A stretch of 64,000 nt of DNA, taken from the IMG/VR virus record IMGVR_UViG_3300044701_000569, positions 124,001-188,000 of that record; one strand, 5' to 3'. How positions within the stretch are numbered: the stretch's first letter is position 1; each line of letters starts with the position of its first letter. The position numbers were made by a program, and so were the translations under genes. This document shows, piece by piece, positions 1 to 64,000 of this stretch. The notes beneath the pieces were generated by a model. The model was not told where the DNA came from. It was given only the letters and a program-made list of their open reading frames with translations, and searched no databases.

Positions 1-323
1 TTAGGAGAGCGTCCGCGCTCAATCCTATAATCAACACCACTTTTTTCAAAGTGCAGTGTAACTAACATGCCTTTGTTGTTGGTTTTGTTAATTAAGTTAT
101 TCTTCTTAATGTTAGTTAATGCTTGGCCGTACAGTGCATAACTGAGTGCATTAATAATAGTAGTTTTGCCTGTACCGTTACGAGAACCAGTATCGTCACC
201 TCCTTGATCTAAGTTTTCGCCAAGCACTAGAGTTAGCTGTTCCTTGTTAAAGTTAACAGCTTGAGTTTGGTTGCCCACACTCATAAAGTTTTTTACAGTA
301 AGATCTTTAATTTTTATTGTCAT
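1..323 (-). CDS. gp46: T4 gp46-like recombination endonuclease ATPase subunit (SbcC/Rad50 family), 5' part only; continues past the window start
   Basis: Not in the ORF track; translated by hand from the ATG at 323, which overlaps the gp47 stop (TAATG): MTIKIKDLTVKNFMSVGNQTQAVNFNKEQLTLVLGENLDQGGDDTGSRNGTGKTTIINALSYALYG. SMC-type 'KNFMS' start, Walker A NGTGKTT, directly downstream of gp47 as in T4. Confidence 0.92.
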   Translation of the reverse strand, partial: MTIKIKDLTVKNFMSVGNQTQAVNFNKEQLTLVLGENLDQGGDDTGSRNGTGKTTIINALSYALYGQALTNIKKNNLINKTNNKGMLVTLHFEKSGVDYRIERGRSP

Positions 324-1333
324 TATAACCCGTGATATATTTCTAGCAGTGTTTTCTTGTCAAAATTATCAGTATCAAGTTCTGATATTTCGCCCGCAAC
401 AATTTGATCTACGGATTCAAATCCGCTGATATCTAAATTAGTTGAAATTTCTTCAATCTGTTTCTGCGGTATCAGTGTAATTTCTCTACAGTCATATGTA
501 GACATAAATGTTTCTTTGATAAAATTTGCTTCTTCGTAGCTGATTGGAATGTCCAGAGTAACACGCAGATACATCTTTGATTTGATTATTTCTTCTGTCT
601 TATCCAATAGCTTTGACAATGATACAGTCCTATACTTAGGACAATTATCCCAATTAATATACTCTGGTTCACCGTCATTTTCTTTATCAAGAATCATCAT
701 ACCTCGTGCATCGTCCCATGCATCTGCATAGTTGTGCGGAAATGCATTGCCAATGTAGTGTATTGCGCCCTGTTGTTGACGCTTATGAAAGTGTCCTGAG
801 AACACATACTTTTGATGTTTGAAGTGTTCTGCTTTGAGATCGCCGTGATCAGGCATCTGTACCATAGCATTCATATAAAAGTAAGGAAGTTCAAAATGTC
901 CAAACATATATTTTGTTTTGATCTTTTCGATATTCTTCCATTCGTCTCCAACAAGCCACGGAATTAGTGCAACATCTTCACTAACCATAATCTTGTCTAC
1001 AAATGTGATGCCTGGTATGTGTCTACCAAATGCAGTTGATGAAACATCACGCTTATCTTTGTAGTACATGTCGTGGTTTCCAACAAACATGTAGAAGTTT
1101 TCAAAGGCAGCACCTAGCTTTTCCATGCTGCGAATAGTTGCATCCATAGTTGCTAGATTGAGGCTGTTTCTATTGTGATGCCAGTCTCCACAAAAAATGC
1201 CTGTTTCACAACCCTGCTCCTTAGCAGTGGCAATGAACCAGTCTACGAATTCTTCGCAGTCATTGTTGTGTACTGTAGAGTTACCTTTCAATCCAAAGTG
1301 GATATCAGTAAATACTGCTGCCTTTTTAAACAA
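323..1333 (-). CDS. gp47: T4 gp47-like recombination endonuclease nuclease subunit (SbcD/Mre11 metallophosphoesterase)
   Basis: Phosphoesterase motifs TDIHFG, GDWHH, VGNHD, GHFE, SGHFH; TTG start 7 nt after GGAG; adjacent to gp46 and gp55 homologues. Confidence 0.93.
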   Translation of the reverse strand: MFKKAAVFTDIHFGLKGNSTVHNNDCEEFVDWFIATAKEQGCETGIFCGDWHHNRNSLNLATMDATIRSMEKLGAAFENFYMFVGNHDMYYKDKRDVSSTAFGRHIPGITFVDKIMVSEDVALIPWLVGDEWKNIEKIKTKYMFGHFELPYFYMNAMVQMPDHGDLKAEHFKHQKYVFSGHFHKRQQQGAIHYIGNAFPHNYADAWDDARGMMILDKENDGEPEYINWDNCPKYRTVSLSKLLDKTEEIIKSKMYLRVTLDIPISYEEANFIKETFMSTYDCREITLIPQKQIEEISTNLDISGFESVDQIVAGEISELDTDNFDKKTLLEIYHGL

Positions 1334-1356
1334 AGTTATACTCCAATTGTTTTACT

Positions 1357-1385
1357 AGTGTAAGATAAGATGTAATAAAAGTCAA
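1357..1385 (-). promoter_or_regulatory. sigma70-type promoter for gp47-gp46
   Basis: Minus strand reads TTGACT-N17-TACACT, followed by a GGAG RBS and the gp47 start. Confidence 0.75.
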
Positions 1386-1393
1386 GACTAATT

Positions 1394-2224
1394 TTACGAA
1401 TCGCCGTTGCTGTCATTGTATCTTTTTTGAGCTGCTTCAAATTCGCCTTGATGCTGTCTTGTAAATGACGGATTCAAATCATTCATTTCTAAGATGTCGT
1501 CGCGAATATTTTGATTACGCTTTTCAATATTAATAACTCGCACGAAACTGTTAGTAACGGCAGCAGTATAATAAGCAAAAGGATTGTTAGACTTACTTTC
1601 ATCGAATTGTAATCCTATCTGTGTGAGTTGTAAAATGGCTTGCCCGCGCATTTCATCGTTGTAAGTATAACCTCGAACGTTGCCTCTAGTAGCGTATCTT
1701 TCGCATAGCTTCATCCACATCATTGCAAGGGTTCTTGTAGCTTGTCCGTGATCTTTTGAAAATTGTCCGTTCTGCATACCGCCAGTCCAATGACTTTTTC
1801 CTACGCAGACTAACTCGTCGTTGTCGTCAAATTTCCAATGTTGGAACGGTGGAAAGTTTAATTTGGTTTTGCTGTCTGCAATACTTTTGGGGTTTTTCTT
1901 TCGCCCACTTTCGTCCGGTATATGATCAAATGTCATTATACGAAATACAAGATCAGTCTTGTTTATTTTCTTATAATCAACTTCGCAATCACTTTGCTTA
2001 ATCTTTTCTCCTGCTGCTCGCCTTGCATCGTAACTTTCGTTACCTAGCTTTTTAGCTTTATTGCGTTTAGCTTCTGCAACTGTTCTTACATTGATTTTTT
2101 CTAGACTAGGCAAAATGATGTCATAGTCGCCGTATTCTGGTGATACATAGCTACAATACGTATTTTTTGATTTATGAATCTCTGCTAGTATGTCTTTATT
2201 GTTTAAATAATTTTTTGTTTTCAT
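1394..2224 (-). CDS. gp55: T4 gp55-like late-transcription sigma factor
   Basis: N-terminal NYLNNKDILAEI and C-terminal FDESKSNNPFAYYTAAVTNSFVRVINIEKRNQ match the gp55 pattern (YVNNKE.L / NPFAY.T...AF.RRI..EK.Q); upstream of gp47/gp46. Start moved from track 2242 to ATG 2224 because GGAGA lies 5 nt upstream. Confidence 0.85.
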   Translation of the reverse strand: MKTKNYLNNKDILAEIHKSKNTYCSYVSPEYGDYDIILPSLEKINVRTVAEAKRNKAKKLGNESYDARRAAGEKIKQSDCEVDYKKINKTDLVFRIMTFDHIPDESGRKKNPKSIADSKTKLNFPPFQHWKFDDNDELVCVGKSHWTGGMQNGQFSKDHGQATRTLAMMWMKLCERYATRGNVRGYTYNDEMRGQAILQLTQIGLQFDESKSNNPFAYYTAAVTNSFVRVINIEKRNQNIRDDILEMNDLNPSFTRQHQGEFEAAQKRYNDSNGDS

Positions 2225-2247
2225 TTTGATTCTCCGGATCACTAACT

Positions 2248-2276
2248 ATTATAATATACATAGATAATTTTGTCAA
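2248..2276 (-). promoter_or_regulatory. perfect-consensus sigma70 promoter for gp55
   Basis: Minus strand reads TTGACA-aaattatctatgtatat(17 nt)-TATAAT. Confidence 0.88.
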
Positions 2277-2277
2277 C

Positions 2278-2283
2278 TAAATA
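2278..2283 (+). promoter_or_regulatory. T4-type late promoter core (TAAATA) for the baseplate operon
   Basis: cTAAATAc 17 nt upstream of ATG 2301, followed by AGGAGAG RBS; resembles the T4 late consensus TATAAATA. Confidence 0.62.
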
Positions 2284-2300
2284 CTTACAGGAGAGTATCT

Positions 2301-3278
2301 ATGTCATTATTTGGTGGTTTTAATATAGGCGGTGCAATTAACAGTGCAACATCTAACTTTTCTAGTGTCTCGGGTGTTATAGGCAGCATTACTGGCGGCC
2401 TCAACTCAACACTGGGTAAATTTAACAGCCAATTTGGCGGCATACTTGCAGGCACTAACATTGGCAGTACTATTAATAAAGCAGCTAGAGTAGCTGGTAT
2501 AGTTGATAACTTATTAGGCAATGGCTCTAGACTCAAAAATATAGGTGGCGCCTTCCGCGGTGTAGGCAATGCAGCACAGGGAGTGTTTGTTGGAGCTAAC
2601 CCTCGTGACAGATCTGTACAAGTTGCCATAGCTAGAGAAGACGCTGTTTCAAACAGAACAGATACATCAACAGCTGGTGACTGGCGTGTTAGTTTAAGTG
2701 TTCCTGCTGACATAGCAACTAGTCCTGTTTTTGCTTCTTTTTCTGGTACAGGTAGAACTGGAGGCAGAATGGTGTTTCCTTTTAATCCAACAATATTGTT
2801 AGGGCATACTGCTTCATATGCAAAAATTTCGCCTACACATACTAATTACCCCTTCAACGCATATCAGAACAGCAGTATTGATAATATAACTATTACAGGT
2901 GATTTTTACAACGAGAACGAAGCTGATGCACTATATTGGGTAGCTTGCTTACATTTCTTAAGAACTATGACCAAAATGTTTTATGGCAGTGGTGATAAAA
3001 CTGGTAATCCTCCTTTAGTATCAAGACTAAACGGTTATGGGAAATATGTTCTTAATGATATTCCTGTAGTTATAACAAACTTTACAGTAGATCTGCCTCA
3101 GGATGTTGATTACATTCCTGTGGTTGTACCAGGAGATTCGTCCCCAAACTATGTACCAACTAAATCAACGGTTACTGTTACTTGCCAGCCAAATTATGCA
3201 AGACGTGCTGTGTCAAGATTTGATCTTAAGAAGTTTGCTGAAGGTGGATTTATTAACGGTAAGGAAGGTTTTGTATAA
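2301..3278 (+). CDS. baseplate/tail-tube initiator-like protein (gp48/gp54 or CIS tube-like) with a G/S/N-rich N-terminal extension
   Basis: Core VFPFNPTI..H.A.Y.....H.NY.F.AYQNS.ID.I.I.G.F...PPL..RLNGYG..V.NDIPVVI.NF.VD looks like tube-fold baseplate proteins; sits directly before the LysM/gp53-like gene. Confidence 0.6.
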   Translation: MSLFGGFNIGGAINSATSNFSSVSGVIGSITGGLNSTLGKFNSQFGGILAGTNIGSTINKAARVAGIVDNLLGNGSRLKNIGGAFRGVGNAAQGVFVGANPRDRSVQVAIAREDAVSNRTDTSTAGDWRVSLSVPADIATSPVFASFSGTGRTGGRMVFPFNPTILLGHTASYAKISPTHTNYPFNAYQNSSIDNITITGDFYNENEADALYWVACLHFLRTMTKMFYGSGDKTGNPPLVSRLNGYGKYVLNDIPVVITNFTVDLPQDVDYIPVVVPGDSSPNYVPTKSTVTVTCQPNYARRAVSRFDLKKFAEGGFINGKEGFV

Positions 3279-3583
3279 TGGCAACTAATAGTAAGACACT
3301 AGGTCCTTACGGCACAACTAATATTACAAGTTCTGGGTATCTTGATATTATGAAAATACGTGCTGTACCTGCAGCCTCTGATGATATTCTTTATGAAATA
3401 ACTTCGTCTTATACACATAGACCTGATTTATTAGCTTACGATCTCTACGGAGAAAAAAATCTATGGTGGATTTTTGCGCAAAGAAACTTAGACGTTATTA
3501 AAGATCCTATCTATGACTTTGTTGCAGGTACAAAAATATATCTTCCACAGGGACAAAAATTGAGACAGCTTTTAGGAAAGTAA
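3278..3583 (+). CDS. gp53: gp53-like / LysM-type baseplate wedge subunit
   Basis: RPDLLAYDLYGEKNLWWIFAQRN...DPIYDF.AGTKIYLP is the typical gp53/tail-X LysM signature; TAATG coupling with the upstream gene. Confidence 0.75.
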   Translation: MATNSKTLGPYGTTNITSSGYLDIMKIRAVPAASDDILYEITSSYTHRPDLLAYDLYGEKNLWWIFAQRNLDVIKDPIYDFVAGTKIYLPQGQKLRQLLGK

Positions 3584-3584
3584 G

Positions 3585-6500
3585 ATGGCCATATCATTAG
3601 GATCTATATCAAGCGGTGTGACTAGTGCTATTAATGGAATAACATCTTCTTTTAATACTCTCACGACAAATACGTTTTCAAATAGTTCTAATTTTCCTAA
3701 CGGTGTAAATGCTGTTTCTAGAAATCTTTCTCAAAACGGTTCTGCCAATCCTAATGCTAATCCACTGTCTGCTATTGGTGGATTGTCAAATCAATTATTA
3801 GGTGATTTTAACCCTGTTTCAAAGTTATTAAATCAAGGCGGCGCAGCACTTGGTGCAATAAACAAGCTGAGTAGTTTAGGATCTACAACCAGTCTAGGAG
3901 GACTGCTAGGAGGCCAATCTAAACCTCCGTCTGTACAAAGTCTTATAGCAGGCAAATTAAAATCTTCAAATTTAGGATCTTTTGCAGCTACGATTGAAAG
4001 TTTAGGTTCTATAGGATCAACTGTTGCAAAAAGCAATATTGGCCCGTTTAATTCAGTAACGGTGGTTAATAGGAGTTCTGCTGACCTTTCTGGTGTAGCA
4101 CTGATACAACGTGCTAGAACTTTTATGGAATCTTACAAACCAGAAGTAGGTCAAGGGTCAGCTAAAAATGACGGTATAACTAACTATGTAAAAACTCCTG
4201 AAGGCAGAATTTTAAATCCTTTAAGAGATTCTAATTCTAACAATTATATCATAACACTGGGCATTTTAGATGCCGACCAAGTAAACAACCCGTCAAGCTA
4301 TCGTAATGCTGACGGATTTAAAAAAGTATTACTAAAGTCTGGCGGCGGCCTAAGAAGTTCTGGTTATGCTAAAAGGATTAGAACTTTTGCTGAGGGCGAA
4401 GAAGACGCAGAATATTTTATTGAAGATCTTGAAGTCAGTGCAGTTATATGTCCAAATCCTAACACCAGTACAGCTTTAGGAACTAACGTTACTTTTAAAA
4501 TTATAGAACCATACAGTATGGGAAAAATTATTGAGGCCATGATGATAGGCTCTCAAGAATGCGGGTTTTCTAGCTACTTAGAAGCACCGTTTTGTATTAA
4601 AATAGAATTTTTAGGTTGGGATGAGAATGGAGAAAAAGATGCATATATAACTCCTCCGGCATATATTCCAATAAGAATTAATAAGATGGATCTTAACATA
4701 GGACAGCAAGGTAGCACCTATCAATGTACTGCTGTTCCGTTTAATGAATCTGCTCTAAGTGACGTTGCAAATAAAACAAAAGTAGCTACTAGCGCATACG
4801 GTGATACTGTACATGCTATTTTAGAAACTAGTAAAGAATCTGTTACTTATACGGTCAATGGTCAAATAGAAACACTTGAAGATAAGAAAGTTATAAAAGG
4901 ATATGATCGATATCTAATCTGTTTTCCAAAAACACAACAGGATCTAATAAAGGCAATAGAAAGTAAAAGTGTTGATACAAGCGCACTAAAAGCAACACAA
5001 GATGCCGACGATCAAGAAAGACGTCGTAGGGGCATTGGAGAACCTGTGCGCAATCCTAATCCTAATGCTGCCGCAGCCTCGGTGCCTGTAATCAGTACAG
5101 CACCGAACACTTATTTGTTCTTAAAGGCCTGGGCTGAAAATACAGCTAATATGAATGATTTTGGCCTAAGCCCTGTAGTAGTAGATACTAGAGCTGGTGG
5201 CGATCAGTCACATGGTCGTGCTGGCGCTGTAATTAATCAAGAAACTTCGACTATACAAAGAGACAGTCCGTCAAATGCACCTTCGGAAAAATCTAGAAAA
5301 TTTAATTTTACTGAAGGCGCTAAAATGACAGATATCATAACAGAAGTTTTGATGAGCAGTTCTTATGTTCAGGAACAAGCAGCAGCACCTTCACAAAACG
5401 GGTTTAAAAAACATTTTAGAATTGAAACTATGGTATTTGTAGAGCCCGACGAAGGGGGTATACAGGCGCAGATTGGTAGACCTAGAAAAACATATGTGTA
5501 TGCTGTACATCCTTATTGGACATATGAAGCTAGGCAGTTAGCCCCGGGTCAAACTCCTGCTAATGTAACTCAGGTAAAAGACCAAGCAAAAAAAGAGTAC
5601 AACTATTACTATACTGGTCAAAATGAAGATGTGTTAGATTTTGATATAAATTTTAATCTAGCATTTTTCCAAAATATTAGATCTGATATAGGACAGAATT
5701 CAGCTACTACAATAGGTCAAGAAAACACTTCTACAGGACCAAGACCTGGTACAGTTGTTGCTTCTAGTGGTGACACTCCAACACCTGCTAGCAACAATGG
5801 TGAAGCAGTTCCGGGTGTAGAATATACTGCATCTAATCGATCTGTATCCAGCGGCGGCACTAGAATAGGAACTGTTGATCAAAGTGTTAAACGGGCTATT
5901 GCAGAAGAATTTCACAATAGGCTTATTAACAGTCCTGCAGACATGGTTACAGCAGAAATGACAATTTGGGGAGATCCTTATTACATTCCCTCTAGTGTAG
6001 GAAATTATAATCCTGCGCCCGGCGAACCAACGGTTACTGCTGATGGCACTATGTCATACATGCGTGATGAAGTTTTTGTGGTTATAAACTTTTTAACTCC
6101 GTTAGATTATTTTATGAACGGATCTACAATGGATTTTCCAACCTATGTTAGACCTTTCAGCGGACTTTATCAAGTAGTGACTGCAACTAGTACTTTTTCT
6201 GCAGGAACATTTAAACAGCTTTTAAAAGTAATAAGAGTTCCCGGACAAAATGGCGAACCAGGAACAGTTAATAATTCTGGTGTATTGCAGACAGGGGCTA
6301 GAGAAAATGTAACAGTACCCGATGTTGCTCAAAATATTAATCCTAATCCAGAACAAGCACCACTTGCAGCACCTACTTCTGCAGATGTAGATCGTACTCT
6401 TACTGGTATACAAAATCTTAATATAGATGAAGGATCAGCAGCATCGTTTTCTCAAGCTAGATTAATGACAGGTGAAACTCCAGCCTCGCCTTCACAAGTG

Positions 6501-6923
6501 GTAACTAATCCTCTATCCAGCATTGCTAGTGTTATACCTGCAGAAGAATTAGCAAACCTTCCAATAGATTCGGCGTCAAGATTAGGCATTACGGCTAATC
6601 TAACTTCTACGATATTTCCTTTAAAATTACCAAATAATTTTTCTAGTGGTTTGCCGTCTTTGGCAGCAGTTAATGCTTCAAATTTATCTAGTACACTACA
6701 ACGTAGCGGATTAAATGTTCCTGCTAACGGGTCATTACCATTTAATCTTCCTTCAGCACCTAATCTGCCACCGTTACCTGGAATAGGCGGCAGTTTAACA
6801 ACAGCAGCAGGAGCACTAACTAGTAACGAAACTATAGGACGTATCCAATCTTCAGTAAATTCTTTAGCGTCAGGATTAAGTACTCAAGCTAGGGCTGTAG
6901 GTTTGCGTCCACCTACTGGTTAA
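3585..6923 (+). CDS. baseplate hub protein (gp27/late-control-D/VgrG-like core) with long low-complexity N- and C-terminal extensions
   Basis: Core ends in MTIWGDPYYI...FSGLYQVVTATSTFSAGTFKQLLKVIR, typical of hub proteins; lies between gp53-like and gp5-like genes. Confidence 0.62.
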   Translation: MAISLGSISSGVTSAINGITSSFNTLTTNTFSNSSNFPNGVNAVSRNLSQNGSANPNANPLSAIGGLSNQLLGDFNPVSKLLNQGGAALGAINKLSSLGSTTSLGGLLGGQSKPPSVQSLIAGKLKSSNLGSFAATIESLGSIGSTVAKSNIGPFNSVTVVNRSSADLSGVALIQRARTFMESYKPEVGQGSAKNDGITNYVKTPEGRILNPLRDSNSNNYIITLGILDADQVNNPSSYRNADGFKKVLLKSGGGLRSSGYAKRIRTFAEGEEDAEYFIEDLEVSAVICPNPNTSTALGTNVTFKIIEPYSMGKIIEAMMIGSQECGFSSYLEAPFCIKIEFLGWDENGEKDAYITPPAYIPIRINKMDLNIGQQGSTYQCTAVPFNESALSDVANKTKVATSAYGDTVHAILETSKESVTYTVNGQIETLEDKKVIKGYDRYLICFPKTQQDLIKAIESKSVDTSALKATQDADDQERRRRGIGEPVRNPNPNAAAASVPVISTAPNTYLFLKAWAENTANMNDFGLSPVVVDTRAGGDQSHGRAGAVINQETSTIQRDSPSNAPSEKSRKFNFTEGAKMTDIITEVLMSSSYVQEQAAAPSQNGFKKHFRIETMVFVEPDEGGIQAQIGRPRKTYVYAVHPYWTYEARQLAPGQTPANVTQVKDQAKKEYNYYYTGQNEDVLDFDINFNLAFFQNIRSDIGQNSATTIGQENTSTGPRPGTVVASSGDTPTPASNNGEAVPGVEYTASNRSVSSGGTRIGTVDQSVKRAIAEEFHNRLINSPADMVTAEMTIWGDPYYIPSSVGNYNPAPGEPTVTADGTMSYMRDEVFVVINFLTPLDYFMNGSTMDFPTYVRPFSGLYQVVTATSTFSAGTFKQLLKVIRVPGQNGEPGTVNNSGVLQTGARENVTVPDVAQNINPNPEQAPLAAPTSADVDRTLTGIQNLNIDEGSAASFSQARLMTGETPASPSQVVTNPLSSIASVIPAEELANLPIDSASRLGITANLTSTIFPLKLPNNFSSGLPSLAAVNASNLSSTLQRSGLNVPANGSLPFNLPSAPNLPPLPGIGGSLTTAAGALTSNETIGRIQSSVNSLASGLSTQARAVGLRPPTG

Positions 6924-6934
6924 TGGAATATTAA

Positions 6935-8677
6935 ATGGCAACACAATCAATCACACAACAAGATAAAGCAGTATTAAACTTATGTTCTAAAAAAGAAGCT
7001 AAGAGTTATAATACTGTCTACGGTGGCGACGAAGTAAATCTTGTTGAAAAAACTGTCGCAGAAGTTATTCTCTGGCAATCTGAAATTGTAAGAACTCGCA
7101 GAAATTGGTCTAGTGCTGTAGGCAAGTATCAAATGCTTAAGGCAATTGTTGAAGAAGAATCTAAAGCCTTTACTCTTGATCCAACACAAACTAGATACAC
7201 CGCTGATGTACAAGACGCTATGATGATAAAGCGTTTATCACGTTTTCGTAAATATAATCAATTTAAGTCAAAGAGTCTTGGCGGTTCAGAATTAGAAAAC
7301 GCACAGAAATTTTGTGTTGAACTAGCAAAAGAATTTGCTAGTATTCCTGTGCCTTATGATATGAGAGGTGCGCATCGACAGGTTCAAAAAGGCCAATCAT
7401 TTTATGCAGGAGACGGCACAAATAAAGCACATCATAACCCTGACACGTTTGTAGCTGCGTTAATAGATATAAGAGCTGGAGGCACTGGCGCTACAGTTAA
7501 AGATGTAGAAACTAGTAACGGATCTGTAACAGGAAGCAATGCTCATTCACCACAAGGTGAATCTAATAGAGCAAGAATGAATAATTTTGCTACCGGCGGT
7601 GGTACACATGATGGCAGACGTGTTACAGGAAATAATACAACAGCACAGCGACAGGGCTTGCCGCCTGCAGAAAATGTATACGTTTATGAAGTAATAGATC
7701 CTCTTGACGATAGATATGATTTTAGAACGGGTAAAAAAGTAACTGATATAACGTTGTATGGAACATCGTCTGTTGCAGCATATAACCAAGCCAACAGTGC
7801 GACAGCAGCAAACACACCTGCTTCTCAAGCAGGTGTAGCATCTGCAGATGGTGTCAAAGATCCTGAAAATTTTACAGAAGAAGAACTTAGAAATCTAATG
7901 GAAGGTAGAGATCGTGTAGCAACACAGCCTGGAAGATACTCTGATCTGTTTACAGATCCTTATGATCCTAGCCAACTACTAACAGTGCCAGGAAGACTTC
8001 CACCAACACCAATTCCGGGATCTACTCCACCAAGAGCAGAACCAAGGTCAGGACTGTTTGGCCCAGCCCCAAGAGGATTACCAAAGCCTCCGGAAAAACA
8101 GGCAAGCAATATACCAACATTGCTGACGGGCGCAATATTAGCCGGCGGCTTGCTGTTGACTAAACCAAAACAAGAACAAACAAATAAGAGAGATAACTCT
8201 GTTAGATTACAACAGTCTCTTGATAAAGCAAAACGAGACATTGCTAGTTTGATTTCTACAATGACACAAATTTACAACAATCAGAGCGAGTCTTATGGTA
8301 CATTTTTACAGAGCGAATTGATTGTAGCACAAACAACGCTTAATACTGCTAGAGCAAATTTAATAACAGCTCAAGCAGGCGGAAATCCTACAGAGATCGC
8401 CGCCGCCGAAGCAGCAGTTTTTACTGCACAAACTAGAGTAACAGGACTGCAAAATAAAATCAATCTAGGATCTCCATACGGACTAACTACAGCCGAACGT
8501 CAGCGTAGAACAAGAGAAGATCCTACTTATAATAATTCGTTAGCTGACTTAACTACTCTAGTAAATGTAACAGTTCCTAGAATAGTTTCCCAAGCTAGAA
8601 GTTTTGGAATAGATTTAATTCAACCAAATATGAGCGCACAAATATCAGCAGTTCCACCAGTGGTAACATTTAGTTAA
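6935..8677 (+). CDS. virion-associated lambda-R-type lysozyme/lytic transglycosylase domain fused to Pro-rich, hydrophobic and coiled-coil regions
   Basis: E21 in KKEAKSYNTVYGG, SSAVGKYQML, QDAMMI and LAKEFASIP parallel lambda R motifs (SEGT..YDV.VGG, STAAGRYQ.L, QD..A, ..WASLP). Confidence 0.72.
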   Translation: MATQSITQQDKAVLNLCSKKEAKSYNTVYGGDEVNLVEKTVAEVILWQSEIVRTRRNWSSAVGKYQMLKAIVEEESKAFTLDPTQTRYTADVQDAMMIKRLSRFRKYNQFKSKSLGGSELENAQKFCVELAKEFASIPVPYDMRGAHRQVQKGQSFYAGDGTNKAHHNPDTFVAALIDIRAGGTGATVKDVETSNGSVTGSNAHSPQGESNRARMNNFATGGGTHDGRRVTGNNTTAQRQGLPPAENVYVYEVIDPLDDRYDFRTGKKVTDITLYGTSSVAAYNQANSATAANTPASQAGVASADGVKDPENFTEEELRNLMEGRDRVATQPGRYSDLFTDPYDPSQLLTVPGRLPPTPIPGSTPPRAEPRSGLFGPAPRGLPKPPEKQASNIPTLLTGAILAGGLLLTKPKQEQTNKRDNSVRLQQSLDKAKRDIASLISTMTQIYNNQSESYGTFLQSELIVAQTTLNTARANLITAQAGGNPTEIAAAEAAVFTAQTRVTGLQNKINLGSPYGLTTAERQRRTREDPTYNNSLADLTTLVNVTVPRIVSQARSFGIDLIQPNMSAQISAVPPVVTFS

Positions 8678-8685
8678 GGATTACA

Positions 8686-11313
8686 ATGACAGCAACAAAC
8701 TCATATTCAAGAACCAGTGACGCTGTTACACCGTTAAGAGACGCAGGTCCTTACGAGGCAGTAATAGTAAGCCATCTTGACCCGATGTATATGGGGACAC
8801 TTGAAGTTGAACTGATCAAAAATACTGAAGCGGGTGGAACACCCCAACGTAGCGGACAATTAGTAACAGTTAGATACCTTAGTCCTTTTTACGGAGTAAC
8901 CCCTTCTAATGGTTTAACACCTAACGACGGATTTCAGCACACACAAAAAAGTTATGGAATGTGGATGGTCCCACCGGATGTGGGAACTAGAGTACTTGTA
9001 ATATTTGCTGAAGGAAATACAGCCTACGGGTATTGGATTGGCTGCATACAAGATCAGGGTATGAATTACATGATGCCGGGCGCAGGACAAGCATCAACTA
9101 CTCTTACAACAGCTGGAACACCTCAAAACTTAAAAGGTCAAAAGCTACCCGTTGGCGAATATAATAAACTAATTGAACAAGGATCTAAAGTAGATCCAAC
9201 TCTATTTGAAAAACCTTACAATAAAGATTTTACTGAAATATTAGAAGTTCAAGGGTTGCTAGTTGATGAAGCTAGGGGCACAACAACTTCTAGTGCAAGG
9301 CGAGAAGCACCTTCAATGGTGTTTGGTATTAGCACACCTGGACCTTTAGATAAAAGAAATCAACATCCTACAGCAAAATACGGCTCGGCAACAGAAGCAG
9401 CAGATTATCCCTTTAATAGACTAGGCGGGTCGTCGTTTGTAATGGATGACGGTGATGATAAGTTTGTTCGAGCTACACATGCTGCTGATGGCCCTCCTAT
9501 ATACATTAATAAAGAAGGTGGCGAACAGGGCGGCGACGAAACTATTCCTCAAAACGAGTTATTAAGATTTAGAACTAGAACCGGACATCAAATCCTTTTA
9601 CACAATTCTGAAGATTTAATCTATATAGCTAACAGTAGAGGAACGGCTTGGATAGAATTAACTTCAGACGGTAAGATAGATATCTATGCTTATGATAGTA
9701 TTAGTGTTATGTCTAACAATGACATAAACTTTACTGCTGAAAGAGATTTTAATATTGATGCAGGTAGAAACGTTAACATAAGAGCACAAGCTAGATTCTC
9801 AGATGGTAAAGAATCAGACAACGGCATCGAAAGCGGTAGAGTTCAAATTGAATCTAAGTATAATATGAATTTTGAAGTGGGTAAAGATTTAAAAACCACT
9901 GTACATCAGAATCATCATATTGTAGTTGATAACTCTATGAAGATTTTAACAAAGTCTGACTTTAATCTAAAAAGCGAAACCAATGTGTATTTGAATACTT
10001 CGCAAAACTTTCATGAAAAAGCTGGTCACAGTTGGTATAGAGAAGCCGGCTCAAACATTAACGATACTGCTGGAGCACAATACCTTAACAAAGCAGCAAC
10101 AATGGACTTTTTATCTGCAGGACATATTCATTCCTCTGCAGGTTCAACTATTGTAGAAAACGCAGGAGCATCAATCTCTAATAATGCTGGCGCTAGCATA
10201 CATCATGTAGCAGCATCAGGAATAAATCTACTAGGTGGATCTATAGTAGCAGGTGATGCAGGGGTTATACATTGGAACAGTGGACAAGCAGCGTCGGGTG
10301 TTAATACTGCTGCCACACCCGCAACACCGCCTACAGAACCTGAAATAGCAGAAAATGTTATAAAATTAACACAAGTTATATTACCATATATACCGCCAGG
10401 TGCGCAACAGGCAGTGTCTTATGAAAGTATTCTTTGTAGAGCACCACAGCATGAGCCTTGGGTACATCATGAAAATTATAATCCAAAAGGTTTTGTTCCT
10501 GATCAAACAGATAGAGAAGCTCCTGGTGAATTACCTTTATCTGATCGTGTTCTTACAGTTGACACATTCCGTAAGAATAAAGACGGAGCAGCAACTAGTA
10601 CGTTTGTTCAAGCAATTGGACCTGCTAATAAAGATGAATTCAGTAACAGCGGAGATAGCGTATTCCATGGCGAAAACAGCAACACTTCTGGAGCACCTGG
10701 TGGAGCAAGGGGTGGCGGCTCTGGCGGAGGATATGGACAAGCTGGCAGCGGCGAAGCCAGCGGTACAGTTGGGTATGACGGTCAGGGTAAACTAGTTGCT
10801 GTTAGATCAAAGAGTGGAAAAACTGCACAGGTTGCGGAATGCTTTAAAGAATATTTCCAAGGATTTATTGACGATCTCGAAGCAACAGGATATCAAATTA
10901 AGCTATTAGGCGGCTACAGCAAGCGTCAAATTAACGGTAATCCTAACAAATGGAGTATTCATGCCAGCGGCGCAGCTATTGATATTAACTGGCCGCCAAA
11001 CGTAAGGAACCAAGCACCTAATGGAATGTACACCCCAAGACCACCAAACGCACCTTTAACAGACATGCCAGTGCAGAAAGTCAGAGAGTTGTGTCGTAAA
11101 TGGGGCCTAGGTTGGGGAGGAGATTGGAGATCAATAGACGATGCTATGCACTTTAGCGCAGCAAAACATGAAGGTGGAAGATGGCCTGTAAGAAATGATG
11201 GTAGAATTCCGTCAACATCAGCACTACCTGGTAATAATCCTACAACCGGCAGACCTACTAATGCTGACTCTCCACAGCCACCGCGTCAAAGCACTCAAGG
11301 TAAAACAGAGTAA
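8686..11313 (+). CDS. gp5: gp5-like baseplate spike: OB-fold, beta-helix and C-terminal M15 (subfamily C-like) Zn peptidase
   Basis: YGMWMVPPDVGTRVLVIFAEG (gp5/gpV OB fold); RTRTGHQILLHNSED..YIANSRGTAWIELTSDGKIDIY followed by beta-helix repeats; C-terminal GGYSKR...SIHASGAAIDIN...WGGDW..DDAMHF. Confidence 0.85.
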   Translation: MTATNSYSRTSDAVTPLRDAGPYEAVIVSHLDPMYMGTLEVELIKNTEAGGTPQRSGQLVTVRYLSPFYGVTPSNGLTPNDGFQHTQKSYGMWMVPPDVGTRVLVIFAEGNTAYGYWIGCIQDQGMNYMMPGAGQASTTLTTAGTPQNLKGQKLPVGEYNKLIEQGSKVDPTLFEKPYNKDFTEILEVQGLLVDEARGTTTSSARREAPSMVFGISTPGPLDKRNQHPTAKYGSATEAADYPFNRLGGSSFVMDDGDDKFVRATHAADGPPIYINKEGGEQGGDETIPQNELLRFRTRTGHQILLHNSEDLIYIANSRGTAWIELTSDGKIDIYAYDSISVMSNNDINFTAERDFNIDAGRNVNIRAQARFSDGKESDNGIESGRVQIESKYNMNFEVGKDLKTTVHQNHHIVVDNSMKILTKSDFNLKSETNVYLNTSQNFHEKAGHSWYREAGSNINDTAGAQYLNKAATMDFLSAGHIHSSAGSTIVENAGASISNNAGASIHHVAASGINLLGGSIVAGDAGVIHWNSGQAASGVNTAATPATPPTEPEIAENVIKLTQVILPYIPPGAQQAVSYESILCRAPQHEPWVHHENYNPKGFVPDQTDREAPGELPLSDRVLTVDTFRKNKDGAATSTFVQAIGPANKDEFSNSGDSVFHGENSNTSGAPGGARGGGSGGGYGQAGSGEASGTVGYDGQGKLVAVRSKSGKTAQVAECFKEYFQGFIDDLEATGYQIKLLGGYSKRQINGNPNKWSIHASGAAIDINWPPNVRNQAPNGMYTPRPPNAPLTDMPVQKVRELCRKWGLGWGGDWRSIDDAMHFSAAKHEGGRWPVRNDGRIPSTSALPGNNPTTGRPTNADSPQPPRQSTQGKTE

Positions 11314-11315
11314 GG

Positions 11316-11321
11316 TAAATA
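11316..11321 (+). promoter_or_regulatory. late promoter core TAAATA upstream of gp25
   Basis: gTAAATAc in the 12-nt gap between gp5 and gp25. Confidence 0.5.
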
Positions 11322-11325
11322 CTGT

Positions 11326-11763
11326 ATGAGCACATTAGAAAAAAATCTTTACAAAAGAGTTACTGTAACTTCAGGACCGCAACGAGGACAAGTTGGTAGA
11401 GCCTATAGAGGATTTTCTACAGTTAATGAAGCTACTGACGGTTTTGCTCTCTATGACTTTGAACTCATTAAACAGGACATAATTAATCATTTCCATATAA
11501 GACAGGGTGAAAAATTATCTGACCCTAGTTTCGGAACAATTATATGGGACATGCTGTACGAACCATTTACGGCACAGGTTAAAGAAGCTATTATTCAAAA
11601 TGTTACAGAAATAGTTAATTATGATCCGCGTGTTCAAGTAGAAGAAGTTATAGTTGATACTTATGAGTCTGGCATTTCTATTGACTGCACTCTATCATAT
11701 CTACCCTATAATATATCAGAACAGTTAAGATTTAAGTTTGACCAAGCTGCTAGTATTGGATAA
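11326..11763 (+). CDS. gp25: gp25-like baseplate wedge subunit
   Basis: LIKQDIINHFHIRQGEKLSDPSFGTIIWDMLYEP...EIVNYDPRVQVEEV is the gp25/GpW signature. Confidence 0.92.
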   Translation: MSTLEKNLYKRVTVTSGPQRGQVGRAYRGFSTVNEATDGFALYDFELIKQDIINHFHIRQGEKLSDPSFGTIIWDMLYEPFTAQVKEAIIQNVTEIVNYDPRVQVEEVIVDTYESGISIDCTLSYLPYNISEQLRFKFDQAASIG

Positions 11764-11789
11764 TTAAGTTAGCATATAATTGCTACAGA

Positions 11790-11795
11790 TAAATA
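11790..11795 (+). promoter_or_regulatory. late promoter core ATAAATA upstream of gp6
   Basis: gaTAAATAt in the 55-nt gap before ATG 11819. Confidence 0.55.
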
Positions 11796-11818
11796 TCTAA
11801 TATAGATGGGGAAACAGT

Positions 11819-14800
11819 ATGTCTTCAACTGACAGACAATCAAGATTATTAGCGACAGAAGATTGGAAAACAATTTACCAATCTTTCCGTAACGCAGACT
11901 TCCAGAGCTACGACTTTGACAACCTTCGTCGTACGATGATTAACTATCTGCGTCAAAACTATCCAGAAGATTTTAACGATTATATTGAGTCTAGTGAATA
12001 TTTGGCTCTTATAGATTTAATTGCATTTTTAGGTCAAAATCTTAGTTTCCGTATCGATCTTAATGCAAGAGAAAATTTCTTAGAAACAGCAGAACGCAGA
12101 GAAAGCGTTCTTAGATTAGCTAGACTTATTTCCTATAATGCTACACGAAATCAAGCAGCTAACGGGTTATTAAAATTTGAAACTGTAAAGACTACAGAAT
12201 CTGTATTTGACAGCACTGGATTAAATCTAGCTGGTATAGTTGTACGTTGGAATGATAGAGGTAATTCTAATTATTTTGAACAGTTTATTAAGATCTTAAA
12301 CGCAGCACTGCCTGTGAACGGAACTTATGGTCGTCCTATTAAGAGTGATAATATTGCAGGAGTGCTGACACAGCAGTATAGATTTAATGCTGCAAATATT
12401 GATATTCCGGTATATCCTTTTACACGAAACATCGAAGGAACATCGACTAGATTTGAAATTGTAAGTTCTGATATTTTAAATGGCTCTATAGTAGAAGAAC
12501 CTCCTCTACCGGCTAATAATCCTGCTTTCCTATATAGAGATGACGGTCAAGGAGCTAGTAGCTCTAACACTGGTTTCTTTATGCATTTCCGTCAAGGTCG
12601 TTTAGACAGCGGACCATTTACAATAAACAATCCTACACCTAATCAAATAGTTGCTATAGATTCTGTAAACATTAATAACACTGATGTTTGGCTTTATAGT
12701 ACAGACTCTAACGGTATTGAAACTGAATTGTGGACAAAACTCGAAGCTATTGAAGGAAATAACATTATATACAACAGCTTGTTTCGAGGAATAAGAAATG
12801 CATATGCTGTACAAACTAGAATTGAAGATAGAATTAATCTAATTTTTAGTGACGGTGTATTTGGAAATTTACCTTCAGGCAATTTTAAAATTTATTATAG
12901 AACTAGTGAGAACAGAAATTCTATTATAAATCCAGGCGCCTTAACTAATGTTTCTATTGATATACCATATATTAGTAAAAATAATACCCAGGAAACACTC
13001 ACAGTAAGTTTAAATCTAAAGTATTCTATATCTAACGGTGCTGCTTCAGAAAGCAACGAAGAAATAAAGTCAAATGCTCCTGCTACTTACTATACACAGA
13101 ATCGATTAATTACTGCTGAAGATTATAATGTTGGACCTTTAGGTATCAGCCAAGATATTATCAAAACAAAATCTGTTAACAGAATAGCTAGTGGTATTAG
13201 TAGATACTACGATTTAAAAGATGCTAGCGGGAAATATTCAAATACTAGTCTTTTCGCCGACGACGGTATTTTATATAAAGAAGAATTTTTAAGAAAAACA
13301 GCATTTACTTTTGCTACCCAGTCAGATATTGAGGGAGTAATTTATAATCTTATAGAACCAATACTAGCAAGTGCTAATACTAATAATTTTTATCTTGCCA
13401 AATACGGAAAGATAATTGTTTCTGATCTTGGTGTAGATTGGTCACAGATTACTAAATCTACTAATAGATGTACAGGTGTGTTTGTTGACGCTGACCTAGC
13501 AAGACAAAAAGTTGGAACATTTACCGCCAACAGCCTTCGATTGGTCGAAGCAGGATCAATGCTTAAATTTACAGCACCAGATGGATATCATTTTATGCCA
13601 GACGGCACCTTAATGCAAGGTGATGCAGATCATCTAGGCTCTACTTCTTATAAATGGGCTAAAGTAATAAGTGTTTATGGTAACGGTACTCAAATTGATT
13701 CTAGTGGATCGGGATCTATTGTATTAAACGATATTATACCTGAAGGCGCTGTTCTGAATCAAATTATTCCAAAGCTATCAAGAGTTTTAATTGATGATAT
13801 TAAATCTCAAATAATTGATAGAGTTTTTGCTTATAGAGATTTTGCACTTCGTTATGATCAAGAAGCTAGACAGTGGAAAATTATTACAGCTGAAAACATC
13901 AACACAGTAAATCCATGGAGTACTGGCAAGGCAGGCGACTCTAGCGGACAAAATCTAGACTCAAGTTGGATATTAAATTTTAAAACAAATGGTCAATCAT
14001 ATACTGTAACTTACAGAAATCTACGTTACGTATTTGAAAGTGCAGGAGAAATACGATTCTTCTTTGATAGTGCAGATAAAATTTATGATCCTAAAACAGG
14101 CCAATTAGTTAAAGATAAGATTTCTGTTTTAAACATTAACAGAAAGCCTGACAGTTTAGTACCGTTTACAAAAGACTATATTTGGACAATTAGTGATGCA
14201 TTTAGAGATACAGAAGGATATGTTGATTCAAGAAAAATTCAAGTTGAATTTTTTGACAACGATGACGACGGCGTAGTAGACGATCCTGATTTATTTGAAC
14301 AAATTGTAGCCGAAGCAATAAATCCTTCTTCTAAATTTGTATTCCAAAAGAAATATATGACCACTGACGGAGTTGAAGATTTCAAATACTTTAATAATTC
14401 CAGTGGCACAATTATGGTTAAGAATAATGAAGCTGCAATTGGATCTCCCAGCAGTTACAATGACGGACAAGTGTTCTATTTAATTGAAGAAGGCCTGTTC
14501 AAAGTATTAAATATTACCAATAACAATACAACTGTTACAGTTGATTATAAAGCATTTGTTGGTAGAAATGATCTTAAATTCCACTATGTACACGTTGCAG
14601 ATTCAAACTACAGAATTGACCCTAGTTCTACAAACATCATTGATACCTATTTGTTAACTAAAGGTTATGATACTGAATATAGAAAGTATTTGAGTAGCGA
14701 CACTGCTGTACAACCGCTGCCTCCAAGCAGCGACGAGTTATTTAGAAGTTACGGTGCTGAAATTAATAAAATTAAGTCTATAAGTGATGAAGTTGTTTAC

Positions 14801-15253
14801 CATCCTGTAAAATATAAGTCTCTCTTTGGTAGCAAAGCAAGATCAGATCTACAGGTTACATTTAAGATAGTAAAAAATCCTGCTCTAACAGTAAACAACA
14901 ATGAAATAAAAGCTAAGGTAATTGATTCAATTAATCGATTCTTTAGTATAGAATACTGGAATTTTGGTGATACTTTCTATTTCTCAGAGCTAAGTGCTTA
15001 TGTAATGAATGGCTTATCACCAGAACTAGTATCATTCTTAATGGTACCAAAGCAGTCAGATCAAGGCTTTGGAAGCCTTTTTGAAGTTAAATCAGAAAGC
15101 GATGAAATTTTTATCTCGGCAGCAACAGTTTCCGATATAGAAATTATCGACGAAATAACAGCAACAAATCTTAAAGCTCTAGGCAATGTAGTTACAAGTG
15201 TATCATCAAGCAAGAGCGGAATACAAAGTTCGTCAAGTAGAGGTTCATATTAA
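11819..15253 (+). CDS. gp6: gp6-like baseplate wedge subunit (enlarged, 1144 aa)
   Basis: DFDNLRRTMINYL...FNDYIESS...LIDLIAF...NARENFLETAERRESVLRLARLISY, IFSDGVFG, APATYYTQNRLITAEDY are gp6/baseplate-J motifs; follows gp25. Confidence 0.88.
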   Translation: MSSTDRQSRLLATEDWKTIYQSFRNADFQSYDFDNLRRTMINYLRQNYPEDFNDYIESSEYLALIDLIAFLGQNLSFRIDLNARENFLETAERRESVLRLARLISYNATRNQAANGLLKFETVKTTESVFDSTGLNLAGIVVRWNDRGNSNYFEQFIKILNAALPVNGTYGRPIKSDNIAGVLTQQYRFNAANIDIPVYPFTRNIEGTSTRFEIVSSDILNGSIVEEPPLPANNPAFLYRDDGQGASSSNTGFFMHFRQGRLDSGPFTINNPTPNQIVAIDSVNINNTDVWLYSTDSNGIETELWTKLEAIEGNNIIYNSLFRGIRNAYAVQTRIEDRINLIFSDGVFGNLPSGNFKIYYRTSENRNSIINPGALTNVSIDIPYISKNNTQETLTVSLNLKYSISNGAASESNEEIKSNAPATYYTQNRLITAEDYNVGPLGISQDIIKTKSVNRIASGISRYYDLKDASGKYSNTSLFADDGILYKEEFLRKTAFTFATQSDIEGVIYNLIEPILASANTNNFYLAKYGKIIVSDLGVDWSQITKSTNRCTGVFVDADLARQKVGTFTANSLRLVEAGSMLKFTAPDGYHFMPDGTLMQGDADHLGSTSYKWAKVISVYGNGTQIDSSGSGSIVLNDIIPEGAVLNQIIPKLSRVLIDDIKSQIIDRVFAYRDFALRYDQEARQWKIITAENINTVNPWSTGKAGDSSGQNLDSSWILNFKTNGQSYTVTYRNLRYVFESAGEIRFFFDSADKIYDPKTGQLVKDKISVLNINRKPDSLVPFTKDYIWTISDAFRDTEGYVDSRKIQVEFFDNDDDGVVDDPDLFEQIVAEAINPSSKFVFQKKYMTTDGVEDFKYFNNSSGTIMVKNNEAAIGSPSSYNDGQVFYLIEEGLFKVLNITNNNTTVTVDYKAFVGRNDLKFHYVHVADSNYRIDPSSTNIIDTYLLTKGYDTEYRKYLSSDTAVQPLPPSSDELFRSYGAEINKIKSISDEVVYHPVKYKSLFGSKARSDLQVTFKIVKNPALTVNNNEIKAKVIDSINRFFSIEYWNFGDTFYFSELSAYVMNGLSPELVSFLMVPKQSDQGFGSLFEVKSESDEIFISAATVSDIEIIDEITATNLKALGNVVTSVSSSKSGIQSSSSRGSY

Positions 15254-15255
15254 TA

Positions 15256-18200
15256 ATGTCTAATCATACTCAAAATGAAAATGCTTTGCCTGTACCAGGC
15301 AACAACAGTAGAGCTGTTTCGGATCTGCTACCTAGATATTTTAGAACTGAAGCAAATAAAAAGTTTTTACAATCAACATTAGACCAACTAGTACAACCTG
15401 GTGTAGCAGAAAAAATTAGTGGATTTTTTGGAAGAAAAAATTCTAAAGCATATGCTGCTGGAGACAATTACATTGGTGATGTTTCTAAAGCAAGAGAAAA
15501 TTACCAGTTAGAACCTGCACTGGTTATAAAAGATAATCTAGACAATGTAACTTTCTACAAAGATTATAACGACTATGTAAATCAGTTAAAGATTTTTGGT
15601 GCTAACACAACTAATCACAGTAGACTTAATAGTCAGGAAACTTATGCTTGGAACCCAAATATAGATTGGGATAAGTTTGTTAATTTTAGAGAATATTATT
15701 GGATACCAACTGGACCTAAAACAGTAAGAGTTACAGGTCAGGCCAAAGAAGTAATCAGTACCTATACAGTACGTCTTACTGATAATGGTGATAATGTTTC
15801 TTATCTATTTTCTCCCGACGGTTTTACGTCAAACCCAAGCCTTAAGCTATACAGAGGACAGACTTATAGATTTGACATAGATTGTGTTGGTCATCCTATG
15901 GCTATAGCAATCAGTAGAACATTTACTCCTGGTAACGCTGTAGTTGTTGCAGGTCGAGAAGGTGTTAGAGGCGAAGGGCTCTTTGACGCAAAATTATACG
16001 GCAACGATTACGATCTTGGCGATTATATCATTCTACCAGACAGCGGTTCAGTAACCTTTGACGCCGATGAAAATGTTTCTACACTTTATCCAGATGGTAT
16101 TCGTAAGTTAGGAGAAGCTGGAGAAGAAATTGCAAACGTGTATATAGAAAAGGGAATTATTGAATTTACTATTCCCATTAATGCTCCTGACAAATTATAT
16201 TACATATCTAAGAATGATGTTGATGTTAGTGGTTTAATAAAAATTTATGACATTGAAGAAAATACTTTCTTAGATGTTGAAACAGAAATATTAGGCAAGA
16301 AAACCTACAAGAGTGCTAACGGTATTGAATTTACTAACGGTCTTAAAGTTGAATTTTTAGGTACAGTAGTGCCTAAAATATACAGCGAAGGTAATTGGTA
16401 TGTTGAAGGAGTAGGAGATAAAATTAGATTAATTGAAGAAAAAGATTTAATTATTCCAGCTTCATATACTGCTAATATAAATGTTCCTTTTGACAGTGAG
16501 GGGTTTGATACTCTTCCCTTTAGTGATTCATCTTCTTATGCAAAAGAAAAAGATTATATTGTAATTAACAGATCTAGTAGAGATAGAAATCCTTGGAGCA
16601 GATATAATAAATGGATACACAAGGACGTATTAATTAAAACTGCAGAATACAACAAGATACCATTTGATATAGATGAAAATCTAAGAGCTAAACGTCCTAT
16701 TATTGAATTTGAAGCAGGCTTAAAACTCTATAATTACGGATCATTTGCAAAACTAGACGTTGATTTAGTAGATGCTTTCACGCTTGATGTTTTTTCAACA
16801 ATTGAAGGTAGTCTAGGATATAACATTGACGGTATTGATGTAGCTGACGGAATGAGAATTTTATTCACAGCAGATCGAGACAAGTTAGTAAACGGAAAAA
16901 TTTATCAAGTAAAATTTGTAACTATAGGTAATAACAGACAAATAAGCCTTATTGAAGTTTCTGACTCTGAACCTCTTGATTTAGAAACTGTGTTTGTTAT
17001 CAACGGTAATAATTATGGCGGCAAAACATTTCATTATCACGGCGATAGATGGATGTTAGCGCAAGAAAAAACAAAGAGAAATCAACCGCCGTTATTTGAA
17101 TTAGTTGATGCAGAAGGAAATAATCAAAGTAATTCAAATATTTTTAATGCTACTACATTTAAAGGTAGTAAGATCTTTAGTTATAAGATTGGCAATGGAG
17201 CCAATGATATAGAATTAGGATTTCCTTTAAGCTATAAAAATATTGAAAACAGCGGTGATATTGAATTTGAATTTAATCTTCTTACAGATACGTTTACCTA
17301 TCAAACCGAAACAGATATTATTTCAGTATCAACGTCAACTAGCTGTTTAAAAAAGTTTACTGATAGAACAAATTTTGATTATGTTAACGGTTGGTCAAAG
17401 ACACCAACTGTTTCAAAGCAAAAGGTAATTAGACAATACGTTTCTACCCAAGCAGAAAATAATAATTTTCAAATTGATGTTTATAACAAGGCTGCTTTTA
17501 TTACAGATCTTCGAGTAAACGTTTTTGTTAATAATAAGTTAAAGAAACAAGAACTAGATTATACACTTGATAGAATAAATGAAAAAGTATTTGTTAGATT
17601 TTTTAATGATTTAGAAGAAAATTCTAATGTTATTTTAAAGACTGATTCTACTACACCTAAGAACGATAATGGTTGGTATGATTTTCCTATCAATCTAGAA
17701 AGAAATCCGCTTAACGAAGATATATCGACATTTACGTTAGGTGAAGTTATTGATCATGTTGATAGCATGATTGAAGATATTTACGAGTTTACTGGCACTT
17801 ATCCTGGACCTAGTAACTTAAGAGATCTTGGAGAACTAGATGTTTACGGTAAACGGTTTGTAAAACACAGTAGTCCGTTAAATCTTGCTTTATATCATAT
17901 TACTAACAAGAAGTACAACATAGTTAAAGCTATGGACTACAGCAGAAAAGAGTATGCAAGATTTAAAAGAATCTTTATTGAAACTGCTTCTACTTTAGGA
18001 TATGACGGTGAAATAAAACAACACGTTGATTTAATTCTTAAAGAAATTAACCGAGATAAGGTTAAGTCACAACCGTTCTATTTTTCAGATATGATAAATT
18101 GGGGGAACGATAACAAGGTTATAGAGTACGAAGTCCTTGATCCTCGCAATCCGTTTTACCCACTATCAGAAGTATTTGATATAACAGTACCAAGCCAGCG

Positions 18201-21200
18201 AGCAGTTAATGTATACCTAAACGGATATCAGTTAGTACACAATAAAGACTATACATTTAACAATGAAGGGTTCTTAGTACTTGATAGTTATCAACAAGAA
18301 GGTGACATTCTTAGAATATACGAAACTTCGTCTACTGACGGATCATTTATTCCGCCAACACCTACTAAATTAGGTTTATATCCTTCTTATGTACCACAAC
18401 TTATTATAGATGATACCTATCTATCAGAAGAACCTGTTATTAACGGACCATTTAAAATTTATGGTGAAGATGAGACTACTTCAAAAATAGGTTGGTTTTA
18501 TCCTGTATACACAAGTCGTCGAGCTGCTCAAAACGCAGACTCAAATAATGCAGCAAAACAACTAGTTCTAGCAGGTTATAACAGAGTACTGTATATTCCT
18601 ACTAATACAGGTATTGAAGCCGGAACTGATAATGTTGAACTTGATGAGTATCCTGTAGGAACTGCTGTAATACGAGGACACGACGGTAGTTTTGTTAAGG
18701 CATTTAAGGATTATAGAGATACCCTTATAATAGATCTTGAAAAACGAATATTCAATAATATTAAAGTTTTTTATAATCCACTAGAAACTGAGCTTCTTTA
18801 CGGTGAAGGAACGCTAAGTCTGTTTGATTTTGTACCCGGCAAATTTAGAAAAACTGAATTTACTAGAAACGAAATAAACGAATCTTTACGAGGATCTTTC
18901 GTAGAGTGGCTAAGCCTAGTTGAGACTGATTACACTAGTAATTATTTTTACGAAAGAGAAAATCAATTTACATTTAACTACAGTACCATGACTAACGTAG
19001 TTGATGGAACTAGTCTACCTGGATTTTGGAGAGGCGTTTACAAAGAACAATTTGATACTGATCGTCCTCACAGTCACCCATGGGAAATTTTAGGATTTAC
19101 TATTAAACCAAAGTGGTGGAACGAAGTTTATGGACCTGCTCCTTATACTGGTAACAACGGTGTTATGTGGGGTGATATTGAGAAAGGCATTATAAGAGAG
19201 CCTGGAAAACAGGTTAGGGTTTTAGAAAAGTTTGCTAGACCGGGACTCACTTCATTCATACCAGTTGACAGCAAAGGTAGATTGCTATCTCCTATTGCTG
19301 CTAATATTGCAAAAAATTTCGTATACAGAAATACTACACAGAGTTTTGAATTTGGTGATGAAGCTCCTGTTGAAACCGCTTGGAGAAGAAGTTCAGAGTA
19401 TCCGTTTGCTATTCTTAGAGCATGGGTTTTAAATCAGCCATCAAAAGCTATGGGCGTAGGATTTGATACCTCTAGACTTGATAAGAACTTAGTAGGACAG
19501 TATGTTTATAAAGATACTAAAAAGCATTTAACATTAGCAGATCTTCAGTTACCAAATACTTATGAAGACGCTTCAAGAATTCAAACATCGGGATTAATAA
19601 ATTTCATTTATAATCTTGTAGCAAGTAATATCTTAACAGTTTATAATGACTATAAAACAGACCTAGTATCTATTAGAAATCAATTAGGATTAAAACTAGG
19701 CGGTTTTACAGATAAGCAAAAGTTAAAAATTGTACTAGATAGTAGAAGTCCTAAAGCTAGTGAATCAGAAGGTGTATTTGTTCCTGAAGAGAACTACCAA
19801 GTATTTTTAAACACAAGTTCACCTGTTGAAACGATTGTATACAGTGGTGTAATTGTTGAAAAAGCACCTGACGGATTTATTATTCGCGGCTACAATAACG
19901 AAATTCCTTATTTTAAATATTTTCAAACTCAGTCAACACAGAATGATGTTACTGTAGTAGTTGGCGGTATAACTGAAAGTGCAAGCGAATGGGCAGCTAA
20001 TAGACGTTATGTTAAAGGTCAGCTGTTAATCAATTCTTTCAAATACTATAGAGTAACAGATAATTTTACTTCAGGACCAAGTTTTACAACAAATAATCTT
20101 GCTCTGTTATCTGACATTCCTATAGTAGGTGGTAAAAGAGCACAATTTAAGAAAAATTTCTTAAAATCAAGTAACAAAATTCTAACCTACGGTACTAAGT
20201 TGTCAACGTCGCAAGATGTTGTAGATTTTATATTAGGTTATGATGCATATTTAAAATATCAAGGTTTTACATTTGATTATTTTAATCGCGAAACAAACTT
20301 TGTTGAAAATTGGGACAATGCAGCTAGAGAATTTTTATTCTGGACTACACAAGGATGGGCGTCAGGAACAACTATATCGTTAAGTCCGGGTGCAACATCT
20401 CTAAATTTATCAACAGCTTACTCTGTTGCTGATGATATTCTTGATGTATTCTACAGCTACGGTGTAGTAAAGCAGGATGGCGATGCTTTAGATAGAAAGT
20501 TTATTTCTATATATAGAAATAAAAATGTGTTTGAAGTAAGACCTAAAAACACTAATGATGGCATATACGGTGTTTCTATTCCTGTAGTTCAGAAGGAACA
20601 TGTACTATTAATAGATAATACCACAGTGTTCAATGATATAATCTATCAACCATCTACTGGTTATAGACAGGAAAGATTAAAAGTTACAGGTTATCGATCA
20701 GATAACTGGACTGGCGGCCTAGATATTCCTGGATTTATATTTGACGATGCAACAATAACAGACTGGGAACCTTGGCAAGATTATAGCGTAGGATCTCTTG
20801 TAAAGTTTAAGCAATTTTATTATGTTGCAATATATCAAATTACTGGATCAGAAGAGTTTAATAGTAATTTTTGGTATAGACTCAATGAAAAACCTGTACC
20901 AAAATTATATACAAACTTTGATTATAAGATAAATCAATTTTCTGATTTTTATGATTTAGATTCTGATAACTTTGATGCTGAACAGCAAAGATTAGCTCAA
21001 CATCTAATAGGTTATCAGAAGAGAGAATATCTTGCTAATATCATTAACGATGACATCAGCCAGTATAAGTTCTATCAAGGATTCATACAAGACAAAGGAA
21101 CAAAAAATGCAATAACAAAATTGTTTGATCCTTTAAGTGGTTCTGATAGAGATAGTTTTGATTTCTACGAAGAATGGGCTATACAAGTAGGTCGTTACGG

Positions 21201-24200
21201 TGCTGTTGACAATGTTCAACAGGTTGAATACACTCTTGAAGAAAAGAAATTCCAAGAAGCGCCGCAGCCAGTACAGTTAGTTGATCAGTTACCAGTTGAA
21301 TCGTTTGATAATATCTATAGAATAAGACCATTTGAAGTTTACGACAAACCTGAAGGATACAATCATAAGCCGTTTCCAACTACTACAATAGATCCCGACT
21401 ATCTATTAAGCAGTGGTTATGTACACGAAGAAGATGTTGAGTACAAGGCCGGCTCTATTGATGATTTAGAAATAACAGATATTAATCAGCTACAGCTAGG
21501 ACAGTATATTTGGTTAACTAGAACTAACAGTGATGGGTGGACCGTTTATCAAATTTCTGATGCTATTGCAAATGTTACTGCCTTAGAAGCACTAGGTACG
21601 TTTACAGAAAACAACAAACCTATAATCAAATTAACTCTTGATAAATGGGCTGCTCCTATATTAAATGTAGGTGAATTAATTGCTGTCAAAGGAGCGACCG
21701 AATTTAATCTTACAGGTATTCATGAAGTAGATTTTCTAGATGCTGCAACAGTAAACATAGTTGCACCAGTTGAAAATGAAATAGAGCCTTTTGATAATCA
21801 GAAGTTTGTACTTGTAAAGTTAAGACAAGTACGTGTTTCTAATCTAGCTGCATTGAATAATCTAATACAAGAACAGATCTACGACAAGCAAAAAGTTTGG
21901 GTTGATAATTACAAAGATAATAATTGGGGTGTGTATCAGAATTCTCCAGTATACGGTGCAGTACAACAAGCACTAACTAATCCTGCACTGTTTGACAGTA
22001 CAGATCATAGATACAGCACTTCGATGACAGCAACAGATAATAATTATAATCTGTTTGTTTCTGCACCTGGCGACGGCGACGGCGTCGTATATCATTATAG
22101 AAGAACTAGGGATACAAATAATCTAATACAGGAACCAGCAATTAATCCTGATAGAGATCTCTTTAATACTACTAATAGTAACTTTGGCGAAAGTATTTCT
22201 GTAAGTCCTGACGGAGAGTTCTTAGCAGTTGGTATACCAGATGCTAGCCAAATAAAAACAAGATTTAGAGGTAATTTTGATCCCACACAGACTTATAATA
22301 AAAATGAAATAGTAAAATACAGAGAAAGTTTGTGGAAAGCCAATAGAGTTATTCTGCCAACAACAACAAATCAGCCATTCTCAACATTTGATACCTATGT
22401 ACAATTGGTGAACGAAGCTGACAGTGATTCTACAGCTATTAAACTTTTAATATCGGGTAATCCTGGTCTAGATAATAGTATATCAGATCATTTCTTAGTA
22501 CGTGCTCCGTTAGATATGTACCTTGGTACAAAATCTGGAGACCTAGTAAAACTAGGATGGAACCCAGTAAGTTTTGCTTATCCAACACTTGATCCTTATA
22601 CCCCGTTTGACAATGAGATACCTGAACTGTCTTCTTATATTGAAAATACACATGAGATACAGGCTAAGATTGATCACATATTATTTGTTGAAACATTTGT
22701 TGGTCTACCTGAGGTAGGAGAGCGAGTAACAACAAATACCGGGTCAGGCATAGTTCATTATGTAGATATCAAGGGTGATAGTGCAGTTATTTACGTTAAG
22801 GAAACTAACGGTACTTTTGATTTAACTGGTGAATTGTTTATTGATGACGCAGACTTTATTGGTTTTTATTCTGAAGAAGAAACTTATAATGTTGCAAGCA
22901 ATCTAGGAGGTTTCTGGTTATTTAAAACCTATAGAGTTGGAGAACCACCCGAATCAGGTTATACTAGTGAGCTGTCAAATGTAGACGGTTTTACTTACAA
23001 TAATAATAGCCGCTGGTATGACATTGGTAGAGGACTAGTTTATGTAGACGTTGTTACTGAAGAACACATAGGTAATCCTGGCAGACCATTTAACTATTAT
23101 AATATACAAAAGACTATCAGTGAAATAGGTGTTTACATCAGTAATAATAATCAAGCTAGTTTTATTGGACAGCTAACTTATTTTGGTGATCCTGGTAGAA
23201 CCTATCTTGTAGATACAGAAGATGAATATCCATCTAATCTATGGGTAGTCCGTGGATCAAAGGTTTATACTGACACTATTGAAACAGGTGACCACATTGA
23301 ATTTCGTCTTTATGATCTAGACAACAGAACTATCGATCTAGCATCAGCTGGACTTAGCTACGACATTTTAAATAAAGAACAAACTGTTTACGATCTTTGG
23401 GACGGATACATTGATTTTGAATACACTCGCTTCAACGCAGATGGTGATCCTTACGAGCCTGTAATAGGCGATATCTTACAAGATATACAAACACCGTTTG
23501 ATGAATTTGGAGGATTAGCACTTACTAGCTATTCAACTAGCACTGCTGAAGTTGTATTTTATCAACGAAAATTTAACTTTGTGCGTGTGTTTGTAAAGAA
23601 TAAAACAGGTAACTGGGCAAGACTAAACAACATTGGAAGAGTTGAAGTACGTAGACTTGCTAATGTTACTGCACGTGGATCAAGTGATGTTTCGAGAACC
23701 ATCGCTACAATAAACGATTTTAACAATGATGTTGTGCTAGGAAATGATCTTATTGGTAAGCTAGTTGTTTTCCAACATACTAGTAATTTTCCTCTAGTTT
23801 CAAATCCTTATATAACAGACGAAGAATATTATTTCTTCAATGAAGTAATTGATAACGGTGCTGCTAGAGACGAAAATCCACCAAACAGTTTAAACAAGGA
23901 CTATACGCAGGTTTATAATATTCCGGGCGATGAGTTTGGTGCAGTAGGTCCTAATAGTGCAGGCGCAGTTGCAATTTATAACAAAACTGCAAACGGTTCT
24001 TATAAGCTTCTAGTTCTGTTAAGTAGCGAATATGCAACGACTAATAGAAAATTTGGACAAAAAGTTAAGATAATACAGAACAAAGGTCTGTACACATTAT
24101 TTGCTTCTAGCGTTGGTGACACTTCGGACGATTACGGATCAATTGAAATCTTCAAACACGGGTACGAACCTGGCGAATATTTTAAAGGCAATTGGAAAGT

Positions 24201-27200
24201 ATCATCTAGTTACCTAAAAAATGATATTGTACGTAACAGAGACAATTATTACAAGGCAATAAAAAATATTTCTCCTGATGATAGTATTAATATTAATAAT
24301 TCTATCTACTGGAATAAAATTAGCTGGAGACAAGCTAAGGATGAAAATTATCAAGGAGCCCTTAATACTGCGTATCCTTATTCAATAGGATCTATAGTAA
24401 GTTATGACGGCTCATTATATAGAGCAAAAACTAATATTGCTGCAGGATCTAGTTTAAACTTTAATGAGTGGGAATTAGTATCAAACAATATTGATTATTT
24501 GGGATATTTGCCTAACAGAACAAGCAATGCGTTTTATGGTGAAGAAATTTATTCACCGTCAAGCACTTATATAGAACAGTTTGCTATAGATTATGACGTT
24601 AGCGATAGCGGATCAGTTATAGCAGTACTCACAAAAGAAGTTGATTCAGATAGTACTTCTAGAGTCAATCTAGTAATTTATAGATTAATAGATGAGCAAT
24701 ATCTTCTAGATCAAACTATTGAGTTAGGTAAAAATACAACTAGAGTGTCAATAAGTCCTCAAGGAAATATTATTGCTGTATCTGAACCTGAAAATGATGA
24801 AAGAAAAACTGATCAAGGTAAGGTGGTTGTTTACAGACAAGTTAATGGAGCATTTGCTTATGCACAAACTCTGCTTCCTCCGCAAAATGAGGAATCTGAA
24901 AAGTTTGGTTCAAGCATAGCTTTTAGCGATGATAATTTTGTTGTGTCAAGCCTTAACGGTGACATGAAGATACCAACTACATTTGATGTGGATAATAATA
25001 ACGAAACAACGTTTGATAGAGACTACACAACATTTAAAAATGTTATTAAAGATACGGGTGTTGTTTATATATTTGAAGATATTGAAGATAGTTTAGTATA
25101 TTCTGAATCGTTCAGATATGATAATGCTACAATACAGTTTGGTGAAAACTTGTTATCTAATGGTAATCATATCTACGTTGGTATGCAGAGTGTTGGCAAC
25201 GACAACTATAAAGGAACAATTCTTAACTATCGTAAAACAAAGAATGCTGTTGCATGGAACAGAACAAGAGAACTAGTCCCTCCTGTAGATGTTTCAAAGA
25301 TTCGAGGAGCGTTCTTATATAATAAAAGAACTAATCAAATTGTAACTTATTTAGATTACATAGATCCTATACAGGGTAAGATAGCAGGACCTGCAGAACA
25401 AGAAATTACTCATAGAGTTCCTTATGACCCTGCTACATACAACGTTGGTGTATTTACAGGCGTTGACAAAGATACTTTCTGGGCCGAAGAACATGTGGGC
25501 GAAGTATGGTGGAATCTAAAAACAGCAAGATTTACATACCCATATCAAGGAGATATACAGTATCAAAAGGCCAATTGGAATGAGCTACAGCCTGGATCGT
25601 CTATCGATGTTTATGAATGGGTTGAAAGTCGATTCCTTCCTAGTCAGTGGGACACACTAGCTGATAGTGAGTCTGCACTAAACGAAGGCATAAGCGGAGT
25701 TTCAATTTACGGTGATAATCTCTACACTCAAAAGTTTGTATATGATCCTGTTTCTAAAACATTTAGTAATAGATTTTATTTTTGGGTAGGTAGAAAATTA
25801 ACAGTACCCAAAGTTGAAAACAGATCTCTAAGTGTATTTGATATAGCTAGACTAATAGCAACGCCACGAGAGCAAGGCTACAGATTTGTTAACTTCTTAG
25901 GTTCAGATAGATTCCTGTTGAATAATTGTGATTCTTTAATCTATAACGATGATATAGTATTGAATATTAAATATGCAACTGGTAAAAACACAGAACAACA
26001 GCTTCACAGTGCATACTATATTATGTCAGAAGGATTAGAATCAAGTTCTATTCATCCCGACATTGAACGAAAATGGTTTGATAGTTTGATAGGATTTGAT
26101 GAACAGAATAGAACAATTCCTGACACAAAACTAACTGTAAAACAAAAATACGGAGTTCAAAACAGACCTCGACAGAGTATGTTTGTAAACAGAGAAGAAG
26201 CTCTAAAGCAGGTTATTGAAAGAATAAATTCTGTACTAGTTACTGAGTCTATTTTAGATAGTTATAACACATCGTCGCTGATGTTAAAGGATAACGAACC
26301 AACTGAAATAGATAGAACTTTTGACAGCACAATTGATACACTTGAAGAATTAAGATTTGTTAGTACAAACAAGATTTCTCAAGCTGTTCTTACACCTATA
26401 ATTCAAAATGGACGCATTGTTCGTGTTGATATAGATGATCCAGGTCGAGGATATAAAATTGTACCTACATATACACTGGTAGGACCAGGAACTGATGCTG
26501 AATTTGAGCTTACTATTAATAACCTAGGACAAATTACAGATGTAACTATTCTTAATTCAGGAAGAGGTTATGATGATAACACTAGAATCCTTGTTAGAAA
26601 ACATAGTGTATTGGTAAAAAATGATGCATCAATACACGGTAAATGGGCAATTTATTCTTGGAATAATGAAACAAGTTCATGGTTTAGATCTACTATACAA
26701 GGGTATGATGTAACAGCTTATTGGTCTTATGCTGACTGGTATGCTAATGGCTATAACACCTTTACTAAAATAGATCATGAGATTGATGTAACTGATGACA
26801 TTTTTAAACTAAATGTAAATTTAGGTAGTACTGTAAGAATAGCTAATGTAGGATCAGGTGGTTGGTTACTTCTAGAAAAAATAGCAGCAGTTGACTCTGA
26901 AGATTACACTGTTAATTACAAAACTATTGGTAGACAGAACGGAACTATACAATTTAAAGACACTCTGTATAATTTCCAAAAAAATACTATAGGATTTGAT
27001 AATAGAAACTATGACAGTGTTGCATACGACAATCTTTCAGCAAGGGAATTGCGAATCATTTTAAATGCAATAAAGAACGATATTTTTGTAGGTAATTTAA
27101 AAGTTGAATATAACAAATTATTCTTTGCATCTTTACGATATATTCTTACTGAACAGAATTATGTTGATTGGTTCTTTAAGACTAGCTTTATTAAGATTAA

Positions 27201-30200
27201 ACACAATGTTGGTAAGCTAGAACAAGACCTAACTTTTAACACAGATACTTTACCAAGTTATAGAAAATATGTTGAAGAAGTTAAACCTTACAAGACTGTT
27301 ATTAGAGAATTTGTAAGTGCTTATGAAACTACTGAAAATACGAATAGTTCAGTATCTGATTTTGACTTACCTCCATTCTATAGTAAACTAGATAGAAAGA
27401 ATATTACTACTGATGCTATTGTAGTATCAAGTAGAATAATCAGTGACGACGAAAATTTAACAGAATATCCAAGAAAAAATTGGTTAGATAATGTTGGTTA
27501 TATTGTTAAAGAGATACAGGTCAAAAATGGCGGCAGCGGATTCTTATACAAGCCTGTTGTTCGCTTAGTTGGAGGAGGAGGAACAGGTGCTACAGCTGAA
27601 GCATATTTAGGTTATGGAAAAGTTACGTCTATTAAAGTAATAAATCCTGGCAAAAATTACATTACTGCACCTCAGGTTATTATTGAAGGATCTCAACTAG
27701 ACACCGGAACTCCAGCAACTGCTTCTGCTATTCTTGGCAGCGGTGTAGTTAGAACTCCAACAGTAAAAATTAAGTTTGACAGAACTTCTAAAAACTACTT
27801 TATTAGCACATTAGATCAGACTGAAAATTTTATTGGTGAAAGCATAAGAACTACCTACGACCTAGAATGGCCTATCGATTTGCAACCAAAAAATATTAAG
27901 GTTTATATCGATAACGAAGAACAACTTAGAAGTACATATACTTGTTCTAACGCAACAAACAAAGACATTGGTTATACTAGACAACAGGGTAGATTAAAAT
28001 TTGTTAAGCCGCCTGTACTTGATGCAGCTATACGAATAGAATATAAGCGTCCCCTGTCTATGTTAAATGCATCTGATAGAATCAATTTTGCTTATAACCC
28101 TCTAGCAGGAATGCTAGGCAAAGACTTAGCACAGCTAATGGATGGTGTTGACTACGGCGGCGTTGAAGTAACAAGTTTTGACTTTGGTGGTCCTGGTGGC
28201 TGGGACGTAAAAGGATGGTATACTGATACTTGGGACACGTTTGACAATACATTTGAAGATGATGTGTTTACATTTGACGGTTCAACTTCAGTAATAGAAT
28301 TATCAACTGTTCTCGAAAACGGTGTGATCTATAACATATACCTTAACGGTGACAGAATAGATGATCCTAATTTTGGAACACCTCAGCAGTATAATCCTAA
28401 TGCCCGAATGCCAAGTATTATAGGCGACGGTGAAACTAAGATTATTGATCTAGGAGAATACGGATTCTTTGCTAACGACAATGACGTTTTGATTGTTAGA
28501 AAGTACACTAGTGATGGTAGCTTTATTCCAGATCCTGAAAGTTATGATACTGCATTATCTGGTGGAGATTTACCTTATACTACAGCTAAGGGAGTTAGGG
28601 CTGAAGAAATTGTAGTTGACGGCGACGGATTTGTAACACCTACTACAAGTAAGGGTCCTGAAGAATTAGTACCAGGACAAGTATTAGACACAGTTGATAT
28701 CAAAGTTTATACTAGAGATAGTGTAGGTCAGGGAATGATTTATAGTCAAAGTTACATAATGGATGCAACTGTAACTACATACTCGTTAGGAGTTGTTCCT
28801 GGCACTCGACCTTCTATATTTGTTAAAATGGATAACAGATTATTAGCCAATGAAGAGTATACTATTGATTGGGAAAATAATTCAATAACAATTCTTACAC
28901 CTATAGACGGTGTAGAACTTAATATTTTAACTGTTGAAAGAGGCGGACAGGACATAGTTGACTATGGTAGAATTATAGCAGATGCTTCAACTACTGACTA
29001 TGAAATTTCTAGAAAATATGTAGAAGGAATGACAGCATTTGTTACAGTTGACGGAATTCAAATTCATGTAATTCTGTATGCTTCTGAATTAAACGAAAAT
29101 GCAGTAATTAGATTTGAAGAAGTGCAAGATGCAGGTGCAGTTATACACTGGACGCTGTTTTCAACAGATACGGTTGTAAATTATAGCGTTGTATCAAAGG
29201 AAACTTTTGTAGCAGACGGAGTTAACAATTTGTTTGTATTAGCTTCAGCACCGTTCTATTCAATACCTACAACTTATAATATAATGGTAAAAGTTGAAAA
29301 TAGAATACTTAATCCCGGCTATAATATCCAGTACGAGATTCCCGCTAATAGACAGAGAGAATATCCTTTAGAATCTTTCCAACAACCTGGGAATGCATTA
29401 CTTACTGAAAATATTAATGTCTATGTTAATGGTTCACAAGTATTTGCCCCAACACAATGGAGATTTGACATCTTTAATAGTAGCGTAATACTTTCGGATG
29501 CAGTTGGTGATGTAGGTGATACATTAGAAATATATGTAATATCTGACGGGGAATACCAATTAAACGGCACTAACTTAACAATAGGTCAAACGCCAGACGA
29601 TGGTGATACTGTAGAAGTATTCAAATTTAGCAATCATGACCTTGTTGGCATAGAGCGCATAAACTATGATGTTGTTGCTAGAGATACATTGATAGCAGAA
29701 GATATTGATTATGTAACATACAATCGATTAACAGTAGGTGAAATTAAGTTAAGAAAGCCTGCTGCGGATGTACAATATGTTTGGGTAAGCGTAAATGGAG
29801 AATTATTAACACCTAGTGTTGATTACTATCTTGTTGATAACAAAAAGAAAGTTAGATTAGTTAGAAGACCTGCTCAAAATGATGCAATTGATATCATTCA
29901 CTTTACGCCGCCGGTGTCTCAGCCTAAGTTTGCGTTTAGACAGTTTAAAGACATGCTGAATAGAACACACTACAAGCGTTTAGACGCACCTACTACAGTT
30001 CTAGCACAGCCATTAAACTCTTATGATTTAAGAATTGAAGTTGAAGACGGAACTAGTTTACCGTTGCCAAACAAGGGTGGTAATTTACCGGGTATTATAT
30101 TTGTAAACGGTGAACGTATTGAGTATCTTGTAAAAGAAGGAAATACACTAAGACAACTTCGTAGAGGTACTCTAGGAACAGGTGTAAAAGATACACACGA

Positions 30201-30651
30201 TGCTGGTTCAGACGTATACGATCAGAGTATGCTAAAAACAGTTCCATACAAAGATGTTACACAAATACAAAAAGAAGAGGGTAACGGAGTTACTAGTACA
30301 TGGACATTAAACTTTAAAGCTCAAACAGTTAACGAGTTTGATGTGTTTGTTGCAGGTAGAAGATTAAGAAAAACAGCAATAGCTGTGTTTAATCCTATAC
30401 AAGCACTAGACAGCACCGATGGAGATACTGTATCACCTGCTGAATTTACATTAAATAACACTGTAAATGAAGAAACGGGAGAAATTATTAGTAGTCAAGT
30501 ACAACTTGCTGTTGTACCTGGCAATAAGCAAACAGTAAACTTTATTAGGAAAATAGGAAAAACCTGGGCAGCACCCGGTGAAACACTATCAACCAGTCAG
30601 GCTGATATTGGAATTTTCTTGAGAGCAGGAACAACCAAGCTGCCCGAATAA
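15256..30651 (+). CDS. giant (5131 aa) baseplate wedge/adhesin protein in the gp7 position
   Basis: Uninterrupted 15.4-kb ORF directly after gp6; N-terminal DLLPRYFRTEANKKFLQSTLDQL is wedge-like. Contains CBM5/12-like W.....Y..G..V.Y...Y repeats, FG-GAP-like propeller blades, G.GY/GGGG.GA.A repeats and V.VNG...DY beta-sandwich repeats. Confidence 0.75.
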   Translation: MSNHTQNENALPVPGNNSRAVSDLLPRYFRTEANKKFLQSTLDQLVQPGVAEKISGFFGRKNSKAYAAGDNYIGDVSKARENYQLEPALVIKDNLDNVTFYKDYNDYVNQLKIFGANTTNHSRLNSQETYAWNPNIDWDKFVNFREYYWIPTGPKTVRVTGQAKEVISTYTVRLTDNGDNVSYLFSPDGFTSNPSLKLYRGQTYRFDIDCVGHPMAIAISRTFTPGNAVVVAGREGVRGEGLFDAKLYGNDYDLGDYIILPDSGSVTFDADENVSTLYPDGIRKLGEAGEEIANVYIEKGIIEFTIPINAPDKLYYISKNDVDVSGLIKIYDIEENTFLDVETEILGKKTYKSANGIEFTNGLKVEFLGTVVPKIYSEGNWYVEGVGDKIRLIEEKDLIIPASYTANINVPFDSEGFDTLPFSDSSSYAKEKDYIVINRSSRDRNPWSRYNKWIHKDVLIKTAEYNKIPFDIDENLRAKRPIIEFEAGLKLYNYGSFAKLDVDLVDAFTLDVFSTIEGSLGYNIDGIDVADGMRILFTADRDKLVNGKIYQVKFVTIGNNRQISLIEVSDSEPLDLETVFVINGNNYGGKTFHYHGDRWMLAQEKTKRNQPPLFELVDAEGNNQSNSNIFNATTFKGSKIFSYKIGNGANDIELGFPLSYKNIENSGDIEFEFNLLTDTFTYQTETDIISVSTSTSCLKKFTDRTNFDYVNGWSKTPTVSKQKVIRQYVSTQAENNNFQIDVYNKAAFITDLRVNVFVNNKLKKQELDYTLDRINEKVFVRFFNDLEENSNVILKTDSTTPKNDNGWYDFPINLERNPLNEDISTFTLGEVIDHVDSMIEDIYEFTGTYPGPSNLRDLGELDVYGKRFVKHSSPLNLALYHITNKKYNIVKAMDYSRKEYARFKRIFIETASTLGYDGEIKQHVDLILKEINRDKVKSQPFYFSDMINWGNDNKVIEYEVLDPRNPFYPLSEVFDITVPSQRAVNVYLNGYQLVHNKDYTFNNEGFLVLDSYQQEGDILRIYETSSTDGSFIPPTPTKLGLYPSYVPQLIIDDTYLSEEPVINGPFKIYGEDETTSKIGWFYPVYTSRRAAQNADSNNAAKQLVLAGYNRVLYIPTNTGIEAGTDNVELDEYPVGTAVIRGHDGSFVKAFKDYRDTLIIDLEKRIFNNIKVFYNPLETELLYGEGTLSLFDFVPGKFRKTEFTRNEINESLRGSFVEWLSLVETDYTSNYFYERENQFTFNYSTMTNVVDGTSLPGFWRGVYKEQFDTDRPHSHPWEILGFTIKPKWWNEVYGPAPYTGNNGVMWGDIEKGIIREPGKQVRVLEKFARPGLTSFIPVDSKGRLLSPIAANIAKNFVYRNTTQSFEFGDEAPVETAWRRSSEYPFAILRAWVLNQPSKAMGVGFDTSRLDKNLVGQYVYKDTKKHLTLADLQLPNTYEDASRIQTSGLINFIYNLVASNILTVYNDYKTDLVSIRNQLGLKLGGFTDKQKLKIVLDSRSPKASESEGVFVPEENYQVFLNTSSPVETIVYSGVIVEKAPDGFIIRGYNNEIPYFKYFQTQSTQNDVTVVVGGITESASEWAANRRYVKGQLLINSFKYYRVTDNFTSGPSFTTNNLALLSDIPIVGGKRAQFKKNFLKSSNKILTYGTKLSTSQDVVDFILGYDAYLKYQGFTFDYFNRETNFVENWDNAAREFLFWTTQGWASGTTISLSPGATSLNLSTAYSVADDILDVFYSYGVVKQDGDALDRKFISIYRNKNVFEVRPKNTNDGIYGVSIPVVQKEHVLLIDNTTVFNDIIYQPSTGYRQERLKVTGYRSDNWTGGLDIPGFIFDDATITDWEPWQDYSVGSLVKFKQFYYVAIYQITGSEEFNSNFWYRLNEKPVPKLYTNFDYKINQFSDFYDLDSDNFDAEQQRLAQHLIGYQKREYLANIINDDISQYKFYQGFIQDKGTKNAITKLFDPLSGSDRDSFDFYEEWAIQVGRYGAVDNVQQVEYTLEEKKFQEAPQPVQLVDQLPVESFDNIYRIRPFEVYDKPEGYNHKPFPTTTIDPDYLLSSGYVHEEDVEYKAGSIDDLEITDINQLQLGQYIWLTRTNSDGWTVYQISDAIANVTALEALGTFTENNKPIIKLTLDKWAAPILNVGELIAVKGATEFNLTGIHEVDFLDAATVNIVAPVENEIEPFDNQKFVLVKLRQVRVSNLAALNNLIQEQIYDKQKVWVDNYKDNNWGVYQNSPVYGAVQQALTNPALFDSTDHRYSTSMTATDNNYNLFVSAPGDGDGVVYHYRRTRDTNNLIQEPAINPDRDLFNTTNSNFGESISVSPDGEFLAVGIPDASQIKTRFRGNFDPTQTYNKNEIVKYRESLWKANRVILPTTTNQPFSTFDTYVQLVNEADSDSTAIKLLISGNPGLDNSISDHFLVRAPLDMYLGTKSGDLVKLGWNPVSFAYPTLDPYTPFDNEIPELSSYIENTHEIQAKIDHILFVETFVGLPEVGERVTTNTGSGIVHYVDIKGDSAVIYVKETNGTFDLTGELFIDDADFIGFYSEEETYNVASNLGGFWLFKTYRVGEPPESGYTSELSNVDGFTYNNNSRWYDIGRGLVYVDVVTEEHIGNPGRPFNYYNIQKTISEIGVYISNNNQASFIGQLTYFGDPGRTYLVDTEDEYPSNLWVVRGSKVYTDTIETGDHIEFRLYDLDNRTIDLASAGLSYDILNKEQTVYDLWDGYIDFEYTRFNADGDPYEPVIGDILQDIQTPFDEFGGLALTSYSTSTAEVVFYQRKFNFVRVFVKNKTGNWARLNNIGRVEVRRLANVTARGSSDVSRTIATINDFNNDVVLGNDLIGKLVVFQHTSNFPLVSNPYITDEEYYFFNEVIDNGAARDENPPNSLNKDYTQVYNIPGDEFGAVGPNSAGAVAIYNKTANGSYKLLVLLSSEYATTNRKFGQKVKIIQNKGLYTLFASSVGDTSDDYGSIEIFKHGYEPGEYFKGNWKVSSSYLKNDIVRNRDNYYKAIKNISPDDSININNSIYWNKISWRQAKDENYQGALNTAYPYSIGSIVSYDGSLYRAKTNIAAGSSLNFNEWELVSNNIDYLGYLPNRTSNAFYGEEIYSPSSTYIEQFAIDYDVSDSGSVIAVLTKEVDSDSTSRVNLVIYRLIDEQYLLDQTIELGKNTTRVSISPQGNIIAVSEPENDERKTDQGKVVVYRQVNGAFAYAQTLLPPQNEESEKFGSSIAFSDDNFVVSSLNGDMKIPTTFDVDNNNETTFDRDYTTFKNVIKDTGVVYIFEDIEDSLVYSESFRYDNATIQFGENLLSNGNHIYVGMQSVGNDNYKGTILNYRKTKNAVAWNRTRELVPPVDVSKIRGAFLYNKRTNQIVTYLDYIDPIQGKIAGPAEQEITHRVPYDPATYNVGVFTGVDKDTFWAEEHVGEVWWNLKTARFTYPYQGDIQYQKANWNELQPGSSIDVYEWVESRFLPSQWDTLADSESALNEGISGVSIYGDNLYTQKFVYDPVSKTFSNRFYFWVGRKLTVPKVENRSLSVFDIARLIATPREQGYRFVNFLGSDRFLLNNCDSLIYNDDIVLNIKYATGKNTEQQLHSAYYIMSEGLESSSIHPDIERKWFDSLIGFDEQNRTIPDTKLTVKQKYGVQNRPRQSMFVNREEALKQVIERINSVLVTESILDSYNTSSLMLKDNEPTEIDRTFDSTIDTLEELRFVSTNKISQAVLTPIIQNGRIVRVDIDDPGRGYKIVPTYTLVGPGTDAEFELTINNLGQITDVTILNSGRGYDDNTRILVRKHSVLVKNDASIHGKWAIYSWNNETSSWFRSTIQGYDVTAYWSYADWYANGYNTFTKIDHEIDVTDDIFKLNVNLGSTVRIANVGSGGWLLLEKIAAVDSEDYTVNYKTIGRQNGTIQFKDTLYNFQKNTIGFDNRNYDSVAYDNLSARELRIILNAIKNDIFVGNLKVEYNKLFFASLRYILTEQNYVDWFFKTSFIKIKHNVGKLEQDLTFNTDTLPSYRKYVEEVKPYKTVIREFVSAYETTENTNSSVSDFDLPPFYSKLDRKNITTDAIVVSSRIISDDENLTEYPRKNWLDNVGYIVKEIQVKNGGSGFLYKPVVRLVGGGGTGATAEAYLGYGKVTSIKVINPGKNYITAPQVIIEGSQLDTGTPATASAILGSGVVRTPTVKIKFDRTSKNYFISTLDQTENFIGESIRTTYDLEWPIDLQPKNIKVYIDNEEQLRSTYTCSNATNKDIGYTRQQGRLKFVKPPVLDAAIRIEYKRPLSMLNASDRINFAYNPLAGMLGKDLAQLMDGVDYGGVEVTSFDFGGPGGWDVKGWYTDTWDTFDNTFEDDVFTFDGSTSVIELSTVLENGVIYNIYLNGDRIDDPNFGTPQQYNPNARMPSIIGDGETKIIDLGEYGFFANDNDVLIVRKYTSDGSFIPDPESYDTALSGGDLPYTTAKGVRAEEIVVDGDGFVTPTTSKGPEELVPGQVLDTVDIKVYTRDSVGQGMIYSQSYIMDATVTTYSLGVVPGTRPSIFVKMDNRLLANEEYTIDWENNSITILTPIDGVELNILTVERGGQDIVDYGRIIADASTTDYEISRKYVEGMTAFVTVDGIQIHVILYASELNENAVIRFEEVQDAGAVIHWTLFSTDTVVNYSVVSKETFVADGVNNLFVLASAPFYSIPTTYNIMVKVENRILNPGYNIQYEIPANRQREYPLESFQQPGNALLTENINVYVNGSQVFAPTQWRFDIFNSSVILSDAVGDVGDTLEIYVISDGEYQLNGTNLTIGQTPDDGDTVEVFKFSNHDLVGIERINYDVVARDTLIAEDIDYVTYNRLTVGEIKLRKPAADVQYVWVSVNGELLTPSVDYYLVDNKKKVRLVRRPAQNDAIDIIHFTPPVSQPKFAFRQFKDMLNRTHYKRLDAPTTVLAQPLNSYDLRIEVEDGTSLPLPNKGGNLPGIIFVNGERIEYLVKEGNTLRQLRRGTLGTGVKDTHDAGSDVYDQSMLKTVPYKDVTQIQKEEGNGVTSTWTLNFKAQTVNEFDVFVAGRRLRKTAIAVFNPIQALDSTDGDTVSPAEFTLNNTVNEETGEIISSQVQLAVVPGNKQTVNFIRKIGKTWAAPGETLSTSQADIGIFLRAGTTKLPE

Positions 30652-30654
30652 ATA
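30649..30654 (+). promoter_or_regulatory. late promoter core ATAAATA overlapping the giant-gene stop codon
   Basis: gaaTAAATAc; the TAA is also the stop codon of 15256..30651. Confidence 0.5.
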
Positions 30655-30670
30655 CAATGTGGAAAAGGAA

Positions 30671-31273
30671 ATGAGCGAAATTATGCAAGATAACAGCGGA
30701 ATTTTAGTACAGGGACACATAAAAATATATGATCCTCTTTCTAAAGAAATCTACGTTAATAAGCGCAATGCCATCCATTACGAAAATATGAGTATAGCAC
30801 TAGCTGAAAGTTTAAGTAATGCAGGGCAAGGGTTTATTTACGAAATGAGCTTTGGAAATGGTGGTACATCTATAGATCCTACCGGTATTATCACCTATTT
30901 AACTCCTAACTCGGCTGGCACAAATGCCAGCTTATATAATCAAACATATTCAAAAGTAGTTGATGACAGATCAGTGAACAACACCGATCCGGCAAGAAAT
31001 TTTATTGAAACAAGGCATTTGAGCGGTACAAATTATACAGATGTTATTGTAAGTTGTTTGTTAGATTACGGTGAACCAGAAGGTCAAGATGCATTTGACA
31101 CAGCAGCAGACACTAACGGAAGTTTTGTATTTGACGAATTAGGATTAAGAAGTTATTCTCCTTCGGGCACAGGTAGACTTATTACTCACGTTATTTTCCA
31201 CCCCGTACAAAAATCTTTGAATAGATTAATTCAAATTGACTATACTGTACGAGTACAGAGTCTATCGGGCTAA
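30671..31273 (+). CDS. baseplate/tail-fibre attachment protein (tail-collar-fibre N-terminal, DUF3751-like fold)
   Basis: EMSFGNGGT...SLYNQTY...FVFDELGL..LITHVIF.PVQKS...IQIDYTVRV pattern. ATG 30671 after AAGGAA preferred over the track GTG at 30659. Confidence 0.55.
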   Translation: MSEIMQDNSGILVQGHIKIYDPLSKEIYVNKRNAIHYENMSIALAESLSNAGQGFIYEMSFGNGGTSIDPTGIITYLTPNSAGTNASLYNQTYSKVVDDRSVNNTDPARNFIETRHLSGTNYTDVIVSCLLDYGEPEGQDAFDTAADTNGSFVFDELGLRSYSPSGTGRLITHVIFHPVQKSLNRLIQIDYTVRVQSLSG

Positions 31274-31283
31274 GGAGTAGAGA

Positions 31284-33338
31284 ATGGCATACGAAGTACG
31301 TTATACAGACAGTGTAAACAAGGGTATTATTGTCGTTGAAGACGGCACACTTAATACTGAAACCTCATTGGCGCTGCCTGGTAGAAGTAATACAGGATAT
31401 GGACAGGCAGTAGCTGAAAATTTTCTACACTTACTTGAAAATTTTGCAAATACTAACCCTCCAACAAGACCAGTTGAAGGTCAGCTATGGTACGATAATA
31501 CAGACGGTGTAGACCAGTTAAAGGTTTATGATGGTACTACTTGGGCCGCAGCAGGCGGCCTAAAGAAAGCTCTATCACAACCTGCCGTAGCAAACTCTTT
31601 AGCTGGTGACTTATGGGTTAATACTGATGCACAGCAGCTATATTTGTTTACTGGTAGTCAATGGATCTTAGTAGGTCCTGATTTTAGTGACGGCTTATTA
31701 ACAGGCGCTAAAGCTGAAGTAATTGTAGGCATTGACGATATTAGTTACAATGTTTTAACAATTAAAATTGAAGATAAGCCTGCTGCAATTATAAGCAGCC
31801 AAGCATTTACACCTAAGAGTGCAATACCTGGTTTTAGAGCAGGTATTCAGCCTGGTTTTAATATAGCATCAACACCTATTGTAGGATTACAGGTCTTAAA
31901 ATATTTTGGAATTTCAGAGAAGGCAGAAAATTTAATAGTTGCAGGCGAATCAATACCAGCTAGTAACTTTTTAAGAGTTGATGCAGCCTCCACTACAAAT
32001 TTTCAATTAAAGGTTAAGACTAATGACGGTATACAGATTGGTTCAGGCGGACAAATAAACATTAAAGTAGCAGGCGAAGCTGGTGTTATACAACACAATA
32101 CTCCTGGTGCTAACATTGATTTTATATTAAGAGAAGGTAATACTAACAATACTGTTATGCGTATTGATAGTACACAAAAAGTTGGTATTAATAATACAGC
32201 TCCTGACGAAGACTTAGACGTAGTTGGTAACGTACAAATTAGTTCGAAGCCAACAGATGCAACTACCGGTGTACTAAAGATAGAAAGCACTATAAACTCA
32301 GATGATATCAACGAAGGTTCTTTAATTGTTAAAGGTGGTGCAGGTATTGCATTGAATCTTAATGTGGGCGGAAATGTTGATATTGACGGAGTATTAGTTA
32401 CAGCTAATATTACACCAGACTCAAATAGTGCTAGAAACATTGGTAGCCCAATTAACAAATACGATCAAGTTTATGCAACTACGTTTTTTGGTAATGTACA
32501 GGGTAATGTAAGCGGTACAGTAACAGGTAGAGCAGGCTCAGCAGACAAGTTAGCTTCAGCTACTACGTTTGCAGTTGATGGTGATGTTGAACCTAACAGT
32601 TTTGCTTTTGATGGACAAACAGGTGGATCAACAAAAACTTTTGATATTAGAGTTCGCAACAGTTTTGTAAGTAATAAAGATGTTATTTACGATGTAGATA
32701 ATGCTGATGAAATATTAGTAAACAAAGTAATTGGTGAATCTGGACTTTACAGAGTTACTAAACGTAACTTTTTAAAAAGTATACCACTAATTCCTCCTGG
32801 TGTTTTTATGCCTTACGGGGGAATCACCCCACCGGCGGGGTGGCTACTATGTGACGGTTCAGAAGTCCGTAAGTCTGATTTTACTATTCTATGGGAAGCC
32901 ATTGGATTTAACTTTAGAGATGCTTCTTTAATCAGTGACGGCGGTGTTAATTATTTTGCCCTGCCAGATCTAAGAGGAAGATTCCCACTAGGTGCTGACA
33001 ATATGGGCGGTCCTAGTGCTAATAGAGTTACTAGCTCAGCTGCTGATGCAATAGGTAATAGTTCAGGAGAAGAAAGTAAAACTATTGGAATAGAAAATTT
33101 ACCAGAACACGAGCATGACTTAGAAGGTCCAAGTGGTACACAGTATTATGGCATACGAGTGGGAGCAGGCGCTCCGTTAGACGATGCAGCTATAACACTG
33201 CCAATAGAGCCCGGCGCAGGCGGTACCCAAGGATTTGCATCAAGCGGCGGCGTACTTACAGCCTCAACATTAGGAACTCCACTAGATGTAATGAACCCAT
33301 ATCTAGTTGTAAACTATATAATATATACTGGACAATAA
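31284..33338 (+). CDS. tail fibre 1 with a C-terminal tail-collar domain
   Basis: Shared fibre anchor ENFLHLLENFA...GQLWYD; C-terminal PPGVFMPYGGITPPAGWLLCDG...FALPDLRGRFPLG...NPYLVVNYII collar motif; AAGGAG RBS. Confidence 0.85.
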   Translation: MAYEVRYTDSVNKGIIVVEDGTLNTETSLALPGRSNTGYGQAVAENFLHLLENFANTNPPTRPVEGQLWYDNTDGVDQLKVYDGTTWAAAGGLKKALSQPAVANSLAGDLWVNTDAQQLYLFTGSQWILVGPDFSDGLLTGAKAEVIVGIDDISYNVLTIKIEDKPAAIISSQAFTPKSAIPGFRAGIQPGFNIASTPIVGLQVLKYFGISEKAENLIVAGESIPASNFLRVDAASTTNFQLKVKTNDGIQIGSGGQINIKVAGEAGVIQHNTPGANIDFILREGNTNNTVMRIDSTQKVGINNTAPDEDLDVVGNVQISSKPTDATTGVLKIESTINSDDINEGSLIVKGGAGIALNLNVGGNVDIDGVLVTANITPDSNSARNIGSPINKYDQVYATTFFGNVQGNVSGTVTGRAGSADKLASATTFAVDGDVEPNSFAFDGQTGGSTKTFDIRVRNSFVSNKDVIYDVDNADEILVNKVIGESGLYRVTKRNFLKSIPLIPPGVFMPYGGITPPAGWLLCDGSEVRKSDFTILWEAIGFNFRDASLISDGGVNYFALPDLRGRFPLGADNMGGPSANRVTSSAADAIGNSSGEESKTIGIENLPEHEHDLEGPSGTQYYGIRVGAGAPLDDAAITLPIEPGAGGTQGFASSGGVLTASTLGTPLDVMNPYLVVNYIIYTGQ

Positions 33339-33339
33339 G

Positions 33340-35232
33340 ATGAGTTATCAATTAAACAAAACAGACGGAACGATTTTAACTGATTTAATTGACGGTCAAA
33401 TTGATACCGAAAGTACTAATCTTACTCTGGTAGGTAAAAACTACACCGGTTATGGCGAAGCGTTTAATGAAAACTTCATTAAACTTCTAGAAAATTTTGC
33501 TAACACCGCTGCTCCTAGTAATCCGTTAGAAGGACAGTTATGGTGGAACAGCAGTGAGCAACGTTTAAAAGTTTATGATGGTACAGTATGGAAAGCATCA
33601 GGTGGCCCTTACGTACAAGAAACAAGACCTCAGATGGTTGCAGGCGATCTGTGGATTGACAATTTAAACAATCAAGTATATGCCTATGATGGTACAGATA
33701 CTATCCTTATTGGGCCACTGTATACACAGTCACAAGGTATAAGCGGATTTCAAATTGCAAACATACTTGATACTCAGAGCAGATCAAGAACAGTAGCAAA
33801 GTTTTTTATTGGCGGTACGTTAGTAGGAATTTTTAGTAACATAGAATTTACGCCAACGTATTCTCAAAGGATTACTAGCCTTGTAACTGAAGACAATCCT
33901 AGCGGTATAATATACGAAGGATTTAACATCATAAATTCTAGCACATTTAAGTTTTATGGTACTGCTCAAAGTTCTAATGCTCTTGTAACAGCTTCAGGAG
34001 CAATTAGAACTGCTGATCAATTTTTACCATCAGACAGTGACGGAATTACTGTAGGTACATTAACTATACAAAACTCTGGTGGTTTAACTATTGGACTTTC
34101 ACAAAATAACGTACAAAAAGTTGTTGGTCCTAGATTTTATATTGAAAATCAGTTGAGAGATCATGATATAAGTCTGCGTGTTAGAAGTACTGCATTTGAA
34201 TCTATTATTGTTGATGCAATTTATGTTGATGCATCAACTGCAAAAGTAGGTATCTTTACTACTAACAGATTGCCTGAGTATACACTAGATGTTGAGGGTG
34301 ATTTAAGAGTAACAGGGAATCTAATAGTTCAAGGTGATACAACAACAGTTGAAGTATCTACGCTAAAAGTTGAAGATAAGAACATTGAACTAGCTGCACT
34401 TAATGACAGCAGCCTAGGTGATGATACTGTTATTGATGGCGCAGGAATTATTGTTAGATCCTCGGACGGCAATAAAACTATTACTTGGGAACTATTAACA
34501 GATTCTTGGACATTTAATAAAAATATTGATCTTTCAGATAATACGTTAAGTTTAAGTATTGGCGGCAGTACTAAATTGACTACAAACAGCTTATCAAATA
34601 TTTTATATGCTGATGATCTTGTAAGAATTGGTACACTACAGTTTTTAGATGTTGATAACATAAACATTAATAGTAATACTATAACTAGTAGTTTAGATCT
34701 AGTAATTACTGCTGCTTCAGGAATTAATATTACAGCCGGTGGTGACATTGCAGTACAAGATAGTCAAAAAATTACCGGACTAGCAGACCCTACAGCAGCA
34801 CAAGATGCTGCAACTAAAGCATATGTTGATCTTGCTACAGTAACAGCACCTGTTGTTTTTAGCTTAGATATTACTGGTTTAGGATCTGGACTTACATTAC
34901 AAACTAACGTTGCAGCTTACTTAAATGATTTGTTTCCTTCCACAGTAGATAACAACGGAAAGATTGCTAGAATACATACAACTTCTTATACTGGGTCTAC
35001 TGTAAGCGGTATTGTTGTTAGTATTACAGAGACTCCTGATACATCAGGAGTATTATCACTGTCTAGAGTAGCTGTAGATTCAAATGGAACACAAAATGAG
35101 TCAGTTATACAGGATATAGTGTCCTCAAATACAGCGTCAGGCATAGCAGTTTTAACACCAGTTAGAAGTTTAATGGTTTTCCAAAGCACAGGTTTAGGAT
35201 GGAGTCATGTGTCAACGACTGCTTATCCGTAA
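33340..35232 (+). CDS. tail fibre 2
   Basis: Same N-terminal anchor (GYGEAFNENFIKLLENFA...GQLWWN); fibre motifs PEYTLDVEGDLRVTGNL and ITGLADPTAAQDAATKAYVD. Confidence 0.8.
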   Translation: MSYQLNKTDGTILTDLIDGQIDTESTNLTLVGKNYTGYGEAFNENFIKLLENFANTAAPSNPLEGQLWWNSSEQRLKVYDGTVWKASGGPYVQETRPQMVAGDLWIDNLNNQVYAYDGTDTILIGPLYTQSQGISGFQIANILDTQSRSRTVAKFFIGGTLVGIFSNIEFTPTYSQRITSLVTEDNPSGIIYEGFNIINSSTFKFYGTAQSSNALVTASGAIRTADQFLPSDSDGITVGTLTIQNSGGLTIGLSQNNVQKVVGPRFYIENQLRDHDISLRVRSTAFESIIVDAIYVDASTAKVGIFTTNRLPEYTLDVEGDLRVTGNLIVQGDTTTVEVSTLKVEDKNIELAALNDSSLGDDTVIDGAGIIVRSSDGNKTITWELLTDSWTFNKNIDLSDNTLSLSIGGSTKLTTNSLSNILYADDLVRIGTLQFLDVDNININSNTITSSLDLVITAASGINITAGGDIAVQDSQKITGLADPTAAQDAATKAYVDLATVTAPVVFSLDITGLGSGLTLQTNVAAYLNDLFPSTVDNNGKIARIHTTSYTGSTVSGIVVSITETPDTSGVLSLSRVAVDSNGTQNESVIQDIVSSNTASGIAVLTPVRSLMVFQSTGLGWSHVSTTAYP

Positions 35233-35239
35233 TTTACGA

Positions 35240-35245
35240 TAAATA
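35240..35245 (+). promoter_or_regulatory. late promoter core ATAAATA upstream of tail fibre 3
   Basis: gaTAAATAa followed by a TAGGGGTT RBS-like element and ATG 35275. Confidence 0.55.
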
Positions 35246-35274
35246 ATATAAAGCACTATTAGGGGTTATTACAG

Positions 35275-36768
35275 ATGGCTTATCAAATTGATAGATATAA
35301 TAATACAACACTTACAGTTGTAGAGGACGGAACCGTAGATCAGACCACTGATCTTAAGTTCATCGGTAAAAACTATGCTGGATACGGTGAAATTCAAAAC
35401 GAAAACTTCCTGTTTTTGCTTGAAAACTTCGCTGGCGCTAATGCTCCACCGAGGGCCATTGGCGGACAGTTATGGTTTGATTCAACAGGCGGCGGAAAGC
35501 TAAAGTTTTATGATGGCGGCCAATGGAGAGCTACAGGTGGCTCAGCAGTTTCCCCTACAGAACCTACAGGACTTACAGACGGTGATTTTTGGTGGGACAG
35601 TGCTAACGACCAGTTATATGTTTATAACGGAACTGACTATGTATTAATTGGACCACAAAACGCTGGCGAAGGCGTTACACAGATGGTCAGTTTAGAACTA
35701 CTTGACACAACAAACGCTACAAAGAGTGTAATTGCTGCAACAATACAAGACGAAATTGTTGCGATTATGAGTTCTAGTGAATTTACCCTAAATGCTGCTA
35801 ACCCTATAGTGGGCTTTGATAGAATTAAGAAGGGTATTACACTAACCTGGACAAAATTAGCTGACAACGGCAAAACAAATAGTGCAGCCGCAGCAGGAAA
35901 AGATTTTAATTTTTGGGGCACCGCATCAGATGCTGATAGACTTGGTGGATTTGCAGCAAGCGAGTATGTAAGATCAGCACCTGGGCAAATAACAGAGTTT
36001 ACAAGTATTGTTAAGTTTCCTGATGATGGTATTCAAGTTGGTAACGATTCGGATTTCAAGCTGTTTGTTGATGAAGGAGCAAAGGCTGTTATAGAAAATG
36101 CTGAAGGTTTAAGCAGCGAAATTACATTTAGAACTACTAATCCTGTTGGCACAACTGTACACTCTTTATCAATAAACAATGTTGGTCTTGTTCCTGCTGT
36201 CGATAATGTTTTTGACGTAGGTACATCAGGTGCTAAGTTTAATACAATTCATGCTTCTGTGTTTAATGGAGAAGCAACTAAAGCAGCAACATTAAGAGTA
36301 GGAACCAACAATTGGTTCTCAGCTAACATAAGTGCTACACCTAATACTATTGCAGCTAGAACAAGTGACGGAAATATTGCAGCTAACCTATTCCAAGGAA
36401 CTGCTACACAAGCACGTTATGCTGACTTAGCAGAAAAATATACAACTGACCAAGAATATCCAGTAGGTACTGTGATGTGCGTAGGAGGAGACGCTGAGAC
36501 AAAGGCAACTAGATTAGGCGATATGGCTATTGGAGTTATATCAGAAAAGCCTGCACTGCTTATGAACTCAGAAGCCGAAGGGCAAGCTATTGCACTTAAA
36601 GGACGAGTACCAGTAAGAATAGTTGGACCAGTTTCAAAAGGAATGCTTGTTTACGTTTATAAAGATGGTACAGCATCAACTATTGGTTCAAGTAGTTTAG
36701 TTGGAGTAGCTCTTGAGACAAACAATGCTGAAGGCGAAAAATTAGTAGAATGCGTACTAAAAGTTTAA
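35275..36768 (+). CDS. tail fibre 3 with a C-terminal intramolecular-chaperone/autocleavage (peptidase G2-like) domain
   Basis: Shared anchor (GYGEIQNENFLFLLENFA...GQLWFD); C-terminal YADLAEKY...YPVGTVM...IGVISEKP.LLMNS...ALKGRVPV. Confidence 0.8.
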   Translation: MAYQIDRYNNTTLTVVEDGTVDQTTDLKFIGKNYAGYGEIQNENFLFLLENFAGANAPPRAIGGQLWFDSTGGGKLKFYDGGQWRATGGSAVSPTEPTGLTDGDFWWDSANDQLYVYNGTDYVLIGPQNAGEGVTQMVSLELLDTTNATKSVIAATIQDEIVAIMSSSEFTLNAANPIVGFDRIKKGITLTWTKLADNGKTNSAAAAGKDFNFWGTASDADRLGGFAASEYVRSAPGQITEFTSIVKFPDDGIQVGNDSDFKLFVDEGAKAVIENAEGLSSEITFRTTNPVGTTVHSLSINNVGLVPAVDNVFDVGTSGAKFNTIHASVFNGEATKAATLRVGTNNWFSANISATPNTIAARTSDGNIAANLFQGTATQARYADLAEKYTTDQEYPVGTVMCVGGDAETKATRLGDMAIGVISEKPALLMNSEAEGQAIALKGRVPVRIVGPVSKGMLVYVYKDGTASTIGSSSLVGVALETNNAEGEKLVECVLKV

Positions 36769-36777
36769 GGAATCAGC

Positions 36778-37719
36778 ATGGCAGACATAAGTGCAGCAAG
36801 GCTTAATAACTTACAGTCTAGACTGGAGCTGATACTCGGCAACGGTTCTGGACCAAGCGGTTACGGTCAACCTTTAATAAGTAGTCAAGTATCTAATATA
36901 GACGGAAGTCTTATCTCTGCTGCCGATATCAATGCAATCTATGCTGATATGGTTAAAGCACGAGTGCATCAAGTAGGTGTTGAACCAACAGAAATAGCAG
37001 AATTAATATCTAATCTTAATATAATTGCAGAAGATACTAGTTTTTTCATAGGTGATGACGGTATTACAGTAGTAGATCCTGATGGATCTAAAAAGGGTAT
37101 TATTGATTATGAAACCTTAATGTCTACTATAGAAACAGACAAATTTTCTGCGCATACATCACAAGTAACTTTAGAACCTGGTATAACCGGTCAGCGAACT
37201 GCTGACTGGAATGGTTTAATCTATCAAGAAATTACTGTAAATTTCAACAATGCCGATCATCGTAGACACTTTTTTAATACAGGCGGCAACATTAGATTTA
37301 CTGGAAATAACAGCGGCGCTACTCTACCTAAAGGGTTAGATTGGAATTTATTGTTAACTGAAGTAGGATCAGTTAACTTTACCTACGCAACAACTTCATC
37401 AACCGGTGCTGGAAGCGGTTCAGCAATTGGTAACTATCAATTAACATCAACATATCAAACTGTGTTCTCTAGAATCGGCGGCGGAACCTACACTGGAATT
37501 TATAGCGGTGTCTATGCTGGTAATCTTTACACTATAAAAGCAAGATCACTGTCTTCCAGCAGCATACAATTTAGAATTGAATTTAACGATGTTGTTACTG
37601 ATCCTATTATAGACAACAATGTTGATGGTCGTTTGATTAGCACAGTACAGCACGTAAGAGCAAATTCTTCAGCAGTTTCGGTAGTAGCACCTACTTACAC
37701 GATCGATACTACTCTATAA
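36778..37719 (+). CDS. virion structural protein (paralog of 37771..38763)
   Basis: In the late tail block; shares GYGQ, D.V.ARVHQ.G, IETDK, RRHFFN.GG.IR and GSAIGNY.LTS.YQ with the next gene. Confidence 0.6.
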   Translation: MADISAARLNNLQSRLELILGNGSGPSGYGQPLISSQVSNIDGSLISAADINAIYADMVKARVHQVGVEPTEIAELISNLNIIAEDTSFFIGDDGITVVDPDGSKKGIIDYETLMSTIETDKFSAHTSQVTLEPGITGQRTADWNGLIYQEITVNFNNADHRRHFFNTGGNIRFTGNNSGATLPKGLDWNLLLTEVGSVNFTYATTSSTGAGSGSAIGNYQLTSTYQTVFSRIGGGTYTGIYSGVYAGNLYTIKARSLSSSSIQFRIEFNDVVTDPIIDNNVDGRLISTVQHVRANSSAVSVVAPTYTIDTTL

Positions 37720-37741
37720 TAAATCCTCATTCTTTAGAGTA

Positions 37742-37749
37742 TATAAATA
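37742..37749 (+). promoter_or_regulatory. exact T4 late promoter TATAAATA inside an 8-bp inverted repeat (37735-37754)
   Basis: TAGAGTAT-ATAA-ATACTCTA, followed by TAGGGGTT and ATG 37771. Confidence 0.72.
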
Positions 37750-37770
37750 CTCTACTAGGGGTTTTATAAT

Positions 37771-38763
37771 ATGCCAACGACAACGTTAGTAACAGCTACG
37801 AGATATAATCTGCTCAAGAATAGGATTCACACTATTCTTGGAACTTCACTAGTATCTACGCCAACATCTGGATACGGACAGAGTACATACAGTAGCGGTG
37901 TTACCGGAAACTATAATACAAACACTACAGCTACAGATCTAATAGATGATCAGGATTATAGAGAAATTTATATTGATCTAGTTAGAGCTCGAGTACATCA
38001 AATAGGATCAGCAGCTTTTACACAGCAGCCTACTCCCCTAGGTGACTTTTCTGCTAATGGAGCAGCCACTGACAAGGTAGCAGAAGCTTATATTGCCGGC
38101 TTAGAAAGTCTTATGACTTCAATAGAGACTGATAAATTATCTATATTTGAATCAACTCAGGCAACATTAGAAAATTTAAGAAATTCTCTTGGTACAACTA
38201 TACAAGGTTCTAGGTTTGAATCTATAAGCGGAACTTGGAACTCTACCCTATCGTTTATTTTTACAGTTAGTTTTACGTCAGCAGAAGAACGTCGACATTT
38301 TTTCAATGCAGGCGGCAAGATTAGAATTACTGCAAGTAAAACTGGCGCAGATGTTAATCCAAAAACAGCTAGCTGGAGAACCTTATTATCTGGTTTAGGA
38401 CAGATTATTTTTAATCACAACAGTACTACTAATAGTGCTAGCTTTGGAACAGGCTCTGCAATCGGAAATTACGGATTAACTAGCTCTTATCAGTTAATAT
38501 ATAGGGGTTATTCTAGTGCATATTTTTCAAATGCTGTGGAAGTGTATGCTTTACAACTTAATTCTTCACAAATACAGTTTAGAGTCTATCTAGCAGATCA
38601 ACGTAGCGAAAATATTGACGAACAGGTGTTTGGCGATTTCTTTGTTAGCCCAACTATCCTACGTCCGGAAGGAACAGTTAGTATAAACGGAACTGTTTAT
38701 CCTACTGTGCAGATAACCACAGCACCTGTAGGTGCTGTCATTACCAATCTAACAGCAATCTAA
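37771..38763 (+). CDS. virion structural protein (paralog of 36778..37719)
   Basis: Own late promoter; motifs shared with the preceding gene. Confidence 0.6.
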   Translation: MPTTTLVTATRYNLLKNRIHTILGTSLVSTPTSGYGQSTYSSGVTGNYNTNTTATDLIDDQDYREIYIDLVRARVHQIGSAAFTQQPTPLGDFSANGAATDKVAEAYIAGLESLMTSIETDKLSIFESTQATLENLRNSLGTTIQGSRFESISGTWNSTLSFIFTVSFTSAEERRHFFNAGGKIRITASKTGADVNPKTASWRTLLSGLGQIIFNHNSTTNSASFGTGSAIGNYGLTSSYQLIYRGYSSAYFSNAVEVYALQLNSSQIQFRVYLADQRSENIDEQVFGDFFVSPTILRPEGTVSINGTVYPTVQITTAPVGAVITNLTAI

Positions 38764-38765
38764 TA

Positions 38766-38793
38766 TTGCATTTTTAAAAAAATGTGTTATACT
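38766..38793 (+). promoter_or_regulatory. sigma70-type promoter (extended -10) heading the glycosyltransferase/radical SAM operon
   Basis: TTGCAT-N16-TATACT with TG one base upstream of the -10 (TGtTATACT), in the only sizeable gap (105 nt) before the operon. Confidence 0.62.
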
Positions 38794-38868
38794 ATTAGAT
38801 AACATATTCAGTTTCTTACGACTTCAATCCATAAACTGACTATATAATTAAAACCCTTGGAGACTCTT

Positions 38869-39222
38869 ATGGACGAAAGATTAGAAAAAGCTCTTAAGTT
38901 TAGCAATTACATGGTTACGCTAAACAATCAAAAACGAGTCATTAAAGAAAAGTATTTTGAAGACCTCATGTACTTTAACAGTGGTTGCCAATTTACTGTT
39001 ACGAAAGAATTAATTACGTTTGTTGGTCTGTTAATAGAACGAGGTAATGACTCTGATGTTGTACTAACTGACGATAACGACATACCTGCTAAGATATCAG
39101 ATCTAGGTTCTTTTTATGATGACATCCTTAATATTTACTTTACAGCATCAAATACGTATTACACAAAATACGAAGAACTTAAGAAAAACAGAAAAATAGA
39201 AACTCTAGTAAACCATGAATAA
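38869..39222 (+). CDS. hypothetical protein, possibly a tail-fibre-assembly-associated small domain
   Basis: ATG 38869 follows GGAG (the track TTG start lies within the RBS). G..F.V...L...LTDDND.P..I.DL..F pattern is reminiscent of DUF4376-type domains (weak). Confidence 0.5.
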   Translation: MDERLEKALKFSNYMVTLNNQKRVIKEKYFEDLMYFNSGCQFTVTKELITFVGLLIERGNDSDVVLTDDNDIPAKISDLGSFYDDILNIYFTASNTYYTKYEELKKNRKIETLVNHE

Positions 39223-40072
39223 TTCAAGAGGCGTTGTTTTATTTGCTAGAAACAATGGCAAACTTGATTATGTTAAACAGGCTGTATTTCTAGCAAAGAG
39301 AATTAAGAAATATCTAAATTTACCAACAACTGTAATAACAGATAGTGCTGATTATTTAGAAAAAGCATTTGATACAAATATTTTTGATAAAATTATTACA
39401 GTTGAATATTCTGAAACTAAAAATAATAGAGCTTATTTTGACGGTTCATTGTTTCACAAAACTGCTCCATTTAAAAATGACATGCGAGACGGTGTCTACA
39501 ATTGGTCACCTTACGATGAAACAATCTTAATGGATACTGATTATATCATATGCAATGATCTACTATTAAAATGTTTTGAGTCAAACAATGATTTAATGCT
39601 GTTTAAAGATTCATACGACCTAGCTCATTTTAGAAATCAAGATGAATTCAAACACATTAGTGACTTTACTATAGATTTTTATTGGGCTACAGTTGTGTTC
39701 TTCAGAAAAACAGATGAGAATGAAGTCTTTTTTGATCTTATACGCCATATTAAAAAAGAATGGAATCACTATAGACGTGTCTATCAAATAGATTCAGGAT
39801 TGTTTAGAAATGATTTTGCGTTTAGCATAGCTGTTCATATTATGAATGGATTTTCTAAAGGGTCTTTTGTAGCACCTTTGCCGGGAAAACATTACTATAC
39901 TATTGATAGAGATATTCTACAGAGTCTCGATGAAGACAGTATGTTATTTTTAGTAGAAAAGAAAGATCATTTAGGCGAATATACACTAATAAGAACTGAA
40001 AAACAAAATATTCACGTTATGAATAAGTTTAGTTTGGAACGAGTAATTGATGAGGAGATGTCTAATGGATAA
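39215..40072 (+). CDS. GT-A fold glycosyltransferase (GT8-like), paralog of 40065
   Basis: GVVLFA, SPYDETILMDTDY (DxD), YWATVVFFRK, RNDFAFSIA, H.MNK. Confidence 0.7.
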   Translation: MNNSRGVVLFARNNGKLDYVKQAVFLAKRIKKYLNLPTTVITDSADYLEKAFDTNIFDKIITVEYSETKNNRAYFDGSLFHKTAPFKNDMRDGVYNWSPYDETILMDTDYIICNDLLLKCFESNNDLMLFKDSYDLAHFRNQDEFKHISDFTIDFYWATVVFFRKTDENEVFFDLIRHIKKEWNHYRRVYQIDSGLFRNDFAFSIAVHIMNGFSKGSFVAPLPGKHYYTIDRDILQSLDEDSMLFLVEKKDHLGEYTLIRTEKQNIHVMNKFSLERVIDEEMSNG

Positions 40073-40910
40073 GAGTAGAGGCATCTTAGTATTAGCTCAA
40101 AATTCTACAGTAGCAAATTATGTTGAACAGGCTGCACTTTTAGCTATGAGCCTTAAAGTTACAAACCCTAGCACACTTATAAGTGTAGTTACTAATGATG
40201 AAGTTCCTACAGAATATGTAAAACTGTTTGATAAGATTATTCCTATACCGTTTGAAGATGATGCAGACGCAACAGAATGGAAGATTGAAAATAGATGGAA
40301 GCTATATCACGCAACACCTTATGATCAAACAATGGTATTGGATACTGATATGCTGATCCTACAGGATATATCAAGTTGGTGGAAGTTTTTAGAAAATTAC
40401 AAATTATATTTTACAACTAAAGTTTTTACTTATAGGGGCGAAGAAGTTACTAACGACTTTTATAGAAAAACTTTTACATCTAACAATCTTCCTAATCTAT
40501 ATAGCGGACTTCATTATTTCGAAAAGAGTAAACTAGCACTAGAGTTTTATACTTGGCTTGAACTTGTTATGCAGAACTGGGAATTGTTCTACGGATTGTA
40601 TGCTAAAGAAAATTATCCTGGTAGATGCAGTGTAGATGTTAGTGCAGCAATCGTAGCTAAAATTCTTGATTGTGACTCTGAAATTACAAACAATTATGCA
40701 GAATTTCCTACTTTTACTCATATGAAACCTCATATACAGAATTGGATTAGACCTAATGAAAAATGGCAAAACTGTGTTGGAGTTTACATTAATAGAAATT
40801 GTGAAATTAAAATAGGAAATTTTTCTCAGTTAGGTATCTTACATTATACAGAAAAAGATTTTGTAACACCTGAATTAATTGAACGCTATAGGAATTACCT
40901 ACATGTCTAA
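40065..40910 (+). CDS. GT-A fold glycosyltransferase (GT8-like), paralog of 39215
   Basis: GILVLA, KIENRWKLYHATPYDQTMVLDTDM (DxD), FTHMKP, LHYTEK. ATG 40065 after GAGGAG preferred. Confidence 0.72.
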   Translation: MDKSRGILVLAQNSTVANYVEQAALLAMSLKVTNPSTLISVVTNDEVPTEYVKLFDKIIPIPFEDDADATEWKIENRWKLYHATPYDQTMVLDTDMLILQDISSWWKFLENYKLYFTTKVFTYRGEEVTNDFYRKTFTSNNLPNLYSGLHYFEKSKLALEFYTWLELVMQNWELFYGLYAKENYPGRCSVDVSAAIVAKILDCDSEITNNYAEFPTFTHMKPHIQNWIRPNEKWQNCVGVYINRNCEIKIGNFSQLGILHYTEKDFVTPELIERYRNYLHV

Positions 40911-42288
40911 TTTTGCCGATTTTTTAAAAACACTAAACATTGAAGTAGATGTTGTAGCCAATTCTTTTGTCTATTATGATCCTACAAACGGAAAAATAGA
41001 AAAAATAGGTAACAAATATGTCAAAGACGATTCGTTATCAATACTAGAAGTTCATCACAGCACTGTAACTGATATTATAAATGGTACTAAGAGTCCTGAT
41101 GATTTTATTGTAGAGTACGATGTAGCTTTAAAACAGTTAGCTCTAAAAGAGAAGACATACGAAGATAACAATTCTAAAATAGATACTAGCATGCATCGCT
41201 TGCCTGTAGTAAGAACAGTTTCAGATGAAGCAGGCGACAGAAGTTCTTTAATTTTTAACGGCATCTACGACGGTGTTGAAGTTTTTATGTGGATTAGCGG
41301 AACTAGATTTACAAAAGGTATGCTAGTTTGGTATAAGAATACTGTTTACAAACTGTTAGAAGATATCGAATTAGAAGAGTTTGACGAATCAAAGGCAGAC
41401 GTATTTGTAACTGATGTAGTTGTATCTAATATAAAAAGCATTAATCATTTTGTTGAATACAAAGTCATGTTTAAATCTATTTTTGAAGGTGTACACGTAG
41501 ATGTATGGTATAGAGACCTAGAACATTTACCAGGGCAGCATGTTTGGATTTACAACAATGTTTATAGAATTAGAGAACATCAATCAGCTGATACTTCTTT
41601 TAATTTAGAAAATGCAGAACTTGTTCTAAGCAATGTTTTGCTGTATGGAGATATTAACAAATCTTTAACATTTGTTTCTGTGCTTTCCCCAGGAGATAAA
41701 ATTTTAGATAATAACAGGCTGTATCTTTGCTTAGATGAAAAGCTAAACGCAAAGATGCAAGAAAAGTCAATTGTTTTTTATACTTCAAAATATCAAGGAC
41801 TGTTATATGACGAAGAATTAAAAACTCTTACAAAATTTTCCTTTACTGAAAAGCATAATAAACTTCTAGCAGACAATGAAAAAATAAAAGATACTATTGA
41901 GTTGCTTGATAATAGCACTATTGAAGATGGCGCAAAGGTATTAATTGGCAAAAATTTGTACCTAGCTACTAGATTAGAAGTACGAGATATTGATGTAAAT
42001 GTTGTTCAAAATAATTTATTAGGTTGCTGGGAAATTTACCTAGGTAAGAAGACCAAAAGAAGTCTTCAAAAAATTAGTTATGTAGGACAAGACACATTGT
42101 ATTTCAGTGTTACATCTAAGTACGATCCTAATATACTTTATAGAACAATGGAATTTTCTTTAAGCAAACTGTTAAACGATGTTTCACAAATTTATCCCTA
42201 TCAAAATGATTGGGAACGAACTAGAGAAGATGTAAGTGTATACACTTCTAAGTTTTTTGATACCTACTCTCATGAGGTACTAGAATGA
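40903..42288 (+). CDS. hypothetical protein with degenerate CBM5/12-like repeats
   Basis: WISGTRFTKGMLVWYKNTVYKL and WYRDLEHLPGQHVWIYNNVYRI repeats; ATG 40903 overlaps the upstream stop. Confidence 0.6.
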   Translation: MSNFADFLKTLNIEVDVVANSFVYYDPTNGKIEKIGNKYVKDDSLSILEVHHSTVTDIINGTKSPDDFIVEYDVALKQLALKEKTYEDNNSKIDTSMHRLPVVRTVSDEAGDRSSLIFNGIYDGVEVFMWISGTRFTKGMLVWYKNTVYKLLEDIELEEFDESKADVFVTDVVVSNIKSINHFVEYKVMFKSIFEGVHVDVWYRDLEHLPGQHVWIYNNVYRIREHQSADTSFNLENAELVLSNVLLYGDINKSLTFVSVLSPGDKILDNNRLYLCLDEKLNAKMQEKSIVFYTSKYQGLLYDEELKTLTKFSFTEKHNKLLADNEKIKDTIELLDNSTIEDGAKVLIGKNLYLATRLEVRDIDVNVVQNNLLGCWEIYLGKKTKRSLQKISYVGQDTLYFSVTSKYDPNILYRTMEFSLSKLLNDVSQIYPYQNDWERTREDVSVYTSKFFDTYSHEVLE

Positions 42289-43208
42289 GCCAAAAAATTA
42301 AAGTTGTTGATTATGACATCATATACCTATCCTATGATGAACCAAATGCCGAAAAAAATTATGCAGATTTGTGTAAAAAGATACCGTGGGCAAAACGTGT
42401 TCACGGTGTTAAAGGATCCGATGCAGCACACAAAGCCTGTGCTCGTCTAAGCGAAACTGATAGGTTCATCACAGTTGACGGTGACAATGTTGTTAGAGAA
42501 GAATTTTTAAATCAAGAAATTGATTTTGTTGAACACACAGATCTTACAAATTGTGTAATCAGTTGGAGCGGCCGCAATGCTATCAACGGGTTAATGTATG
42601 GTAACGGTGGATTAAAATGTTGGCCTAAAGATTTTGTTCTCAATATGAAAACACATGAAGCAGCGGATCCAACAAACAAACACGCACAGGTTGACTTTTG
42701 CTGGGATGTGCAGTATATTCAAATGAACAGTTGTTATTCAGATGTATACAACAATGCTACGCCTGCACAGGCTTGGAGAGCAGGTTTTAGAGAAGGAGTT
42801 AAACTAGCTCTTGATAGAGGAGTAAAACCTTCAAAGGAAGACTTTCTAAAAAATCATTGGCGTTGTTTGCATTGGCTTTATATTTGGACAATGGTCGGAA
42901 CTGATATTGAAAATGGTAAATGGGCAATACTAGGGGCTAGAGAGGGTCTTTATAAAACTATGCTTACTGAATGGGACTATGTAAACGTTCGTGATTTTGA
43001 ATACCTTAATGATCTTTGGGCTAAAGAATTTGAAGCAATGCAAGATTCTGACATTGATTCTAGAACTACATTTCTTGGACAAGAACTTAGTGAAAAACTA
43101 AGCATTCCTATAGGTGAAGTACTAACATCGGATCAAAGTAAATTTTTTAAAACAGTTTACGAGCATCCTGCTAGAACTGATCACCAAAGGTTTATTGAGC
43201 GCCTATGA
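42285..43208 (+). CDS. glycosyltransferase-like protein (GT-A, DGD motif), paralog of 56199
   Basis: YDIIYLSYDEPNAE..Y..L......KRVHGVKGSDAAHK.CA...TDRFITVDGDN, LMYGNGGLK, AWRAGFRE.VKL. Confidence 0.62.
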   Translation: MSQKIKVVDYDIIYLSYDEPNAEKNYADLCKKIPWAKRVHGVKGSDAAHKACARLSETDRFITVDGDNVVREEFLNQEIDFVEHTDLTNCVISWSGRNAINGLMYGNGGLKCWPKDFVLNMKTHEAADPTNKHAQVDFCWDVQYIQMNSCYSDVYNNATPAQAWRAGFREGVKLALDRGVKPSKEDFLKNHWRCLHWLYIWTMVGTDIENGKWAILGAREGLYKTMLTEWDYVNVRDFEYLNDLWAKEFEAMQDSDIDSRTTFLGQELSEKLSIPIGEVLTSDQSKFFKTVYEHPARTDHQRFIERL

Positions 43209-44599
43209 GCAAAAGCTATTACAATATTAATGCAGAAAATATTAGAGAAGAACTAGATAAAGTAAGTTGTTCTATGTGTCTTGCTAAATGGACACAAGTT
43301 ACTATGCATTTGCATAACGGACACACACATAGCTGTCATCATCCTGTTCCCCATAAGATTCCTCTAGAAGAACTACTAGAAAGTCCCCACGCACTACATA
43401 ATACACGTTTTAAAATTGAGCAGAGAGAAAAAATGCTTAAAGGTGAACGACCTAAAGAGTGCGACTACTGTTGGAATATAGAAGATTTAGGCAAAGACTA
43501 TCTCAGCGACAGACATTTTAAAAGCGGAGAATATTGGAGTTCAGAATACAAAGATGAAATTCTAAAAGACCCACTACGCAAGGATTTTCTTCCTACATAC
43601 CTAGAAGTTAGTTTTTCAAATGTTTGCAATTTTAGCTGCATGTATTGCAGTCCGCAGATTAGTTCAAAGTGGGTTGACGATGTTAAAAGAAATGGTCCTT
43701 ATGATCTAGGTGATTTTAAACATGCTGATTTAAGTTATTTAGATCAAAAAGGTTTAACTCCTATACCTGAAAGGGAAGACAATCCTTATATTGACGCATT
43801 TTGGGAAATATGGCCTGAGTTATATCAAAAACTTAGAGTGTTTAGAATTACTGGTGGAGAACCTTTACTAAGCAAACATACTTGGAGAATTCTAGAGTAT
43901 GTTCAAGCTAATCCTAATCCTAACATTGAAATAATTATCAATAGTAATTTGTGTGTGCAAGATAATTTTATTGATAGATTAATAAAAATAGGTAATGATC
44001 TTATTACTAATTCTAAGGTAAAAAGATTTGAAATCTACACCAGTGTTGAGAGTGAAGGACGCCAAGCTGAATATATACGTCCAGGATTAGATTACGACAA
44101 ATTTATAAACAATCTAATACGTGTGACTACTGAGATGCCAATGATTAAATGGCGTTCAAAAGTAGTAATTATGGCAACATATAATCTGTTGAGTATACCT
44201 AGATTTAGAAAACTACTTGAATGGTTATTAGAGTACAGAAAAACTCATTCAAACCCTCAATGGAAAAACATTTGGATTGATATTAGTTATCTTCGTTATC
44301 CTAGTTGGCAAACGGTTAGTCTAGCTGACGAAAGTATGCTAAAGATTATAGAATCTGATCTTGAATTTTTAAAAGCAAACGATCAAAATATTGTAGGTTG
44401 GCACGGATTTCAAGATACAGAAATTGAAAAGTTTGCTAGAATGTATAAGTATGCTGTTGAGTCAAGACAGAAGCTAAATCCTATAGAAAAAGAACGTTTT
44501 TACAATTTCTTTAACCAGCATGATCAACGCAAGGGTTTTAATTTTGTAGAGGTGTTTCCTGAGTTGGAAGAATTTTATAATGACTGTAGATCGAAGTAA
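43205..44599 (+). CDS. radical SAM enzyme with an N-terminal Cys/His-rich twitch-like domain
   Basis: CNFSCMYC (CxxxCxxC), ITGGEPLL, INSNL; N-terminal CLAKW...HSCHHP...CDYCW. Confidence 0.92.
   Translation: MSKSYYNINAENIREELDKVSCSMCLAKWTQVTMHLHNGHTHSCHHPVPHKIPLEELLESPHALHNTRFKIEQREKMLKGERPKECDYCWNIEDLGKDYLSDRHFKSGEYWSSEYKDEILKDPLRKDFLPTYLEVSFSNVCNFSCMYCSPQISSKWVDDVKRNGPYDLGDFKHADLSYLDQKGLTPIPEREDNPYIDAFWEIWPELYQKLRVFRITGGEPLLSKHTWRILEYVQANPNPNIEIIINSNLCVQDNFIDRLIKIGNDLITNSKVKRFEIYTSVESEGRQAEYIRPGLDYDKFINNLIRVTTEMPMIKWRSKVVIMATYNLLSIPRFRKLLEWLLEYRKTHSNPQWKNIWIDISYLRYPSWQTVSLADESMLKIIESDLEFLKANDQNIVGWHGFQDTEIEKFARMYKYAVESRQKLNPIEKERFYNFFNQHDQRKGFNFVEVFPELEEFYNDCRSK
43779..43807 (+). repeat. 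29-nt exact direct repeat, copy 1 (copy 2 at 45148-45176)
   Basis: acaatccttatattgacgcattttgggaa occurs identically in both adjacent rSAM paralogs (encodes NPYIDAFWE). Confidence 0.85.
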
Positions 44600-45917
44600 A
44601 CTTTCAGAATACCATTTAATACATCTAAAGAAAAGTGACGAGATTTCGTCTACTTTCTGTTCTGCTAAATGGCATATGGTTACCCTGCATCTTGCACAGG
44701 GAGAAACTCATAGTTGTTACCATCCGTGGACACACAAAGTTCCCCTAGAAGAATTAAAAAATAATCCAGGTGCAATACATAATACACTCTTTAAAAAGAG
44801 TCAACGTAAACTTATGCTCAATGGAGAACGTCCTAAAGAGTGTGAATACTGCTGGCGTATGGAAGATTTAGGTAATATCAGTGATAGAATAATTCGTAAT
44901 GCTGAACCTTATGCTAAAAATGACCTAGACACTTTTAAAACATACACTGGCGACGAGGATGTCTACCCGCGCCATGTAGAAGTGAGCTTTAGTACAACCT
45001 GTAATCTTAAATGTTCTTACTGTAATCCTACAGTAAGTTCTAAGTGGCTTGAAGAAGTTAATCAATATGGCGGTTATAAAACAAGTACTGAGTTTAATGA
45101 CTATATCAAACCAGGTAAACCTCTACCATTTATATTAGATAGAGAACACAATCCTTATATTGACGCATTTTGGGAATGGCTACCGGACGCATACCCTCAT
45201 ATGCATGTCCTTCGTGTCACTGGCGGTGAGCCTCTTATGAGTAAACACACGTTTACTCTGCTGGATTACATTGCTGAAAATCCTAATCCTAAACTAGAAG
45301 TTGTAGTTAACTCTAATATGTGTGTGCCTGATAAGCTGATTGATCAAGCTATAGCAGCAGGTAAAAAGATAGTAGAACGTGTGGGTGTATTTAAGATGTT
45401 TGCAAGTCTTGACAGCGTTGGTGCTCAAGCCGAATATCAACGTTACGGTTTAAATTTTGAACAGTTTACAAAAAATGTAAGACGTTTCTTAGATGAAATC
45501 CCCAACAGCAAAGTTTCATTTACTTGCACCTTTAATGTATTCAGTGTTCCTAATGTAAAAGGCTTTATGGAATATATGTATAGTTTACATAAAGATTACG
45601 GTAAGAGAATAAACTTTGACACACCGTATTTGCGTTTTCCACCACATCAGTGTGTACAGATATTGCCAAATGAGTATGTAAAATATTTAGAGGCTGCTGA
45701 AGAATACATGATAGAAAAGTCATTTCCTCAGCTTACAATTGACAAGATTCAACGATTAAAAAGTTATATGACAAATAAAACTTTTACAGAAGAACAGTTA
45801 TCTACGTACAGAAAAGACTTTGTTATATTTGTAGACGAACACGATAAACGCAGAGGAACAAATTTCTTAGAGACTTATCCTGAGCTAAAAGAATTTTACG
45901 AGTTGTGTAATGAATGA
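44580..45917 (+). CDS. radical SAM enzyme with an N-terminal twitch-like domain; tandem paralog of 43205
   Basis: CNLKCSYC, VTGGEPLM, VNSNM; N-terminal CSAKW...HSCYHP...CEYCW. Confidence 0.92.
   Translation: MTVDRSKLSEYHLIHLKKSDEISSTFCSAKWHMVTLHLAQGETHSCYHPWTHKVPLEELKNNPGAIHNTLFKKSQRKLMLNGERPKECEYCWRMEDLGNISDRIIRNAEPYAKNDLDTFKTYTGDEDVYPRHVEVSFSTTCNLKCSYCNPTVSSKWLEEVNQYGGYKTSTEFNDYIKPGKPLPFILDREHNPYIDAFWEWLPDAYPHMHVLRVTGGEPLMSKHTFTLLDYIAENPNPKLEVVVNSNMCVPDKLIDQAIAAGKKIVERVGVFKMFASLDSVGAQAEYQRYGLNFEQFTKNVRRFLDEIPNSKVSFTCTFNVFSVPNVKGFMEYMYSLHKDYGKRINFDTPYLRFPPHQCVQILPNEYVKYLEAAEEYMIEKSFPQLTIDKIQRLKSYMTNKTFTEEQLSTYRKDFVIFVDEHDKRRGTNFLETYPELKEFYELCNE
45148..45176 (+). repeat. 29-nt exact direct repeat, copy 2
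   Basis: Identical to 43779-43807. Confidence 0.85.
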
Positions 45918-46770
45918 AATTTACATTAAATTTTCTAATGACTCGTATATTCAGATAGAATTATTAAAAAATAATTTTGTTGATGAATGGCTAGAAGTTT
46001 TTCAAAAAACTTCTAAATCAAATATTGGAACATTTAGAATAACTCCGCTAGTAGGATTAGAGTATTGCGATAATGAAATTAATAAATCGATAGATCGTCT
46101 TAATGAAATTTTTGCCAAACTTAACTCTTTAACAGGTGTATCTGCCAACATTCCGGTGTTAACAAGACAAAATATATCAAGAAAACTGTGCAATAAAATA
46201 CATCGTATTTTTACAACTCTTGTAAATTCTCAAGGTACAAAGTATAATTTTGGTTCGTCAATTCAACTTAACGGATTAGATTTAAAAAACCATAGAGATT
46301 TAATATATGAAATAAACGACAACATTCATTATGTTGAAAAAATTTTTCATGCTAACTCAGAATTTTTAAAAAATAATCAATCAAATTATGGATTGTTAAA
46401 TTTTAAAAACAAAAAAATAGAAAAAATTAGAAAAGATTATTTTAAATTTTTAACTAATGACACACAGTATGATGTTTTTATAAACGCAAATATTTGCGGC
46501 AAAAGCTATTTAAATTGTTTTTGGGACAATGATATACCAACAAATTATGATATAAAAAACGAAGAAAGTTATTGCGCTGATTTAGAATTTTTTATTCATA
46601 AGCCATCGTTTATTGACCTTATGCAGTATACTGAGTTTACAAACTGGTTACAGAAATATAGTCTTCCAGTTAATAATATAACATCTGGCAGAATGCCTGT
46701 AGGTAAAATAAAGGACAAACTGCTTAAAGATACAGACAGCATAGAAATAAAGAATATCGAATATGCTTAA
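45910..46770 (+). CDS. hypothetical protein, paralog of 53717
   Basis: Shares IH..F, N..IH..E, GK.....F..N, W, G..(P/E)VG.I spacing with 53717..54547; overlaps both neighbours by 8 nt. Confidence 0.65.
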   Translation: MNEIYIKFSNDSYIQIELLKNNFVDEWLEVFQKTSKSNIGTFRITPLVGLEYCDNEINKSIDRLNEIFAKLNSLTGVSANIPVLTRQNISRKLCNKIHRIFTTLVNSQGTKYNFGSSIQLNGLDLKNHRDLIYEINDNIHYVEKIFHANSEFLKNNQSNYGLLNFKNKKIEKIRKDYFKFLTNDTQYDVFINANICGKSYLNCFWDNDIPTNYDIKNEESYCADLEFFIHKPSFIDLMQYTEFTNWLQKYSLPVNNITSGRMPVGKIKDKLLKDTDSIEIKNIEYA

Positions 46771-47719
46771 AAAGATTTGGTTTAAAAAAGATTATGAAAC
46801 TTTTTTTATTACATGGAGTTTACATAACCTATGTAACTTTCGCTGCGACTACTGTCCACCAAATTTAAATAACGGCACTACAAAAAATATTTCATTTAAG
46901 CATGTAGAAACGTTTTTTAACAATCTAAGACAAAAGTTACCAAACAAAAAATTTATATTTGCATTTAGTGGCGGAGAACCAACTCTTCATCCTGAGTTTA
47001 TTGACATGATCAAATATCTTAGCGACAATGGTTGTGAAATATGTATGACCTCAAATGGTAGTAGGAGCATTGATTGGTGGCAACGTGCAGAACCTTATGT
47101 TGATCACTTAGTTTTTAGTTATCATCCTGGTTGGACTAAACCTACAAAGCTAAAAGAAAATATAGATTTTTTAACACAAACTAGTTGGGTAAATCTTGAT
47201 TTGATGATGAATCCTACTCATTGGGACGAAATCATTTCATTAGGTGAATCTTTTAAAGACAAGCCTAATATTGCTGTAACTTACTTGCCAATACAAAAAG
47301 ATTTTGGTAATGGTGCTAATGGTTTAATTGATTACACAGAACAACAGTTAGAATTCCTTAAGAATCCTCCTAATTACTGGGGAAAGTTTCAACCTGCTAA
47401 ACATAAATTAGAAAAATGTAAAGGACAGTTTGGTAGAGGGTTAAAATTTATGGAAACATCTGAAGGAACAAGACAGTTAGATTACAAATATTTAATTGCA
47501 AACGATCTTAATAGATTTAAGGGTTATGAATGTAACCTAGGCATGGAAGGTCTAATTGTTGAAATAAACGGTGATATATACAATGCTTATTGCCATGTAG
47601 GAGGTGTTGTAGGTAATATTTTTACCGGCGAATATAATCTAACAGACACTCCAACTATTTGCCCTGCTAATTATTGTTCCTGTTCAGTTGACATTGAAAT
47701 CTCAAAGAGAAAAATATGA
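46763..47719 (+). CDS. radical SAM enzyme with a C-terminal Cys-rich twitch/SPASM-like domain
   Basis: WSLHNLCNFRCDYC, FSGGEPT, TSNGS; C-terminal CNLGMEGL..EINGD...AYC...CPANYCSCSVD. Confidence 0.92.
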   Translation: MLKKIWFKKDYETFFITWSLHNLCNFRCDYCPPNLNNGTTKNISFKHVETFFNNLRQKLPNKKFIFAFSGGEPTLHPEFIDMIKYLSDNGCEICMTSNGSRSIDWWQRAEPYVDHLVFSYHPGWTKPTKLKENIDFLTQTSWVNLDLMMNPTHWDEIISLGESFKDKPNIAVTYLPIQKDFGNGANGLIDYTEQQLEFLKNPPNYWGKFQPAKHKLEKCKGQFGRGLKFMETSEGTRQLDYKYLIANDLNRFKGYECNLGMEGLIVEINGDIYNAYCHVGGVVGNIFTGEYNLTDTPTICPANYCSCSVDIEISKRKI

Positions 47720-49032
47720 CTAAAAAAAGAGACAGTTTCTGCATAATGCCTTTCATACATCTTCATAATATGAGCAGTGGTCTTATGAAGATGTGCTGTA
47801 TAACAGAAAAGCCAATTGTAGATGATTTTGGTAAAACTGTTTTTATAGGCAATCAGCCTATCAACGAAGTGTGGAACAACAACTTTATGCAGACTGTGCG
47901 CAAGTTTATGCTTGAAGGCAAAGAACTTTCATTATGCAAAGACTGCTATGATGTAGAAGATAGTGGTGGCAAAAGTTTACGTAATGAATATAATGAAAAT
48001 TACAAAGAACAATTTACACAGTTTATTGATGAAGCAAAAACTAATGATGGCAAGATTAAAACGTTTCCACCGTTTATTGAATTAAGAACTGGGAACAACT
48101 GTAATAGTGCTTGCCGTATGTGTAATACTAATGACAGCAGCTTAGTATATAAAGAAAACACAGAAATTCACAAGACTCTAAAATCTAATGGGTTTGATTC
48201 TCGCACAGTAGAACACGGATATAGAATGATGGGAGATCCTGAGAAAATTATTTTTGGTCTACAGGATGATAGAATGCAGACTAGGGTAATGGACTTAGAT
48301 AAGCATTTTGATGAAATAATTGAAAACATACATCATATAAAATTAATTACACTCAGTGGTGGAGAACCTTTCCTATTAGAAAAAACAGCAGTTCTTTTAG
48401 AAGAACTTGCAAACAAGAACCCTAATGTAATTTTATACATTAATACTAACGGATCTATTCTTAGCGATAGATTAATATCTGCTCTAAAGCGTATTGAAGA
48501 AGTTAGAATCTGCGTAAGTCTTGATGGACATGGAGCTATACAAGAGTATATTAGATATCCGCTCAAATGGGAAAAGATTGAAAGAAATATCTATCAATTA
48601 AAATCTTTAACCAAGAAAGGATTTTATCTAAATTTTAATATTACAGTACAAGCACTGAATGTACTCAATCTAGATCCTTTATTAACGATGCTGGTAACTG
48701 ATTTTATTGGACATCATGTTAATCTTTCATTCTTAACAAATCCTACACATTTTGCTGTTCAGCAGTTACCACAGGCTGTAAAAGAACGAGCAGTTGAGCT
48801 TAACAAGGAGTTAGCTAATAAAATAAATTCAGTGCCATCATTGCCTGGTTATTTTACTGAAAACAAAGTAAGACTAGCAGAACGGTTACTTGAATTAAAT
48901 TCTTTTATGCTAGCAGAAACAGCGCCTAATCCTGAAATGTTTGAAAGATTTAAAGCTAACATAAAGATTTATGACTATTACAGAAAACAACAGCTCGCAG
49001 ACTATGCACCAGATTGGATTCCTTTTCTATGA
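47716..49032 (+). CDS. N-terminal twitch-domain radical SAM enzyme
   Basis: CIMPFIHL...MCC...CKDCY..E..G.KS.R; ELRTGNNCNSACRMC; LSGGEPF; INTNGS. Confidence 0.92.
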   Translation: MTKKRDSFCIMPFIHLHNMSSGLMKMCCITEKPIVDDFGKTVFIGNQPINEVWNNNFMQTVRKFMLEGKELSLCKDCYDVEDSGGKSLRNEYNENYKEQFTQFIDEAKTNDGKIKTFPPFIELRTGNNCNSACRMCNTNDSSLVYKENTEIHKTLKSNGFDSRTVEHGYRMMGDPEKIIFGLQDDRMQTRVMDLDKHFDEIIENIHHIKLITLSGGEPFLLEKTAVLLEELANKNPNVILYINTNGSILSDRLISALKRIEEVRICVSLDGHGAIQEYIRYPLKWEKIERNIYQLKSLTKKGFYLNFNITVQALNVLNLDPLLTMLVTDFIGHHVNLSFLTNPTHFAVQQLPQAVKERAVELNKELANKINSVPSLPGYFTENKVRLAERLLELNSFMLAETAPNPEMFERFKANIKIYDYYRKQQLADYAPDWIPFL

Positions 49033-50012
49033 ATAAATTTGTTAGAATAATTAGAGACGGAGAATACACAGACTACACTCCGCAAGATTTAATACACAAC
49101 GATGTAAACAAATTTTCAGGCTGGAAATGTAGTGCAGGTTCTGAAGGTCTGTTTATTGATTGGGACGGTAGTGTGTGGCCTGCTACATGTGAAGTAGGAA
49201 GAAAAAATTATTATCTTGGATCTCTCAAAGATGAACATCCTATTAAACTTTTAAATGAATACATAGATTGCTATCATAATTATTGTCCTTGTTTAGTTGA
49301 AATATATCTTCCTAAATATAAAAGTTCTAAAAACGAACTTAACGAGATTAAGGAAGGTGCAGTAGATTTATCAGATTTTAGTGCAGTAACACGAGCCAGT
49401 AAGTTTGATAGAGATAGAAAATATATCATGTGGGCTTTTGGTCGCAAGTGTAATTTTTCTTGTTCTTATTGCGATGATAACAGTCACAGTAAGCTAGATA
49501 GTGATTTAGTAGAACTAGCAGCAGTTACTAAGGCACTTGGGTATGCTGAACGTTTTAGAGAAGGCAAACCTTTAATGTGGAGTTTTACTGGCGGAGAACC
49601 TACAATTAATCCGTTATTTCTAGGACTAGTAAAGAATTTAAGTAACAAGGGCGACGTTATTACAGTAGCAACTAACGGTAGTGCGCCTAGCGAGTATTAT
49701 GCAGAGTTAGCAAAATATGCTAATATAAATATCAGTGTGCATTTTGAATTTTTAAAGCCAGAAAAACTTCGTCGCATTACAGAATCAATTATATCATCAC
49801 AACCTCATTGGTTTGGATTAAATTTTATGATTATGCCAGGTAAAGCTGAGTTAACATATTCCTATGCATCAATACTATCGGATATACCGAAGTTTAAAGA
49901 AACTGCCACAGTACATTTTGATATTTTAAGAAAAAAGAATACAGGTATATATGAGATATATTCTGAACAGGACATGCAGATAATTAACAAATTAAAGTTG
50001 GGTGAATATTAA
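49029..50012 (+). CDS. radical SAM enzyme with the Cys-rich auxiliary domain moved to the N-terminus (permuted order)
   Basis: N-terminal NKFSGWKCSAGSEGLFIDWDGSVWPATC...CYHNYCPC, then WAFGRKCNFSCSYC, FTGGEPT, ATNGS. ATGA overlap gives start 49029. Confidence 0.9.
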   Translation: MNKFVRIIRDGEYTDYTPQDLIHNDVNKFSGWKCSAGSEGLFIDWDGSVWPATCEVGRKNYYLGSLKDEHPIKLLNEYIDCYHNYCPCLVEIYLPKYKSSKNELNEIKEGAVDLSDFSAVTRASKFDRDRKYIMWAFGRKCNFSCSYCDDNSHSKLDSDLVELAAVTKALGYAERFREGKPLMWSFTGGEPTINPLFLGLVKNLSNKGDVITVATNGSAPSEYYAELAKYANINISVHFEFLKPEKLRRITESIISSQPHWFGLNFMIMPGKAELTYSYASILSDIPKFKETATVHFDILRKKNTGIYEIYSEQDMQIINKLKLGEY

Positions 50013-50013
50013 T

Positions 50014-51297
50014 ATGAATCAAGAAGATCTAAAGAATTCAAAATCGTTTTGCATTATGCCATGGGTGCATTTAGCAACAGAGCCTAGCGGCGATGTAAAA
50101 ATCTGTTGTTTGTCAAATAAGAGAATTCGTTCAACTGATAGAAATCATAACCTTGGCCAAGATGATGTTATTGAGATTTTTAACAGCGATCAAATTAGAC
50201 GTAATAGAAAAAACATGCTAGAGGGCGTTAGAATACCTGAGTGTGTGCATTGTTGGAAGGAAGAAGACACTGGCGGACTGTCTCAAAGGCAGGGAGTGAC
50301 AGAGCAGTGGTTAAGAGAATATCCAGAACTGTTAGACATGATTGAAGAAGCTGTAAAGAACGATTATCATGTTAATCATGCTCCTATGTACTATGACTTT
50401 AGATTTGGAAATCTTTGCAATTTAAAGTGTCGCAGTTGCGGATCTTTAAATAGTACACAAATTAACAAGGAATACACAGAGCTAAAAGAAAAATATCCTA
50501 GCACTACATTCTTTTTTGACAGCGGAGAGAAGTACGAAACTCTTAATGAGTGGTATAAGACAGAACAGTTTCACAACAACGTATACAACAATATTGATAA
50601 AATACGAAAAATATATGTTACCGGCGGCGAGCCAACCCTTATCGAACAAAATTATAAGATAATGGAAAAGATTGTAGAAATTGGCAGAGCTAAAGAAGTT
50701 ACAATTATGTTTAACACTAACATGACTAATCTACGTGATGATTTTTACGAGTTAATTGTTAAATTTAAAAATGTAGAAATGTGTATATCAATTGAAGGCT
50801 ACGGTGAAATACAAGAATATTTGAGATATCCGGCTAATTGGAAACAGATAGACAAAAACATTAGACGACTAGCTAGCCTACCTCCGCATGTTCAAATTTT
50901 TGCAGTACCTGTAATCCAAAGTGTTAACTTAGAATACACAGTTGATTTTTGGAAATATATTGAAGACATTAATAATGAATATGGCTACTACAGAGTAAGA
51001 TTGTTACCAATTCTTTTAGACAGTCCGGCTATGAGTGATCTAGGAATATTGCCACTTGAGTATAAATTGAAATGTTTAGCTAAACTAGAAGAATATGTAA
51101 AGTCAGCCAAGTATATAATGGAAGATCCTCACTTTGTAGGTAGGTATAACAATATCAAATCAAAATGTGAAAAAGATCTTTATAATCCAAAGCTGTTAAC
51201 TCAGTTTAAAACATTTACAGATATACTTGACAAAAATAGGGGTCAGAGTTTACAATTAGTAAATCCTTCGCTTTATGAGATATTAGAAAATGTCTAA
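50014..51297 (+). CDS. N-terminal twitch-domain radical SAM enzyme
   Basis: CIMPWVHL..EPSG..KICC...CVHCWKEE..G..S.R; DFRFGNLCNLKCRSC; VTGGEPT; FNTNMT. ATG 50014 preferred over GTG 50002. Confidence 0.92.
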   Translation: MNQEDLKNSKSFCIMPWVHLATEPSGDVKICCLSNKRIRSTDRNHNLGQDDVIEIFNSDQIRRNRKNMLEGVRIPECVHCWKEEDTGGLSQRQGVTEQWLREYPELLDMIEEAVKNDYHVNHAPMYYDFRFGNLCNLKCRSCGSLNSTQINKEYTELKEKYPSTTFFFDSGEKYETLNEWYKTEQFHNNVYNNIDKIRKIYVTGGEPTLIEQNYKIMEKIVEIGRAKEVTIMFNTNMTNLRDDFYELIVKFKNVEMCISIEGYGEIQEYLRYPANWKQIDKNIRRLASLPPHVQIFAVPVIQSVNLEYTVDFWKYIEDINNEYGYYRVRLLPILLDSPAMSDLGILPLEYKLKCLAKLEEYVKSAKYIMEDPHFVGRYNNIKSKCEKDLYNPKLLTQFKTFTDILDKNRGQSLQLVNPSLYEILENV

Positions 51298-52504
51298 CAA
51301 AGATACTTGGTGCATATATCCGTTCGTGCATCTAGCTACTTTTACTAACGGTGATATTACTCCTTGTTGTGTTGCGAGATCTTACAAGGGATTAAATCTT
51401 CACGACATTACTCTAGAACAAGCGTGGAATCATCCTAGTGTAAAAGATGTTCGACAGCGCATGTTAAACGGAGAAACAGTTAGAAATTGTCAAGACTGTT
51501 ACAATGCAGAACAGCACGGAGTTGACAGTCACAGAACCAGCAGCAACAGAGTGTTTGAAAAAGAACACGGATTAACTAAAGAACACTTTGTCTCTAGTGA
51601 ACTAGATATTTCCAAATTGATTACTCTTGATCTTCGATTAGGTAATACGTGTAATCTAAAATGTGTTATGTGTCGTCCTAACGAAAGTCATAAGTGGTAT
51701 GATGATATATTAGAACTCAAACAAATTGATCTTCCTAAGATTGTTTCTGATGATATTTCTTATAAGGCAAATTATAATCGTAACGACTATAATTGGGTTA
51801 ACAACAAACTTTTTTGGGATAATATTGATACAATACTTCCCAACATACGAGAGTTTATTTTTGGTGGCGGCGAACCTTTCATGTTGAAAGAAGTCAAAGC
51901 ACTGCTTCAAAAAGCAGTTGATATGGATCTTGCAAAAAATCTTACAATTAGATTCCACACCAACGGAACTTATTTAACAGCCAACGACTTTAAGTTATTA
52001 CAGCATTTTAAAAGAATCCAATTAATGTTCAGCATTGATGGAGTTGATGAAGTAAATTATTTTTTGAGATTTCCTGCAGAATGGAAAAAAGTTATTGATA
52101 CTATTAATGAGAATGAAAAGTACGGTAAAAATATTGAATCTTACATTCTTTGTAGTCTAACAGGCGTAAGTGCATTCTATTTAGATCAACTCTATGACTT
52201 TGTTTATGAACAGAAATGGAATAAGTTATCCATTGAAAATATAATTTTAGGTAGAGTACATAATCCGGTTTACCTTAATCCTCAAACTCTTGATGATAAC
52301 AGAAAACAATTGATTAAAAACAAATGGGAAAATATTCTAATCAAGTATCCCTCTGTGTCAAAAACTATTATAGAAAATTTAAATTGGATTCTAGGAGAAA
52401 ATACTGAAAGCTCTATAGATGCTACTATAAGCTATGTAAATAGTCTTTGTAAGATTAGATCAATTGACAAAGATATACTAAGAGAGTTTATCAATGGCAA
52501 TTAA
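51290..52504 (+). CDS. N-terminal twitch-domain radical SAM enzyme
   Basis: CIYPFVHL...NG..TPCC...CQDCY..E..G..SHR; DLRLGNTCNLKCVMC; FGGGEPF; FHTNGT. Confidence 0.92.
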   Translation: MSNKDTWCIYPFVHLATFTNGDITPCCVARSYKGLNLHDITLEQAWNHPSVKDVRQRMLNGETVRNCQDCYNAEQHGVDSHRTSSNRVFEKEHGLTKEHFVSSELDISKLITLDLRLGNTCNLKCVMCRPNESHKWYDDILELKQIDLPKIVSDDISYKANYNRNDYNWVNNKLFWDNIDTILPNIREFIFGGGEPFMLKEVKALLQKAVDMDLAKNLTIRFHTNGTYLTANDFKLLQHFKRIQLMFSIDGVDEVNYFLRFPAEWKKVIDTINENEKYGKNIESYILCSLTGVSAFYLDQLYDFVYEQKWNKLSIENIILGRVHNPVYLNPQTLDDNRKQLIKNKWENILIKYPSVSKTIIENLNWILGENTESSIDATISYVNSLCKIRSIDKDILREFINGN

Positions 52505-53720
52505 TCTTTGGTATGATTATGTGAGCAGCAATCAAATTGTAAATAATTTGATTTCAAAAGATTTAAGAAATGAGTATCTTTTAGATTCAACACGACGATC
52601 TGGTAATAACTTTTTACGTTATAATGCAGAACTTCCTAATTTTTTAAAAAATGCAGGAATACCATTTTCGTTAAATTTCTCTCAAGCAATACCTTATCTT
52701 AAAGATTACAATTGGAATGAAACTCAGTATCTTCCAATAGAATTTAATTTTTTTAAATCTGCAGAACCTAAGGATTTAAACTTTGTAGATTCTTTTTTCC
52801 TAAAAAACGGTAAGGCAAATACAGAGTTTTTTGTTTGGTTTCCGCACGAAGCTCCAGATAAAGTTTCTACTGAATATTTTGAACTTCTTAATAAAAATTA
52901 TCCCCATATACCTATTCGTTTTGCACACGGCAATTTGAGAACTCCTAAATGGATTGCGGATCAAGATTTTATAAATTATCGAGCTTTTGATTATTTTTGG
53001 TGGGTACAGCAACAGTTTCCTAGAACAGTCTTAGATAAGAATAAAGAAGAAGTACATACCTTTACGTTCTATAATCATAGAAGTCGATCATTTAGAGCTA
53101 TTCCATATTATTCACTTTTAACTGCTAACAAACTAGTTGGTGCAAAAGCTACCTATCACGGTTACTCGGATAACAGCGAGAACTCAACAGACATTGTTAA
53201 TTATTCAATACAAAGAGAACAAGGAGAGATACCTTGCGAATATTTAAACTTTACTCAGGATGTTAAATTTTTAGATTGGTTAAATTTAAATTCGTCTAGC
53301 AGTTTTAATTTTCAACATTTTGATTTTGTAAATTTGTCTTTACACAGTGATTCATACTTAGATTTTTCAACAGAAACATATCCTTTTGAAAAAGATGATC
53401 ATTTTTTTGTTACAGAAAAAACATATAGACCAATTGCTAGCGGCTGCATATTTTTAACACTTTCACAACCAGGAATGCTTAAATATCTAAAATCAAAAGG
53501 CATTCAAACTTTTGATGATCTATTTGATGAAAGTTATGACACAACTAGCCACTGGTACAACAGATGGAAGATAATAGAAAAAAATATTGACATCTGGTTA
53601 AGTCTTGGTAAAGAAGGCCGTAAAGATTATTATAAGAAAAGTTTTGATAAATTGGTTCATAATCAAAATGTTTTTTATTCAAGAGATTTCGCAGAAGAAA
53701 TAAGGAAGCTATTCCAATGA
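52494..53720 (+). CDS. putative GT-B glycosyltransferase with a GT10 (fucosyltransferase)-like TEK motif; paralog of 59453
   Basis: YLDFSTET......FFVTEKTYRPIASG..F...SQPG.L..L...G..TF..LFDESYD resembles the GT10 donor-binding motif (F.FENS..dYiTEK...a...P...G). Confidence 0.5.
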   Translation: MAINLWYDYVSSNQIVNNLISKDLRNEYLLDSTRRSGNNFLRYNAELPNFLKNAGIPFSLNFSQAIPYLKDYNWNETQYLPIEFNFFKSAEPKDLNFVDSFFLKNGKANTEFFVWFPHEAPDKVSTEYFELLNKNYPHIPIRFAHGNLRTPKWIADQDFINYRAFDYFWWVQQQFPRTVLDKNKEEVHTFTFYNHRSRSFRAIPYYSLLTANKLVGAKATYHGYSDNSENSTDIVNYSIQREQGEIPCEYLNFTQDVKFLDWLNLNSSSSFNFQHFDFVNLSLHSDSYLDFSTETYPFEKDDHFFVTEKTYRPIASGCIFLTLSQPGMLKYLKSKGIQTFDDLFDESYDTTSHWYNRWKIIEKNIDIWLSLGKEGRKDYYKKSFDKLVHNQNVFYSRDFAEEIRKLFQ

Positions 53721-54547
53721 AAATGGAATTTTATAACAAAGATAATCTCACAGGGGTAATTGAAATAAAAGTGTTTGAAACCCAAACAGCAAAAACCTTT
53801 GTTGATGTTATTTCTAAAACTAACAAAACATCATCAACTACTAATCATAGTATTAGCAGAAATAAGATAGAAATTATTAACGATTTTCTTCGAATGAAAG
53901 AAGTTGTTAAACAGTATAATGATACCTCTTATGACAGAAAAATAGATGTTGATTTAGAAAAAGATTTTAGTTTACACAAACTTTTTGATTTACACGAACA
54001 CTTTGAACATTTAGGAGAACGCAAACGTTCTAATGATCCTACACTTAGTATTAAAGCATACAACGAAGTTATCAACATAGGTTGTGAATTAAACGGATTA
54101 ATTCATAAATTAGAAGGTAACTTATATGGAGGACAATGGTTACAGGCCCTATATAAAAAGCCAGACATTGTAAGAATTCCGTTAACCAAAGAAATAATAT
54201 CAGAAGCAGTGCCAGGTTATAGAAAAGATGTCCTATATGTTGGTTATGGAGAAACAGGCAAAAACATGGCACACATATTTCAAATGAATGAGCACGAATT
54301 ATTAGAAAGAAAGATGGTCCAACCTCAAAGATATATTTTAAGTGAATTCTTTTTGCCATTTAATGACATGCCTTTAGATTATGAAGGATATAAGAAATGG
54401 TGCATTAAACATGATGCAGCTGAAAAAGGTTACGACTACGAAAATCCTATTTGGTATGGAAAATGGGAAGTAGGCCAAATAGTTAAAAAATCGTTTAACA
54501 ACTTATCAAGTTTCCCTCAGTACGATACTATAAGGTTCGTTATATGA
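53717..54547 (+). CDS. hypothetical protein, paralog of 45910
   Basis: LFDLHEHFE, NGLIHKLE, GYGETGKNMAHIFQMNE, W, GKWEVGQI. Confidence 0.65.
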   Translation: MKMEFYNKDNLTGVIEIKVFETQTAKTFVDVISKTNKTSSTTNHSISRNKIEIINDFLRMKEVVKQYNDTSYDRKIDVDLEKDFSLHKLFDLHEHFEHLGERKRSNDPTLSIKAYNEVINIGCELNGLIHKLEGNLYGGQWLQALYKKPDIVRIPLTKEIISEAVPGYRKDVLYVGYGETGKNMAHIFQMNEHELLERKMVQPQRYILSEFFLPFNDMPLDYEGYKKWCIKHDAAEKGYDYENPIWYGKWEVGQIVKKSFNNLSSFPQYDTIRFVI

Positions 54548-55374
54548 GTAAGTTGGTAATTTTTGGAGATAGTTTTGCTGATAAAGTGTTAACACATATT
54601 CCAGAAGATAAACAAGCATGGTTTGAAATTTTATCTAAAAAGTTGAACAAAGATTTAGTAAGTTACGGATTAAACGGAACGTCTATTAGTTACTCTGTAT
54701 CTAAGTTGTTTGAATATCTTAATTCTCTTCAATACCATCCAGATGACATAATAGTTTTTGTAACATCTGCTCTAAGTAGATTGCCTCTAGTACACGATAA
54801 AATTGTTCCTAATTATGCATCAAAGTGGTTAATGTATTTAAATGGTGATTTGTCTAAAAAAGATAACGCATGGGCACACTTTCATCAGAACCATAATTTT
54901 TATAAAATGTATCATCAATTTTTTAATTACGAGCAAGTAAAGCAACAAAAAATAGGCATTGCATTGACATTAAAAGGATTACCTAATTTAACTGTAATAC
55001 TGTCAGCATTTGAAGATGTAACTGAAGGATTAATAGATGATCGATTAGATTTATTAAAAAATGATACCAACTTTATTTTAATAAATGCAAAATTATTTCA
55101 AATTAGTGAAGCAGAGTTTGCTCCAACAGGCACAACATATGTTAACTTTACTGATTTTTTTGGAGGAGAATGCAGACATTGCCATTTATCAAATTCTAAT
55201 AATCAAGAATTAGCAGATCAATTATATAATTGTATAACACATCAAAGTAATAACTATTTTAATAAAGACAATTTTAAAAAGCATTTTATTCCGCTTGATT
55301 ACACACAGACTGAAATATTAAATAAAGAATTGTTATCACTTTGGGGTAGAGGAGTTAAAAAATATAATGTCTAA
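54544..55374 (+). CDS. SGNH/GDSL-hydrolase-fold protein (possible O-acyl esterase or transferase), tandem copy 1
   Basis: LVIFGDSFAD (block I), GLNGTS (block II), terminal HCHLSNSNN (block V His). Confidence 0.72.
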   Translation: MSKLVIFGDSFADKVLTHIPEDKQAWFEILSKKLNKDLVSYGLNGTSISYSVSKLFEYLNSLQYHPDDIIVFVTSALSRLPLVHDKIVPNYASKWLMYLNGDLSKKDNAWAHFHQNHNFYKMYHQFFNYEQVKQQKIGIALTLKGLPNLTVILSAFEDVTEGLIDDRLDLLKNDTNFILINAKLFQISEAEFAPTGTTYVNFTDFFGGECRHCHLSNSNNQELADQLYNCITHQSNNYFNKDNFKKHFIPLDYTQTEILNKELLSLWGRGVKKYNV

Positions 55375-56197
55375 ATTGGTAATTTTTGGCGATAGCTTTG
55401 CAGATAGAATACGCCTTACAAAAAATTATAATTCTGTAGTATGGTATGAATTACTAGCAGATCGATTAAATTTGCAACTTCACCACTACGGAATGAACGG
55501 AACTTCTATAGAATATTCTATTTTAAAACTATATCAATATTTAAATTCTGATAATTATTCAACAGACGATGTTATCATCTTTGTGTGTACTAGCAGTACA
55601 AGAGTTCCTTTAGTTCACGAAAATCTTAATCCTAAATATGCAGCGCATTGGTTAAAGTTTTTACAAGGCGAACTAGTAAATAGCGCCGAGAAAGATTTAG
55701 TTAATCATTATCAGAAAAACAATTTATTTTATAAAACATTGTTTTCATTTTTTAATTACGATTTAGCTCAAACACAAAAGAGTCATGCCGCATTATTGCT
55801 AAAAACACTACCAAATACCGCAGTAATTATGACTGCATTTGACGACATACTTGCTATTAAACCTAATAGAAACGTTCTTAACGATACAGATAATTTTTTA
55901 TTAATAAACGCTAATCTATTTGCTATTTCAACTAACGAATTTGCTGAAGGTCTTAAATACGACACTTTTAGAAATTTTTTTAAAGGAGAAGTAAGAAATT
56001 CTCATTTAGGAACAACTAATAATAATATACTTGCTCAACAGTTATACAACTGTATTAAAAATAAATCAAGCAAGTATTTTATAAAAGAAGAATATAAAAA
56101 AAATTATATAAAATTAGAAATAAACAATACTACAAAAGAAATTTATGACTACGAGTTAGTTAAAATTTGGCGAGAAAATTTAAGATTAGAAGATTAG
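55367..56197 (+). CDS. SGNH/GDSL-hydrolase-fold protein, tandem copy 2
   Basis: Identical first 13 aa MSKLVIFGDSFAD, GMNGTS, RNSHLGTTNN. Confidence 0.72.
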   Translation: MSKLVIFGDSFADRIRLTKNYNSVVWYELLADRLNLQLHHYGMNGTSIEYSILKLYQYLNSDNYSTDDVIIFVCTSSTRVPLVHENLNPKYAAHWLKFLQGELVNSAEKDLVNHYQKNNLFYKTLFSFFNYDLAQTQKSHAALLLKTLPNTAVIMTAFDDILAIKPNRNVLNDTDNFLLINANLFAISTNEFAEGLKYDTFRNFFKGEVRNSHLGTTNNNILAQQLYNCIKNKSSKYFIKEEYKKNYIKLEINNTTKEIYDYELVKIWRENLRLED

Positions 56198-56198
56198 T

Positions 56199-56882
56199 AT
56201 GTACGACATTGTATTCATAAGCTATCAAGAACCTAACGCTGAAAAAAATTGGGAAAATCTTAAGTCAAGATTTTCTACGGCTAAAAGAGTGCATGGTATA
56301 AAAGGCATACATCAAGCACACATTGCTGCGGCTAAAAAGTGTTTTACAAAGATGTTTTGGGTAGTTGATGGCGACGCAGAAATTTTAGACACTTTTGATT
56401 TTAATTATACAGTGCCTGAGTGGGAGTTAGAAACAGTACATGTTTGGCGCAGTAAAAATCCTATAAACGATTTAGTTTATGGTTATGGGGGTGTAAAACT
56501 ATTACCTCAGCGATTGACTAAAAACATGGATATATCTAAACCAGATATGACTACAAGCATATCGTCATATTTTCGAGCAATGCCTGACGTTTCAAACATT
56601 ACGGCATTCAACACAGATCCATTTAACACATGGAAAAGCGCATTTAGAGAATGTGCTAAATTAGCAAGTAAAACTATAATCAGACAAAACGAGGATGAAA
56701 CAAATGAAAGGCTGCAAATTTGGCAGAATGTTGGACAGGACAGACCTTTTGGAGAATATGCTATTCGGGGTGCTTACAGCGGCAGTAATTTTGGTAATTT
56801 ACATAGGGGTATCCCAGATGTCTTAAAACAGATAAACGACTTTGATTGGCTAGAGGAACAGTTTCGTGCAGAAAATTTCTAA
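56199..56882 (+). CDS. glycosyltransferase-like protein (GT-A, DGD motif), paralog of 42285
   Basis: YDIVFISYQEPNAE..W..L.....KRVHGIKGIHQAH..AA....FWVVDGDA, LVYGYGGVKL, TWKSAFRECAKL. Confidence 0.62.
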   Translation: MYDIVFISYQEPNAEKNWENLKSRFSTAKRVHGIKGIHQAHIAAAKKCFTKMFWVVDGDAEILDTFDFNYTVPEWELETVHVWRSKNPINDLVYGYGGVKLLPQRLTKNMDISKPDMTTSISSYFRAMPDVSNITAFNTDPFNTWKSAFRECAKLASKTIIRQNEDETNERLQIWQNVGQDRPFGEYAIRGAYSGSNFGNLHRGIPDVLKQINDFDWLEEQFRAENF

Positions 56883-57939
56883 CATACGCCAGGTTCATAT
56901 AGAACTAACAGACAAGTGCCAAGCACAATGTCCTATGTGTGCTAGAAATTTTCACGGGGGTCCTACTAGACCGTTTATAAAAAACGGTGACATTTCTATT
57001 GAACAGTTTAAGGAATGGTTTCCAAAAGCATTTTTATCTCAGCTAACAAACTTTTATAGTTGTGGGAATTATGGTGATCCTGCTTTTGCAAAAGATTGTT
57101 TAGAAATATATTCATATGTTCGAGAATGTAATCCAACTACACGTCTAGCTCTGCATACAAACGGAGGAATGAGGAATCCAGATTGGTGGAGTAAACTAGC
57201 AAAGGTTTTAGGATCTTCTGCTAACTCAGAAGTTGTCTTTGCTGTAGACGGATTTAAAGACAAGCACGAATTATATCGCAGAAATACAAATTTTGATAAA
57301 GTTATAGAAAACATGACAGCATTTATCGAAGCTGGCGGCCGAGCAAGGGTTGACAGTCTAGTATTTGCACACAACGAGCACGATGTAGAGGAACTAGAAC
57401 AATATTTAAATAATCTAGGTGTTGATAATGTAAATTTTGTTAGTACAACACGATTTTATGAAATGGATTCTTTTCCTGTACACGATTTAGACAATCGTCA
57501 TGTGTATGATTTAAAACCAGCACAGCGAATAGAATTTAAAAGAAATCCTAATAATGCTTTGGATCAATTAGTAGACCAACAGTTTAGAGATAAAGTAATT
57601 GGTGCTGCTGAAATATCACCTCTTTGTGTATCTGAACAGGGTATATACGTTGATCCTTACGGAAACATTCTGCCCTGCTGCTGGATAGGCAGTGATTATC
57701 TAGAAGAACCAATAGAAGAAATTTTGCCAATACATTATTTAAGAAATTTAAGTGTACAAAATACAAAGAACATGCTTAAAGATATAACAGTACCTAATTG
57801 TCAAGATAAGGTACTTTACAATTCGTCGGATGTTTTGTGGTCTAAACTGTCAGATTATTGGACAGGAGAAAACAAATGTATGACCTGTGTAAAGGTCTGT
57901 TCAAAGGCTTTGTATAATAGTAGAAAGAATAATGAATAA
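56866..57939 (+). CDS. radical SAM enzyme with a C-terminal twitch/SPASM-like domain
   Basis: HIELTDKCQAQCPMCAR; CGNYGDP in place of GGEP; HTNGG; C-terminal PLC..EQGIYVDPYG.ILPCCW...CMTCVKVC. GTG start after GAGGA. Confidence 0.9.
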   Translation: MQKISNIRQVHIELTDKCQAQCPMCARNFHGGPTRPFIKNGDISIEQFKEWFPKAFLSQLTNFYSCGNYGDPAFAKDCLEIYSYVRECNPTTRLALHTNGGMRNPDWWSKLAKVLGSSANSEVVFAVDGFKDKHELYRRNTNFDKVIENMTAFIEAGGRARVDSLVFAHNEHDVEELEQYLNNLGVDNVNFVSTTRFYEMDSFPVHDLDNRHVYDLKPAQRIEFKRNPNNALDQLVDQQFRDKVIGAAEISPLCVSEQGIYVDPYGNILPCCWIGSDYLEEPIEEILPIHYLRNLSVQNTKNMLKDITVPNCQDKVLYNSSDVLWSKLSDYWTGENKCMTCVKVCSKALYNSRKNNE

Positions 57940-58915
57940 TTTTCAAAATATACCCTGGCAAAACATAAAGCAGTTTGGCCAACAAACAATGCTACAGAAT
58001 CCTCTGTTCACTGTGTCTTGGATACTAGCAAGATTCTGTAATTACAACTGTTCTTATTGTTGGCCTTATGCTAGATCCAGCACTCCCGACCATCAAACTT
58101 TAGAAACTTATATTAAAACAATGGATAGTATCAAAGAGCAGGCTCGAAATAATGGATTTACAAACTTTCATTTTAGTTTTAGCGGAGGAGAACCGACTGC
58201 TTATAAACAGTTTGGAGACCTTATTGAACATTATGCAAGTGATGCATTACCTGACTATCAAAGTATACACATGACAACTAACTTATCGCCAGGTAGTAAG
58301 TGGTGGAGTAAATGGTTAGAAGCTACTAGTACATTACATAGAAAAAGTATTACAGCTAGTTTCCATGCTGAACATGCACAAGAACAGGAATTTGGAGATA
58401 AGTGTCTACAATTAATGAATGCCGGAGTATTTGTAACCATAAATCAAGTTATGGTTCCTTCGCAGTTTTATGATCTTTATGCTAGGTGCGAACGATTTGT
58501 AGAAAGAGGTATTAATGTTACTCTTAAACCGCAGAGTGATCCTACTGCTAGTTTTGTAGTTAACGGTTATACTGAAGATCAAATACATAAGATGCAGACA
58601 GGATTCCCACAGAAGTGGTTAGGTGAAGAGGTTTCACAAGTAGAACTTCAGGACTATGAGGGTAATAAATATTACATCGATCAAGCTGAACGGTTTAACG
58701 CATTTGGATTTAATAAATTTAAAGGTTGGCTTTGCAATGCAGGATACCAAGGTATTGTAATAAGAGAAAATGAAGTAAAAAGAAGTTATAGTTGTAAAGA
58801 TGTTCCGATTGGTACACTTGAAAACGGTTTTACAATTTTTGATAGCCCAACAGTATGTATTAGTGAATCGTGTGTTAGTAGCGCAGACAGCAAAATTCCT
58901 AAAAGGAGAAATTAA
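57932..58915 (+). CDS. radical SAM enzyme with a C-terminal Cys-rich auxiliary domain
   Basis: WILARFCNYNCSYC, FSGGEPT, MTTNLS; C-terminal GWLCNAG...SYSC...CISESCVSSAD. Confidence 0.9.
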   Translation: MNNFQNIPWQNIKQFGQQTMLQNPLFTVSWILARFCNYNCSYCWPYARSSTPDHQTLETYIKTMDSIKEQARNNGFTNFHFSFSGGEPTAYKQFGDLIEHYASDALPDYQSIHMTTNLSPGSKWWSKWLEATSTLHRKSITASFHAEHAQEQEFGDKCLQLMNAGVFVTINQVMVPSQFYDLYARCERFVERGINVTLKPQSDPTASFVVNGYTEDQIHKMQTGFPQKWLGEEVSQVELQDYEGNKYYIDQAERFNAFGFNKFKGWLCNAGYQGIVIRENEVKRSYSCKDVPIGTLENGFTIFDSPTVCISESCVSSADSKIPKRRN

Positions 58916-59460
58916 TGTTTAAAGAAGTAGCAATAGATTATGATTTTAGTATTTTTCTAAATGCTGATTACAATCAACACGAAGGTAGCTGTGTTAAACA
59001 CCAAGTATACGAACTAACAGACATTCATGAAAAGTTTGGAGGATTTCCTAACACTTTCTGTCTAGAAAATACTAAAATACATCAACTTTGGTGGACGGCT
59101 GATAATATAGACTTTAGCAGACTAGGCAGTCAACTTGGTATGGAGATTATTACAGTTAGTTCAATACTTCAACCTCCTGGCAATGTAATTCCGCTACACA
59201 GAGATACATTCTTTCAAATTAAAAAGAGATATCCTGACGATACTAGAAAAAAGGTTAGAGCTAATATGTATCTAGAAGATTGGAAAGTTGGACACATCAT
59301 TCAATATAGTAAAGATTCGGATTCTAACGAATGGGCCAACCATACACACTGGAAAGCTGGTCAAGGTTTATTATGGGATGAATCTATCCTTCATATTGGC
59401 GCAAACATAGGGTTACAAAACAAGTATACTCTACAGATATCCGGCTTTTTAAATGAATAA
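58915..59460 (+). CDS. 2OG-Fe(II) dioxygenase (AspH/LpxO-like cupin fold)
   Basis: QPPGNVIPLHRD (HxD), W..G.GLLWDESILHIGAN (distal His), KYTLQISG; AGGAG RBS. Confidence 0.75.
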   Translation: MFKEVAIDYDFSIFLNADYNQHEGSCVKHQVYELTDIHEKFGGFPNTFCLENTKIHQLWWTADNIDFSRLGSQLGMEIITVSSILQPPGNVIPLHRDTFFQIKKRYPDDTRKKVRANMYLEDWKVGHIIQYSKDSDSNEWANHTHWKAGQGLLWDESILHIGANIGLQNKYTLQISGFLNE

Positions 59461-60646
59461 AATAGTTCTATGGTACGATGATTTGCATAAAAGTAACTGT
59501 AGTTATGCGGATGCTGTCTACCCTACTAGAACTATTGTCAACAAATTAAACACTAATAAAATAGAATTTTCTATAAAACATCTAGGTGATCCTGTTGATC
59601 ACTCAGATACAAATGTTTACATTATTGAATTGTTGAATGTCTATATCGACTATGACATTTTCTCTTTAATTACAGAAGAAACAAAAGAGTTACTAAGACA
59701 AAATGTAAAATTAGTACTCTATTACCCAAGAGAAGGTCATGCGTTTGATAATTGGCTATTAAACATTTATAAAAATCTTAAAAAACATAATCTGTTAACA
59801 AATAAAATTTTCTTTGCATACGGTGATAACGAATTTGTAGAAAATTATTTAACATATATCAAAGAGCACAATATTGAAGATTTTTTAATCCCAATATTGT
59901 TTGATTTTTATAAAGGTGACTATTATGAAAACGCTAATTGTTTTAACAGATCCCTTAGTCACAAAAGAAAATTTGATTATTTGTTTTATAATGGAAAGAT
60001 AAGACCACATAGGCTATACGCAGTTGCTGAATTAAAGCATCGTCAAATTTTAAATAACGGTCTAGTAAGCCTAATTGGATCAAAACATACGATAGGTCAT
60101 TATGAAATAGATGAGTGTTTAAAAATACTAACAGAAAATAATTGCTGTCATTCTTATATAAAAGAATTTGCAAACAATTGGTCATCGTTAGTTCTTGATA
60201 CTGATAATAACAATTTTTCTCAAAACGCAGTTTACAATAATGCAATTAATCATTATTCCTCAACTTTTTTTAGTGTAATAAGTGAAACAGGGTTAGTATA
60301 TAGATTTATTACAGAAAAGATTTATAAACCTATGGCAAATTTACATCCGTTTATTCTTATAGGACCACCAAATATGTTAAGTTTATTAAGATCTAAAGGA
60401 TATAAGACATTTCCTGAAATGTTTAATGAATCATATGATAGTGAATTAGATCCTGTTAAACGAATTAACTTAGTTTTAGACGAGATAGAAAAATTTGCTA
60501 ATCTACCTACTGAAGAAAAACAAGAAAAATTTAAATCTATTAAAGACAAATTAGAATTTAATAAATCTCTATATATAAAAACTGCAAGGGATTCTAAAGC
60601 TAAAGATTTTATTGATATGTTTAAAACGATAGGTAATACAAAATGA
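59453..60646 (+). CDS. putative GT-B glycosyltransferase with a GT10-like TEK motif; paralog of 52494
   Basis: YLFYNGKIRPHR; FSVISETG..YRFITEKIYKPM..LHPFILIGPPN.L..L...GYKTF..MFNESYD. Confidence 0.5.
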   Translation: MNKIVLWYDDLHKSNCSYADAVYPTRTIVNKLNTNKIEFSIKHLGDPVDHSDTNVYIIELLNVYIDYDIFSLITEETKELLRQNVKLVLYYPREGHAFDNWLLNIYKNLKKHNLLTNKIFFAYGDNEFVENYLTYIKEHNIEDFLIPILFDFYKGDYYENANCFNRSLSHKRKFDYLFYNGKIRPHRLYAVAELKHRQILNNGLVSLIGSKHTIGHYEIDECLKILTENNCCHSYIKEFANNWSSLVLDTDNNNFSQNAVYNNAINHYSSTFFSVISETGLVYRFITEKIYKPMANLHPFILIGPPNMLSLLRSKGYKTFPEMFNESYDSELDPVKRINLVLDEIEKFANLPTEEKQEKFKSIKDKLEFNKSLYIKTARDSKAKDFIDMFKTIGNTK

Positions 60647-61251
60647 AAGTTGAGATTGAAGATGTTTTATTTTGGATGGATGCCATACGTAATAGCGAAG
60701 ATAGGTATCGAACTCTTGAAAGTTTTTGGAAAGGTCAAATTCGAAGTAAAGTATGGTTAATTAATAATTTAGATTTATTAGTTAATGCTTATCCTAAATC
60801 TATTGTAATTCATGGGGGATGGAATGGAGTTCTTGCTAGTTTACTTTTTAATAGTAAAATAATGAATATTTCTCATATTACCAGTGTTGATATTGATACA
60901 GTCTGCGAAGAAACTGCAAGAACAGTAAATAAACGTCAAGAAATTGAAGGTAGGTTTAAAGCAGTTACAGCTGATATGTGTACATATCAATATGAACAAG
61001 TACCAGACATTGTTATTAATACTAGTTGCGAGCATATAACACAGGAGCAATATGAGGAATGGTTAAATAATGTTCCAGAACAAACTCTTATTGTTTTACA
61101 AAGTAATAATTACTTTGAGTTAGAAGAACATATAAGATGTAGTATTGATGTAGAAGATTTTAAAAATATGTCTAAAATAAATGTTATGTACAGCGGTGAA
61201 TTTGAAACACCAAAGTATAAAAGATTCATGCTAATAGGAAAAAAGAAATGA
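60643..61251 (+). CDS. class I SAM-dependent methyltransferase
   Basis: IVIHGGWNG (motif I), TSVDID (motif II acidic), TADM, DIVINTSCEH (motif IV). Confidence 0.8.
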   Translation: MKVEIEDVLFWMDAIRNSEDRYRTLESFWKGQIRSKVWLINNLDLLVNAYPKSIVIHGGWNGVLASLLFNSKIMNISHITSVDIDTVCEETARTVNKRQEIEGRFKAVTADMCTYQYEQVPDIVINTSCEHITQEQYEEWLNNVPEQTLIVLQSNNYFELEEHIRCSIDVEDFKNMSKINVMYSGEFETPKYKRFMLIGKKK

Positions 61252-62660
61252 CTGATAAATTTTGGTGTAATTCAGGTAACAAGCAGTTAGAAAAATACCA
61301 ACAAGAAATTGAAACAAAGTCCGGTACACCAACCTTTTGCGTATTACCATGGATACATTTTGCTACACGCCCTAATGGAGATATGAGACTTTGCTGTTCA
61401 GCTAACGCTAGCGGCGCCGGCCAAGATCATGAAGTTGGGTTGGTAAAAATGGAACACGGTCGTCCTGCAAACTTTGGTCGTGAAACTCCTATGCAAGCAT
61501 GGAACAACGACTATATGAAAAGTGTTAGAACAACTATGATAAAAGGTGAAATACCATCAAGTTGTTCTAAGTGTTTTAGAGAAGAAGAAAAAGGCGTAGT
61601 TAGTAAACGTGTTTGGGAAACAGGCACTTGGATGCTAGATGGTATTGATCTTAAGGAATTAATTGAAAATACAGACGAAGATGGTATTGTACCAGAACGT
61701 TTGCAGTATCTTGATTTAAGACTAGGACACACTTGTAATTTAAAATGTGTTATGTGTAGTCCTCATGATAGTAGTAGATGGGTAGATGACCATAAAAAGA
61801 TTTATCCTTTATTTCAAAATGACTCGCTTAAAAAGCAAATGAGTTGGGACGCGGGATCTTTTAATAATTATTGGTATGAAAATCCTGTATTTTGGGAACA
61901 GATGTATGCACAGATACCCTATCTAAAGCAGGTTTACTTTGCAGGCGGCGAACCTTTAATGATAAAGGAACACAAGAATCTTTTAAAAGAAATTGTACGC
62001 CAAGGTTATGCTGATAAGATTTTAATTAGATACAATTCTAACGGATTATTACTAGACGAAGAAACATTAGAGTTATGGAAAAATTTTAAGAAAGTAAAAT
62101 TTGCTGTGAGTATTGATGATATTACTGACAGAAACTATTACATTAGATATCCGTCTGATTGGGATAGATTAGAAAAGAATATGCATATTCTTGATAATAC
62201 GCCTAGCAACGTACAAGTAAGTATTGCTACAGCTATTCAAATCCTAAACATAAAAACTCTACCTGAATTAGCAAAGTGGAAAATTACACAGAATTTTAAA
62301 AAGATAAATTTTGAAAATGTTTATGAAGGTATACAAGCCGGCGGCGGAATAGTAAACATGCACTTATTGTATATACCTACTTTTTTAAGTATACGATGCT
62401 TGCCTAAAGAGGACAAGCAAGAAGTAAGAAAAATATTTGAAGATTTTAGATTATGGCTTCTAGAAAACTATACACAAGATTCAGACTTTTGGAATGTAAA
62501 TCCGTATGGGTGGAAGCGTTGGCAGGCTGTTTTAGATTTTATGGACGGTGAAGATCATACACACGAACTACCGGCATTTAAAGAATACATACATAAACTA
62601 GATTCTATTAGAAACACAGATTTTAAAACTATTTTTCCGTTATTGAGTCACTTAGTATGA
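61248..62660 (+). CDS. N-terminal twitch-domain radical SAM enzyme
   Basis: CVLPWIHF..RPNG..RLCC...CSKCF.EE..G..SKR; DLRLGHTCNLKCVMC; FAGGEPL; YNSNG. Confidence 0.93.
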   Translation: MTDKFWCNSGNKQLEKYQQEIETKSGTPTFCVLPWIHFATRPNGDMRLCCSANASGAGQDHEVGLVKMEHGRPANFGRETPMQAWNNDYMKSVRTTMIKGEIPSSCSKCFREEEKGVVSKRVWETGTWMLDGIDLKELIENTDEDGIVPERLQYLDLRLGHTCNLKCVMCSPHDSSRWVDDHKKIYPLFQNDSLKKQMSWDAGSFNNYWYENPVFWEQMYAQIPYLKQVYFAGGEPLMIKEHKNLLKEIVRQGYADKILIRYNSNGLLLDEETLELWKNFKKVKFAVSIDDITDRNYYIRYPSDWDRLEKNMHILDNTPSNVQVSIATAIQILNIKTLPELAKWKITQNFKKINFENVYEGIQAGGGIVNMHLLYIPTFLSIRCLPKEDKQEVRKIFEDFRLWLLENYTQDSDFWNVNPYGWKRWQAVLDFMDGEDHTHELPAFKEYIHKLDSIRNTDFKTIFPLLSHLV

Positions 62661-63655
62661 AACAACTAGCAAGAGTTATTACTACACAAGATCCTACTCT
62701 TTTAGATGTGAGATTTTGGCCTACCGATATTTGTAACTTTAGTTGTAACTATTGTTTTCCTGGCAGTGTTCTTAACAAGTATCGTTATCCTAAAAATGTC
62801 AACACTGTAATAAAGAATTTTAGAATACTGTTTGATGCATATATGAAACTGCATAACAAGAAAAAGTTTAAGATAAACATAGTAGGGGGAGGTGAACCTA
62901 CATTATGGCCGCATCTCTCAGAGTTCTGTCAAGGCATTAAAGAAACACATCCAGTTGAAATACAATTGACTTCTAACGGCAGTAGAACTCTTAGATGGTG
63001 GGAAGAAAATAGTTTATATGTTGATAAAGTAGTATTAAGTTGTCATTACAAAGATGTTGACATTAATAATTTTATTCAAGTAGCTGATTATATTTTTGGA
63101 AGAGGTACAGACATAGGTGCTCTAATGCTTATGGATGCTACGGCTTGGGATACATGTGTTGAATTAATTGAACAAATGAGAAGCAGTAAACATCCTTGGA
63201 TTATACAAGCAAAAGAAGTTGTAGATGCTCCAGGATATGATATAAGAAACTATACAGCAGAACAGCTCAGTTATTTTAAACAACCTTTTAAACGTGTTCC
63301 GGATACTAATTGGATTATTAATAACATACATAGATTTAGAGTACACGAAAGTGTATCGCTTTATGATGATAATTCTGTAGAGCTAGCACTACCTAACTAT
63401 TACATAGTTAATAAATTAAATCAATGGAAGGGTTGGAATTGTAATGTGGCTCTTGAAAATCTAGTTATTACTTATGACGGTACAGTTACAGGTAGTTGTC
63501 AAGAACCTGTGTTTTCTAATTCTAATTTAAATATGTTTGCAGAAGATTTTGAAGAAAAATTTAGCGAAGAATCGCTAAGTTTAAAAACATTAATTTGTCC
63601 AAGAATGAATTGTAGCTGCCAACCAGATACGCACATTACAAAATGGAAGTCTTAG
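62657..63655 (+). CDS. radical SAM enzyme with a C-terminal Cys-rich auxiliary domain
   Basis: FWPTDICNFSCNYC, VGGGEPT, TSNGSR..WW; C-terminal GWNCNVA...YDG.V.GSC...CPRMNCSCQPD. Confidence 0.92.
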   Translation: MKQLARVITTQDPTLLDVRFWPTDICNFSCNYCFPGSVLNKYRYPKNVNTVIKNFRILFDAYMKLHNKKKFKINIVGGGEPTLWPHLSEFCQGIKETHPVEIQLTSNGSRTLRWWEENSLYVDKVVLSCHYKDVDINNFIQVADYIFGRGTDIGALMLMDATAWDTCVELIEQMRSSKHPWIIQAKEVVDAPGYDIRNYTAEQLSYFKQPFKRVPDTNWIINNIHRFRVHESVSLYDDNSVELALPNYYIVNKLNQWKGWNCNVALENLVITYDGTVTGSCQEPVFSNSNLNMFAEDFEEKFSEESLSLKTLICPRMNCSCQPDTHITKWKS

Positions 63656-64000
63656 TCAGCGGAATGTCTGCTGCACAAGTACACCAATTTCTATCACAAA
63701 TTATTTCTGATGCTGGAATACGAAAATCTCCTTTATAGATATTTCCTAAACTACCGCCAACCCTGCAAGTAGCTCGGTGTACTTCACCATCCCAGTTAAT
63801 CATTAGACTTTCAATACCTGCACTGCATTTCCAATCTTTAAATTTATTCATATGCAGTTTTATTATATCATTAGCATGATATAGATCTTTGTTGTCAACT
63901 ATGCAATTTTCTTTTGCTGTTGCGTTGTTTTCTAATAGATATTTTAAGTCATTAGGTTGATATCTCATGTCGTCGAACCAATCGTGATCACCTTCGGTCC
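63636..64000 (-). CDS. 3' end of a probable radical SAM gene (C-terminal Cys-rich auxiliary domain); 5' part lies beyond the window
   Basis: Frame stays open to the window edge (TEGDHDWFDDMRYQ...), so the track's Met is internal. NKFKDWKCSAGIESLMINWDGEVHRATC...CDRNWCTCAAD matches the auxiliary domain of 46763, 62657 and 49029. Confidence 0.8.
   Translation of the reverse strand, partial: TEGDHDWFDDMRYQPNDLKYLLENNATAKENCIVDNKDLYHANDIIKLHMNKFKDWKCSAGIESLMINWDGEVHRATCRVGGSLGNIYKGDFRIPASEIICDRNWCTCAADIPLTKTSIL

What the first reader, a model, noticed from the sequence alone, without database searches (positions are those of the whole stretch)
15256..30651. 5131-aa baseplate protein built as a multi-adhesin scaffold
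Seen: five CBM5/12-like repeats (about 19990, 20764, 22276, 24193, 24361); FG-GAP-like blades (e.g. FGESISVSPDGEFLAVG ~22183, FGSSIAFSDD ~24904, FGENLLSN ~25138) split by a ~500-aa insert; G.GY/GGGG.GA.A repeats (26410-26580, 27500-27760); and many V.VNG...DY beta-sandwich units. Known: T4 gp7 is about 1000 aa. Inference: wedge, fibre-attachment and glycan-binding functions are fused in one giant chain that may bind polysaccharide (capsule/EPS/S-layer) and is a plausible acceptor for the glycosylation cluster.
Basis: partly seen in the sequence, partly recalled or inferred. Interest (0 to 1): 0.6.

Follow-up and report, generated by a model that had tools for sequence, protein, structure and literature searches.

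The report
Giant jumbo-phage baseplate scaffold protein
This 5131-residue gene is a real, widely conserved giant virion protein that sits in the T4 gp7 slot of a freshwater jumbo phage's baseplate gene block and is built from many small binding-type domains. Its family is already known from cultured jumbo phages, and its glycan-binding role is still untested.

Summary
The ORF (window 15256-30651, +, 5131 aa, 581 kDa) is real and is not an assembly chimera. At least 1210 protein clusters, mostly 4.6-5.5 thousand residues, match it. At least 548 IMG/VR contigs encode relatives, and contigs from four sequencing runs tile 5.9 kb of it without a single difference.

It belongs to phrog_10938. This family holds the giant "virion structural protein" that follows the gp25-like and gp6-like genes in PA5oct (3857 aa, found in virions by mass spectrometry) and Atu_ph07 (4449 aa).

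- An AlphaFold model (pLDDT 84.5) shows a seven-bladed integrin-alpha/WD40-like propeller (Z 21-25) interrupted by a nested insert of about 760 aa.
- The CBM5/12-like units pass Pfam's cut-off only when summed.
- The G.GY units match an Ig-like insert of a marine tailspike.
- The N-terminus holds a cupredoxin-like domain.

No sequence, profile or fold similarity to T4 gp7 was found, so the gp7 role rests on gene position alone. Divergence is even along the chain, which fits a conserved scaffold better than a swappable receptor binder. The "glycosylation cluster" downstream is in fact rich in radical SAM genes; no glycosyltransferase domain was found there. Verdict: a new member of a known but uncharacterised family.

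The parts
15256..30651 (+). Giant ORF: 5131 aa, 581 kDa, pI 4.8, only 4 Cys. Member of phrog_10938 ('virion structural protein').
   Evidence: More than 1200 homologous clusters of similar length.
15256..15744 (+). N-terminal domain, aa 1-163. It is the part best conserved with PA5oct and Atu_ph07 (36-39% identity). Short helices are predicted with low confidence. Candidate contact with the gp6-like wedge protein (inference).
15745..16266 (+). Cupredoxin-like beta-sandwich, aa 164-337, with a disordered loop at 225-273. The copper-ligand-like Cys and Met are not conserved in the family.
   Evidence: VIA Z 8-10.3 to nitrite reductase and multicopper oxidase domains. Foldseek. phrog_677 accessory domain, E 7.6e-8. 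Family consensus.
17425..17652 (+). Small beta domain, aa 724-799. It resembles modules of phage tailspike and tail-adaptor chains (CBA120 TSP4 residues 189-250; LME-1 and P-SCSP1u portal-tail chains).
   Evidence: VIA Z 7.7-8.6, 62-71 residues aligned. Borderline.
18646..21363 (+). Conserved core, aa 1131-2036. It is shared colinearly with PA5oct gp355 and Atu_ph07 gp180 (about 29% identity) and is the main phrog_10938 match. Not folded here.
19954..20076 (+). CBM5/12-like unit 1, aa ~1567-1607.
   Evidence: A1 profile against the chitinase A1 chitin-binding domain 1ed7, E 0.067. Motif seen. The equivalent weak CBM_5_12 hit occurs in PA5oct and Atu_ph07.
20764..20895 (+). CBM5/12-like unit 2, aa ~1837-1880.
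   Evidence: Pfam CBM_5_12, E 0.43 on its own. Motif.
21892..22275 (+). Beta-propeller, N-terminal ~2.5 blades, aa ~2213-2340. The FG motif is at nt 22183.
   Evidence: AF2 model pLDDT 84.5. VIA Z 21-25 to WD40 and integrin alpha propellers.
22276..24567 (+). Nested insert of about 760 aa inside the propeller, aa ~2341-3104. It holds CBM5/12-like unit 3 (aa 2341-2376), a helical stretch, a small beta-barrel (aa ~2465-2560), a mixed alpha/beta part, and CBM5/12-like units 4 and 5 (aa ~2979-3075, nt 24190-24480).
   Evidence: Secondary structure of the model. Pfam E 0.019 and 2e-5. A2 profile against tail-fibre and tail-spike chains 9rkv/8fqc, E 4e-5 and 8e-5, and chitinase 2rts, E 0.034. The domains of the insert could not be searched one by one.
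24568..25353 (+). Beta-propeller, C-terminal ~4.5 blades, aa ~3105-3366. FG motifs are at nt 24904 and 25138.
   Evidence: Pfam FG-GAP_2 at aa ~3204-3236.
26368..26625 (+). First pair of G.GY units, aa ~3705-3790, Ig-like.
   Evidence: A7 profile against Dpo31 D3* (chain residues 440-509), E 8.8e-5. D3* is described as Ig-like in PMC13317679.
27493..27750 (+). Second pair of G.GY / GGGGTGA units, aa ~4080-4165.
   Evidence: phrog_701, 22827, 460, 708 and 438, E 1e-8 to 1e-17, each matched over about 70 aa.
28453..30648 (+). C-terminal 732 aa with 'V.VNG...DY'-type units and a highly conserved block at aa ~4800-5000. A weak T7-tail-fibre-N-terminal-like hit lies at aa 4838-4888. Shared in part with PA5oct (aa 4692-4977). 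Not folded.
   Evidence: PF03906 is precomputed in 4 homologues.
8686..11313 (+). Context: gp5-like hub/spike with an M15 peptidase domain.
11326..11763 (+). Context: gp25-like wedge protein.
   Evidence: Pfam GPW_gp25, E 4.6e-8.
11819..15253 (+). Context: gp6-like wedge protein, 1144 aa.
   Evidence: phrog_10646, E 1e-296, and phrog_219.
30659..31273 (+). Context: conserved 204-aa protein (phrog_11259). A gene of similar length (606 nt), flagged as found by ESI-MS/MS, sits near the same position in PA5oct.
31284..36768 (+). Context: three fibre-type genes (684, 630 and 497 aa) that share their N-terminal 170-380 aa at 32-43% identity. The first carries a phage tail collar domain.

Best explanation
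The ORF encodes the giant peripheral baseplate protein of a freshwater jumbo myophage related to the RaK2/PA5oct/Atu_ph07 group.

Shown:
- It is a genuine, conserved gene of phrog_10938.
- It lies in the slot that gp7 occupies in T4, straight after the gp25-like and gp6-like wedge genes and before the fibre genes.
- Its PA5oct homologue is a virion component.
- It contains a seven-bladed integrin-alpha/WD40-type propeller with a nested insert of about 760 aa, CBM5/12-like units, Ig-like G.GY units and a cupredoxin-like domain.

Inferred:
- One copy per wedge joins the gp6-like inner ring, probably through its best-conserved N-terminal ~160 aa.
- The rest forms the outer rim of an enlarged baseplate.
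- That rim gives docking sites for the three downstream fibres, which share an N-terminal part.
- It may add weak, multivalent contacts with host surface polysaccharide through the propeller and the CBM-like units.

Because divergence is even along the chain, I read it as a conserved scaffold, not as the host-range determinant.
For: - Intact ORF.
- phrog_10938, E 1.8e-214.
- About 29% identity over 82-84% of the first 2000 aa to PA5oct, Atu_ph07, Phosso and SCTP-2 homologues.
- Same gene order in PA5oct and Atu_ph07, with ESI-MS/MS noted for PA5oct gp355. The PA5oct paper names gp128, next to baseplate wedge gp129, among its largest proteins.
- Neighbours are gp5-, gp25- and gp6-like, followed by fibres.
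- At least 1210 clusters and at least 548 viral contigs.
- An identical ORF in a second IMG/VR record.
- Contigs of four runs tile nt 20500-26400 with no difference.
- Colinear 40-70% identity over all 5131 aa and even divergence among close relatives.
- Propeller model pLDDT 84.5, Z 21-25.
- N-terminal model and its domains.
- Ig-like match.
- The fibre genes share their N-terminal parts.
- No other gp7-type gene in the 357.6-kb genome.
- Published work calls gp7-like parts a hotspot for re-engineering that binds different fibres (PMC8894135).
Against: - No sequence, profile or fold similarity to T4 gp7 was found in any segment. The best hhalign result against an 11-member gp7 family profile was E 0.07.
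- Only aa 1-1140 and 2200-3399 were folded, so about 2800 aa have no model.
- The test of binding to the gp6-like protein could not be run.
- Virion presence is known only for a homologue with 29% identity.
- Copy number, location in the baseplate and any ligand are unknown.
- The single CBM5/12 and FG-GAP Pfam scores are at or below the cut-offs.
Confidence: 0.7

Rival explanations
1. It is chiefly a receptor-binding adhesin. The propeller and the five CBM5/12-like units would bind capsule, EPS or S-layer glycans and set host recognition, with the scaffold role secondary.
For: - Integrin-alpha-type propeller.
- CBM_5_12 above the Pfam cut-off when summed.
- Profile hits to chitin-binding domains and to tail-fibre and tail-spike chains.
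- The Ig-like units resemble an insert of a depolymerase tailspike whose authors note a distant likeness to sugar-binding domains.
- Propeller receptor-binding proteins are known in staphylococcal phages (PMC4901313, listed).
- The propeller blades are somewhat less conserved than average.
Against: - There is no hypervariable or swapped module. Divergence is even along the chain in both close and distant relatives, unlike typical receptor binders.
- Three separate fibre genes follow.
- The first CBM-like unit lies in the core shared with phages of very different hosts, which suggests a structural role.
- No binding data exist.
Confidence: 0.2
2. It is a virion protein with another place and role (a fibre shaft, a tail-length or sheath-associated protein, or a head/neck decoration), and its place next to the gp6-like gene says nothing about function.
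For: - PHROG labels the family 'head and packaging / virion structural protein'.
- There is no gp7 homology.
- Atu_ph07's homologue has a weak sheath-domain-I-like hit.
Against: - The gene order hub, gp25, gp6, giant, fibres is kept from freshwater phages to PA5oct and Atu_ph07.
- The models show globular beta domains, not a fibre shaft or a helical tape measure.
- The start codon lies 2 nt after the gp6-like stop, which suggests coupled expression.
Confidence: 0.08
3. The ORF is an artefact: an assembly chimera or several genes fused by error.
For: Only its extreme length.
Against: - More than 100 independent assemblies give 5.0-5.5 thousand aa ORFs.
- A second IMG/VR record gives an identical ORF.
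- Contigs from four runs lie on nt 20500-26400 with no differences, gaps or joints. X2 and X6 may be the source sample; X7 and X9 are not flagged as such.
Confidence: 0.01

Closest known systems
Giant 'virion structural protein' of RaK2-like and related jumbo phages (phrog_10938): PA5oct gp355 (gp128 in the paper, 3857 aa), Atu_ph07 gp180 (4449 aa), and the homologues in Phosso, SCTP-2 and XbC2
   Same: Same family (E 1.8e-214). Same slot after the gp25-like and gp6-like genes and before a small protein and the fibres. Colinear shared blocks at aa 1-2036, 3293-4037 and 4692-4977. A weak CBM5/12-like unit sits in the shared core.
   Different: Only about 29% identity. This clade's protein is 700-1300 aa longer. 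The roughly 1250-aa middle (aa 2040-3290), with the propeller and its nested insert, has no BLAST counterpart in PA5oct or Atu_ph07, and Pfam finds no FG-GAP there. None of these proteins has a solved structure or a tested function.
T4 gp7 (baseplate wedge initiator, 1032 aa, phrog_964) and the gp7-like parts of other contractile systems
   Same: The position of the gene, directly after gp6. The expected role as the outward-reaching wedge component that carries fibres. Published work describes gp7-like parts as the evolvable, fibre-binding periphery (PMC8894135).
   Different: No detectable sequence, profile or fold similarity. Five times longer. T4 has separate gp8 to gp11, whereas here no such genes were recognised between the giant and the fibres.
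Integrin alpha-subunit FG-GAP beta-propeller with an inserted I domain
   Same: A seven-bladed propeller. 7usm_A: Z 23.8, 348 residues aligned, 14% identity. 4wjk_A: Z 21.6, 369 aligned, 16% identity. A large domain is inserted after about the second blade. Pfam FG-GAP_2 is at the cut-off.
   Different: WD40 propellers score equally well (3ow8_A, Z 24.7), so the match is to the fold class. The insert here is about 760 aa of several domains, not a von Willebrand A domain. Calcium sites were not examined. No ligand is known.
Ig-like D3* insert of the marine podovirus Carin-1 tailspike Dpo31
   Same: The G.GY units match it by profile (E 8.8e-5). The same roughly 70-aa module is found in several PHROG families of virion proteins.
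   Different: In Dpo31 it is a single insert in a beta-helix depolymerase. Here there are two pairs in a non-enzymatic giant chain. Its function is unknown in both.

Membership tests
phrog_10938 giant virion structural protein (PA5oct gp355 / Atu_ph07 gp180 type) | Significant profile match over long colinear stretches | tested here: met
   E 1.8e-214, 3.4e-79 and 1.8e-82 for the three pieces. tblastn covers 82-84% of the first 2000 aa at 29% identity. Colinear blocks.
phrog_10938 giant virion structural protein (PA5oct gp355 / Atu_ph07 gp180 type) | Gene order gp25-like, gp6-like, giant, small protein, fibres | tested here: met
   Window. PA5oct and Atu_ph07 records. Gp6-like ORFs lie upstream of the giant in 78 related loci.
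phrog_10938 giant virion structural protein (PA5oct gp355 / Atu_ph07 gp180 type) | Presence in the virion | not testable with these tools
   Known only for PA5oct gp355 (ESI-MS/MS note in the record). No isolate of this clade is available.
T4 gp7 baseplate wedge protein (phrog_964) | Sequence or profile similarity to gp7 | tested here: not met
   The giant does not hit phrog_964. phmmer and hmmsearch against PDB found no gp7 chain. hhalign of A1, A2, A4, A5 and A7 against T4 gp7 and against an 11-member gp7 profile gave a best E of 0.07.
T4 gp7 baseplate wedge protein (phrog_964) | gp7 fold | tested here: inconclusive
   Models of aa 1-1140 and 2200-3399 gave no gp7 chain among the listed matches. 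The lists were filled by cupredoxins and propellers, and aa 1141-2199 and 3400-5131 were not folded.
T4 gp7 baseplate wedge protein (phrog_964) | Forms the wedge core together with two copies of gp6 | not tested
T4 gp7 baseplate wedge protein (phrog_964) | Gene immediately downstream of gp6 | tested here: met
FG-GAP / integrin-alpha-type beta-propeller | Seven four-stranded blades closing into a ring | tested here: met
   AF2 model, pLDDT 84.5, 28 strands in sets of four. VIA Z 21-25, 280-370 residues aligned.
FG-GAP / integrin-alpha-type beta-propeller | FG-GAP sequence repeats above Pfam's threshold | tested here: inconclusive
   PF14312 scores 23.2 bits against a cut-off of 23 in the long piece and 21.6 in the short one. 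It is precomputed in about 37 of 120 homologues (my count). WD40 propellers match the fold equally well.
CBM5/12 carbohydrate-binding module | Pfam PF02839 match above the gathering score | tested here: inconclusive
   33.2 bits against 26.2 only as the sum of several units. Single units score 11-25 bits. PF02839 is precomputed in about 94 of 120 homologues.
CBM5/12 carbohydrate-binding module | Binding of chitin, cellulose or another glycan | not testable with these tools
   Needs a binding assay.

The most novel reading that the evidence does not exclude
In this very widespread clade of freshwater and marine jumbo phages, one 581-kDa chain would replace the whole set of T4 peripheral baseplate proteins (gp7 to gp11). 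Its integrin-like propeller, with a nested multi-domain insert, would be a true surface-glycan adhesin, so that the baseplate rim itself makes the first contact with the host. Less likely, the chain could also be a substrate of the 12 radical SAM enzymes encoded just downstream.
Probability: 0.15. Interest if true: 0.65.

Novelty: new member of a known kind. Interest (0 to 1): 0.42.

Why it matters
- Giant proteins in the gp7 slot are a shared but unstudied mark of the RaK2/PA5oct/Atu_ph07-type jumbo phages. None has a structure or a tested role.
- The freshwater/marine version found here is very common: more than 1200 protein clusters and more than 500 IMG/VR contigs.
- Two parts of it fold confidently in silico, which gives a concrete domain map for cryo-EM fitting and for expressing fragments.
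- If the propeller and the CBM-like units do bind host glycans, baseplate rims of jumbo phages would count as adhesion organs in their own right.
- As it stands, this is a good annotation of a known family, not a new system.

Tried and rejected
T4 gp7 homology
- Tested by phmmer and hmmsearch against PDB, by PHROG, and by hhalign against T4 gp7 alone and against a profile of 11 gp7 sequences that I built. All were negative.
- A tempting 122-column alignment of the insert (aa ~2379-2506) to gp7 residues 669-801 did not hold with the family profile (E 0.07, probability below 1%).

Fold searches
- With whole models, one domain each filled the lists: propeller and cupredoxin.
- BFVD returned only pieces of the same family.

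Tools that gave nothing or were unavailable
It gave no verdict.
- Fold search 'atlas' was not installed.
- The protein-atlas search gave only viral hypothetical clusters for the C-terminus and was busy on the second try.

Other negative checks
- Self-BLAST found no internal repeats, and a strict regular expression for V.VNG units found only 3.
- A type-1 copper site in the cupredoxin-like domain was rejected, because the Cys and Met are not conserved.
- The weak Pfam hits (Mistic, TRAP_beta, T4_gp9_10_N at E 0.17, DUF4183, Phage_T7_tail at E 0.06) were treated as noise or as leads only.
- The big representative search was not used, because the word search already gave ample relatives.

Housekeeping
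- No alternative genetic code was needed.
- Read laying was given 5901 letters.
Full report
**1. The observation**

The window holds one uninterrupted frame from 15256 to 30651 on the + strand, 5131 aa. Its ATG lies 2 nt after the TAA stop of the upstream gene, and GAGG lies about 12 nt before it. The product is 581 kDa, has pI 4.8 and has only four cysteines.

- FG motifs at nt 22183, 24904 and 25138.
- G.GY motifs at nt 26443, 26560 and 27532.
- CBM5/12-like Y..G..V...YY.A motifs near nt 20008, 20782 and 24211.

**2. It is not an artefact**

The window is part of a 357,559-base IMG/VR virus record that CheckV rates as complete.
- A word search with aa 1130-2040 found 1210 protein clusters at E <= 0.001. 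Nearly all of the 120 listed are 4.6-5.5 thousand aa long, from NCBI, ENA, JGI, Logan and Tara assemblies.
- A profile scan of IMG/VR found at least 548 contigs that encode a relative.
- A second IMG/VR record carries an identical ORF.
- Twenty of the listed sequencing runs, from 13 studies and mostly freshwater and lake metagenomes, hold the stretch nt 20500-26400 or part of it.
- Contigs of four of those runs lie on that stretch with no differences, gaps or joints. Two of the four may be the source sample; two are not flagged so.

**3. Family and context**

PHROG places the protein in phrog_10938, 'virion structural protein' (E 1.8e-214). tblastn against cultured phages finds about 29% identity over 82-84% of the first 2000 aa in several jumbo phages:
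- the Pseudomonas PA5oct group,
- Agrobacterium Atu_ph07,
- Sinorhizobium Phosso,
- Salicola SCTP-2.

The RaK2-like Escherichia, Klebsiella and Erwinia jumbo phages match more weakly.

In PA5oct the homologue is gp355, 3857 aa, flagged ESI-MS/MS. In Atu_ph07 it is gp180, 4449 aa. In both it follows a small wedge gene and a gp6-like 'baseplate wedge subunit', and it precedes small proteins and fibre-type genes. The PA5oct paper names gp128, next to baseplate wedge gp129, as one of the phage's two largest proteins (PMC7318152).

The window has the same order:

| Window coordinates | Gene |
|---|---|
| 8686-11313 | gp5-like hub with an M15 peptidase |
| 11326-11763 | gp25-like |
| 11819-15253 | gp6-like |
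| 15256-30651 | the giant |
| 30659-31273 | conserved 204-aa protein |
| 31284-36768 | three fibre-type genes |

The three fibre genes share their N-terminal 170-380 aa at 32-43% identity.

**4. What is shared and what is particular**

Against PA5oct and Atu_ph07 the colinear shared blocks are aa 1-2036, 3293-4037 and 4692-4977. The roughly 1250 aa between 2040 and 3290 have no counterpart there. Pfam finds only a weak CBM_5_12 hit and no FG-GAP in those two proteins.

Within the freshwater/marine clade the whole chain is colinear, at 40-70% identity in 40 homologues. The lower stretches are aa 2100-2300, 2500-2700, 4500-4800 and 5000-5100. Among the closest relatives divergence is spread evenly, with no hypervariable module.

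**5. Structure**

*Middle part.* An AlphaFold2 model of aa 2200-3399, from 47 sequences, has pLDDT 84.5 and pTM 0.70. An exhaustive structural search gives Z 21-25 to seven-bladed propellers:
- WD40: 3ow8_A, Z 24.7, 288 residues aligned.
- Integrin alpha: 7usm_A, Z 23.8, 348 aligned. 4wjk_A, Z 21.6, 369 aligned, 16% identity.

The aligned range runs from model residue ~32 to ~1136. The strand pattern shows about 2.5 blades at aa ~2213-2340 and about 4.5 blades at aa ~3105-3366. So the propeller is split by a nested insert of about 760 aa. The insert holds three CBM5/12-like units, a helical stretch, a small beta-barrel and further beta-rich parts. These could not be searched separately.

*N-terminal part.* A model of aa 1-1140, from 55 sequences, has pLDDT 78 and pTM 0.62. 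It shows:
- a cupredoxin-like sandwich at aa 164-337 (Z up to 10.3), whose copper-ligand-like Cys and Met are not conserved;
- a small beta domain at aa 724-799 that resembles modules of tailspike and tail-adaptor chains (Z 7.7-8.6).

BFVD returned only pieces of the same family, Atu_ph07 included.

**6. The small modules**

*CBM5/12-like units.* Pfam CBM_5_12 passes its cut-off only as a sum (33.2 against 26.2 bits, E 5e-8). Single units score E 0.43, 0.019 and 2e-5. Family profiles weakly hit:
- chitinase chitin-binding domains (E 0.067; E 0.034);
- the tail-fibre and tail-spike chains 9rkv and 8fqc (E 4e-5 and 8e-5).

*G.GY units.* They match a roughly 70-aa module shared by several PHROG families of virion proteins. 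By profile they match residues 440-509 of the marine podovirus tailspike Dpo31 (E 8.8e-5). That region is the Ig-like insert D3*, for which the authors report only a distant likeness to sugar-binding domains (PMC13317679).

*V.VNG units.* They are visible by eye but were not supported by self-BLAST or by a strict regular expression, and that region was not folded.

**7. Is it gp7?**

By position, yes. By homology, not shown.
- T4 gp7 (1032 aa, phrog_964) is not hit by any segment in PHROG.
- Sequence and profile searches of PDB found no gp7 chain.
- hhalign against T4 gp7 was negative.
- hhalign against a profile of eleven gp7 sequences from T4 to KVP40-like phages gave a best E of 0.07.
- The two models did not list a gp7 chain.
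- The genome has no other match to phrog_964 or to Tail_P2_I.

Published structures describe the gp7-like part of wedges as the exposed, evolvable region that binds different fibres (PMC8894135). That is what this protein's place and make-up suggest.

**8. Mechanism**

*Shown:* a conserved giant protein encoded in the baseplate gene block (a homologue is virion-borne) and built from a propeller, CBM-like, Ig-like and cupredoxin-like domains.

*Inferred:*
- One chain per wedge is anchored to the gp6-like ring, most likely through the N-terminal ~160 aa. That part is the best conserved with distant relatives and is predicted with low confidence on its own, as expected of a segment that folds on a partner.
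- The chain forms an enlarged outer rim.
- The rim docks the three fibres that share an N-terminal part.
- It possibly adds multivalent weak contacts to host polysaccharide.

The even divergence argues for a scaffold and against a host-range determinant. Confidence in the baseplate-scaffold reading is about 0.7. Confidence in a primary adhesin role is about 0.2.

**9. The glycosylation link**

I scanned 27 ORFs between 36778 and 63655. Twelve carry Radical_SAM, four of them with a SPASM domain placed N-terminally. Two show weak GDSL-like hits and one a weak methyltransferase hit. None matched a glycosyltransferase family.

**10. Verdict**

This is a new, longer member of a known but uncharacterised family of giant jumbo-phage baseplate proteins, with a clade-specific propeller module. 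Interest is moderate.

Noticed in passing
window 43205-63655 (+): A dense run of 12 ORFs with Radical_SAM domains, starting at 43205, 44580, 46763, 47716, 49014, 50002, 51290, 56866, 57932, 61248 and 62657 among others. Four of them have a SPASM domain at the N-terminus instead of the usual C-terminus. A paper search found no description of such a cluster in jumbo phages.
   Followed up: partly
window 53717-56197 (+): Three consecutive ORFs of exactly 276 aa each. Two of them have weak GDSL-like lipase/acylhydrolase hits (E 0.02-0.09). They are probably tandem paralogues inside the radical SAM cluster.
   Followed up: no
window 21305-22134: In two runs from different studies (X7, X9), contigs break off at the same four places (21305, 21807, 22050, 22134) and continue with the same unlike sequence. 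This points to a co-occurring strain that diverges in aa ~2017-2293, the least conserved part of the protein.
   Followed up: partly
window 31284-36768 (+) and 36778-38763 (+): Three fibre-type genes share their N-terminal 170-380 aa (32-43% identity) but differ at their C-termini: one has a tail collar domain and one a weak Peptidase_G2-like autoproteolysis hit. The next two ORFs (313 and 330 aa) are paralogues of each other at 36% identity.
   Followed up: partly
window 8686-11313 (+): The gp5-like hub/spike protein carries a C-terminal M15 D-Ala-D-Ala carboxypeptidase-type domain instead of a lysozyme.
   Followed up: no
PHROG library, phrog_701: The G.GY module also occurs in phrog_701, a 'virion structural protein' family with a profile of 6136 positions. 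At least one other family of giant phage virion proteins therefore shares this module.
   Followed up: no

Follow-up and report, generated by a model that had tools for sequence, protein, structure and literature searches.

The window analysed here is a 64,000-nucleotide stretch of the 357-kb genome of an uncultured jumbo phage (IMG/VR record IMGVR_UViG_3300044701_000569, positions 124,001 to 188,000). It contains 25 plus-strand ORFs extending from 38857/38869 to 63655, directly behind a block of baseplate and tail-fibre genes. Stops and starts overlap or abut throughout most of the cluster, and no terminator was detected after the fibre genes. Eleven of the 25 genes encode radical SAM (rSAM) enzymes; each has a CxxxCxxC motif and scores above the gathering cut-off of Pfam PF04055 (30.4-50.4 bits against 29.5). 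A twelfth, r01, converges from the right edge of the window; it is cut by the edge but is seen whole, with a CNFDCGYC motif, on the parent contig. A thirteenth, of 443 aa, lies just beyond it. In all, about 27 genes make up the cluster. The original prediction of 25 co-oriented genes, with eleven complete rSAM enzymes, six glycosyltransferase (GT)-like proteins of three types, two SGNH proteins, a 2OG-Fe(II) oxygenase, a methyltransferase, four unknowns and a convergent twelfth rSAM gene, is confirmed as an observation, although the calls differ in how well they are supported (Table 1).

Table 1. Genes of the cluster and the upstream tail-fibre block, with the basis of each assignment
Position	Strand	Gene	Assignment	Basis
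15256..30651	+	u10	Giant 5131-aa virion protein heading the conserved tail-fibre block	Homologues upstream of the cluster in most related loci; RsoM2USA counterpart ORF361 is a virion protein by mass spectrometry (PMC8504454)
30659..38763	+	u11-u16	Tail-fibre / tail-collar-fibre-like block	PHROG tail fiber, tail collar fiber and tail protein hits for 31284-33338, 33340-35232 and 35275-36768
38869..39222	+	g01	Small conserved protein of unknown function; first gene of the module	No Pfam or PHROG hit; ATG at 38869 behind a GGAG
39215..40072	+	g02	GT8-like (glycogenin-like) GT-A glycosyltransferase	Paralogue of g03; deep profile hits only glycogenins, E 2.6e-4, across the DxD region
40047..40910	+	g03	GT8-like GT-A glycosyltransferase	As g02; 126 viral relatives
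40879..42288	+	g04	Unknown; most variable member of the conserved left block	No family hit; 24-63% identical to relatives, or replaced by ORFs of about 190 aa
42285..43208	+	g05	GT2-like GT-A glycosyltransferase (N-terminal half of fused homologues)	35% identical to g18
43205..44599	+	g06	rSAM with N-terminal twitch domain (family A)	PF04055; CNFSCMYC motif; 40% identical to g07; 43% identical to the RsoM2USA rSAM
44580..45917	+	g07	rSAM, NF033640 N_Twi_rSAM	337.5 bits (cut-off 170)
45910..46770	+	g08	Unknown; recurrent rSAM-companion family	No family hit; related to the ~270-aa ORF between r01 and r02 homologues in relatives
46763..47719	+	g09	rSAM with C-terminal Cys-rich (twitch/SPASM-like) domain (family B)	PF04055; family profile closest to MoaA (2e-13) and viperin-like enzymes
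47716..49032	+	g10	rSAM, NF033640	316 bits; Pfam SPASM at residues 9-78, ahead of the rSAM core
49014..50012	+	g11	rSAM, circularly permuted relative to family B	N terminus aligns with g09 C terminus, core with g09 N terminus; PF04055
50002..51297	+	g12	rSAM, family A	PF04055 and N-terminal SPASM hit; falls in a clade of 20 cellular sequences
51290..52504	+	g13	rSAM, NF033640	299.5 bits
52494..53720	+	g14	GT-B-type glycosyltransferase-like protein, paralogue of g22	C-terminal similarity to g22; aligns with the g22 family
53717..54547	+	g15	Unknown	No family hit
54544..55374	+	g16	SGNH/GDSL-like (unconfirmed)	GDSFAD block; Lipase_GDSL E 0.094, below threshold
55367..56197	+	g17	SGNH/GDSL-like (unconfirmed), paralogue of g16	46% identical to g16; Lipase_GDSL E 0.022, below threshold
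56199..56882	+	g18	GT2-like GT-A glycosyltransferase; first gene of the widely conserved right-hand core	Pfam Glycos_transf_2 in homologues; conserved in related loci
56866..57939	+	g19	rSAM; closest solved relative BlsE (cytosylglucuronate decarboxylase)	NCBIfam BlsE E 2.5e-10, 40 bits against a cut-off of 400; PDB 7vob E 7e-9
57932..58915	+	g20	rSAM, family B	PF04055; family profile as g09
58915..59460	+	g21	Small cupin / 2OG-Fe(II)-type oxygenase-like protein	hhalign to the r10/r11 family: probability 93.7%, E 1.9e-7, HxD...H motif aligned
59453..60646	+	g22	Predicted GT-B fold glycosyltransferase (GT10 fucosyltransferase-like)	AlphaFold model pLDDT 87.7; Foldseek hits 7yro and 2nzw, E 1e-4, probability 1.0
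60643..61251	+	g23	Methyltransferase-like (weak evidence); part of the conserved core	Methyltransf_25 E 0.0047; no PDB hit
61248..62660	+	g24	rSAM, NF033640	397.5 bits; more than 4000 homologues at E < 1e-10
62657..63655	+	g25	rSAM, family B	PF04055; 62 related viral loci
63636..64000	-	r01	C-terminal part of a convergent 296-aa family B rSAM	Complete on the parent contig

Glycosyltransferases and accessory enzymes

All three GT types, GT8-like (g02 and g03), GT2-like (g05 and g18) and GT-B/GT10-like (g14 and g22), received independent support. For the GT2-like pair, 56%-identical homologues hit Pfam Glycos_transf_2 (PF00535) over the DxD region. In the fused homologues of about 530 aa, however, the hits above the cut-off fall on the g18-like C-terminal half; the g05-like N-terminal half gave only a weak, sub-threshold hit in one of them. 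The GT2 assignment of g05 thus rests on its paralogy to g18. The 2OG-oxygenase call for g21 is supported by remote homology to a small HxD...H cupin family, whereas the SGNH and methyltransferase calls rest on motifs and sub-threshold hits. No predicted membrane protein occurs in the cluster.

The cluster continues outside the window with r02 (rSAM), r03 (a QueC-like PP-loop protein, by PHROG) and two AspH-like hydroxylases, r04 and r08. The former matches Cpz10 in the PDB (2e-15) and the latter hits Pfam Asp_Arg_Hydrox.

Radical SAM enzymes

Six of the rSAM enzymes in the window have the auxiliary-cluster twitch domain at the N terminus. The five that were tested (g07, g10, g13 and g24 in the window, and r02 just beyond it) score 299-397 bits against NCBIfam NF033640, a family in which no characterised member was found; membership therefore gives no function. 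In these five an N-terminal four-Cys domain precedes the CxxxCxxC core. The family A N-terminal domain aligns with the twitch domain of BtrN (E 0.0085), but the domain order is permuted in family A. The best solved relatives of g19 and of family B act on sugar nucleosides or nucleotides. However, it should be noted that the profile hits also include peptide maturases (SkfB, anSME and YydG) and a lipid enzyme (GDGT-MAS) at similar E-values. None of the rSAM enzymes is a member of the BtrN, NeoN or BlsE families.

Orthologues are 55-80% identical across phages, while paralogues are 31% identical or less, apart from the g06/g07 pair. The paralogues fall in separate clades of mixed viral and cellular sequences. 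This implies distinct, non-redundant steps.

Conservation of the locus

The order giant virion protein, tail fibres, g01-g05, variable rSAM/GT cassettes and g18 recurs in about 80 viral contigs. It is also found, with one rSAM gene, in the cultured Ralstonia phage RsoM2USA, in which the upstream block is virion-borne (PMC8504454). The g01 gene is present together with g02, g03 and g05 in 69 of 78 related loci. Lack of conservation next to tail genes had been named beforehand as grounds for rejecting a glycan pathway; adjacency to the tail-fibre genes is conserved in 63 of 67 informative related loci, so this test is passed. Four related loci have the GT block but no rSAM gene in the next ~10 kb, so the rSAM enzymes are accessory to whatever the GTs do.

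Sugar-nucleotide genes are found in related viral clusters. These include UDP-glucose/GDP-mannose 6-dehydrogenases (UDPG_MGDP_dh, E 1e-17; 11 of 64 and 15 of 80 loci) and NDP-sugar epimerase/dehydratases (E 1e-32 to 1e-41). The window itself encodes no recognisable sugar-nucleotide synthesis enzyme. In Bdellovibrionota chromosomes the same rSAM families sit beside GT2 genes (E 1e-12 to 1e-19), a QueC-like protein and 2OG oxygenases.

Comparison with other phages and enzymes

The original prediction held that phage rSAM genes normally come singly and that no characterised phage pathway with this many paralogues is known. The first premise is wrong and the claim of uniqueness is overstated, as multi-rSAM phages and regions of tail-fibre, GT and rSAM genes were described genomically in 2010, 2017 and 2020, although without a demonstrated function. 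Campylobacter phages CP220 and CPt10 have 11-12 rSAM genes (PMC2853527) and the T4-like marine genome TARA_ERS488813_N000010 has 12 (PMC5332604); these are partly clustered and of unknown function. Those reports do not link the rSAM genes to GTs and tail fibres. No close homology was detected; a search of cultured phages with r02 found only 22-25% identity, in Vibrio and Ralstonia phages.

A similar layout is the "host recognition cluster" of pelagimyophages and cyanomyophages (Zaragoza-Solas et al. 2020, PMC7029224). There, a large hypervariable region follows the giant structural protein and tail fibres, and holds several GTs, with GT8 prominent, and gain or loss of rSAM cassettes; AspH-like hydroxylases occur in the same phages. 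That description is purely genomic and concerns T4-like phages, whereas the carrier here is a Rak2/RsoM2USA-like jumbo phage. The invariant g01-g05/g18 block, the NF033640 identity of the rSAM enzymes and the link to Bdellovibrionota are defined here.

In mycobacteriophages (Freeman et al. 2023, PMC10527164), and in the fibrils of giant viruses, virus-encoded GTs with sugar-tailoring enzymes reportedly lie beside structural genes and decorate virion surface proteins. Those systems are not known to use rSAM enzymes, and in the present clade a virion glycan is hypothetical.

Alternative functions

The same enzymes might instead act on the LPS or capsule precursors of the host during infection, blocking superinfection or altering receptors. 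Similar regions in pelagimyophages have been read as host O-antigen modification (PMC7029224), and GT8, GT2 and GT10-like families are typical of LPS and O-antigen synthesis. The Bdellovibrionota homologues are chromosomal and lie beside GT2 genes and, in some loci, an MFS transporter; in the one locus inspected they are flanked by what look like housekeeping genes (GcvP- and RlmN-like, judged by eye from their N-termini). However, the cluster has no flippase, polymerase, ligase or lipid-carrier transferase, and it is embedded in the late structural module. RsoM2USA, the only cultured carrier, is reported to be lytic (PMC8504454), and for a lytic phage surface conversion would bring less obvious benefit; this need not hold for the uncultured carriers, whose lifestyle is unknown. 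This explanation is considered unlikely, although it ranks above the other alternatives.

Protein-directed radical chemistry is less likely still. In this view the rSAM enzymes would cross-link, epimerise or oxidise residues of the tail-fibre or giant protein, the AspH-like enzymes would hydroxylate Asp/Asn, and the GTs would glycosylate the modified residues or act separately. SPASM/twitch rSAM enzymes are mostly peptide or protein maturases, and CteB appears among the profile hits along with SkfB, anSME and YydG; AspH-family hydroxylases classically act on proteins, and adjacency to the fibre genes is conserved. Against this, there is no precursor-peptide ORF and no intergenic room for one, and the fibre proteins contain almost no Cys (0-0.5%), which argues against thioether links. 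The nucleoside- or nucleotide-acting best hits for g19 and family B also count against it, and the UDP-sugar dehydrogenase and epimerase genes in orthologous clusters point to sugars.

DNA hypermodification, in which a sugar- or amide-bearing base would protect the genome from restriction, is improbable. A QueC-like protein is present, family B resembles the nucleotide-acting MoaA, viperin and QueE enzymes, and Campylobacter phages with 11-12 rSAM genes are on record (PMC2853527). GTs and rSAM enzymes are both used in phage base modifications. However, Pfam scans found no FolE, QueD, DpdA, hydroxymethylase or nucleotide kinase among the genes scanned in or beside the cluster. The location is the structural rather than the replication module, the same families occur in Bdellovibrionota chromosomes with GT2 genes and a transporter, and UDP-sugar dehydrogenases are more typical of glycan pathways.

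A diffusible glycosylated small molecule, such as an aminoglycoside-like or nucleoside-like metabolite, is the least likely product: the closest characterised relatives come from antibiotic pathways (BlsE of blasticidin S, Cpz10 of caprazamycin, PMC9814697, and the BtrN twitch domain) and an MFS transporter sits beside the Bdellovibrionota operon, but the phage cluster has no exporter, scaffold-forming enzyme or resistance gene, and its linkage to tail-fibre genes is tight and conserved.

Predicted function

The original prediction was of a multi-step pathway that builds a glycan and tailors it by oxidation, epimerisation, deoxygenation, acylation, methylation and hydroxylation, most likely on virion proteins or else on the host surface. 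This interpretation is partly supported. The link to sugars is supported by context: the three GT types, the sugar-nucleotide enzymes of related viral clusters, the GT2 neighbours in Bdellovibrionota and the similarity of g19 to BlsE. Gene content, family and fold assignments, conserved synteny and the presence of sugar-nucleotide enzymes in orthologous clusters are established by the analysis, whereas every reaction, the substrate and the target (virion, host surface or DNA) are inferred.

The best explanation is a soluble, cytoplasmic pathway which tailors nucleotide-sugars and transfers them onto a target, and which is physically and evolutionarily tied to the tail-fibre genes of a Rak2/RsoM2USA-like jumbo myophage. 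In this view the invariant part, g01-g05 plus g18, would supply two GT8-like and two GT2-like transferases. A variable set of cassettes would supply enzymes that remodel the sugar donors or the growing glycan: twitch-domain rSAM enzymes, GT-B transferases, SGNH-like proteins, small 2OG/cupin oxygenases, a methyltransferase-like protein and, just outside the window, the QueC-like PP-loop ATPase and AspH-like hydroxylases. Uronic-acid chemistry is a plausible theme; relatives carry UDP-sugar 6-dehydrogenases, g19 resembles a decarboxylase of a glucuronate moiety, and a PP-loop enzyme could amidate a carboxylate.

Action on sugars or glycans is considered more likely than not. The full reading, including a virion target, remains tentative; genomic adjacency to tail fibres does not prove such a target. 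The most likely target is nevertheless the distal virion proteins of the phage itself, meaning the tail fibres or the giant fibre protein, which would receive an unusual sugar coat. The effect would be to change recognition, stability or evasion of host defences.

Gene content and genomic context

The cluster lies on IMG/VR contig UViG_3300044701_000569 (357,559 bp). It comprises 25 plus-strand ORFs (g01-g25) with overlapping or abutting boundaries. Eleven of these carry the CxxxCxxC motif and score 30.4-50.4 bits on the Pfam radical SAM (rSAM) profile PF04055, above the gathering cut-off of 29.5. The minus-strand ORF at the right edge of the window is the C terminus of a 296-aa rSAM (r01), and a 443-aa rSAM (r02) follows it outside the window; both have the motif, and the locus therefore has 13 rSAM genes. 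The cluster described in the original prediction is thus a real feature, while its interpretation as a glycan-tailoring pathway is only partly supported.

The upstream genes encode a baseplate hub with lysozyme, a baseplate wedge, a giant protein (u10) and several tail-fibre-like proteins (u11-u16 block). Two adjacent large proteins in this region carry endolysin/lysozyme-type PHROG hits, and one is fused to a baseplate hub domain, which suggests a tail-associated apparatus for cell-wall degradation. The giant protein lies between the baseplate wedge and the tail fibres. It has almost no Cys (0.1%) and no tandem DNA repeats. The fibre proteins contain no collagen-like GXY runs. The baseplate wedge is 35-38% identical to those of Atu_ph07, SCTP-2, GAP32 and similar phages; the carrier is therefore a Rak2-like jumbo myophage and not a T4-like phage. 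No tRNAs or tandem repeats are present in the window. Promoter and terminator scans were at chance level, with no terminator between the fibre genes and g01. Megablast of the whole cluster against cultured phages gave no match.

Coordinates of selected features in the window and in related loci
Feature	Location	Strand	Description
Lysozyme-type pair	window 6935-11313		two adjacent large proteins
u10	window 15256-30651		5131-aa ORF
Cluster (g01-g25)	window 38857/38869-63655	+	25 ORFs
g05	window 42285-43208	+	GT2-like
g08	window 45910-46770	+	unknown, next to rSAMs
g09	window 46763-47719	+	family B rSAM
g11	window 49014-50012	+	permuted rSAM
g18	window 56199-56882	+	GT2-like
Small cupins (family A11)	L003:18551-19655		parent contig, beyond the window
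g08 family member	L010:11879-12688		related locus
Cold-shock/2OG fusion	L015:17380-18426		related locus
Remote family A relatives	L227, 161.5-166 kb		Vibrio phage K566

Radical SAM enzymes

The rSAM enzymes fall into three groups. Family A comprises g06, g07, g10, g12, g13 and g24, plus r02 outside the window. In these proteins the SPASM/twitch-type domain is N-terminal to the rSAM core, and four Cys residues (C17, C35, C81 and C84) are invariant. The five members scanned, which exclude the paralogues g06 and g12, match the NCBIfam family NF033640 (N_Twi_rSAM) above its cut-off of 170 bits: g07 scores 337.5, g10 316.1, g13 299.5, g24 397.5 and r02 326.5 bits. This is a named family, but no characterised member was found. 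An alignment of six paralogues (A1) was too divergent to seed a genome scan. Family B comprises g09, g20 and g25, plus r01; here the Cys-rich domain is C-terminal. The g11 protein is a circular permutation of this type: its first ~100 residues align with the C-terminal Cys-rich domain of g09, and its residues 130-324 align with the N-terminal core of g09. Both domain orders therefore coexist in one cluster. The third group is g19, which stands alone.

Profile searches of the PDB identified the closest solved relatives. For family A these are GDGT-MAS, SkfB, anSME and MoaA, with the twitch domain of BtrN aligned to the N terminus. Only this domain aligns with BtrN (E 0.0085), and it is N-terminal here, so family A does not belong with the sugar-acting twitch rSAMs of the BtrN/NeoN type, in which the domain is C-terminal. 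The closest relative of g19 is BlsE, a decarboxylase of a glucuronate nucleoside, at 7e-9, five orders of magnitude better than the next hit. However, g19 scores only 40.3 bits on the BlsE equivalog (cytosylglucuronate decarboxylase, TIGR04466), against a cut-off of 400, and is not a member of that family. Family B is closest to MoaA (2e-13) and viperin-like enzymes. None of these hits reaches a family cut-off; they are leads about substrate class and not assignments.

Orthologues in other phages are 55-80% identical, whereas paralogues within the window are 31% identical or less, apart from the g06/g07 pair at 40%. In a tree, each paralogue sits in its own clade with both viral and cellular members. 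The copies are therefore old and presumably do different jobs.

Glycosyltransferase-like proteins and other genes

Pfam and PHROG scans of the non-rSAM genes gave essentially nothing. A 36-sequence profile (A12) of the g02/g03 family hits 19 glycogenin (GT8) sequences and nothing else, at E 2.6e-4 to 7e-4, across the DxD region but only over residues 3-124. Neither protein gives a Pfam hit, and a structure prediction of g02 from a two-sequence alignment reached a pLDDT of only 38. Likewise, g05 and g18 give no hit to Pfam Glycos_transf_2 (PF00535, GT2) themselves, but homologues 56% identical do, at 26.5-29.1 bits against a cut-off of 23.3, within the g18-like region. Homologues of these two genes are often fused into one ~530-aa protein. 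The g22 protein, a paralogue of g14, has a confident model (pLDDT 87.7, pTM 0.84) with a predicted GT-B fold. Its top Foldseek hits are all GT-B transferases, led by the fucosyltransferases 7yro and 2nzw at E about 1e-4; this resemblance does not in itself establish GT10 membership. PDB profile searches for g18 (A2), g23 (A3) and g22 (A6) gave no meaningful hit.

The g21 protein belongs to the r10/r11 family of small (~185 aa) HxD...H cupins and is linked to the 2OG-Fe(II) oxygenases only through it. This family has two copies outside the window and occurs in two to six tandem copies beside the core in related loci. Both g16 and g17 have a clear SGNH block I (GDSFAD), but their Lipase_GDSL hits are below threshold (E 0.094 and 0.022) and cover the N terminus only. 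The g23 protein is only weakly methyltransferase-like. The g08 family, of ~270-290 aa, recurs between the convergent rSAMs r01 and r02 in many relatives, and may be a partner or substrate-handling protein.

Beyond the window, r03 is a QueC-like PP-loop protein with SGGADS and C-terminal CxxCxxC motifs; its own profile gave only E ~0.7 to tRNA thiolases. The r04 protein matches the beta-hydroxylase Cpz10 (7v4f) at 2e-15, and r08 is an Asp/Asn beta-hydroxylase family member (PF05118, 54.5 bits). Both belong to the 2OG-Fe(II)/AspH-like oxygenases. No protein of the locus has a predicted membrane segment.

Conservation in other phages

Two scans of viral contigs gave about 60 and 80 related loci. 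The right half of the cluster forms a conserved core in the order g18, g19, g20, (g21, g22), g23, g24, g25, r01, r02, r03, r04. In 15 of 64 related loci, a fusion of a cold-shock DNA/RNA-binding domain with a 2OG-Fe(II) oxygenase domain lies just right of this core; it is not present in the window. The left half shows the order u10-u16, g01, g02, g03, g04, g05, variable cassettes, g18. The fibre block is present in 63 of 67 loci with enough upstream sequence, and g01, g02, g03 and g05 are present in 69 of 78 loci. The number of rSAMs in the next ~10 kb ranges from 0 to 6. The glycosyltransferase (GT) block next to the fibres is therefore the constant, and the rSAM cassettes are accessory and mobile. 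In the window, twelve genes (g06-g17) separate g05 from g18, as if the rSAM cassettes had been inserted between the two halves of the gene that is fused in many metagenomic relatives.

The cultured Ralstonia phage RsoM2USA has the minimal form: giant protein, fibre, g01, g02, g03, a short g04-like ORF, g05, one family A rSAM, g18 and g23, all annotated as hypothetical. Its giant protein (over 288 kDa) and neighbouring proteins were found in virions by mass spectrometry (PMC8504454). The cultured KVP40-like Vibrio phages K566 and K567 carry three adjacent remote relatives (24% identity) of the family A rSAMs among hypothetical genes, apparently not next to tail fibres.

Links to sugar metabolism and to Bdellovibrionota

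Orthologous clusters in other viral contigs contain several types of sugar-related genes. These include UDP-glucose/GDP-mannose 6-dehydrogenase genes, often directly before g18, and NDP-sugar epimerase/dehydratase genes, together with further SGNH-like paralogues.

A scan of one genome per species found the family A pattern almost only in Bdellovibrionota, including chromosomal contigs of 2.5-3 Mb; the search pattern was narrow, and the taxonomic skew is provisional to that extent. There are up to a dozen paralogues per locus and several loci per chromosome. They occur in multi-rSAM clusters of the same families with GT2 genes, a QueC-like protein and 2OG oxygenases, and in some loci an MFS transporter. 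In the one locus inspected (L074), the flanking ORFs look like housekeeping genes (GcvP- and RlmN-like), judged by their N-termini alone.

Predicted pathway and target

The dehydrogenases, the BlsE-like g19 and a putative carboxylate-activating PP-loop enzyme together suggest uronic-acid chemistry. Three points favour virion proteins as the target: the conserved position inside the structural module, the absence of a detectable terminator after the fibre genes, and the lack of membrane components. None of these is proof. What the analysis shows is the gene content, the conserved linkage to structural genes and the sugar-nucleotide enzymes in orthologous clusters; the reactions, the substrates and the target, including any glycan on the virion dependent on the phage GTs, are inferred.

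Host-surface modification is the published reading for similar regions in pelagimyophages (PMC7029224). Protein-directed radical chemistry, DNA hypermodification and a diffusible metabolite also remain possible. Three more specific pathways were rejected because their defining parts are missing. A RiPP cluster is contradicted by overlapping genes that leave no room for small precursor ORFs, by the lack of protease or transporter domains in Pfam scans of the cluster, and by the lack of predicted membrane segments. A canonical 7-deazaguanine (preQ0/ADG) pathway is represented only by the divergent QueC-like protein, with no Pfam hits to FolE, QueD or DpdA among the genes scanned (g01-g25 and r03-r12). 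A self-contained surface-polysaccharide export pathway was dismissed on the same grounds.

A more far-reaching reading is unlikely on present evidence, though it is compatible with it. In this view, rSAM enzymes with N-terminal twitch domains would tailor uronic-acid-derived nucleotide sugars into rare sugars, which GT8, GT2 and GT-B transferases would then install on the tail fibres of a widespread clade of environmental jumbo phages. The same toolkit would have been exchanged repeatedly with predatory Bdellovibrionota. If true, this would be the first radical-SAM-dependent glycan pathway of a virus, and it would give a function to NF033640.

Relation to earlier work and significance

Phages with 11-12 rSAM genes were reported in 2010 (PMC2853527) and 2017 (PMC5332604), and tail-fibre regions with GT8 genes and rSAM cassettes were described in 2020 (PMC7029224). 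Literature searches found no characterised Bdellovibrio or phage rSAM-GT pathway, and no paper that characterises any of these enzymes or links them to Bdellovibrionota. The cluster is thus an abundant and uncharacterised variant of a pattern which has already been noticed. One of its rSAMs (g24) has more than 4000 homologues at E < 1e-10 in public metagenomes. The module is conserved next to the host-recognition apparatus of a large group of uncultured jumbo phages, and its central enzymes belong to an rSAM family with no known reaction. The one-rSAM version in the cultured phage RsoM2USA makes the question directly testable. If the module makes a virion glycan, it would add radical chemistry to phage glycobiology, and it would bear on how phages tune adsorption and evade defences. 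The sharing with Bdellovibrionota points to gene exchange between two kinds of bacterial predator.

What the first reader, a model, noticed from the sequence alone, without database searches (positions are those of the whole stretch)
39215..60646. Almost every accessory enzyme type in the cluster occurs as a pair
Seen: GT8-like x2 (39215/40065), DGD-type GT x2 (42285/56199), unknown family x2 (45910/53717), TEK-type GT x2 (52494/59453), SGNH x2 (54544/55367), His-rich twitch rSAM x2 (43205/44580). Inference: two parallel sub-pathways (two sugars, two acceptor proteins, or initiation versus extension), heterodimeric enzymes, or an old segmental duplication later reshuffled.
Basis: partly seen in the sequence, partly recalled or inferred. 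Interest (0 to 1): 0.6.

Follow-up and report, generated by a model that had tools for sequence, protein, structure and literature searches.

The report
Paired sugar-transfer enzymes in a giant phage
A 357-kb T4-like phage carries, next to its tail-fibre genes, a 25-kb block of sugar-transferring and radical-SAM enzymes in which the six reported enzyme pairs are real but of very different ages, and only two of them are ancient partner pairs kept together in hundreds of phages.

Summary
All six pairs are homologous. Five show it by direct comparison. The sixth (45910/53717) shows it only profile against profile (hhalign 94.9%, E 4e-8).

They are not one event. Synonymous sites are saturated, there are no DNA repeats, and the copy order is not colinear, so a block duplication is not supported.

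Only two pairs are fixed. GT8-like a/b and the long and short 'DGD' GT-A enzymes occur 1:1 in about 80 related phage loci (at least 582 IMG/VR stretches) and in Ralstonia phage RsoM2USA. Each pair splits into two clean clades.
- The DGD pair is adjacent in 15 loci and fused into one protein in six.
- It brackets a cassette of 0 to 13 genes, the largest being here.
- The GT8 genes overlap in 75 of 78 loci.
- A complex model supports a GT8 heterodimer (0.63 against control 0.06).

The other pairs vary in copy number between phages. TEK-type runs from 0 to 5, SGNH-like 0 to 2, and N-terminal-twitch rSAM 0 to 7, of which 7 are in this genome.

Best reading: a soluble, modular glycan-building and tailoring island in the host-recognition region, with hetero-partner transferases. 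The target, probably a virion protein, is inferred. A DGD plus rSAM plus methyltransferase sub-module also sits in Bdellovibrionota chromosomes.

The parts
36778..37719 (+). P36a: non-enzymatic-looking protein with an N-terminal helical bundle and a C-terminal beta-sandwich. It is the first gene of the conserved core and a paralogue of 37771.
   Evidence: AF2 pLDDT 88.1. No convincing PDB relative. Present in 72 of the related loci. 36% identical to 37771.
37771..38763 (+). P36b: tandem paralogue of P36a. A TATAAATA motif lies 22 nt upstream of its ATG.
   Evidence: Copy number is 1-3 in relatives.
38857..39222 (+). Small conserved core protein of about 117-121 aa. The real start is probably the ATG at 38869.
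   Evidence: Orthologues in 75 loci and in RsoM2USA_354.
39215..40072 (+). GT8-like glycosyltransferase a, with invariant D107/D109 (DxD).
40065..40910 (+). GT8-like glycosyltransferase b, with invariant D99/D101. It overlaps the stop of GT8a.
   Evidence: The family profile hits glycogenin-1 at E 2.7e-6..
40879..42288 (+). 469-aa protein of unknown function with internal W/Y-rich repeats. It is a facultative core member, present in 51 loci.
42285..43208 (+). DGD-long: GT-A fold transferase that forms the left border of the variable cassette.
   Evidence: AF2 model. Foldseek hit to A64R at E 4.9e-4. VIA Z 9.9. Trees.
43205..44599 (+). N-terminal-twitch radical SAM (NF033640), His-rich sub-clade, copy 1.
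   Evidence: 314.7 bits against a cut-off of 170. Tree.
44580..45917 (+). N-terminal-twitch radical SAM, His-rich sub-clade, copy 2.
   Evidence: 337.5 bits. 40% identical to 43205.
45910..46770 (+). Unknown family A, with conserved N95, H98, R99, H140, E143, G197, K198, D206 and D208. It is a remote homologue of 53717.
   Evidence: Fused to an Asp/Arg beta-hydroxylase domain in P0043.
46763..47719 (+). Short radical SAM (S family) with a Cys-rich C-terminal domain.
47716..49032 (+). N-terminal-twitch radical SAM.
   Evidence: 316.1 bits
49014..50012 (+). S-family radical SAM, circularly permuted so that the Cys-rich domain is N-terminal.
50002..51297 (+). N-terminal-twitch radical SAM.
   Evidence: 343.2 bits
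51290..52504 (+). N-terminal-twitch radical SAM.
   Evidence: 299.5 bits
52494..53720 (+). TEK-type protein 1. It shares a C-terminal ~110-aa domain with 59453 but has a different N-terminal domain.
   Evidence: Three tandem copies in L091.
53717..54547 (+). Unknown family B, a remote homologue of 45910.
54544..55374 (+). SGNH/GDSL-like protein 1, with invariant G8-D9-S10 and H214.
55367..56197 (+). SGNH/GDSL-like protein 2, a tandem paralogue (46% identity).
56199..56882 (+). DGD-short: GT-A type transferase that forms the right border of the variable cassette.
56866..57939 (+). Singleton radical SAM, weakly like BlsE or the tungsten-cofactor maturase. Conserved next to 57932 in phages and in Bdellovibrionota.
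57932..58915 (+). S-family radical SAM.
58915..59460 (+). 181-aa protein with an HxD...H pattern. A cupin or 2OG-oxygenase fold is my reading of the sequence and was not tested.
59453..60646 (+). TEK-type protein 2.
   Evidence: Atlas: viral clusters only, with the nearest named family Glyco_transf_10 at 0.80-0.81. A structural neighbour is fused to an epimerase/GDP-mannose dehydratase.
60643..61251 (+). Putative SAM-dependent methyltransferase (weak Pfam match), conserved after DGD-short.
61248..62660 (+). N-terminal-twitch radical SAM. Its closest cellular relatives (47-51% identity) are in Bdellovibrionota.
   Evidence: 397.5 bits..
62657..63655 (+). S-family radical SAM. The cluster continues beyond the window on the minus strand.

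Best explanation
The region is a modular enzyme island inside the tail-fibre (host-recognition) part of a 357-kb T4-like phage.

Shown:
- The core is conserved: P36 beta-sandwich protein, small protein, GT8-like a, GT8-like b, (40879), DGD-long, then DGD-short.
- Both transferase pairs in the core are ancient paralogues, always inherited together.
- The space between DGD-long and DGD-short is a hot spot. Cassettes of radical SAM enzymes, TEK-type proteins, SGNH-like proteins and others are gained, lost and duplicated there.
- This phage has the largest cassette seen, so several families happen to stand at two copies.

Inferred:
- The two fixed pairs work as hetero-partners. GT8a with GT8b forms a heterodimer. 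DGD-long with DGD-short forms a two-domain unit. Each member keeps its own active DxD site, so each pair performs two different transfers.
- The whole island builds and tailors a glycan in the cytoplasm, by epimerisation or oxidation-type radical chemistry, methylation, and O-acyl handling.
- The likely target is a virion protein of the fibre region, with P36 the prime candidate. Glycan variety would then track cassette variety.
For: Phage and context:
- T4-like gene content and genome size.
- Tail-collar and G2-chaperone fibre genes lie upstream. An Mtd_N fibre-like gene and an Asp/Asn hydroxylase lie downstream.

Conserved core:
- Found in at least 582 IMG/VR stretches, mapped in 80 loci, and present in RsoM2USA.

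Ancient pairs:
- The GT8 and DGD trees each split into two clades with support 1.0, one member of each per locus.
- Orthologues in RsoM2USA (37-45% identity) are closer than the paralogues are to each other (28-35%).
- The split between DGD-long and DGD-short also contains Bdellovibrionota sequences on both sides.

Coupling:
- The gap between DGD-long and DGD-short is 0 bp in 15 loci.
- Six one-ORF fusions exist.
- GT8a and GT8b overlap in 75 of 78 loci.
- The complex score is 0.63 (runs 0.00, 0.63, 0.64) against a best control of 0.06. That mark was reached by 58 of 80 solved complexes and 2 of 110 mismatched pairs. Partner pLDDT is at least 85, and the runs agree in at least 0% of contacts.
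- DxD is invariant in all four.

Variable cassette:
- It holds 0 to 13 genes.

Sugar chemistry:
- The GT8b profile hits glycogenin.
- DGD has a GT-A fold, and its best Foldseek hit is the PBCV-1 capsid glycosyltransferase A64R.
- An NAD-dependent sugar epimerase/dehydratase sits in the relative L091.
- A TEK-type structural neighbour is fused to an epimerase/GDP-mannose dehydratase.
- A genuine GT2 sits beside the module in a Bdellovibrionales chromosome.

Soluble pathway:
- No protein has a transmembrane segment.
Against: - No acceptor is shown. P36 has no recognised fold relative and no proteomic evidence as a virion or glycosylated protein. The RsoM2USA paper identified only ten bands, and ORF355 is not among them.
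- No Pfam, PHROG or NCBIfam model reaches any of the putative transferases or the SGNH-like proteins.
- The GT-A fold is shared with nucleotidyltransferases at similar Z.
- One of the three complex runs scored 0.00. GT8 homodimers such as glycogenin are solved, so the pass may reflect family likeness, and a homodimer control was not run.
- The substrates of the N-terminal-twitch rSAM family are unknown.
- The Bdellovibrionota module shows that part of the chemistry is not tied to virions.
Confidence: 0.6

Rival explanations
1. An old segmental (block) duplication of a half-cluster, later reshuffled, produced the pairs together.
For: Several families stand at exactly two copies genome-wide. There is a loose order of DGD, then rSAMs, then TEK in both halves.
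Against: - The dispersed pairs are interleaved and not colinear.
- dN ranges from 0.52 to 0.82 and pS is saturated.
- There are no DNA repeats.
- The DGD pair is adjacent or fused in many relatives.
- 45910 is absent where 53717 is present.
- Copy numbers of TEK, SGNH and rSAM vary independently.
- S-family rSAM best matches do not pair across the two halves.
Confidence: 0.04
2. The island is an auxiliary gene set that remodels the host cell surface (LPS or O-antigen) during infection to block superinfection. This reading was proposed for GT8 genes in pelagimyophage host-recognition clusters.
For: The literature proposes this reading (PMC7029224). The GT8 family includes LPS core transferases (general knowledge). 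A homologous sub-module lies in Bdellovibrionota chromosomes next to envelope-related genes such as MlaC and DsbA-VKOR.
Against: - The roughly 40 proteins include no membrane protein, flippase, polymerase, ligase or lipid-carrier transferase.
- The genes run on directly from the upstream fibre and structural-type genes on the same strand with almost no gaps; their timing was not measured.
- The island is strictly linked to the P36 protein.
Confidence: 0.17
3. The enzymes make a soluble small molecule, such as an aminoglycoside-like, nucleoside-like or sugar-derived metabolite, rather than decorating a macromolecule.
For: - Twitch-type rSAM enzymes of known function act on small sugar substrates (BtrN, by general knowledge).
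- 56866 is weakly similar to BlsE, at E 2.5e-10 and below the cut-off.
- All proteins are soluble.
- The module also occurs in predatory bacteria.
Against: - No scaffold-forming enzyme was recognised.
- The island is tightly embedded in the fibre module with a non-enzymatic beta-sandwich protein.
- Four to six glycosyltransferase-like proteins is a high number for a small metabolite.
Confidence: 0.1
4. The radical SAM enzymes are peptide or protein maturases (RiPP-like cross-linking or epimerisation) acting on P36 or fibre proteins, with the transferases secondary.
For: Weak sub-threshold similarity to SPASM peptide maturases. Asp/Asn beta-hydroxylase domains, which modify proteins, are linked to the cluster.
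Against: - All peptide-maturase hits lie far below their cut-offs, whereas NF033640 is far above its cut-off.
- No precursor-peptide gene or recognition domain was seen.
- Sugar-nucleotide enzymes co-occur with the cluster.
Confidence: 0.07
5. The transferases glycosylate phage DNA bases, as the T4 alpha and beta glucosyltransferase pair does.
For: The phage is T4-like, and a pair of transferases recalls T4 a-gt/b-gt (general knowledge).
Against: - The fold is GT-A or GT8-like, not the GT-B fold of the T4 enzymes.
- The island sits in the fibre and structural-gene block.
- The module occurs in bacterial chromosomes next to a GT2.
- Hydroxymethyl-base genes were not examined.
Confidence: 0.04

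Closest known systems
Host-recognition cluster of pelagimyophages and cyanomyophages (Zaragoza-Solas et al. 2020, PMC7029224). T4-like marine genomes with up to 12 radical SAM genes were also noted by Nishimura et al. 2017 (PMC5332604).
   Same: A hypervariable region around the tail-fibre genes of T4-like aquatic phages that holds GT8-type transferases and radical SAM cassettes differing between close relatives.
   Different: - Those papers give no gene-level anatomy.
- This work defines a fixed core with two co-inherited paralogue pairs, and the cassette insertion point between DGD-long and DGD-short.
- It also finds the DGD fusions and the link to Bdellovibrionota.
- The genome here is a 357-kb jumbo phage, and the core also occurs in a soil Ralstonia phage.
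Virus-encoded glycosylation of virion proteins: the chlorovirus PBCV-1 A64R machinery and mycobacteriophage capsid and tail-tube glycosylation (Freeman et al. 2023, cited in PMC12801897).
   Same: GT-A type transferases encoded beside structural genes. A64R is the best Foldseek match of DGD-long.
   Different: The match is weak (E 4.9e-4, TM about 0.3, N-terminal domain only). No glycan or acceptor is shown here. No known virion glycosylation system carries a dozen radical SAM enzymes.
Glycogenin / CAZy family GT8
   Same: N-terminal nucleotide-sugar binding half with DxD. The family profile hits glycogenin-1 at E 2.7e-6. Glycogenin works as a dimer.
   Different: Pfam Glyco_transf_8 does not reach either protein, and only about 100 residues align. 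Here two diverged paralogues are always paired rather than one protein forming a homodimer.
NCBIfam NF033640, N-terminal twitch domain radical SAM proteins
   Same: Six window proteins score 300-398 bits against a cut-off of 170, with CxxxCxxC and the N-terminal Cys-rich domain.
   Different: The family has no assigned reaction. Seven paralogues in one phage genome, plus a His-rich sub-clade, is unusual.
T4 alpha- and beta-glucosyltransferases (a pair of phage transferases acting on one substrate)
   Same: Two transferases of one phage that act on the same polymer with different outcomes. This is a functional analogy for a fixed pair.
   Different: The T4 enzymes have a different fold (GT-B), a different target (DNA), and are not adjacent paralogues.

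Membership tests
GT8 glycosyltransferases (39215, 40065) | Match to the family model (Pfam PF01501) above threshold | tested here: not met
   No Pfam family at E <= 0.01 for either protein. No NCBIfam or PHROG annotation.
GT8 glycosyltransferases (39215, 40065) | Sequence relationship to a solved GT8 enzyme that includes the DxD nucleotide-sugar site | tested here: met
   The 40065 family profile hits glycogenin-1 at E 2.7e-6 over residues 3-104, ending at the DTD motif. 39215 is homologous to 40065 but has no PDB hit of its own. DxD is invariant in both.
GT-A fold glycosyltransferases (42285, 56199) | Rossmann-like GT-A fold with an acidic DxD motif at the end of a beta-strand | tested here: met
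   The AF2 model has pLDDT 88.6. VIA gives Z 9.9, rmsd 3.1, 140 aa to B4GALNT1, and Z 9-10 to other GT-A enzymes. Foldseek hits A64R at E 4.9e-4. D65-G-D67 is invariant in both paralogues. Nucleotidyltransferases score Z 8.8, so the fold alone does not prove transferase chemistry.
GT10-type fucosyltransferases (52494, 59453, 'TEK') | Match to Glyco_transf_10 or a fold match to a solved GT10 enzyme | tested here: inconclusive
   No Pfam hit and no PDB profile hit. In the Atlas the nearest named clusters are Glyco_transf_10 at 0.80-0.81, which the tool rates as a lead only. No structure was predicted here.
SGNH/GDSL hydrolases (54544, 55367) | Blocks I-V with catalytic Ser (GDS), Gly, Asn and the Asp-x-x-His dyad | tested here: inconclusive
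   GDS (8-10) and H214 are invariant, but no DxxH is present; E209 lies five residues before the His. No Pfam or PDB hit. The Atlas model resembles viral clusters in which 10-19% of members carry Lipase_GDSL or DUF6071, at TM 0.61-0.65.
N-terminal twitch radical SAM (NF033640) | Score above the curated cut-off, a CxxxCxxC SAM cluster, and an N-terminal auxiliary Cys-rich domain | tested here: met
   Scores of 299-398 bits against 170 for 43205, 44580, 47716, 50002, 51290 and 61248. Pfam finds SPASM N-terminal to Radical_SAM. The Cys residues are invariant.
Obligate heteromeric enzyme pair (GT8a/b; DGD-long/short) | Strict co-occurrence, gene fusion in some genomes, and a physical complex | tested here: inconclusive
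   Co-occurrence is 1:1. There are six DGD fusions. The GT8 complex model scores 0.63 against control 0.06, with one of three runs at 0.00.

The most novel reading that the evidence does not exclude
The island is a virion-glycan diversity generator. A fixed heteromeric transferase core primes a dedicated beta-sandwich fibre protein. A swappable cassette of up to 13 radical SAM enzymes then rewrites the sugars, giving phages an O-antigen-like variable coat at the host-recognition end. The same DGD, rSAM and methyltransferase toolkit is used by predatory Bdellovibrionota, which suggests a shared chemistry for recognising or evading prey and hosts.
Probability: 0.2. Interest if true: 0.85.

Novelty: new variant of a known kind. 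Interest (0 to 1): 0.6.

Why it matters
- Radical-SAM-rich transferase islands are common in uncultured aquatic T4-like phages (at least 582 contigs here) and have no assigned function.
- Two transferase pairs are fixed, coupled and sometimes fused, and they bracket the variable cassette. This turns a list of hypothetical genes into a testable unit.
- It gives a defined core to express (GT8a with GT8b, DGD-long with DGD-short), a candidate acceptor (P36), and one cultured carrier (RsoM2USA ORF347-355).
- It offers a route to the unknown chemistry of the N-terminal-twitch rSAM family.
- The same sub-module in Bdellovibrionota chromosomes gives a second, genetically tractable setting.

Tried and rejected
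- Pfam, PHROGs and NCBIfam on all putative transferases, the SGNH-like proteins and the unknowns gave nothing.
- Megablast of the region against the phage collection gave no match. tblastn found only RsoM2USA.
- PDB profile searches were blank or chance-level for DGD, GT8a, TEK, P36 and SGNH-like.
- For 45910 against 53717, Smith-Waterman with shuffles (Z 1.2) and profile against single sequence (1.5%) were negative. I had first taken the pair as unsupported. The exhaustive search supplied a second profile and reversed that.
- Single-protein scans of viral contigs for 45910 and 53717 found only a 100%-identical copy on another IMG/VR contig.
- As a T4-type late promoter, TATAAATA occurs only 8 times in the genome, 4 of them upstream of ORFs, so I do not rely on it.
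- The sigma-70 promoter and terminator scans were at chance level.
- The alignment of all N-twitch paralogues was too divergent for a collection scan, so a sub-family alignment was used instead.
- The P36 fold searches gave only generic beta-sandwich likenesses, with Z no higher than 7.
- A complex model of DGD-long with DGD-short, and homodimer controls for GT8a/b, could not be run because the cap is one job.

Full report
WHAT THE WINDOW IS

The window is bases 124001-188000 of a 357,559-bp virus record that is rated complete.
- Its gene content is T4-like: a gp55-type late sigma factor, an SbcD/gp47 homologue, a gp5-type hub lysozyme, gp6-type and gp25/53-type wedge proteins, and a 5131-aa structural giant.
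- From 31284 to 36768 lie fibre-type genes with a tail-collar domain and a peptidase-G2 intramolecular chaperone domain.
- From 36778 to 63655 run 27 ORFs on the plus strand, almost all with overlapping stop and start codons.
- Beyond the window the cluster continues convergently on the minus strand. It holds two more radical SAM genes, an Asp/Asn beta-hydroxylase and an Mtd_N fibre-like protein.

CHECK OF THE OBSERVATION

All six pairs are homologous.
- Five pairs are plain in BLASTP, phmmer and shuffled Smith-Waterman tests.
  - GT8-like: 28% identity, E 2e-11.
  - DGD: 35% identity, E 1.6e-30.
  - His-rich twitch rSAM: 40% identity, E 2e-117.
  - TEK: 34% identity, but only over the C-terminal 90 aa, E 2e-13.
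  - SGNH-like: 46% identity, E 2e-80.
- The 'unknown family' pair 45910/53717 shows nothing pairwise (Z 1.2). A profile against the single sequence gave 1.5%.
- The word search found almost no relatives of 45910.
- The exhaustive search found 100 relatives.
- With profiles on both sides, hhalign gives 94.9%, E 4.2e-8 over 250 columns. Four motifs line up: LN.LHR, VH..E, GK and G.PIG.
- Family HMMs run over the whole genome give exactly two members each for GT8-like, DGD, TEK and P36, and one member each for the profile-linked families of 45910 and 53717. SGNH-like has two plus one weak third copy.

Three qualifications apply.
- The rSAM 'pair' is a sub-clade of a seven-member family, NF033640, with scores of 300-398 bits against a cut-off of 170.
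- A second, shorter rSAM family has five members.
- Five genes are singletons.

ARE THE LABELS RIGHT?

- GT8-like: the profile of the 40065 family hits glycogenin-1 at E 2.7e-6, up to the DxD motif.
- DGD: an AF2 model (pLDDT 88.6) has a GT-A N-terminal domain.
  - Foldseek's best match is the PBCV-1 capsid glycosyltransferase A64R, E 4.9e-4.
  - VIA gives Z 9.9, rmsd 3.1, 140 aa to B4GALNT1.
  - Nucleotidyltransferases follow at Z 8.8.
- TEK-type: only an Atlas lead to Glyco_transf_10 at 0.80-0.81. A structural neighbour is fused to a sugar epimerase/dehydratase.
- SGNH-like: GDS and one His are invariant, but there is no canonical DxxH. The Atlas structural neighbours are partly annotated as GDSL.
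- No curated model reaches any of these proteins.

ONE DUPLICATION OR MANY?

The pairs do not come from one event.
- Synonymous differences are saturated in every pair (pS 0.61-0.70). dN runs from 0.52 for SGNH-like to 0.82 for TEK.
- The only DNA repeats are motif patches of 81 nt or less.
- The three dispersed pairs are interleaved rather than colinear.

Comparative data settle the question.
- A scan of IMG/VR with a DGD alignment found at least 582 stretches, of which 80 loci were fetched.
- Mapping all cluster proteins on those loci shows a fixed order: P36 (1-3 copies), small protein, GT8a, GT8b, (40879), DGD-long, [variable cassette], DGD-short. This is usually followed by the methyltransferase and a 56866-type rSAM.
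- Ralstonia phage RsoM2USA, the only isolate found, has the same order in ORF355 to ORF347.
- GT8a and GT8b are 1:1 in 78 of 81 loci.
- DGD-long and DGD-short are 1:1 wherever the downstream part is present.
- The trees of both families split into two clean clades with support 1.0.
- The RsoM2USA orthologues (37-45% identity) are closer than the paralogues are to each other.

The gap between DGD-long and DGD-short varies widely.
- It is 0 bp in 15 loci.
- It is about 1.3 kb, holding one N-twitch rSAM, in 11 loci.
- It reaches up to 9.2 kb elsewhere.
- Here it is 12,991 bp with 13 genes, the largest seen.

So the DGD pair is an old tandem pair pushed apart by insertions, not the two ends of a block duplication.

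The other pairs are not fixed.
- N-twitch rSAM runs from 0 to 6 per fetched locus.
- TEK runs from 0 to 2.
- The closest cassette relative, L091, has three tandem 52494-type copies plus two weak 59453-type copies.
- L091 has one SGNH-like gene, one 53717 homologue and no 45910 homologue.
- In the N-twitch tree, 43205 and 44580 each have closer orthologues in other phages than they are to one another.

HOW THE FIXED PAIRS PROBABLY WORK

- All four proteins keep the DxD motif invariant, so neither member of a pair is a dead partner.
- DGD-long and DGD-short are fused into a single ORF of 516-538 aa in six contigs: L070, L085, L087, L088, L148 and L156. This is classic evidence that two proteins act together.
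- GT8a's stop overlaps GT8b's start by 4-29 nt in 75 of 78 loci.
- The complex test on the two family alignments gave 0.63 (runs 0.00, 0.63, 0.64) against a best control of 0.06.
  - That mark was reached by 58 of 80 solved complexes and by 2 of 110 mismatched pairs.
  - Partner pLDDT is at least 85, and the runs agree in at least 0% of contacts.
  - This supports binding but does not show it. Because GT8 homodimers are known, the pass may reflect family likeness.
- My reading is that each fixed pair is a two-site hetero-unit performing two different transfers.

WHAT THE ISLAND DOES

The enzyme content points to sugar chemistry.
- It holds GT8-like, GT-A, possibly GT10-like, methyltransferase and SGNH-like proteins.
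- A sugar epimerase/dehydratase sits in the relative L091.
- A genuine GT2 sits beside the homologous module in a Bdellovibrionales chromosome.
- No protein has a membrane segment. The pathway is therefore cytoplasmic and lacks everything needed to assemble or export an envelope polysaccharide by itself.

The island lies inside the fibre module and always starts with P36.
- P36 is a helical-bundle plus beta-sandwich protein with no enzyme-like features and no known relative.

I therefore favour glycosylation and radical tailoring of a virion protein, with the cassette setting the glycan's structure. This step is inferred. Rival targets (host LPS, a soluble metabolite, peptide maturation, DNA) are listed in the rival explanations, each with its odds.

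A LINK OUTSIDE PHAGES

- The closest cellular relatives of rSAM 61248 (47-51% identity) are in Bdellovibrionota, on contigs of up to 3 Mb.
- Those loci carry homologues of 61248, 56866, 57932, 60643 and 56199, sometimes also 42285, all together.
- In one chromosome the module is flanked by ordinary genes: VKOR-DsbA, MlaC, a multicopper oxidase and DedA.
- In a joint tree the deepest split is DGD-long type against DGD-short type, with bacterial and phage sequences on both sides. The DGD duplication therefore predates the exchange between phages and these bacteria.
- GT8a/b and P36 are absent from four closed Bdellovibrionota genomes. They occur only on one 140-kb contig of a fifth, so that part of the core appears phage-specific.

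COMPARISON WITH THE LITERATURE

- Pelagimyophage genomes were reported to have a hypervariable host-recognition cluster with GT8 transferases and radical SAM cassettes. The authors read it as host O-chain modification (PMC7029224).
- A T4-like marine genome with 12 radical SAM genes was noted in passing (PMC5332604).
- I found no paper describing the fixed core, the paired paralogues, the fusions or the Bdellovibrionota module. The library covers open-access papers only.

VERDICT

- The block-duplication reading fails.
- The hetero-partner reading is supported for the two fixed pairs.
- For the other four pairs the count of two is a feature of this genome.
- The function is a reasoned inference that can be tested in RsoM2USA or in Bdellovibrio.

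Noticed in passing
window 49014-50012: This radical SAM is a circular permutation of the short (S) rSAM family. The Cys-rich domain is C-terminal in 46763, 57932 and 62657 but N-terminal here. BLAST aligns residues 4-104 to 62657 residues 227-332, and residues 130-324 to 46763 residues 8-199. The result has the same domain order as the N-terminal-twitch family.
   Followed up: partly
L126:5452-11350 and about 60 other loci L098-L175: Bdellovibrionota chromosomes carry a compact module of homologues of 56866, 57932, a GT2, 56199 and 61248, often with 60643 as well. In L126 it is flanked by housekeeping and envelope genes. Phages and predatory bacteria therefore share this toolkit.
   Followed up: partly
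P0043 (1012 aa), a relative of window 45910-46770: This is a natural fusion of a 45910-type domain (residues 12-283) with an Asp/Arg beta-hydroxylase domain (residues 332-502). A separate Asp/Asn beta-hydroxylase gene lies just beyond the window at L095:6699-7355 (minus strand).
   Followed up: partly
L091:14564-17437: A 957-aa ORF has a partial DGD-like N-terminus, several weak partial repeats of the same segment, and a complete DGD-short domain at its C-terminus. The same contig has three tandem 52494-type genes and a sugar epimerase/dehydratase.
   Followed up: partly
window 15256-30651: A single 5131-aa ORF lies between the baseplate wedge gene and the fibre genes. RsoM2USA has a 2541-aa structural protein in the equivalent place.
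   Followed up: no
window 37742-37749 and whole genome: TATAAATA, the T4 late-promoter core, is strongly depleted: 2 in the window against 12.6 expected, and 8 in 357 kb. One copy sits 22 nt upstream of the ATG of 37771. Four of the eight lie within 60 nt upstream of an ORF.
   Followed up: partly
window 40879-42288: The 469-aa protein contains four spaced repeats of a G..VW.YNN.VY-like motif. They resemble small carbohydrate-binding repeats of fibre proteins. This is my reading of the sequence and no model matched it.
   Followed up: no
L089, L090 (IMGVR_UViG_3300031857_007934, 156,456 bp): A second IMG/VR contig from another sample encodes 45910 and 53717 at 100% identity, so the same phage was assembled independently.
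   Followed up: no
window 46763-51297, 56866-58915, 61248-63655; G000 187636-189850: Every S-family rSAM gene sits directly beside an rSAM of another type (N-twitch or 56866-type). The 56866-57932 adjacency is conserved in phages and in Bdellovibrionota. This may indicate hetero-typic rSAM partnerships, or it may be chance in so dense a cluster.
   Followed up: no
L096, L097, L135, L144, L146, L149, L152 (MAG contigs labelled archaeal, Chloroflexota, Rickettsiales and others): Contigs binned into unrelated marine MAGs carry phage-like runs of these rSAM and DGD genes. They look like phage fragments mis-binned into cellular genomes.
   Followed up: no
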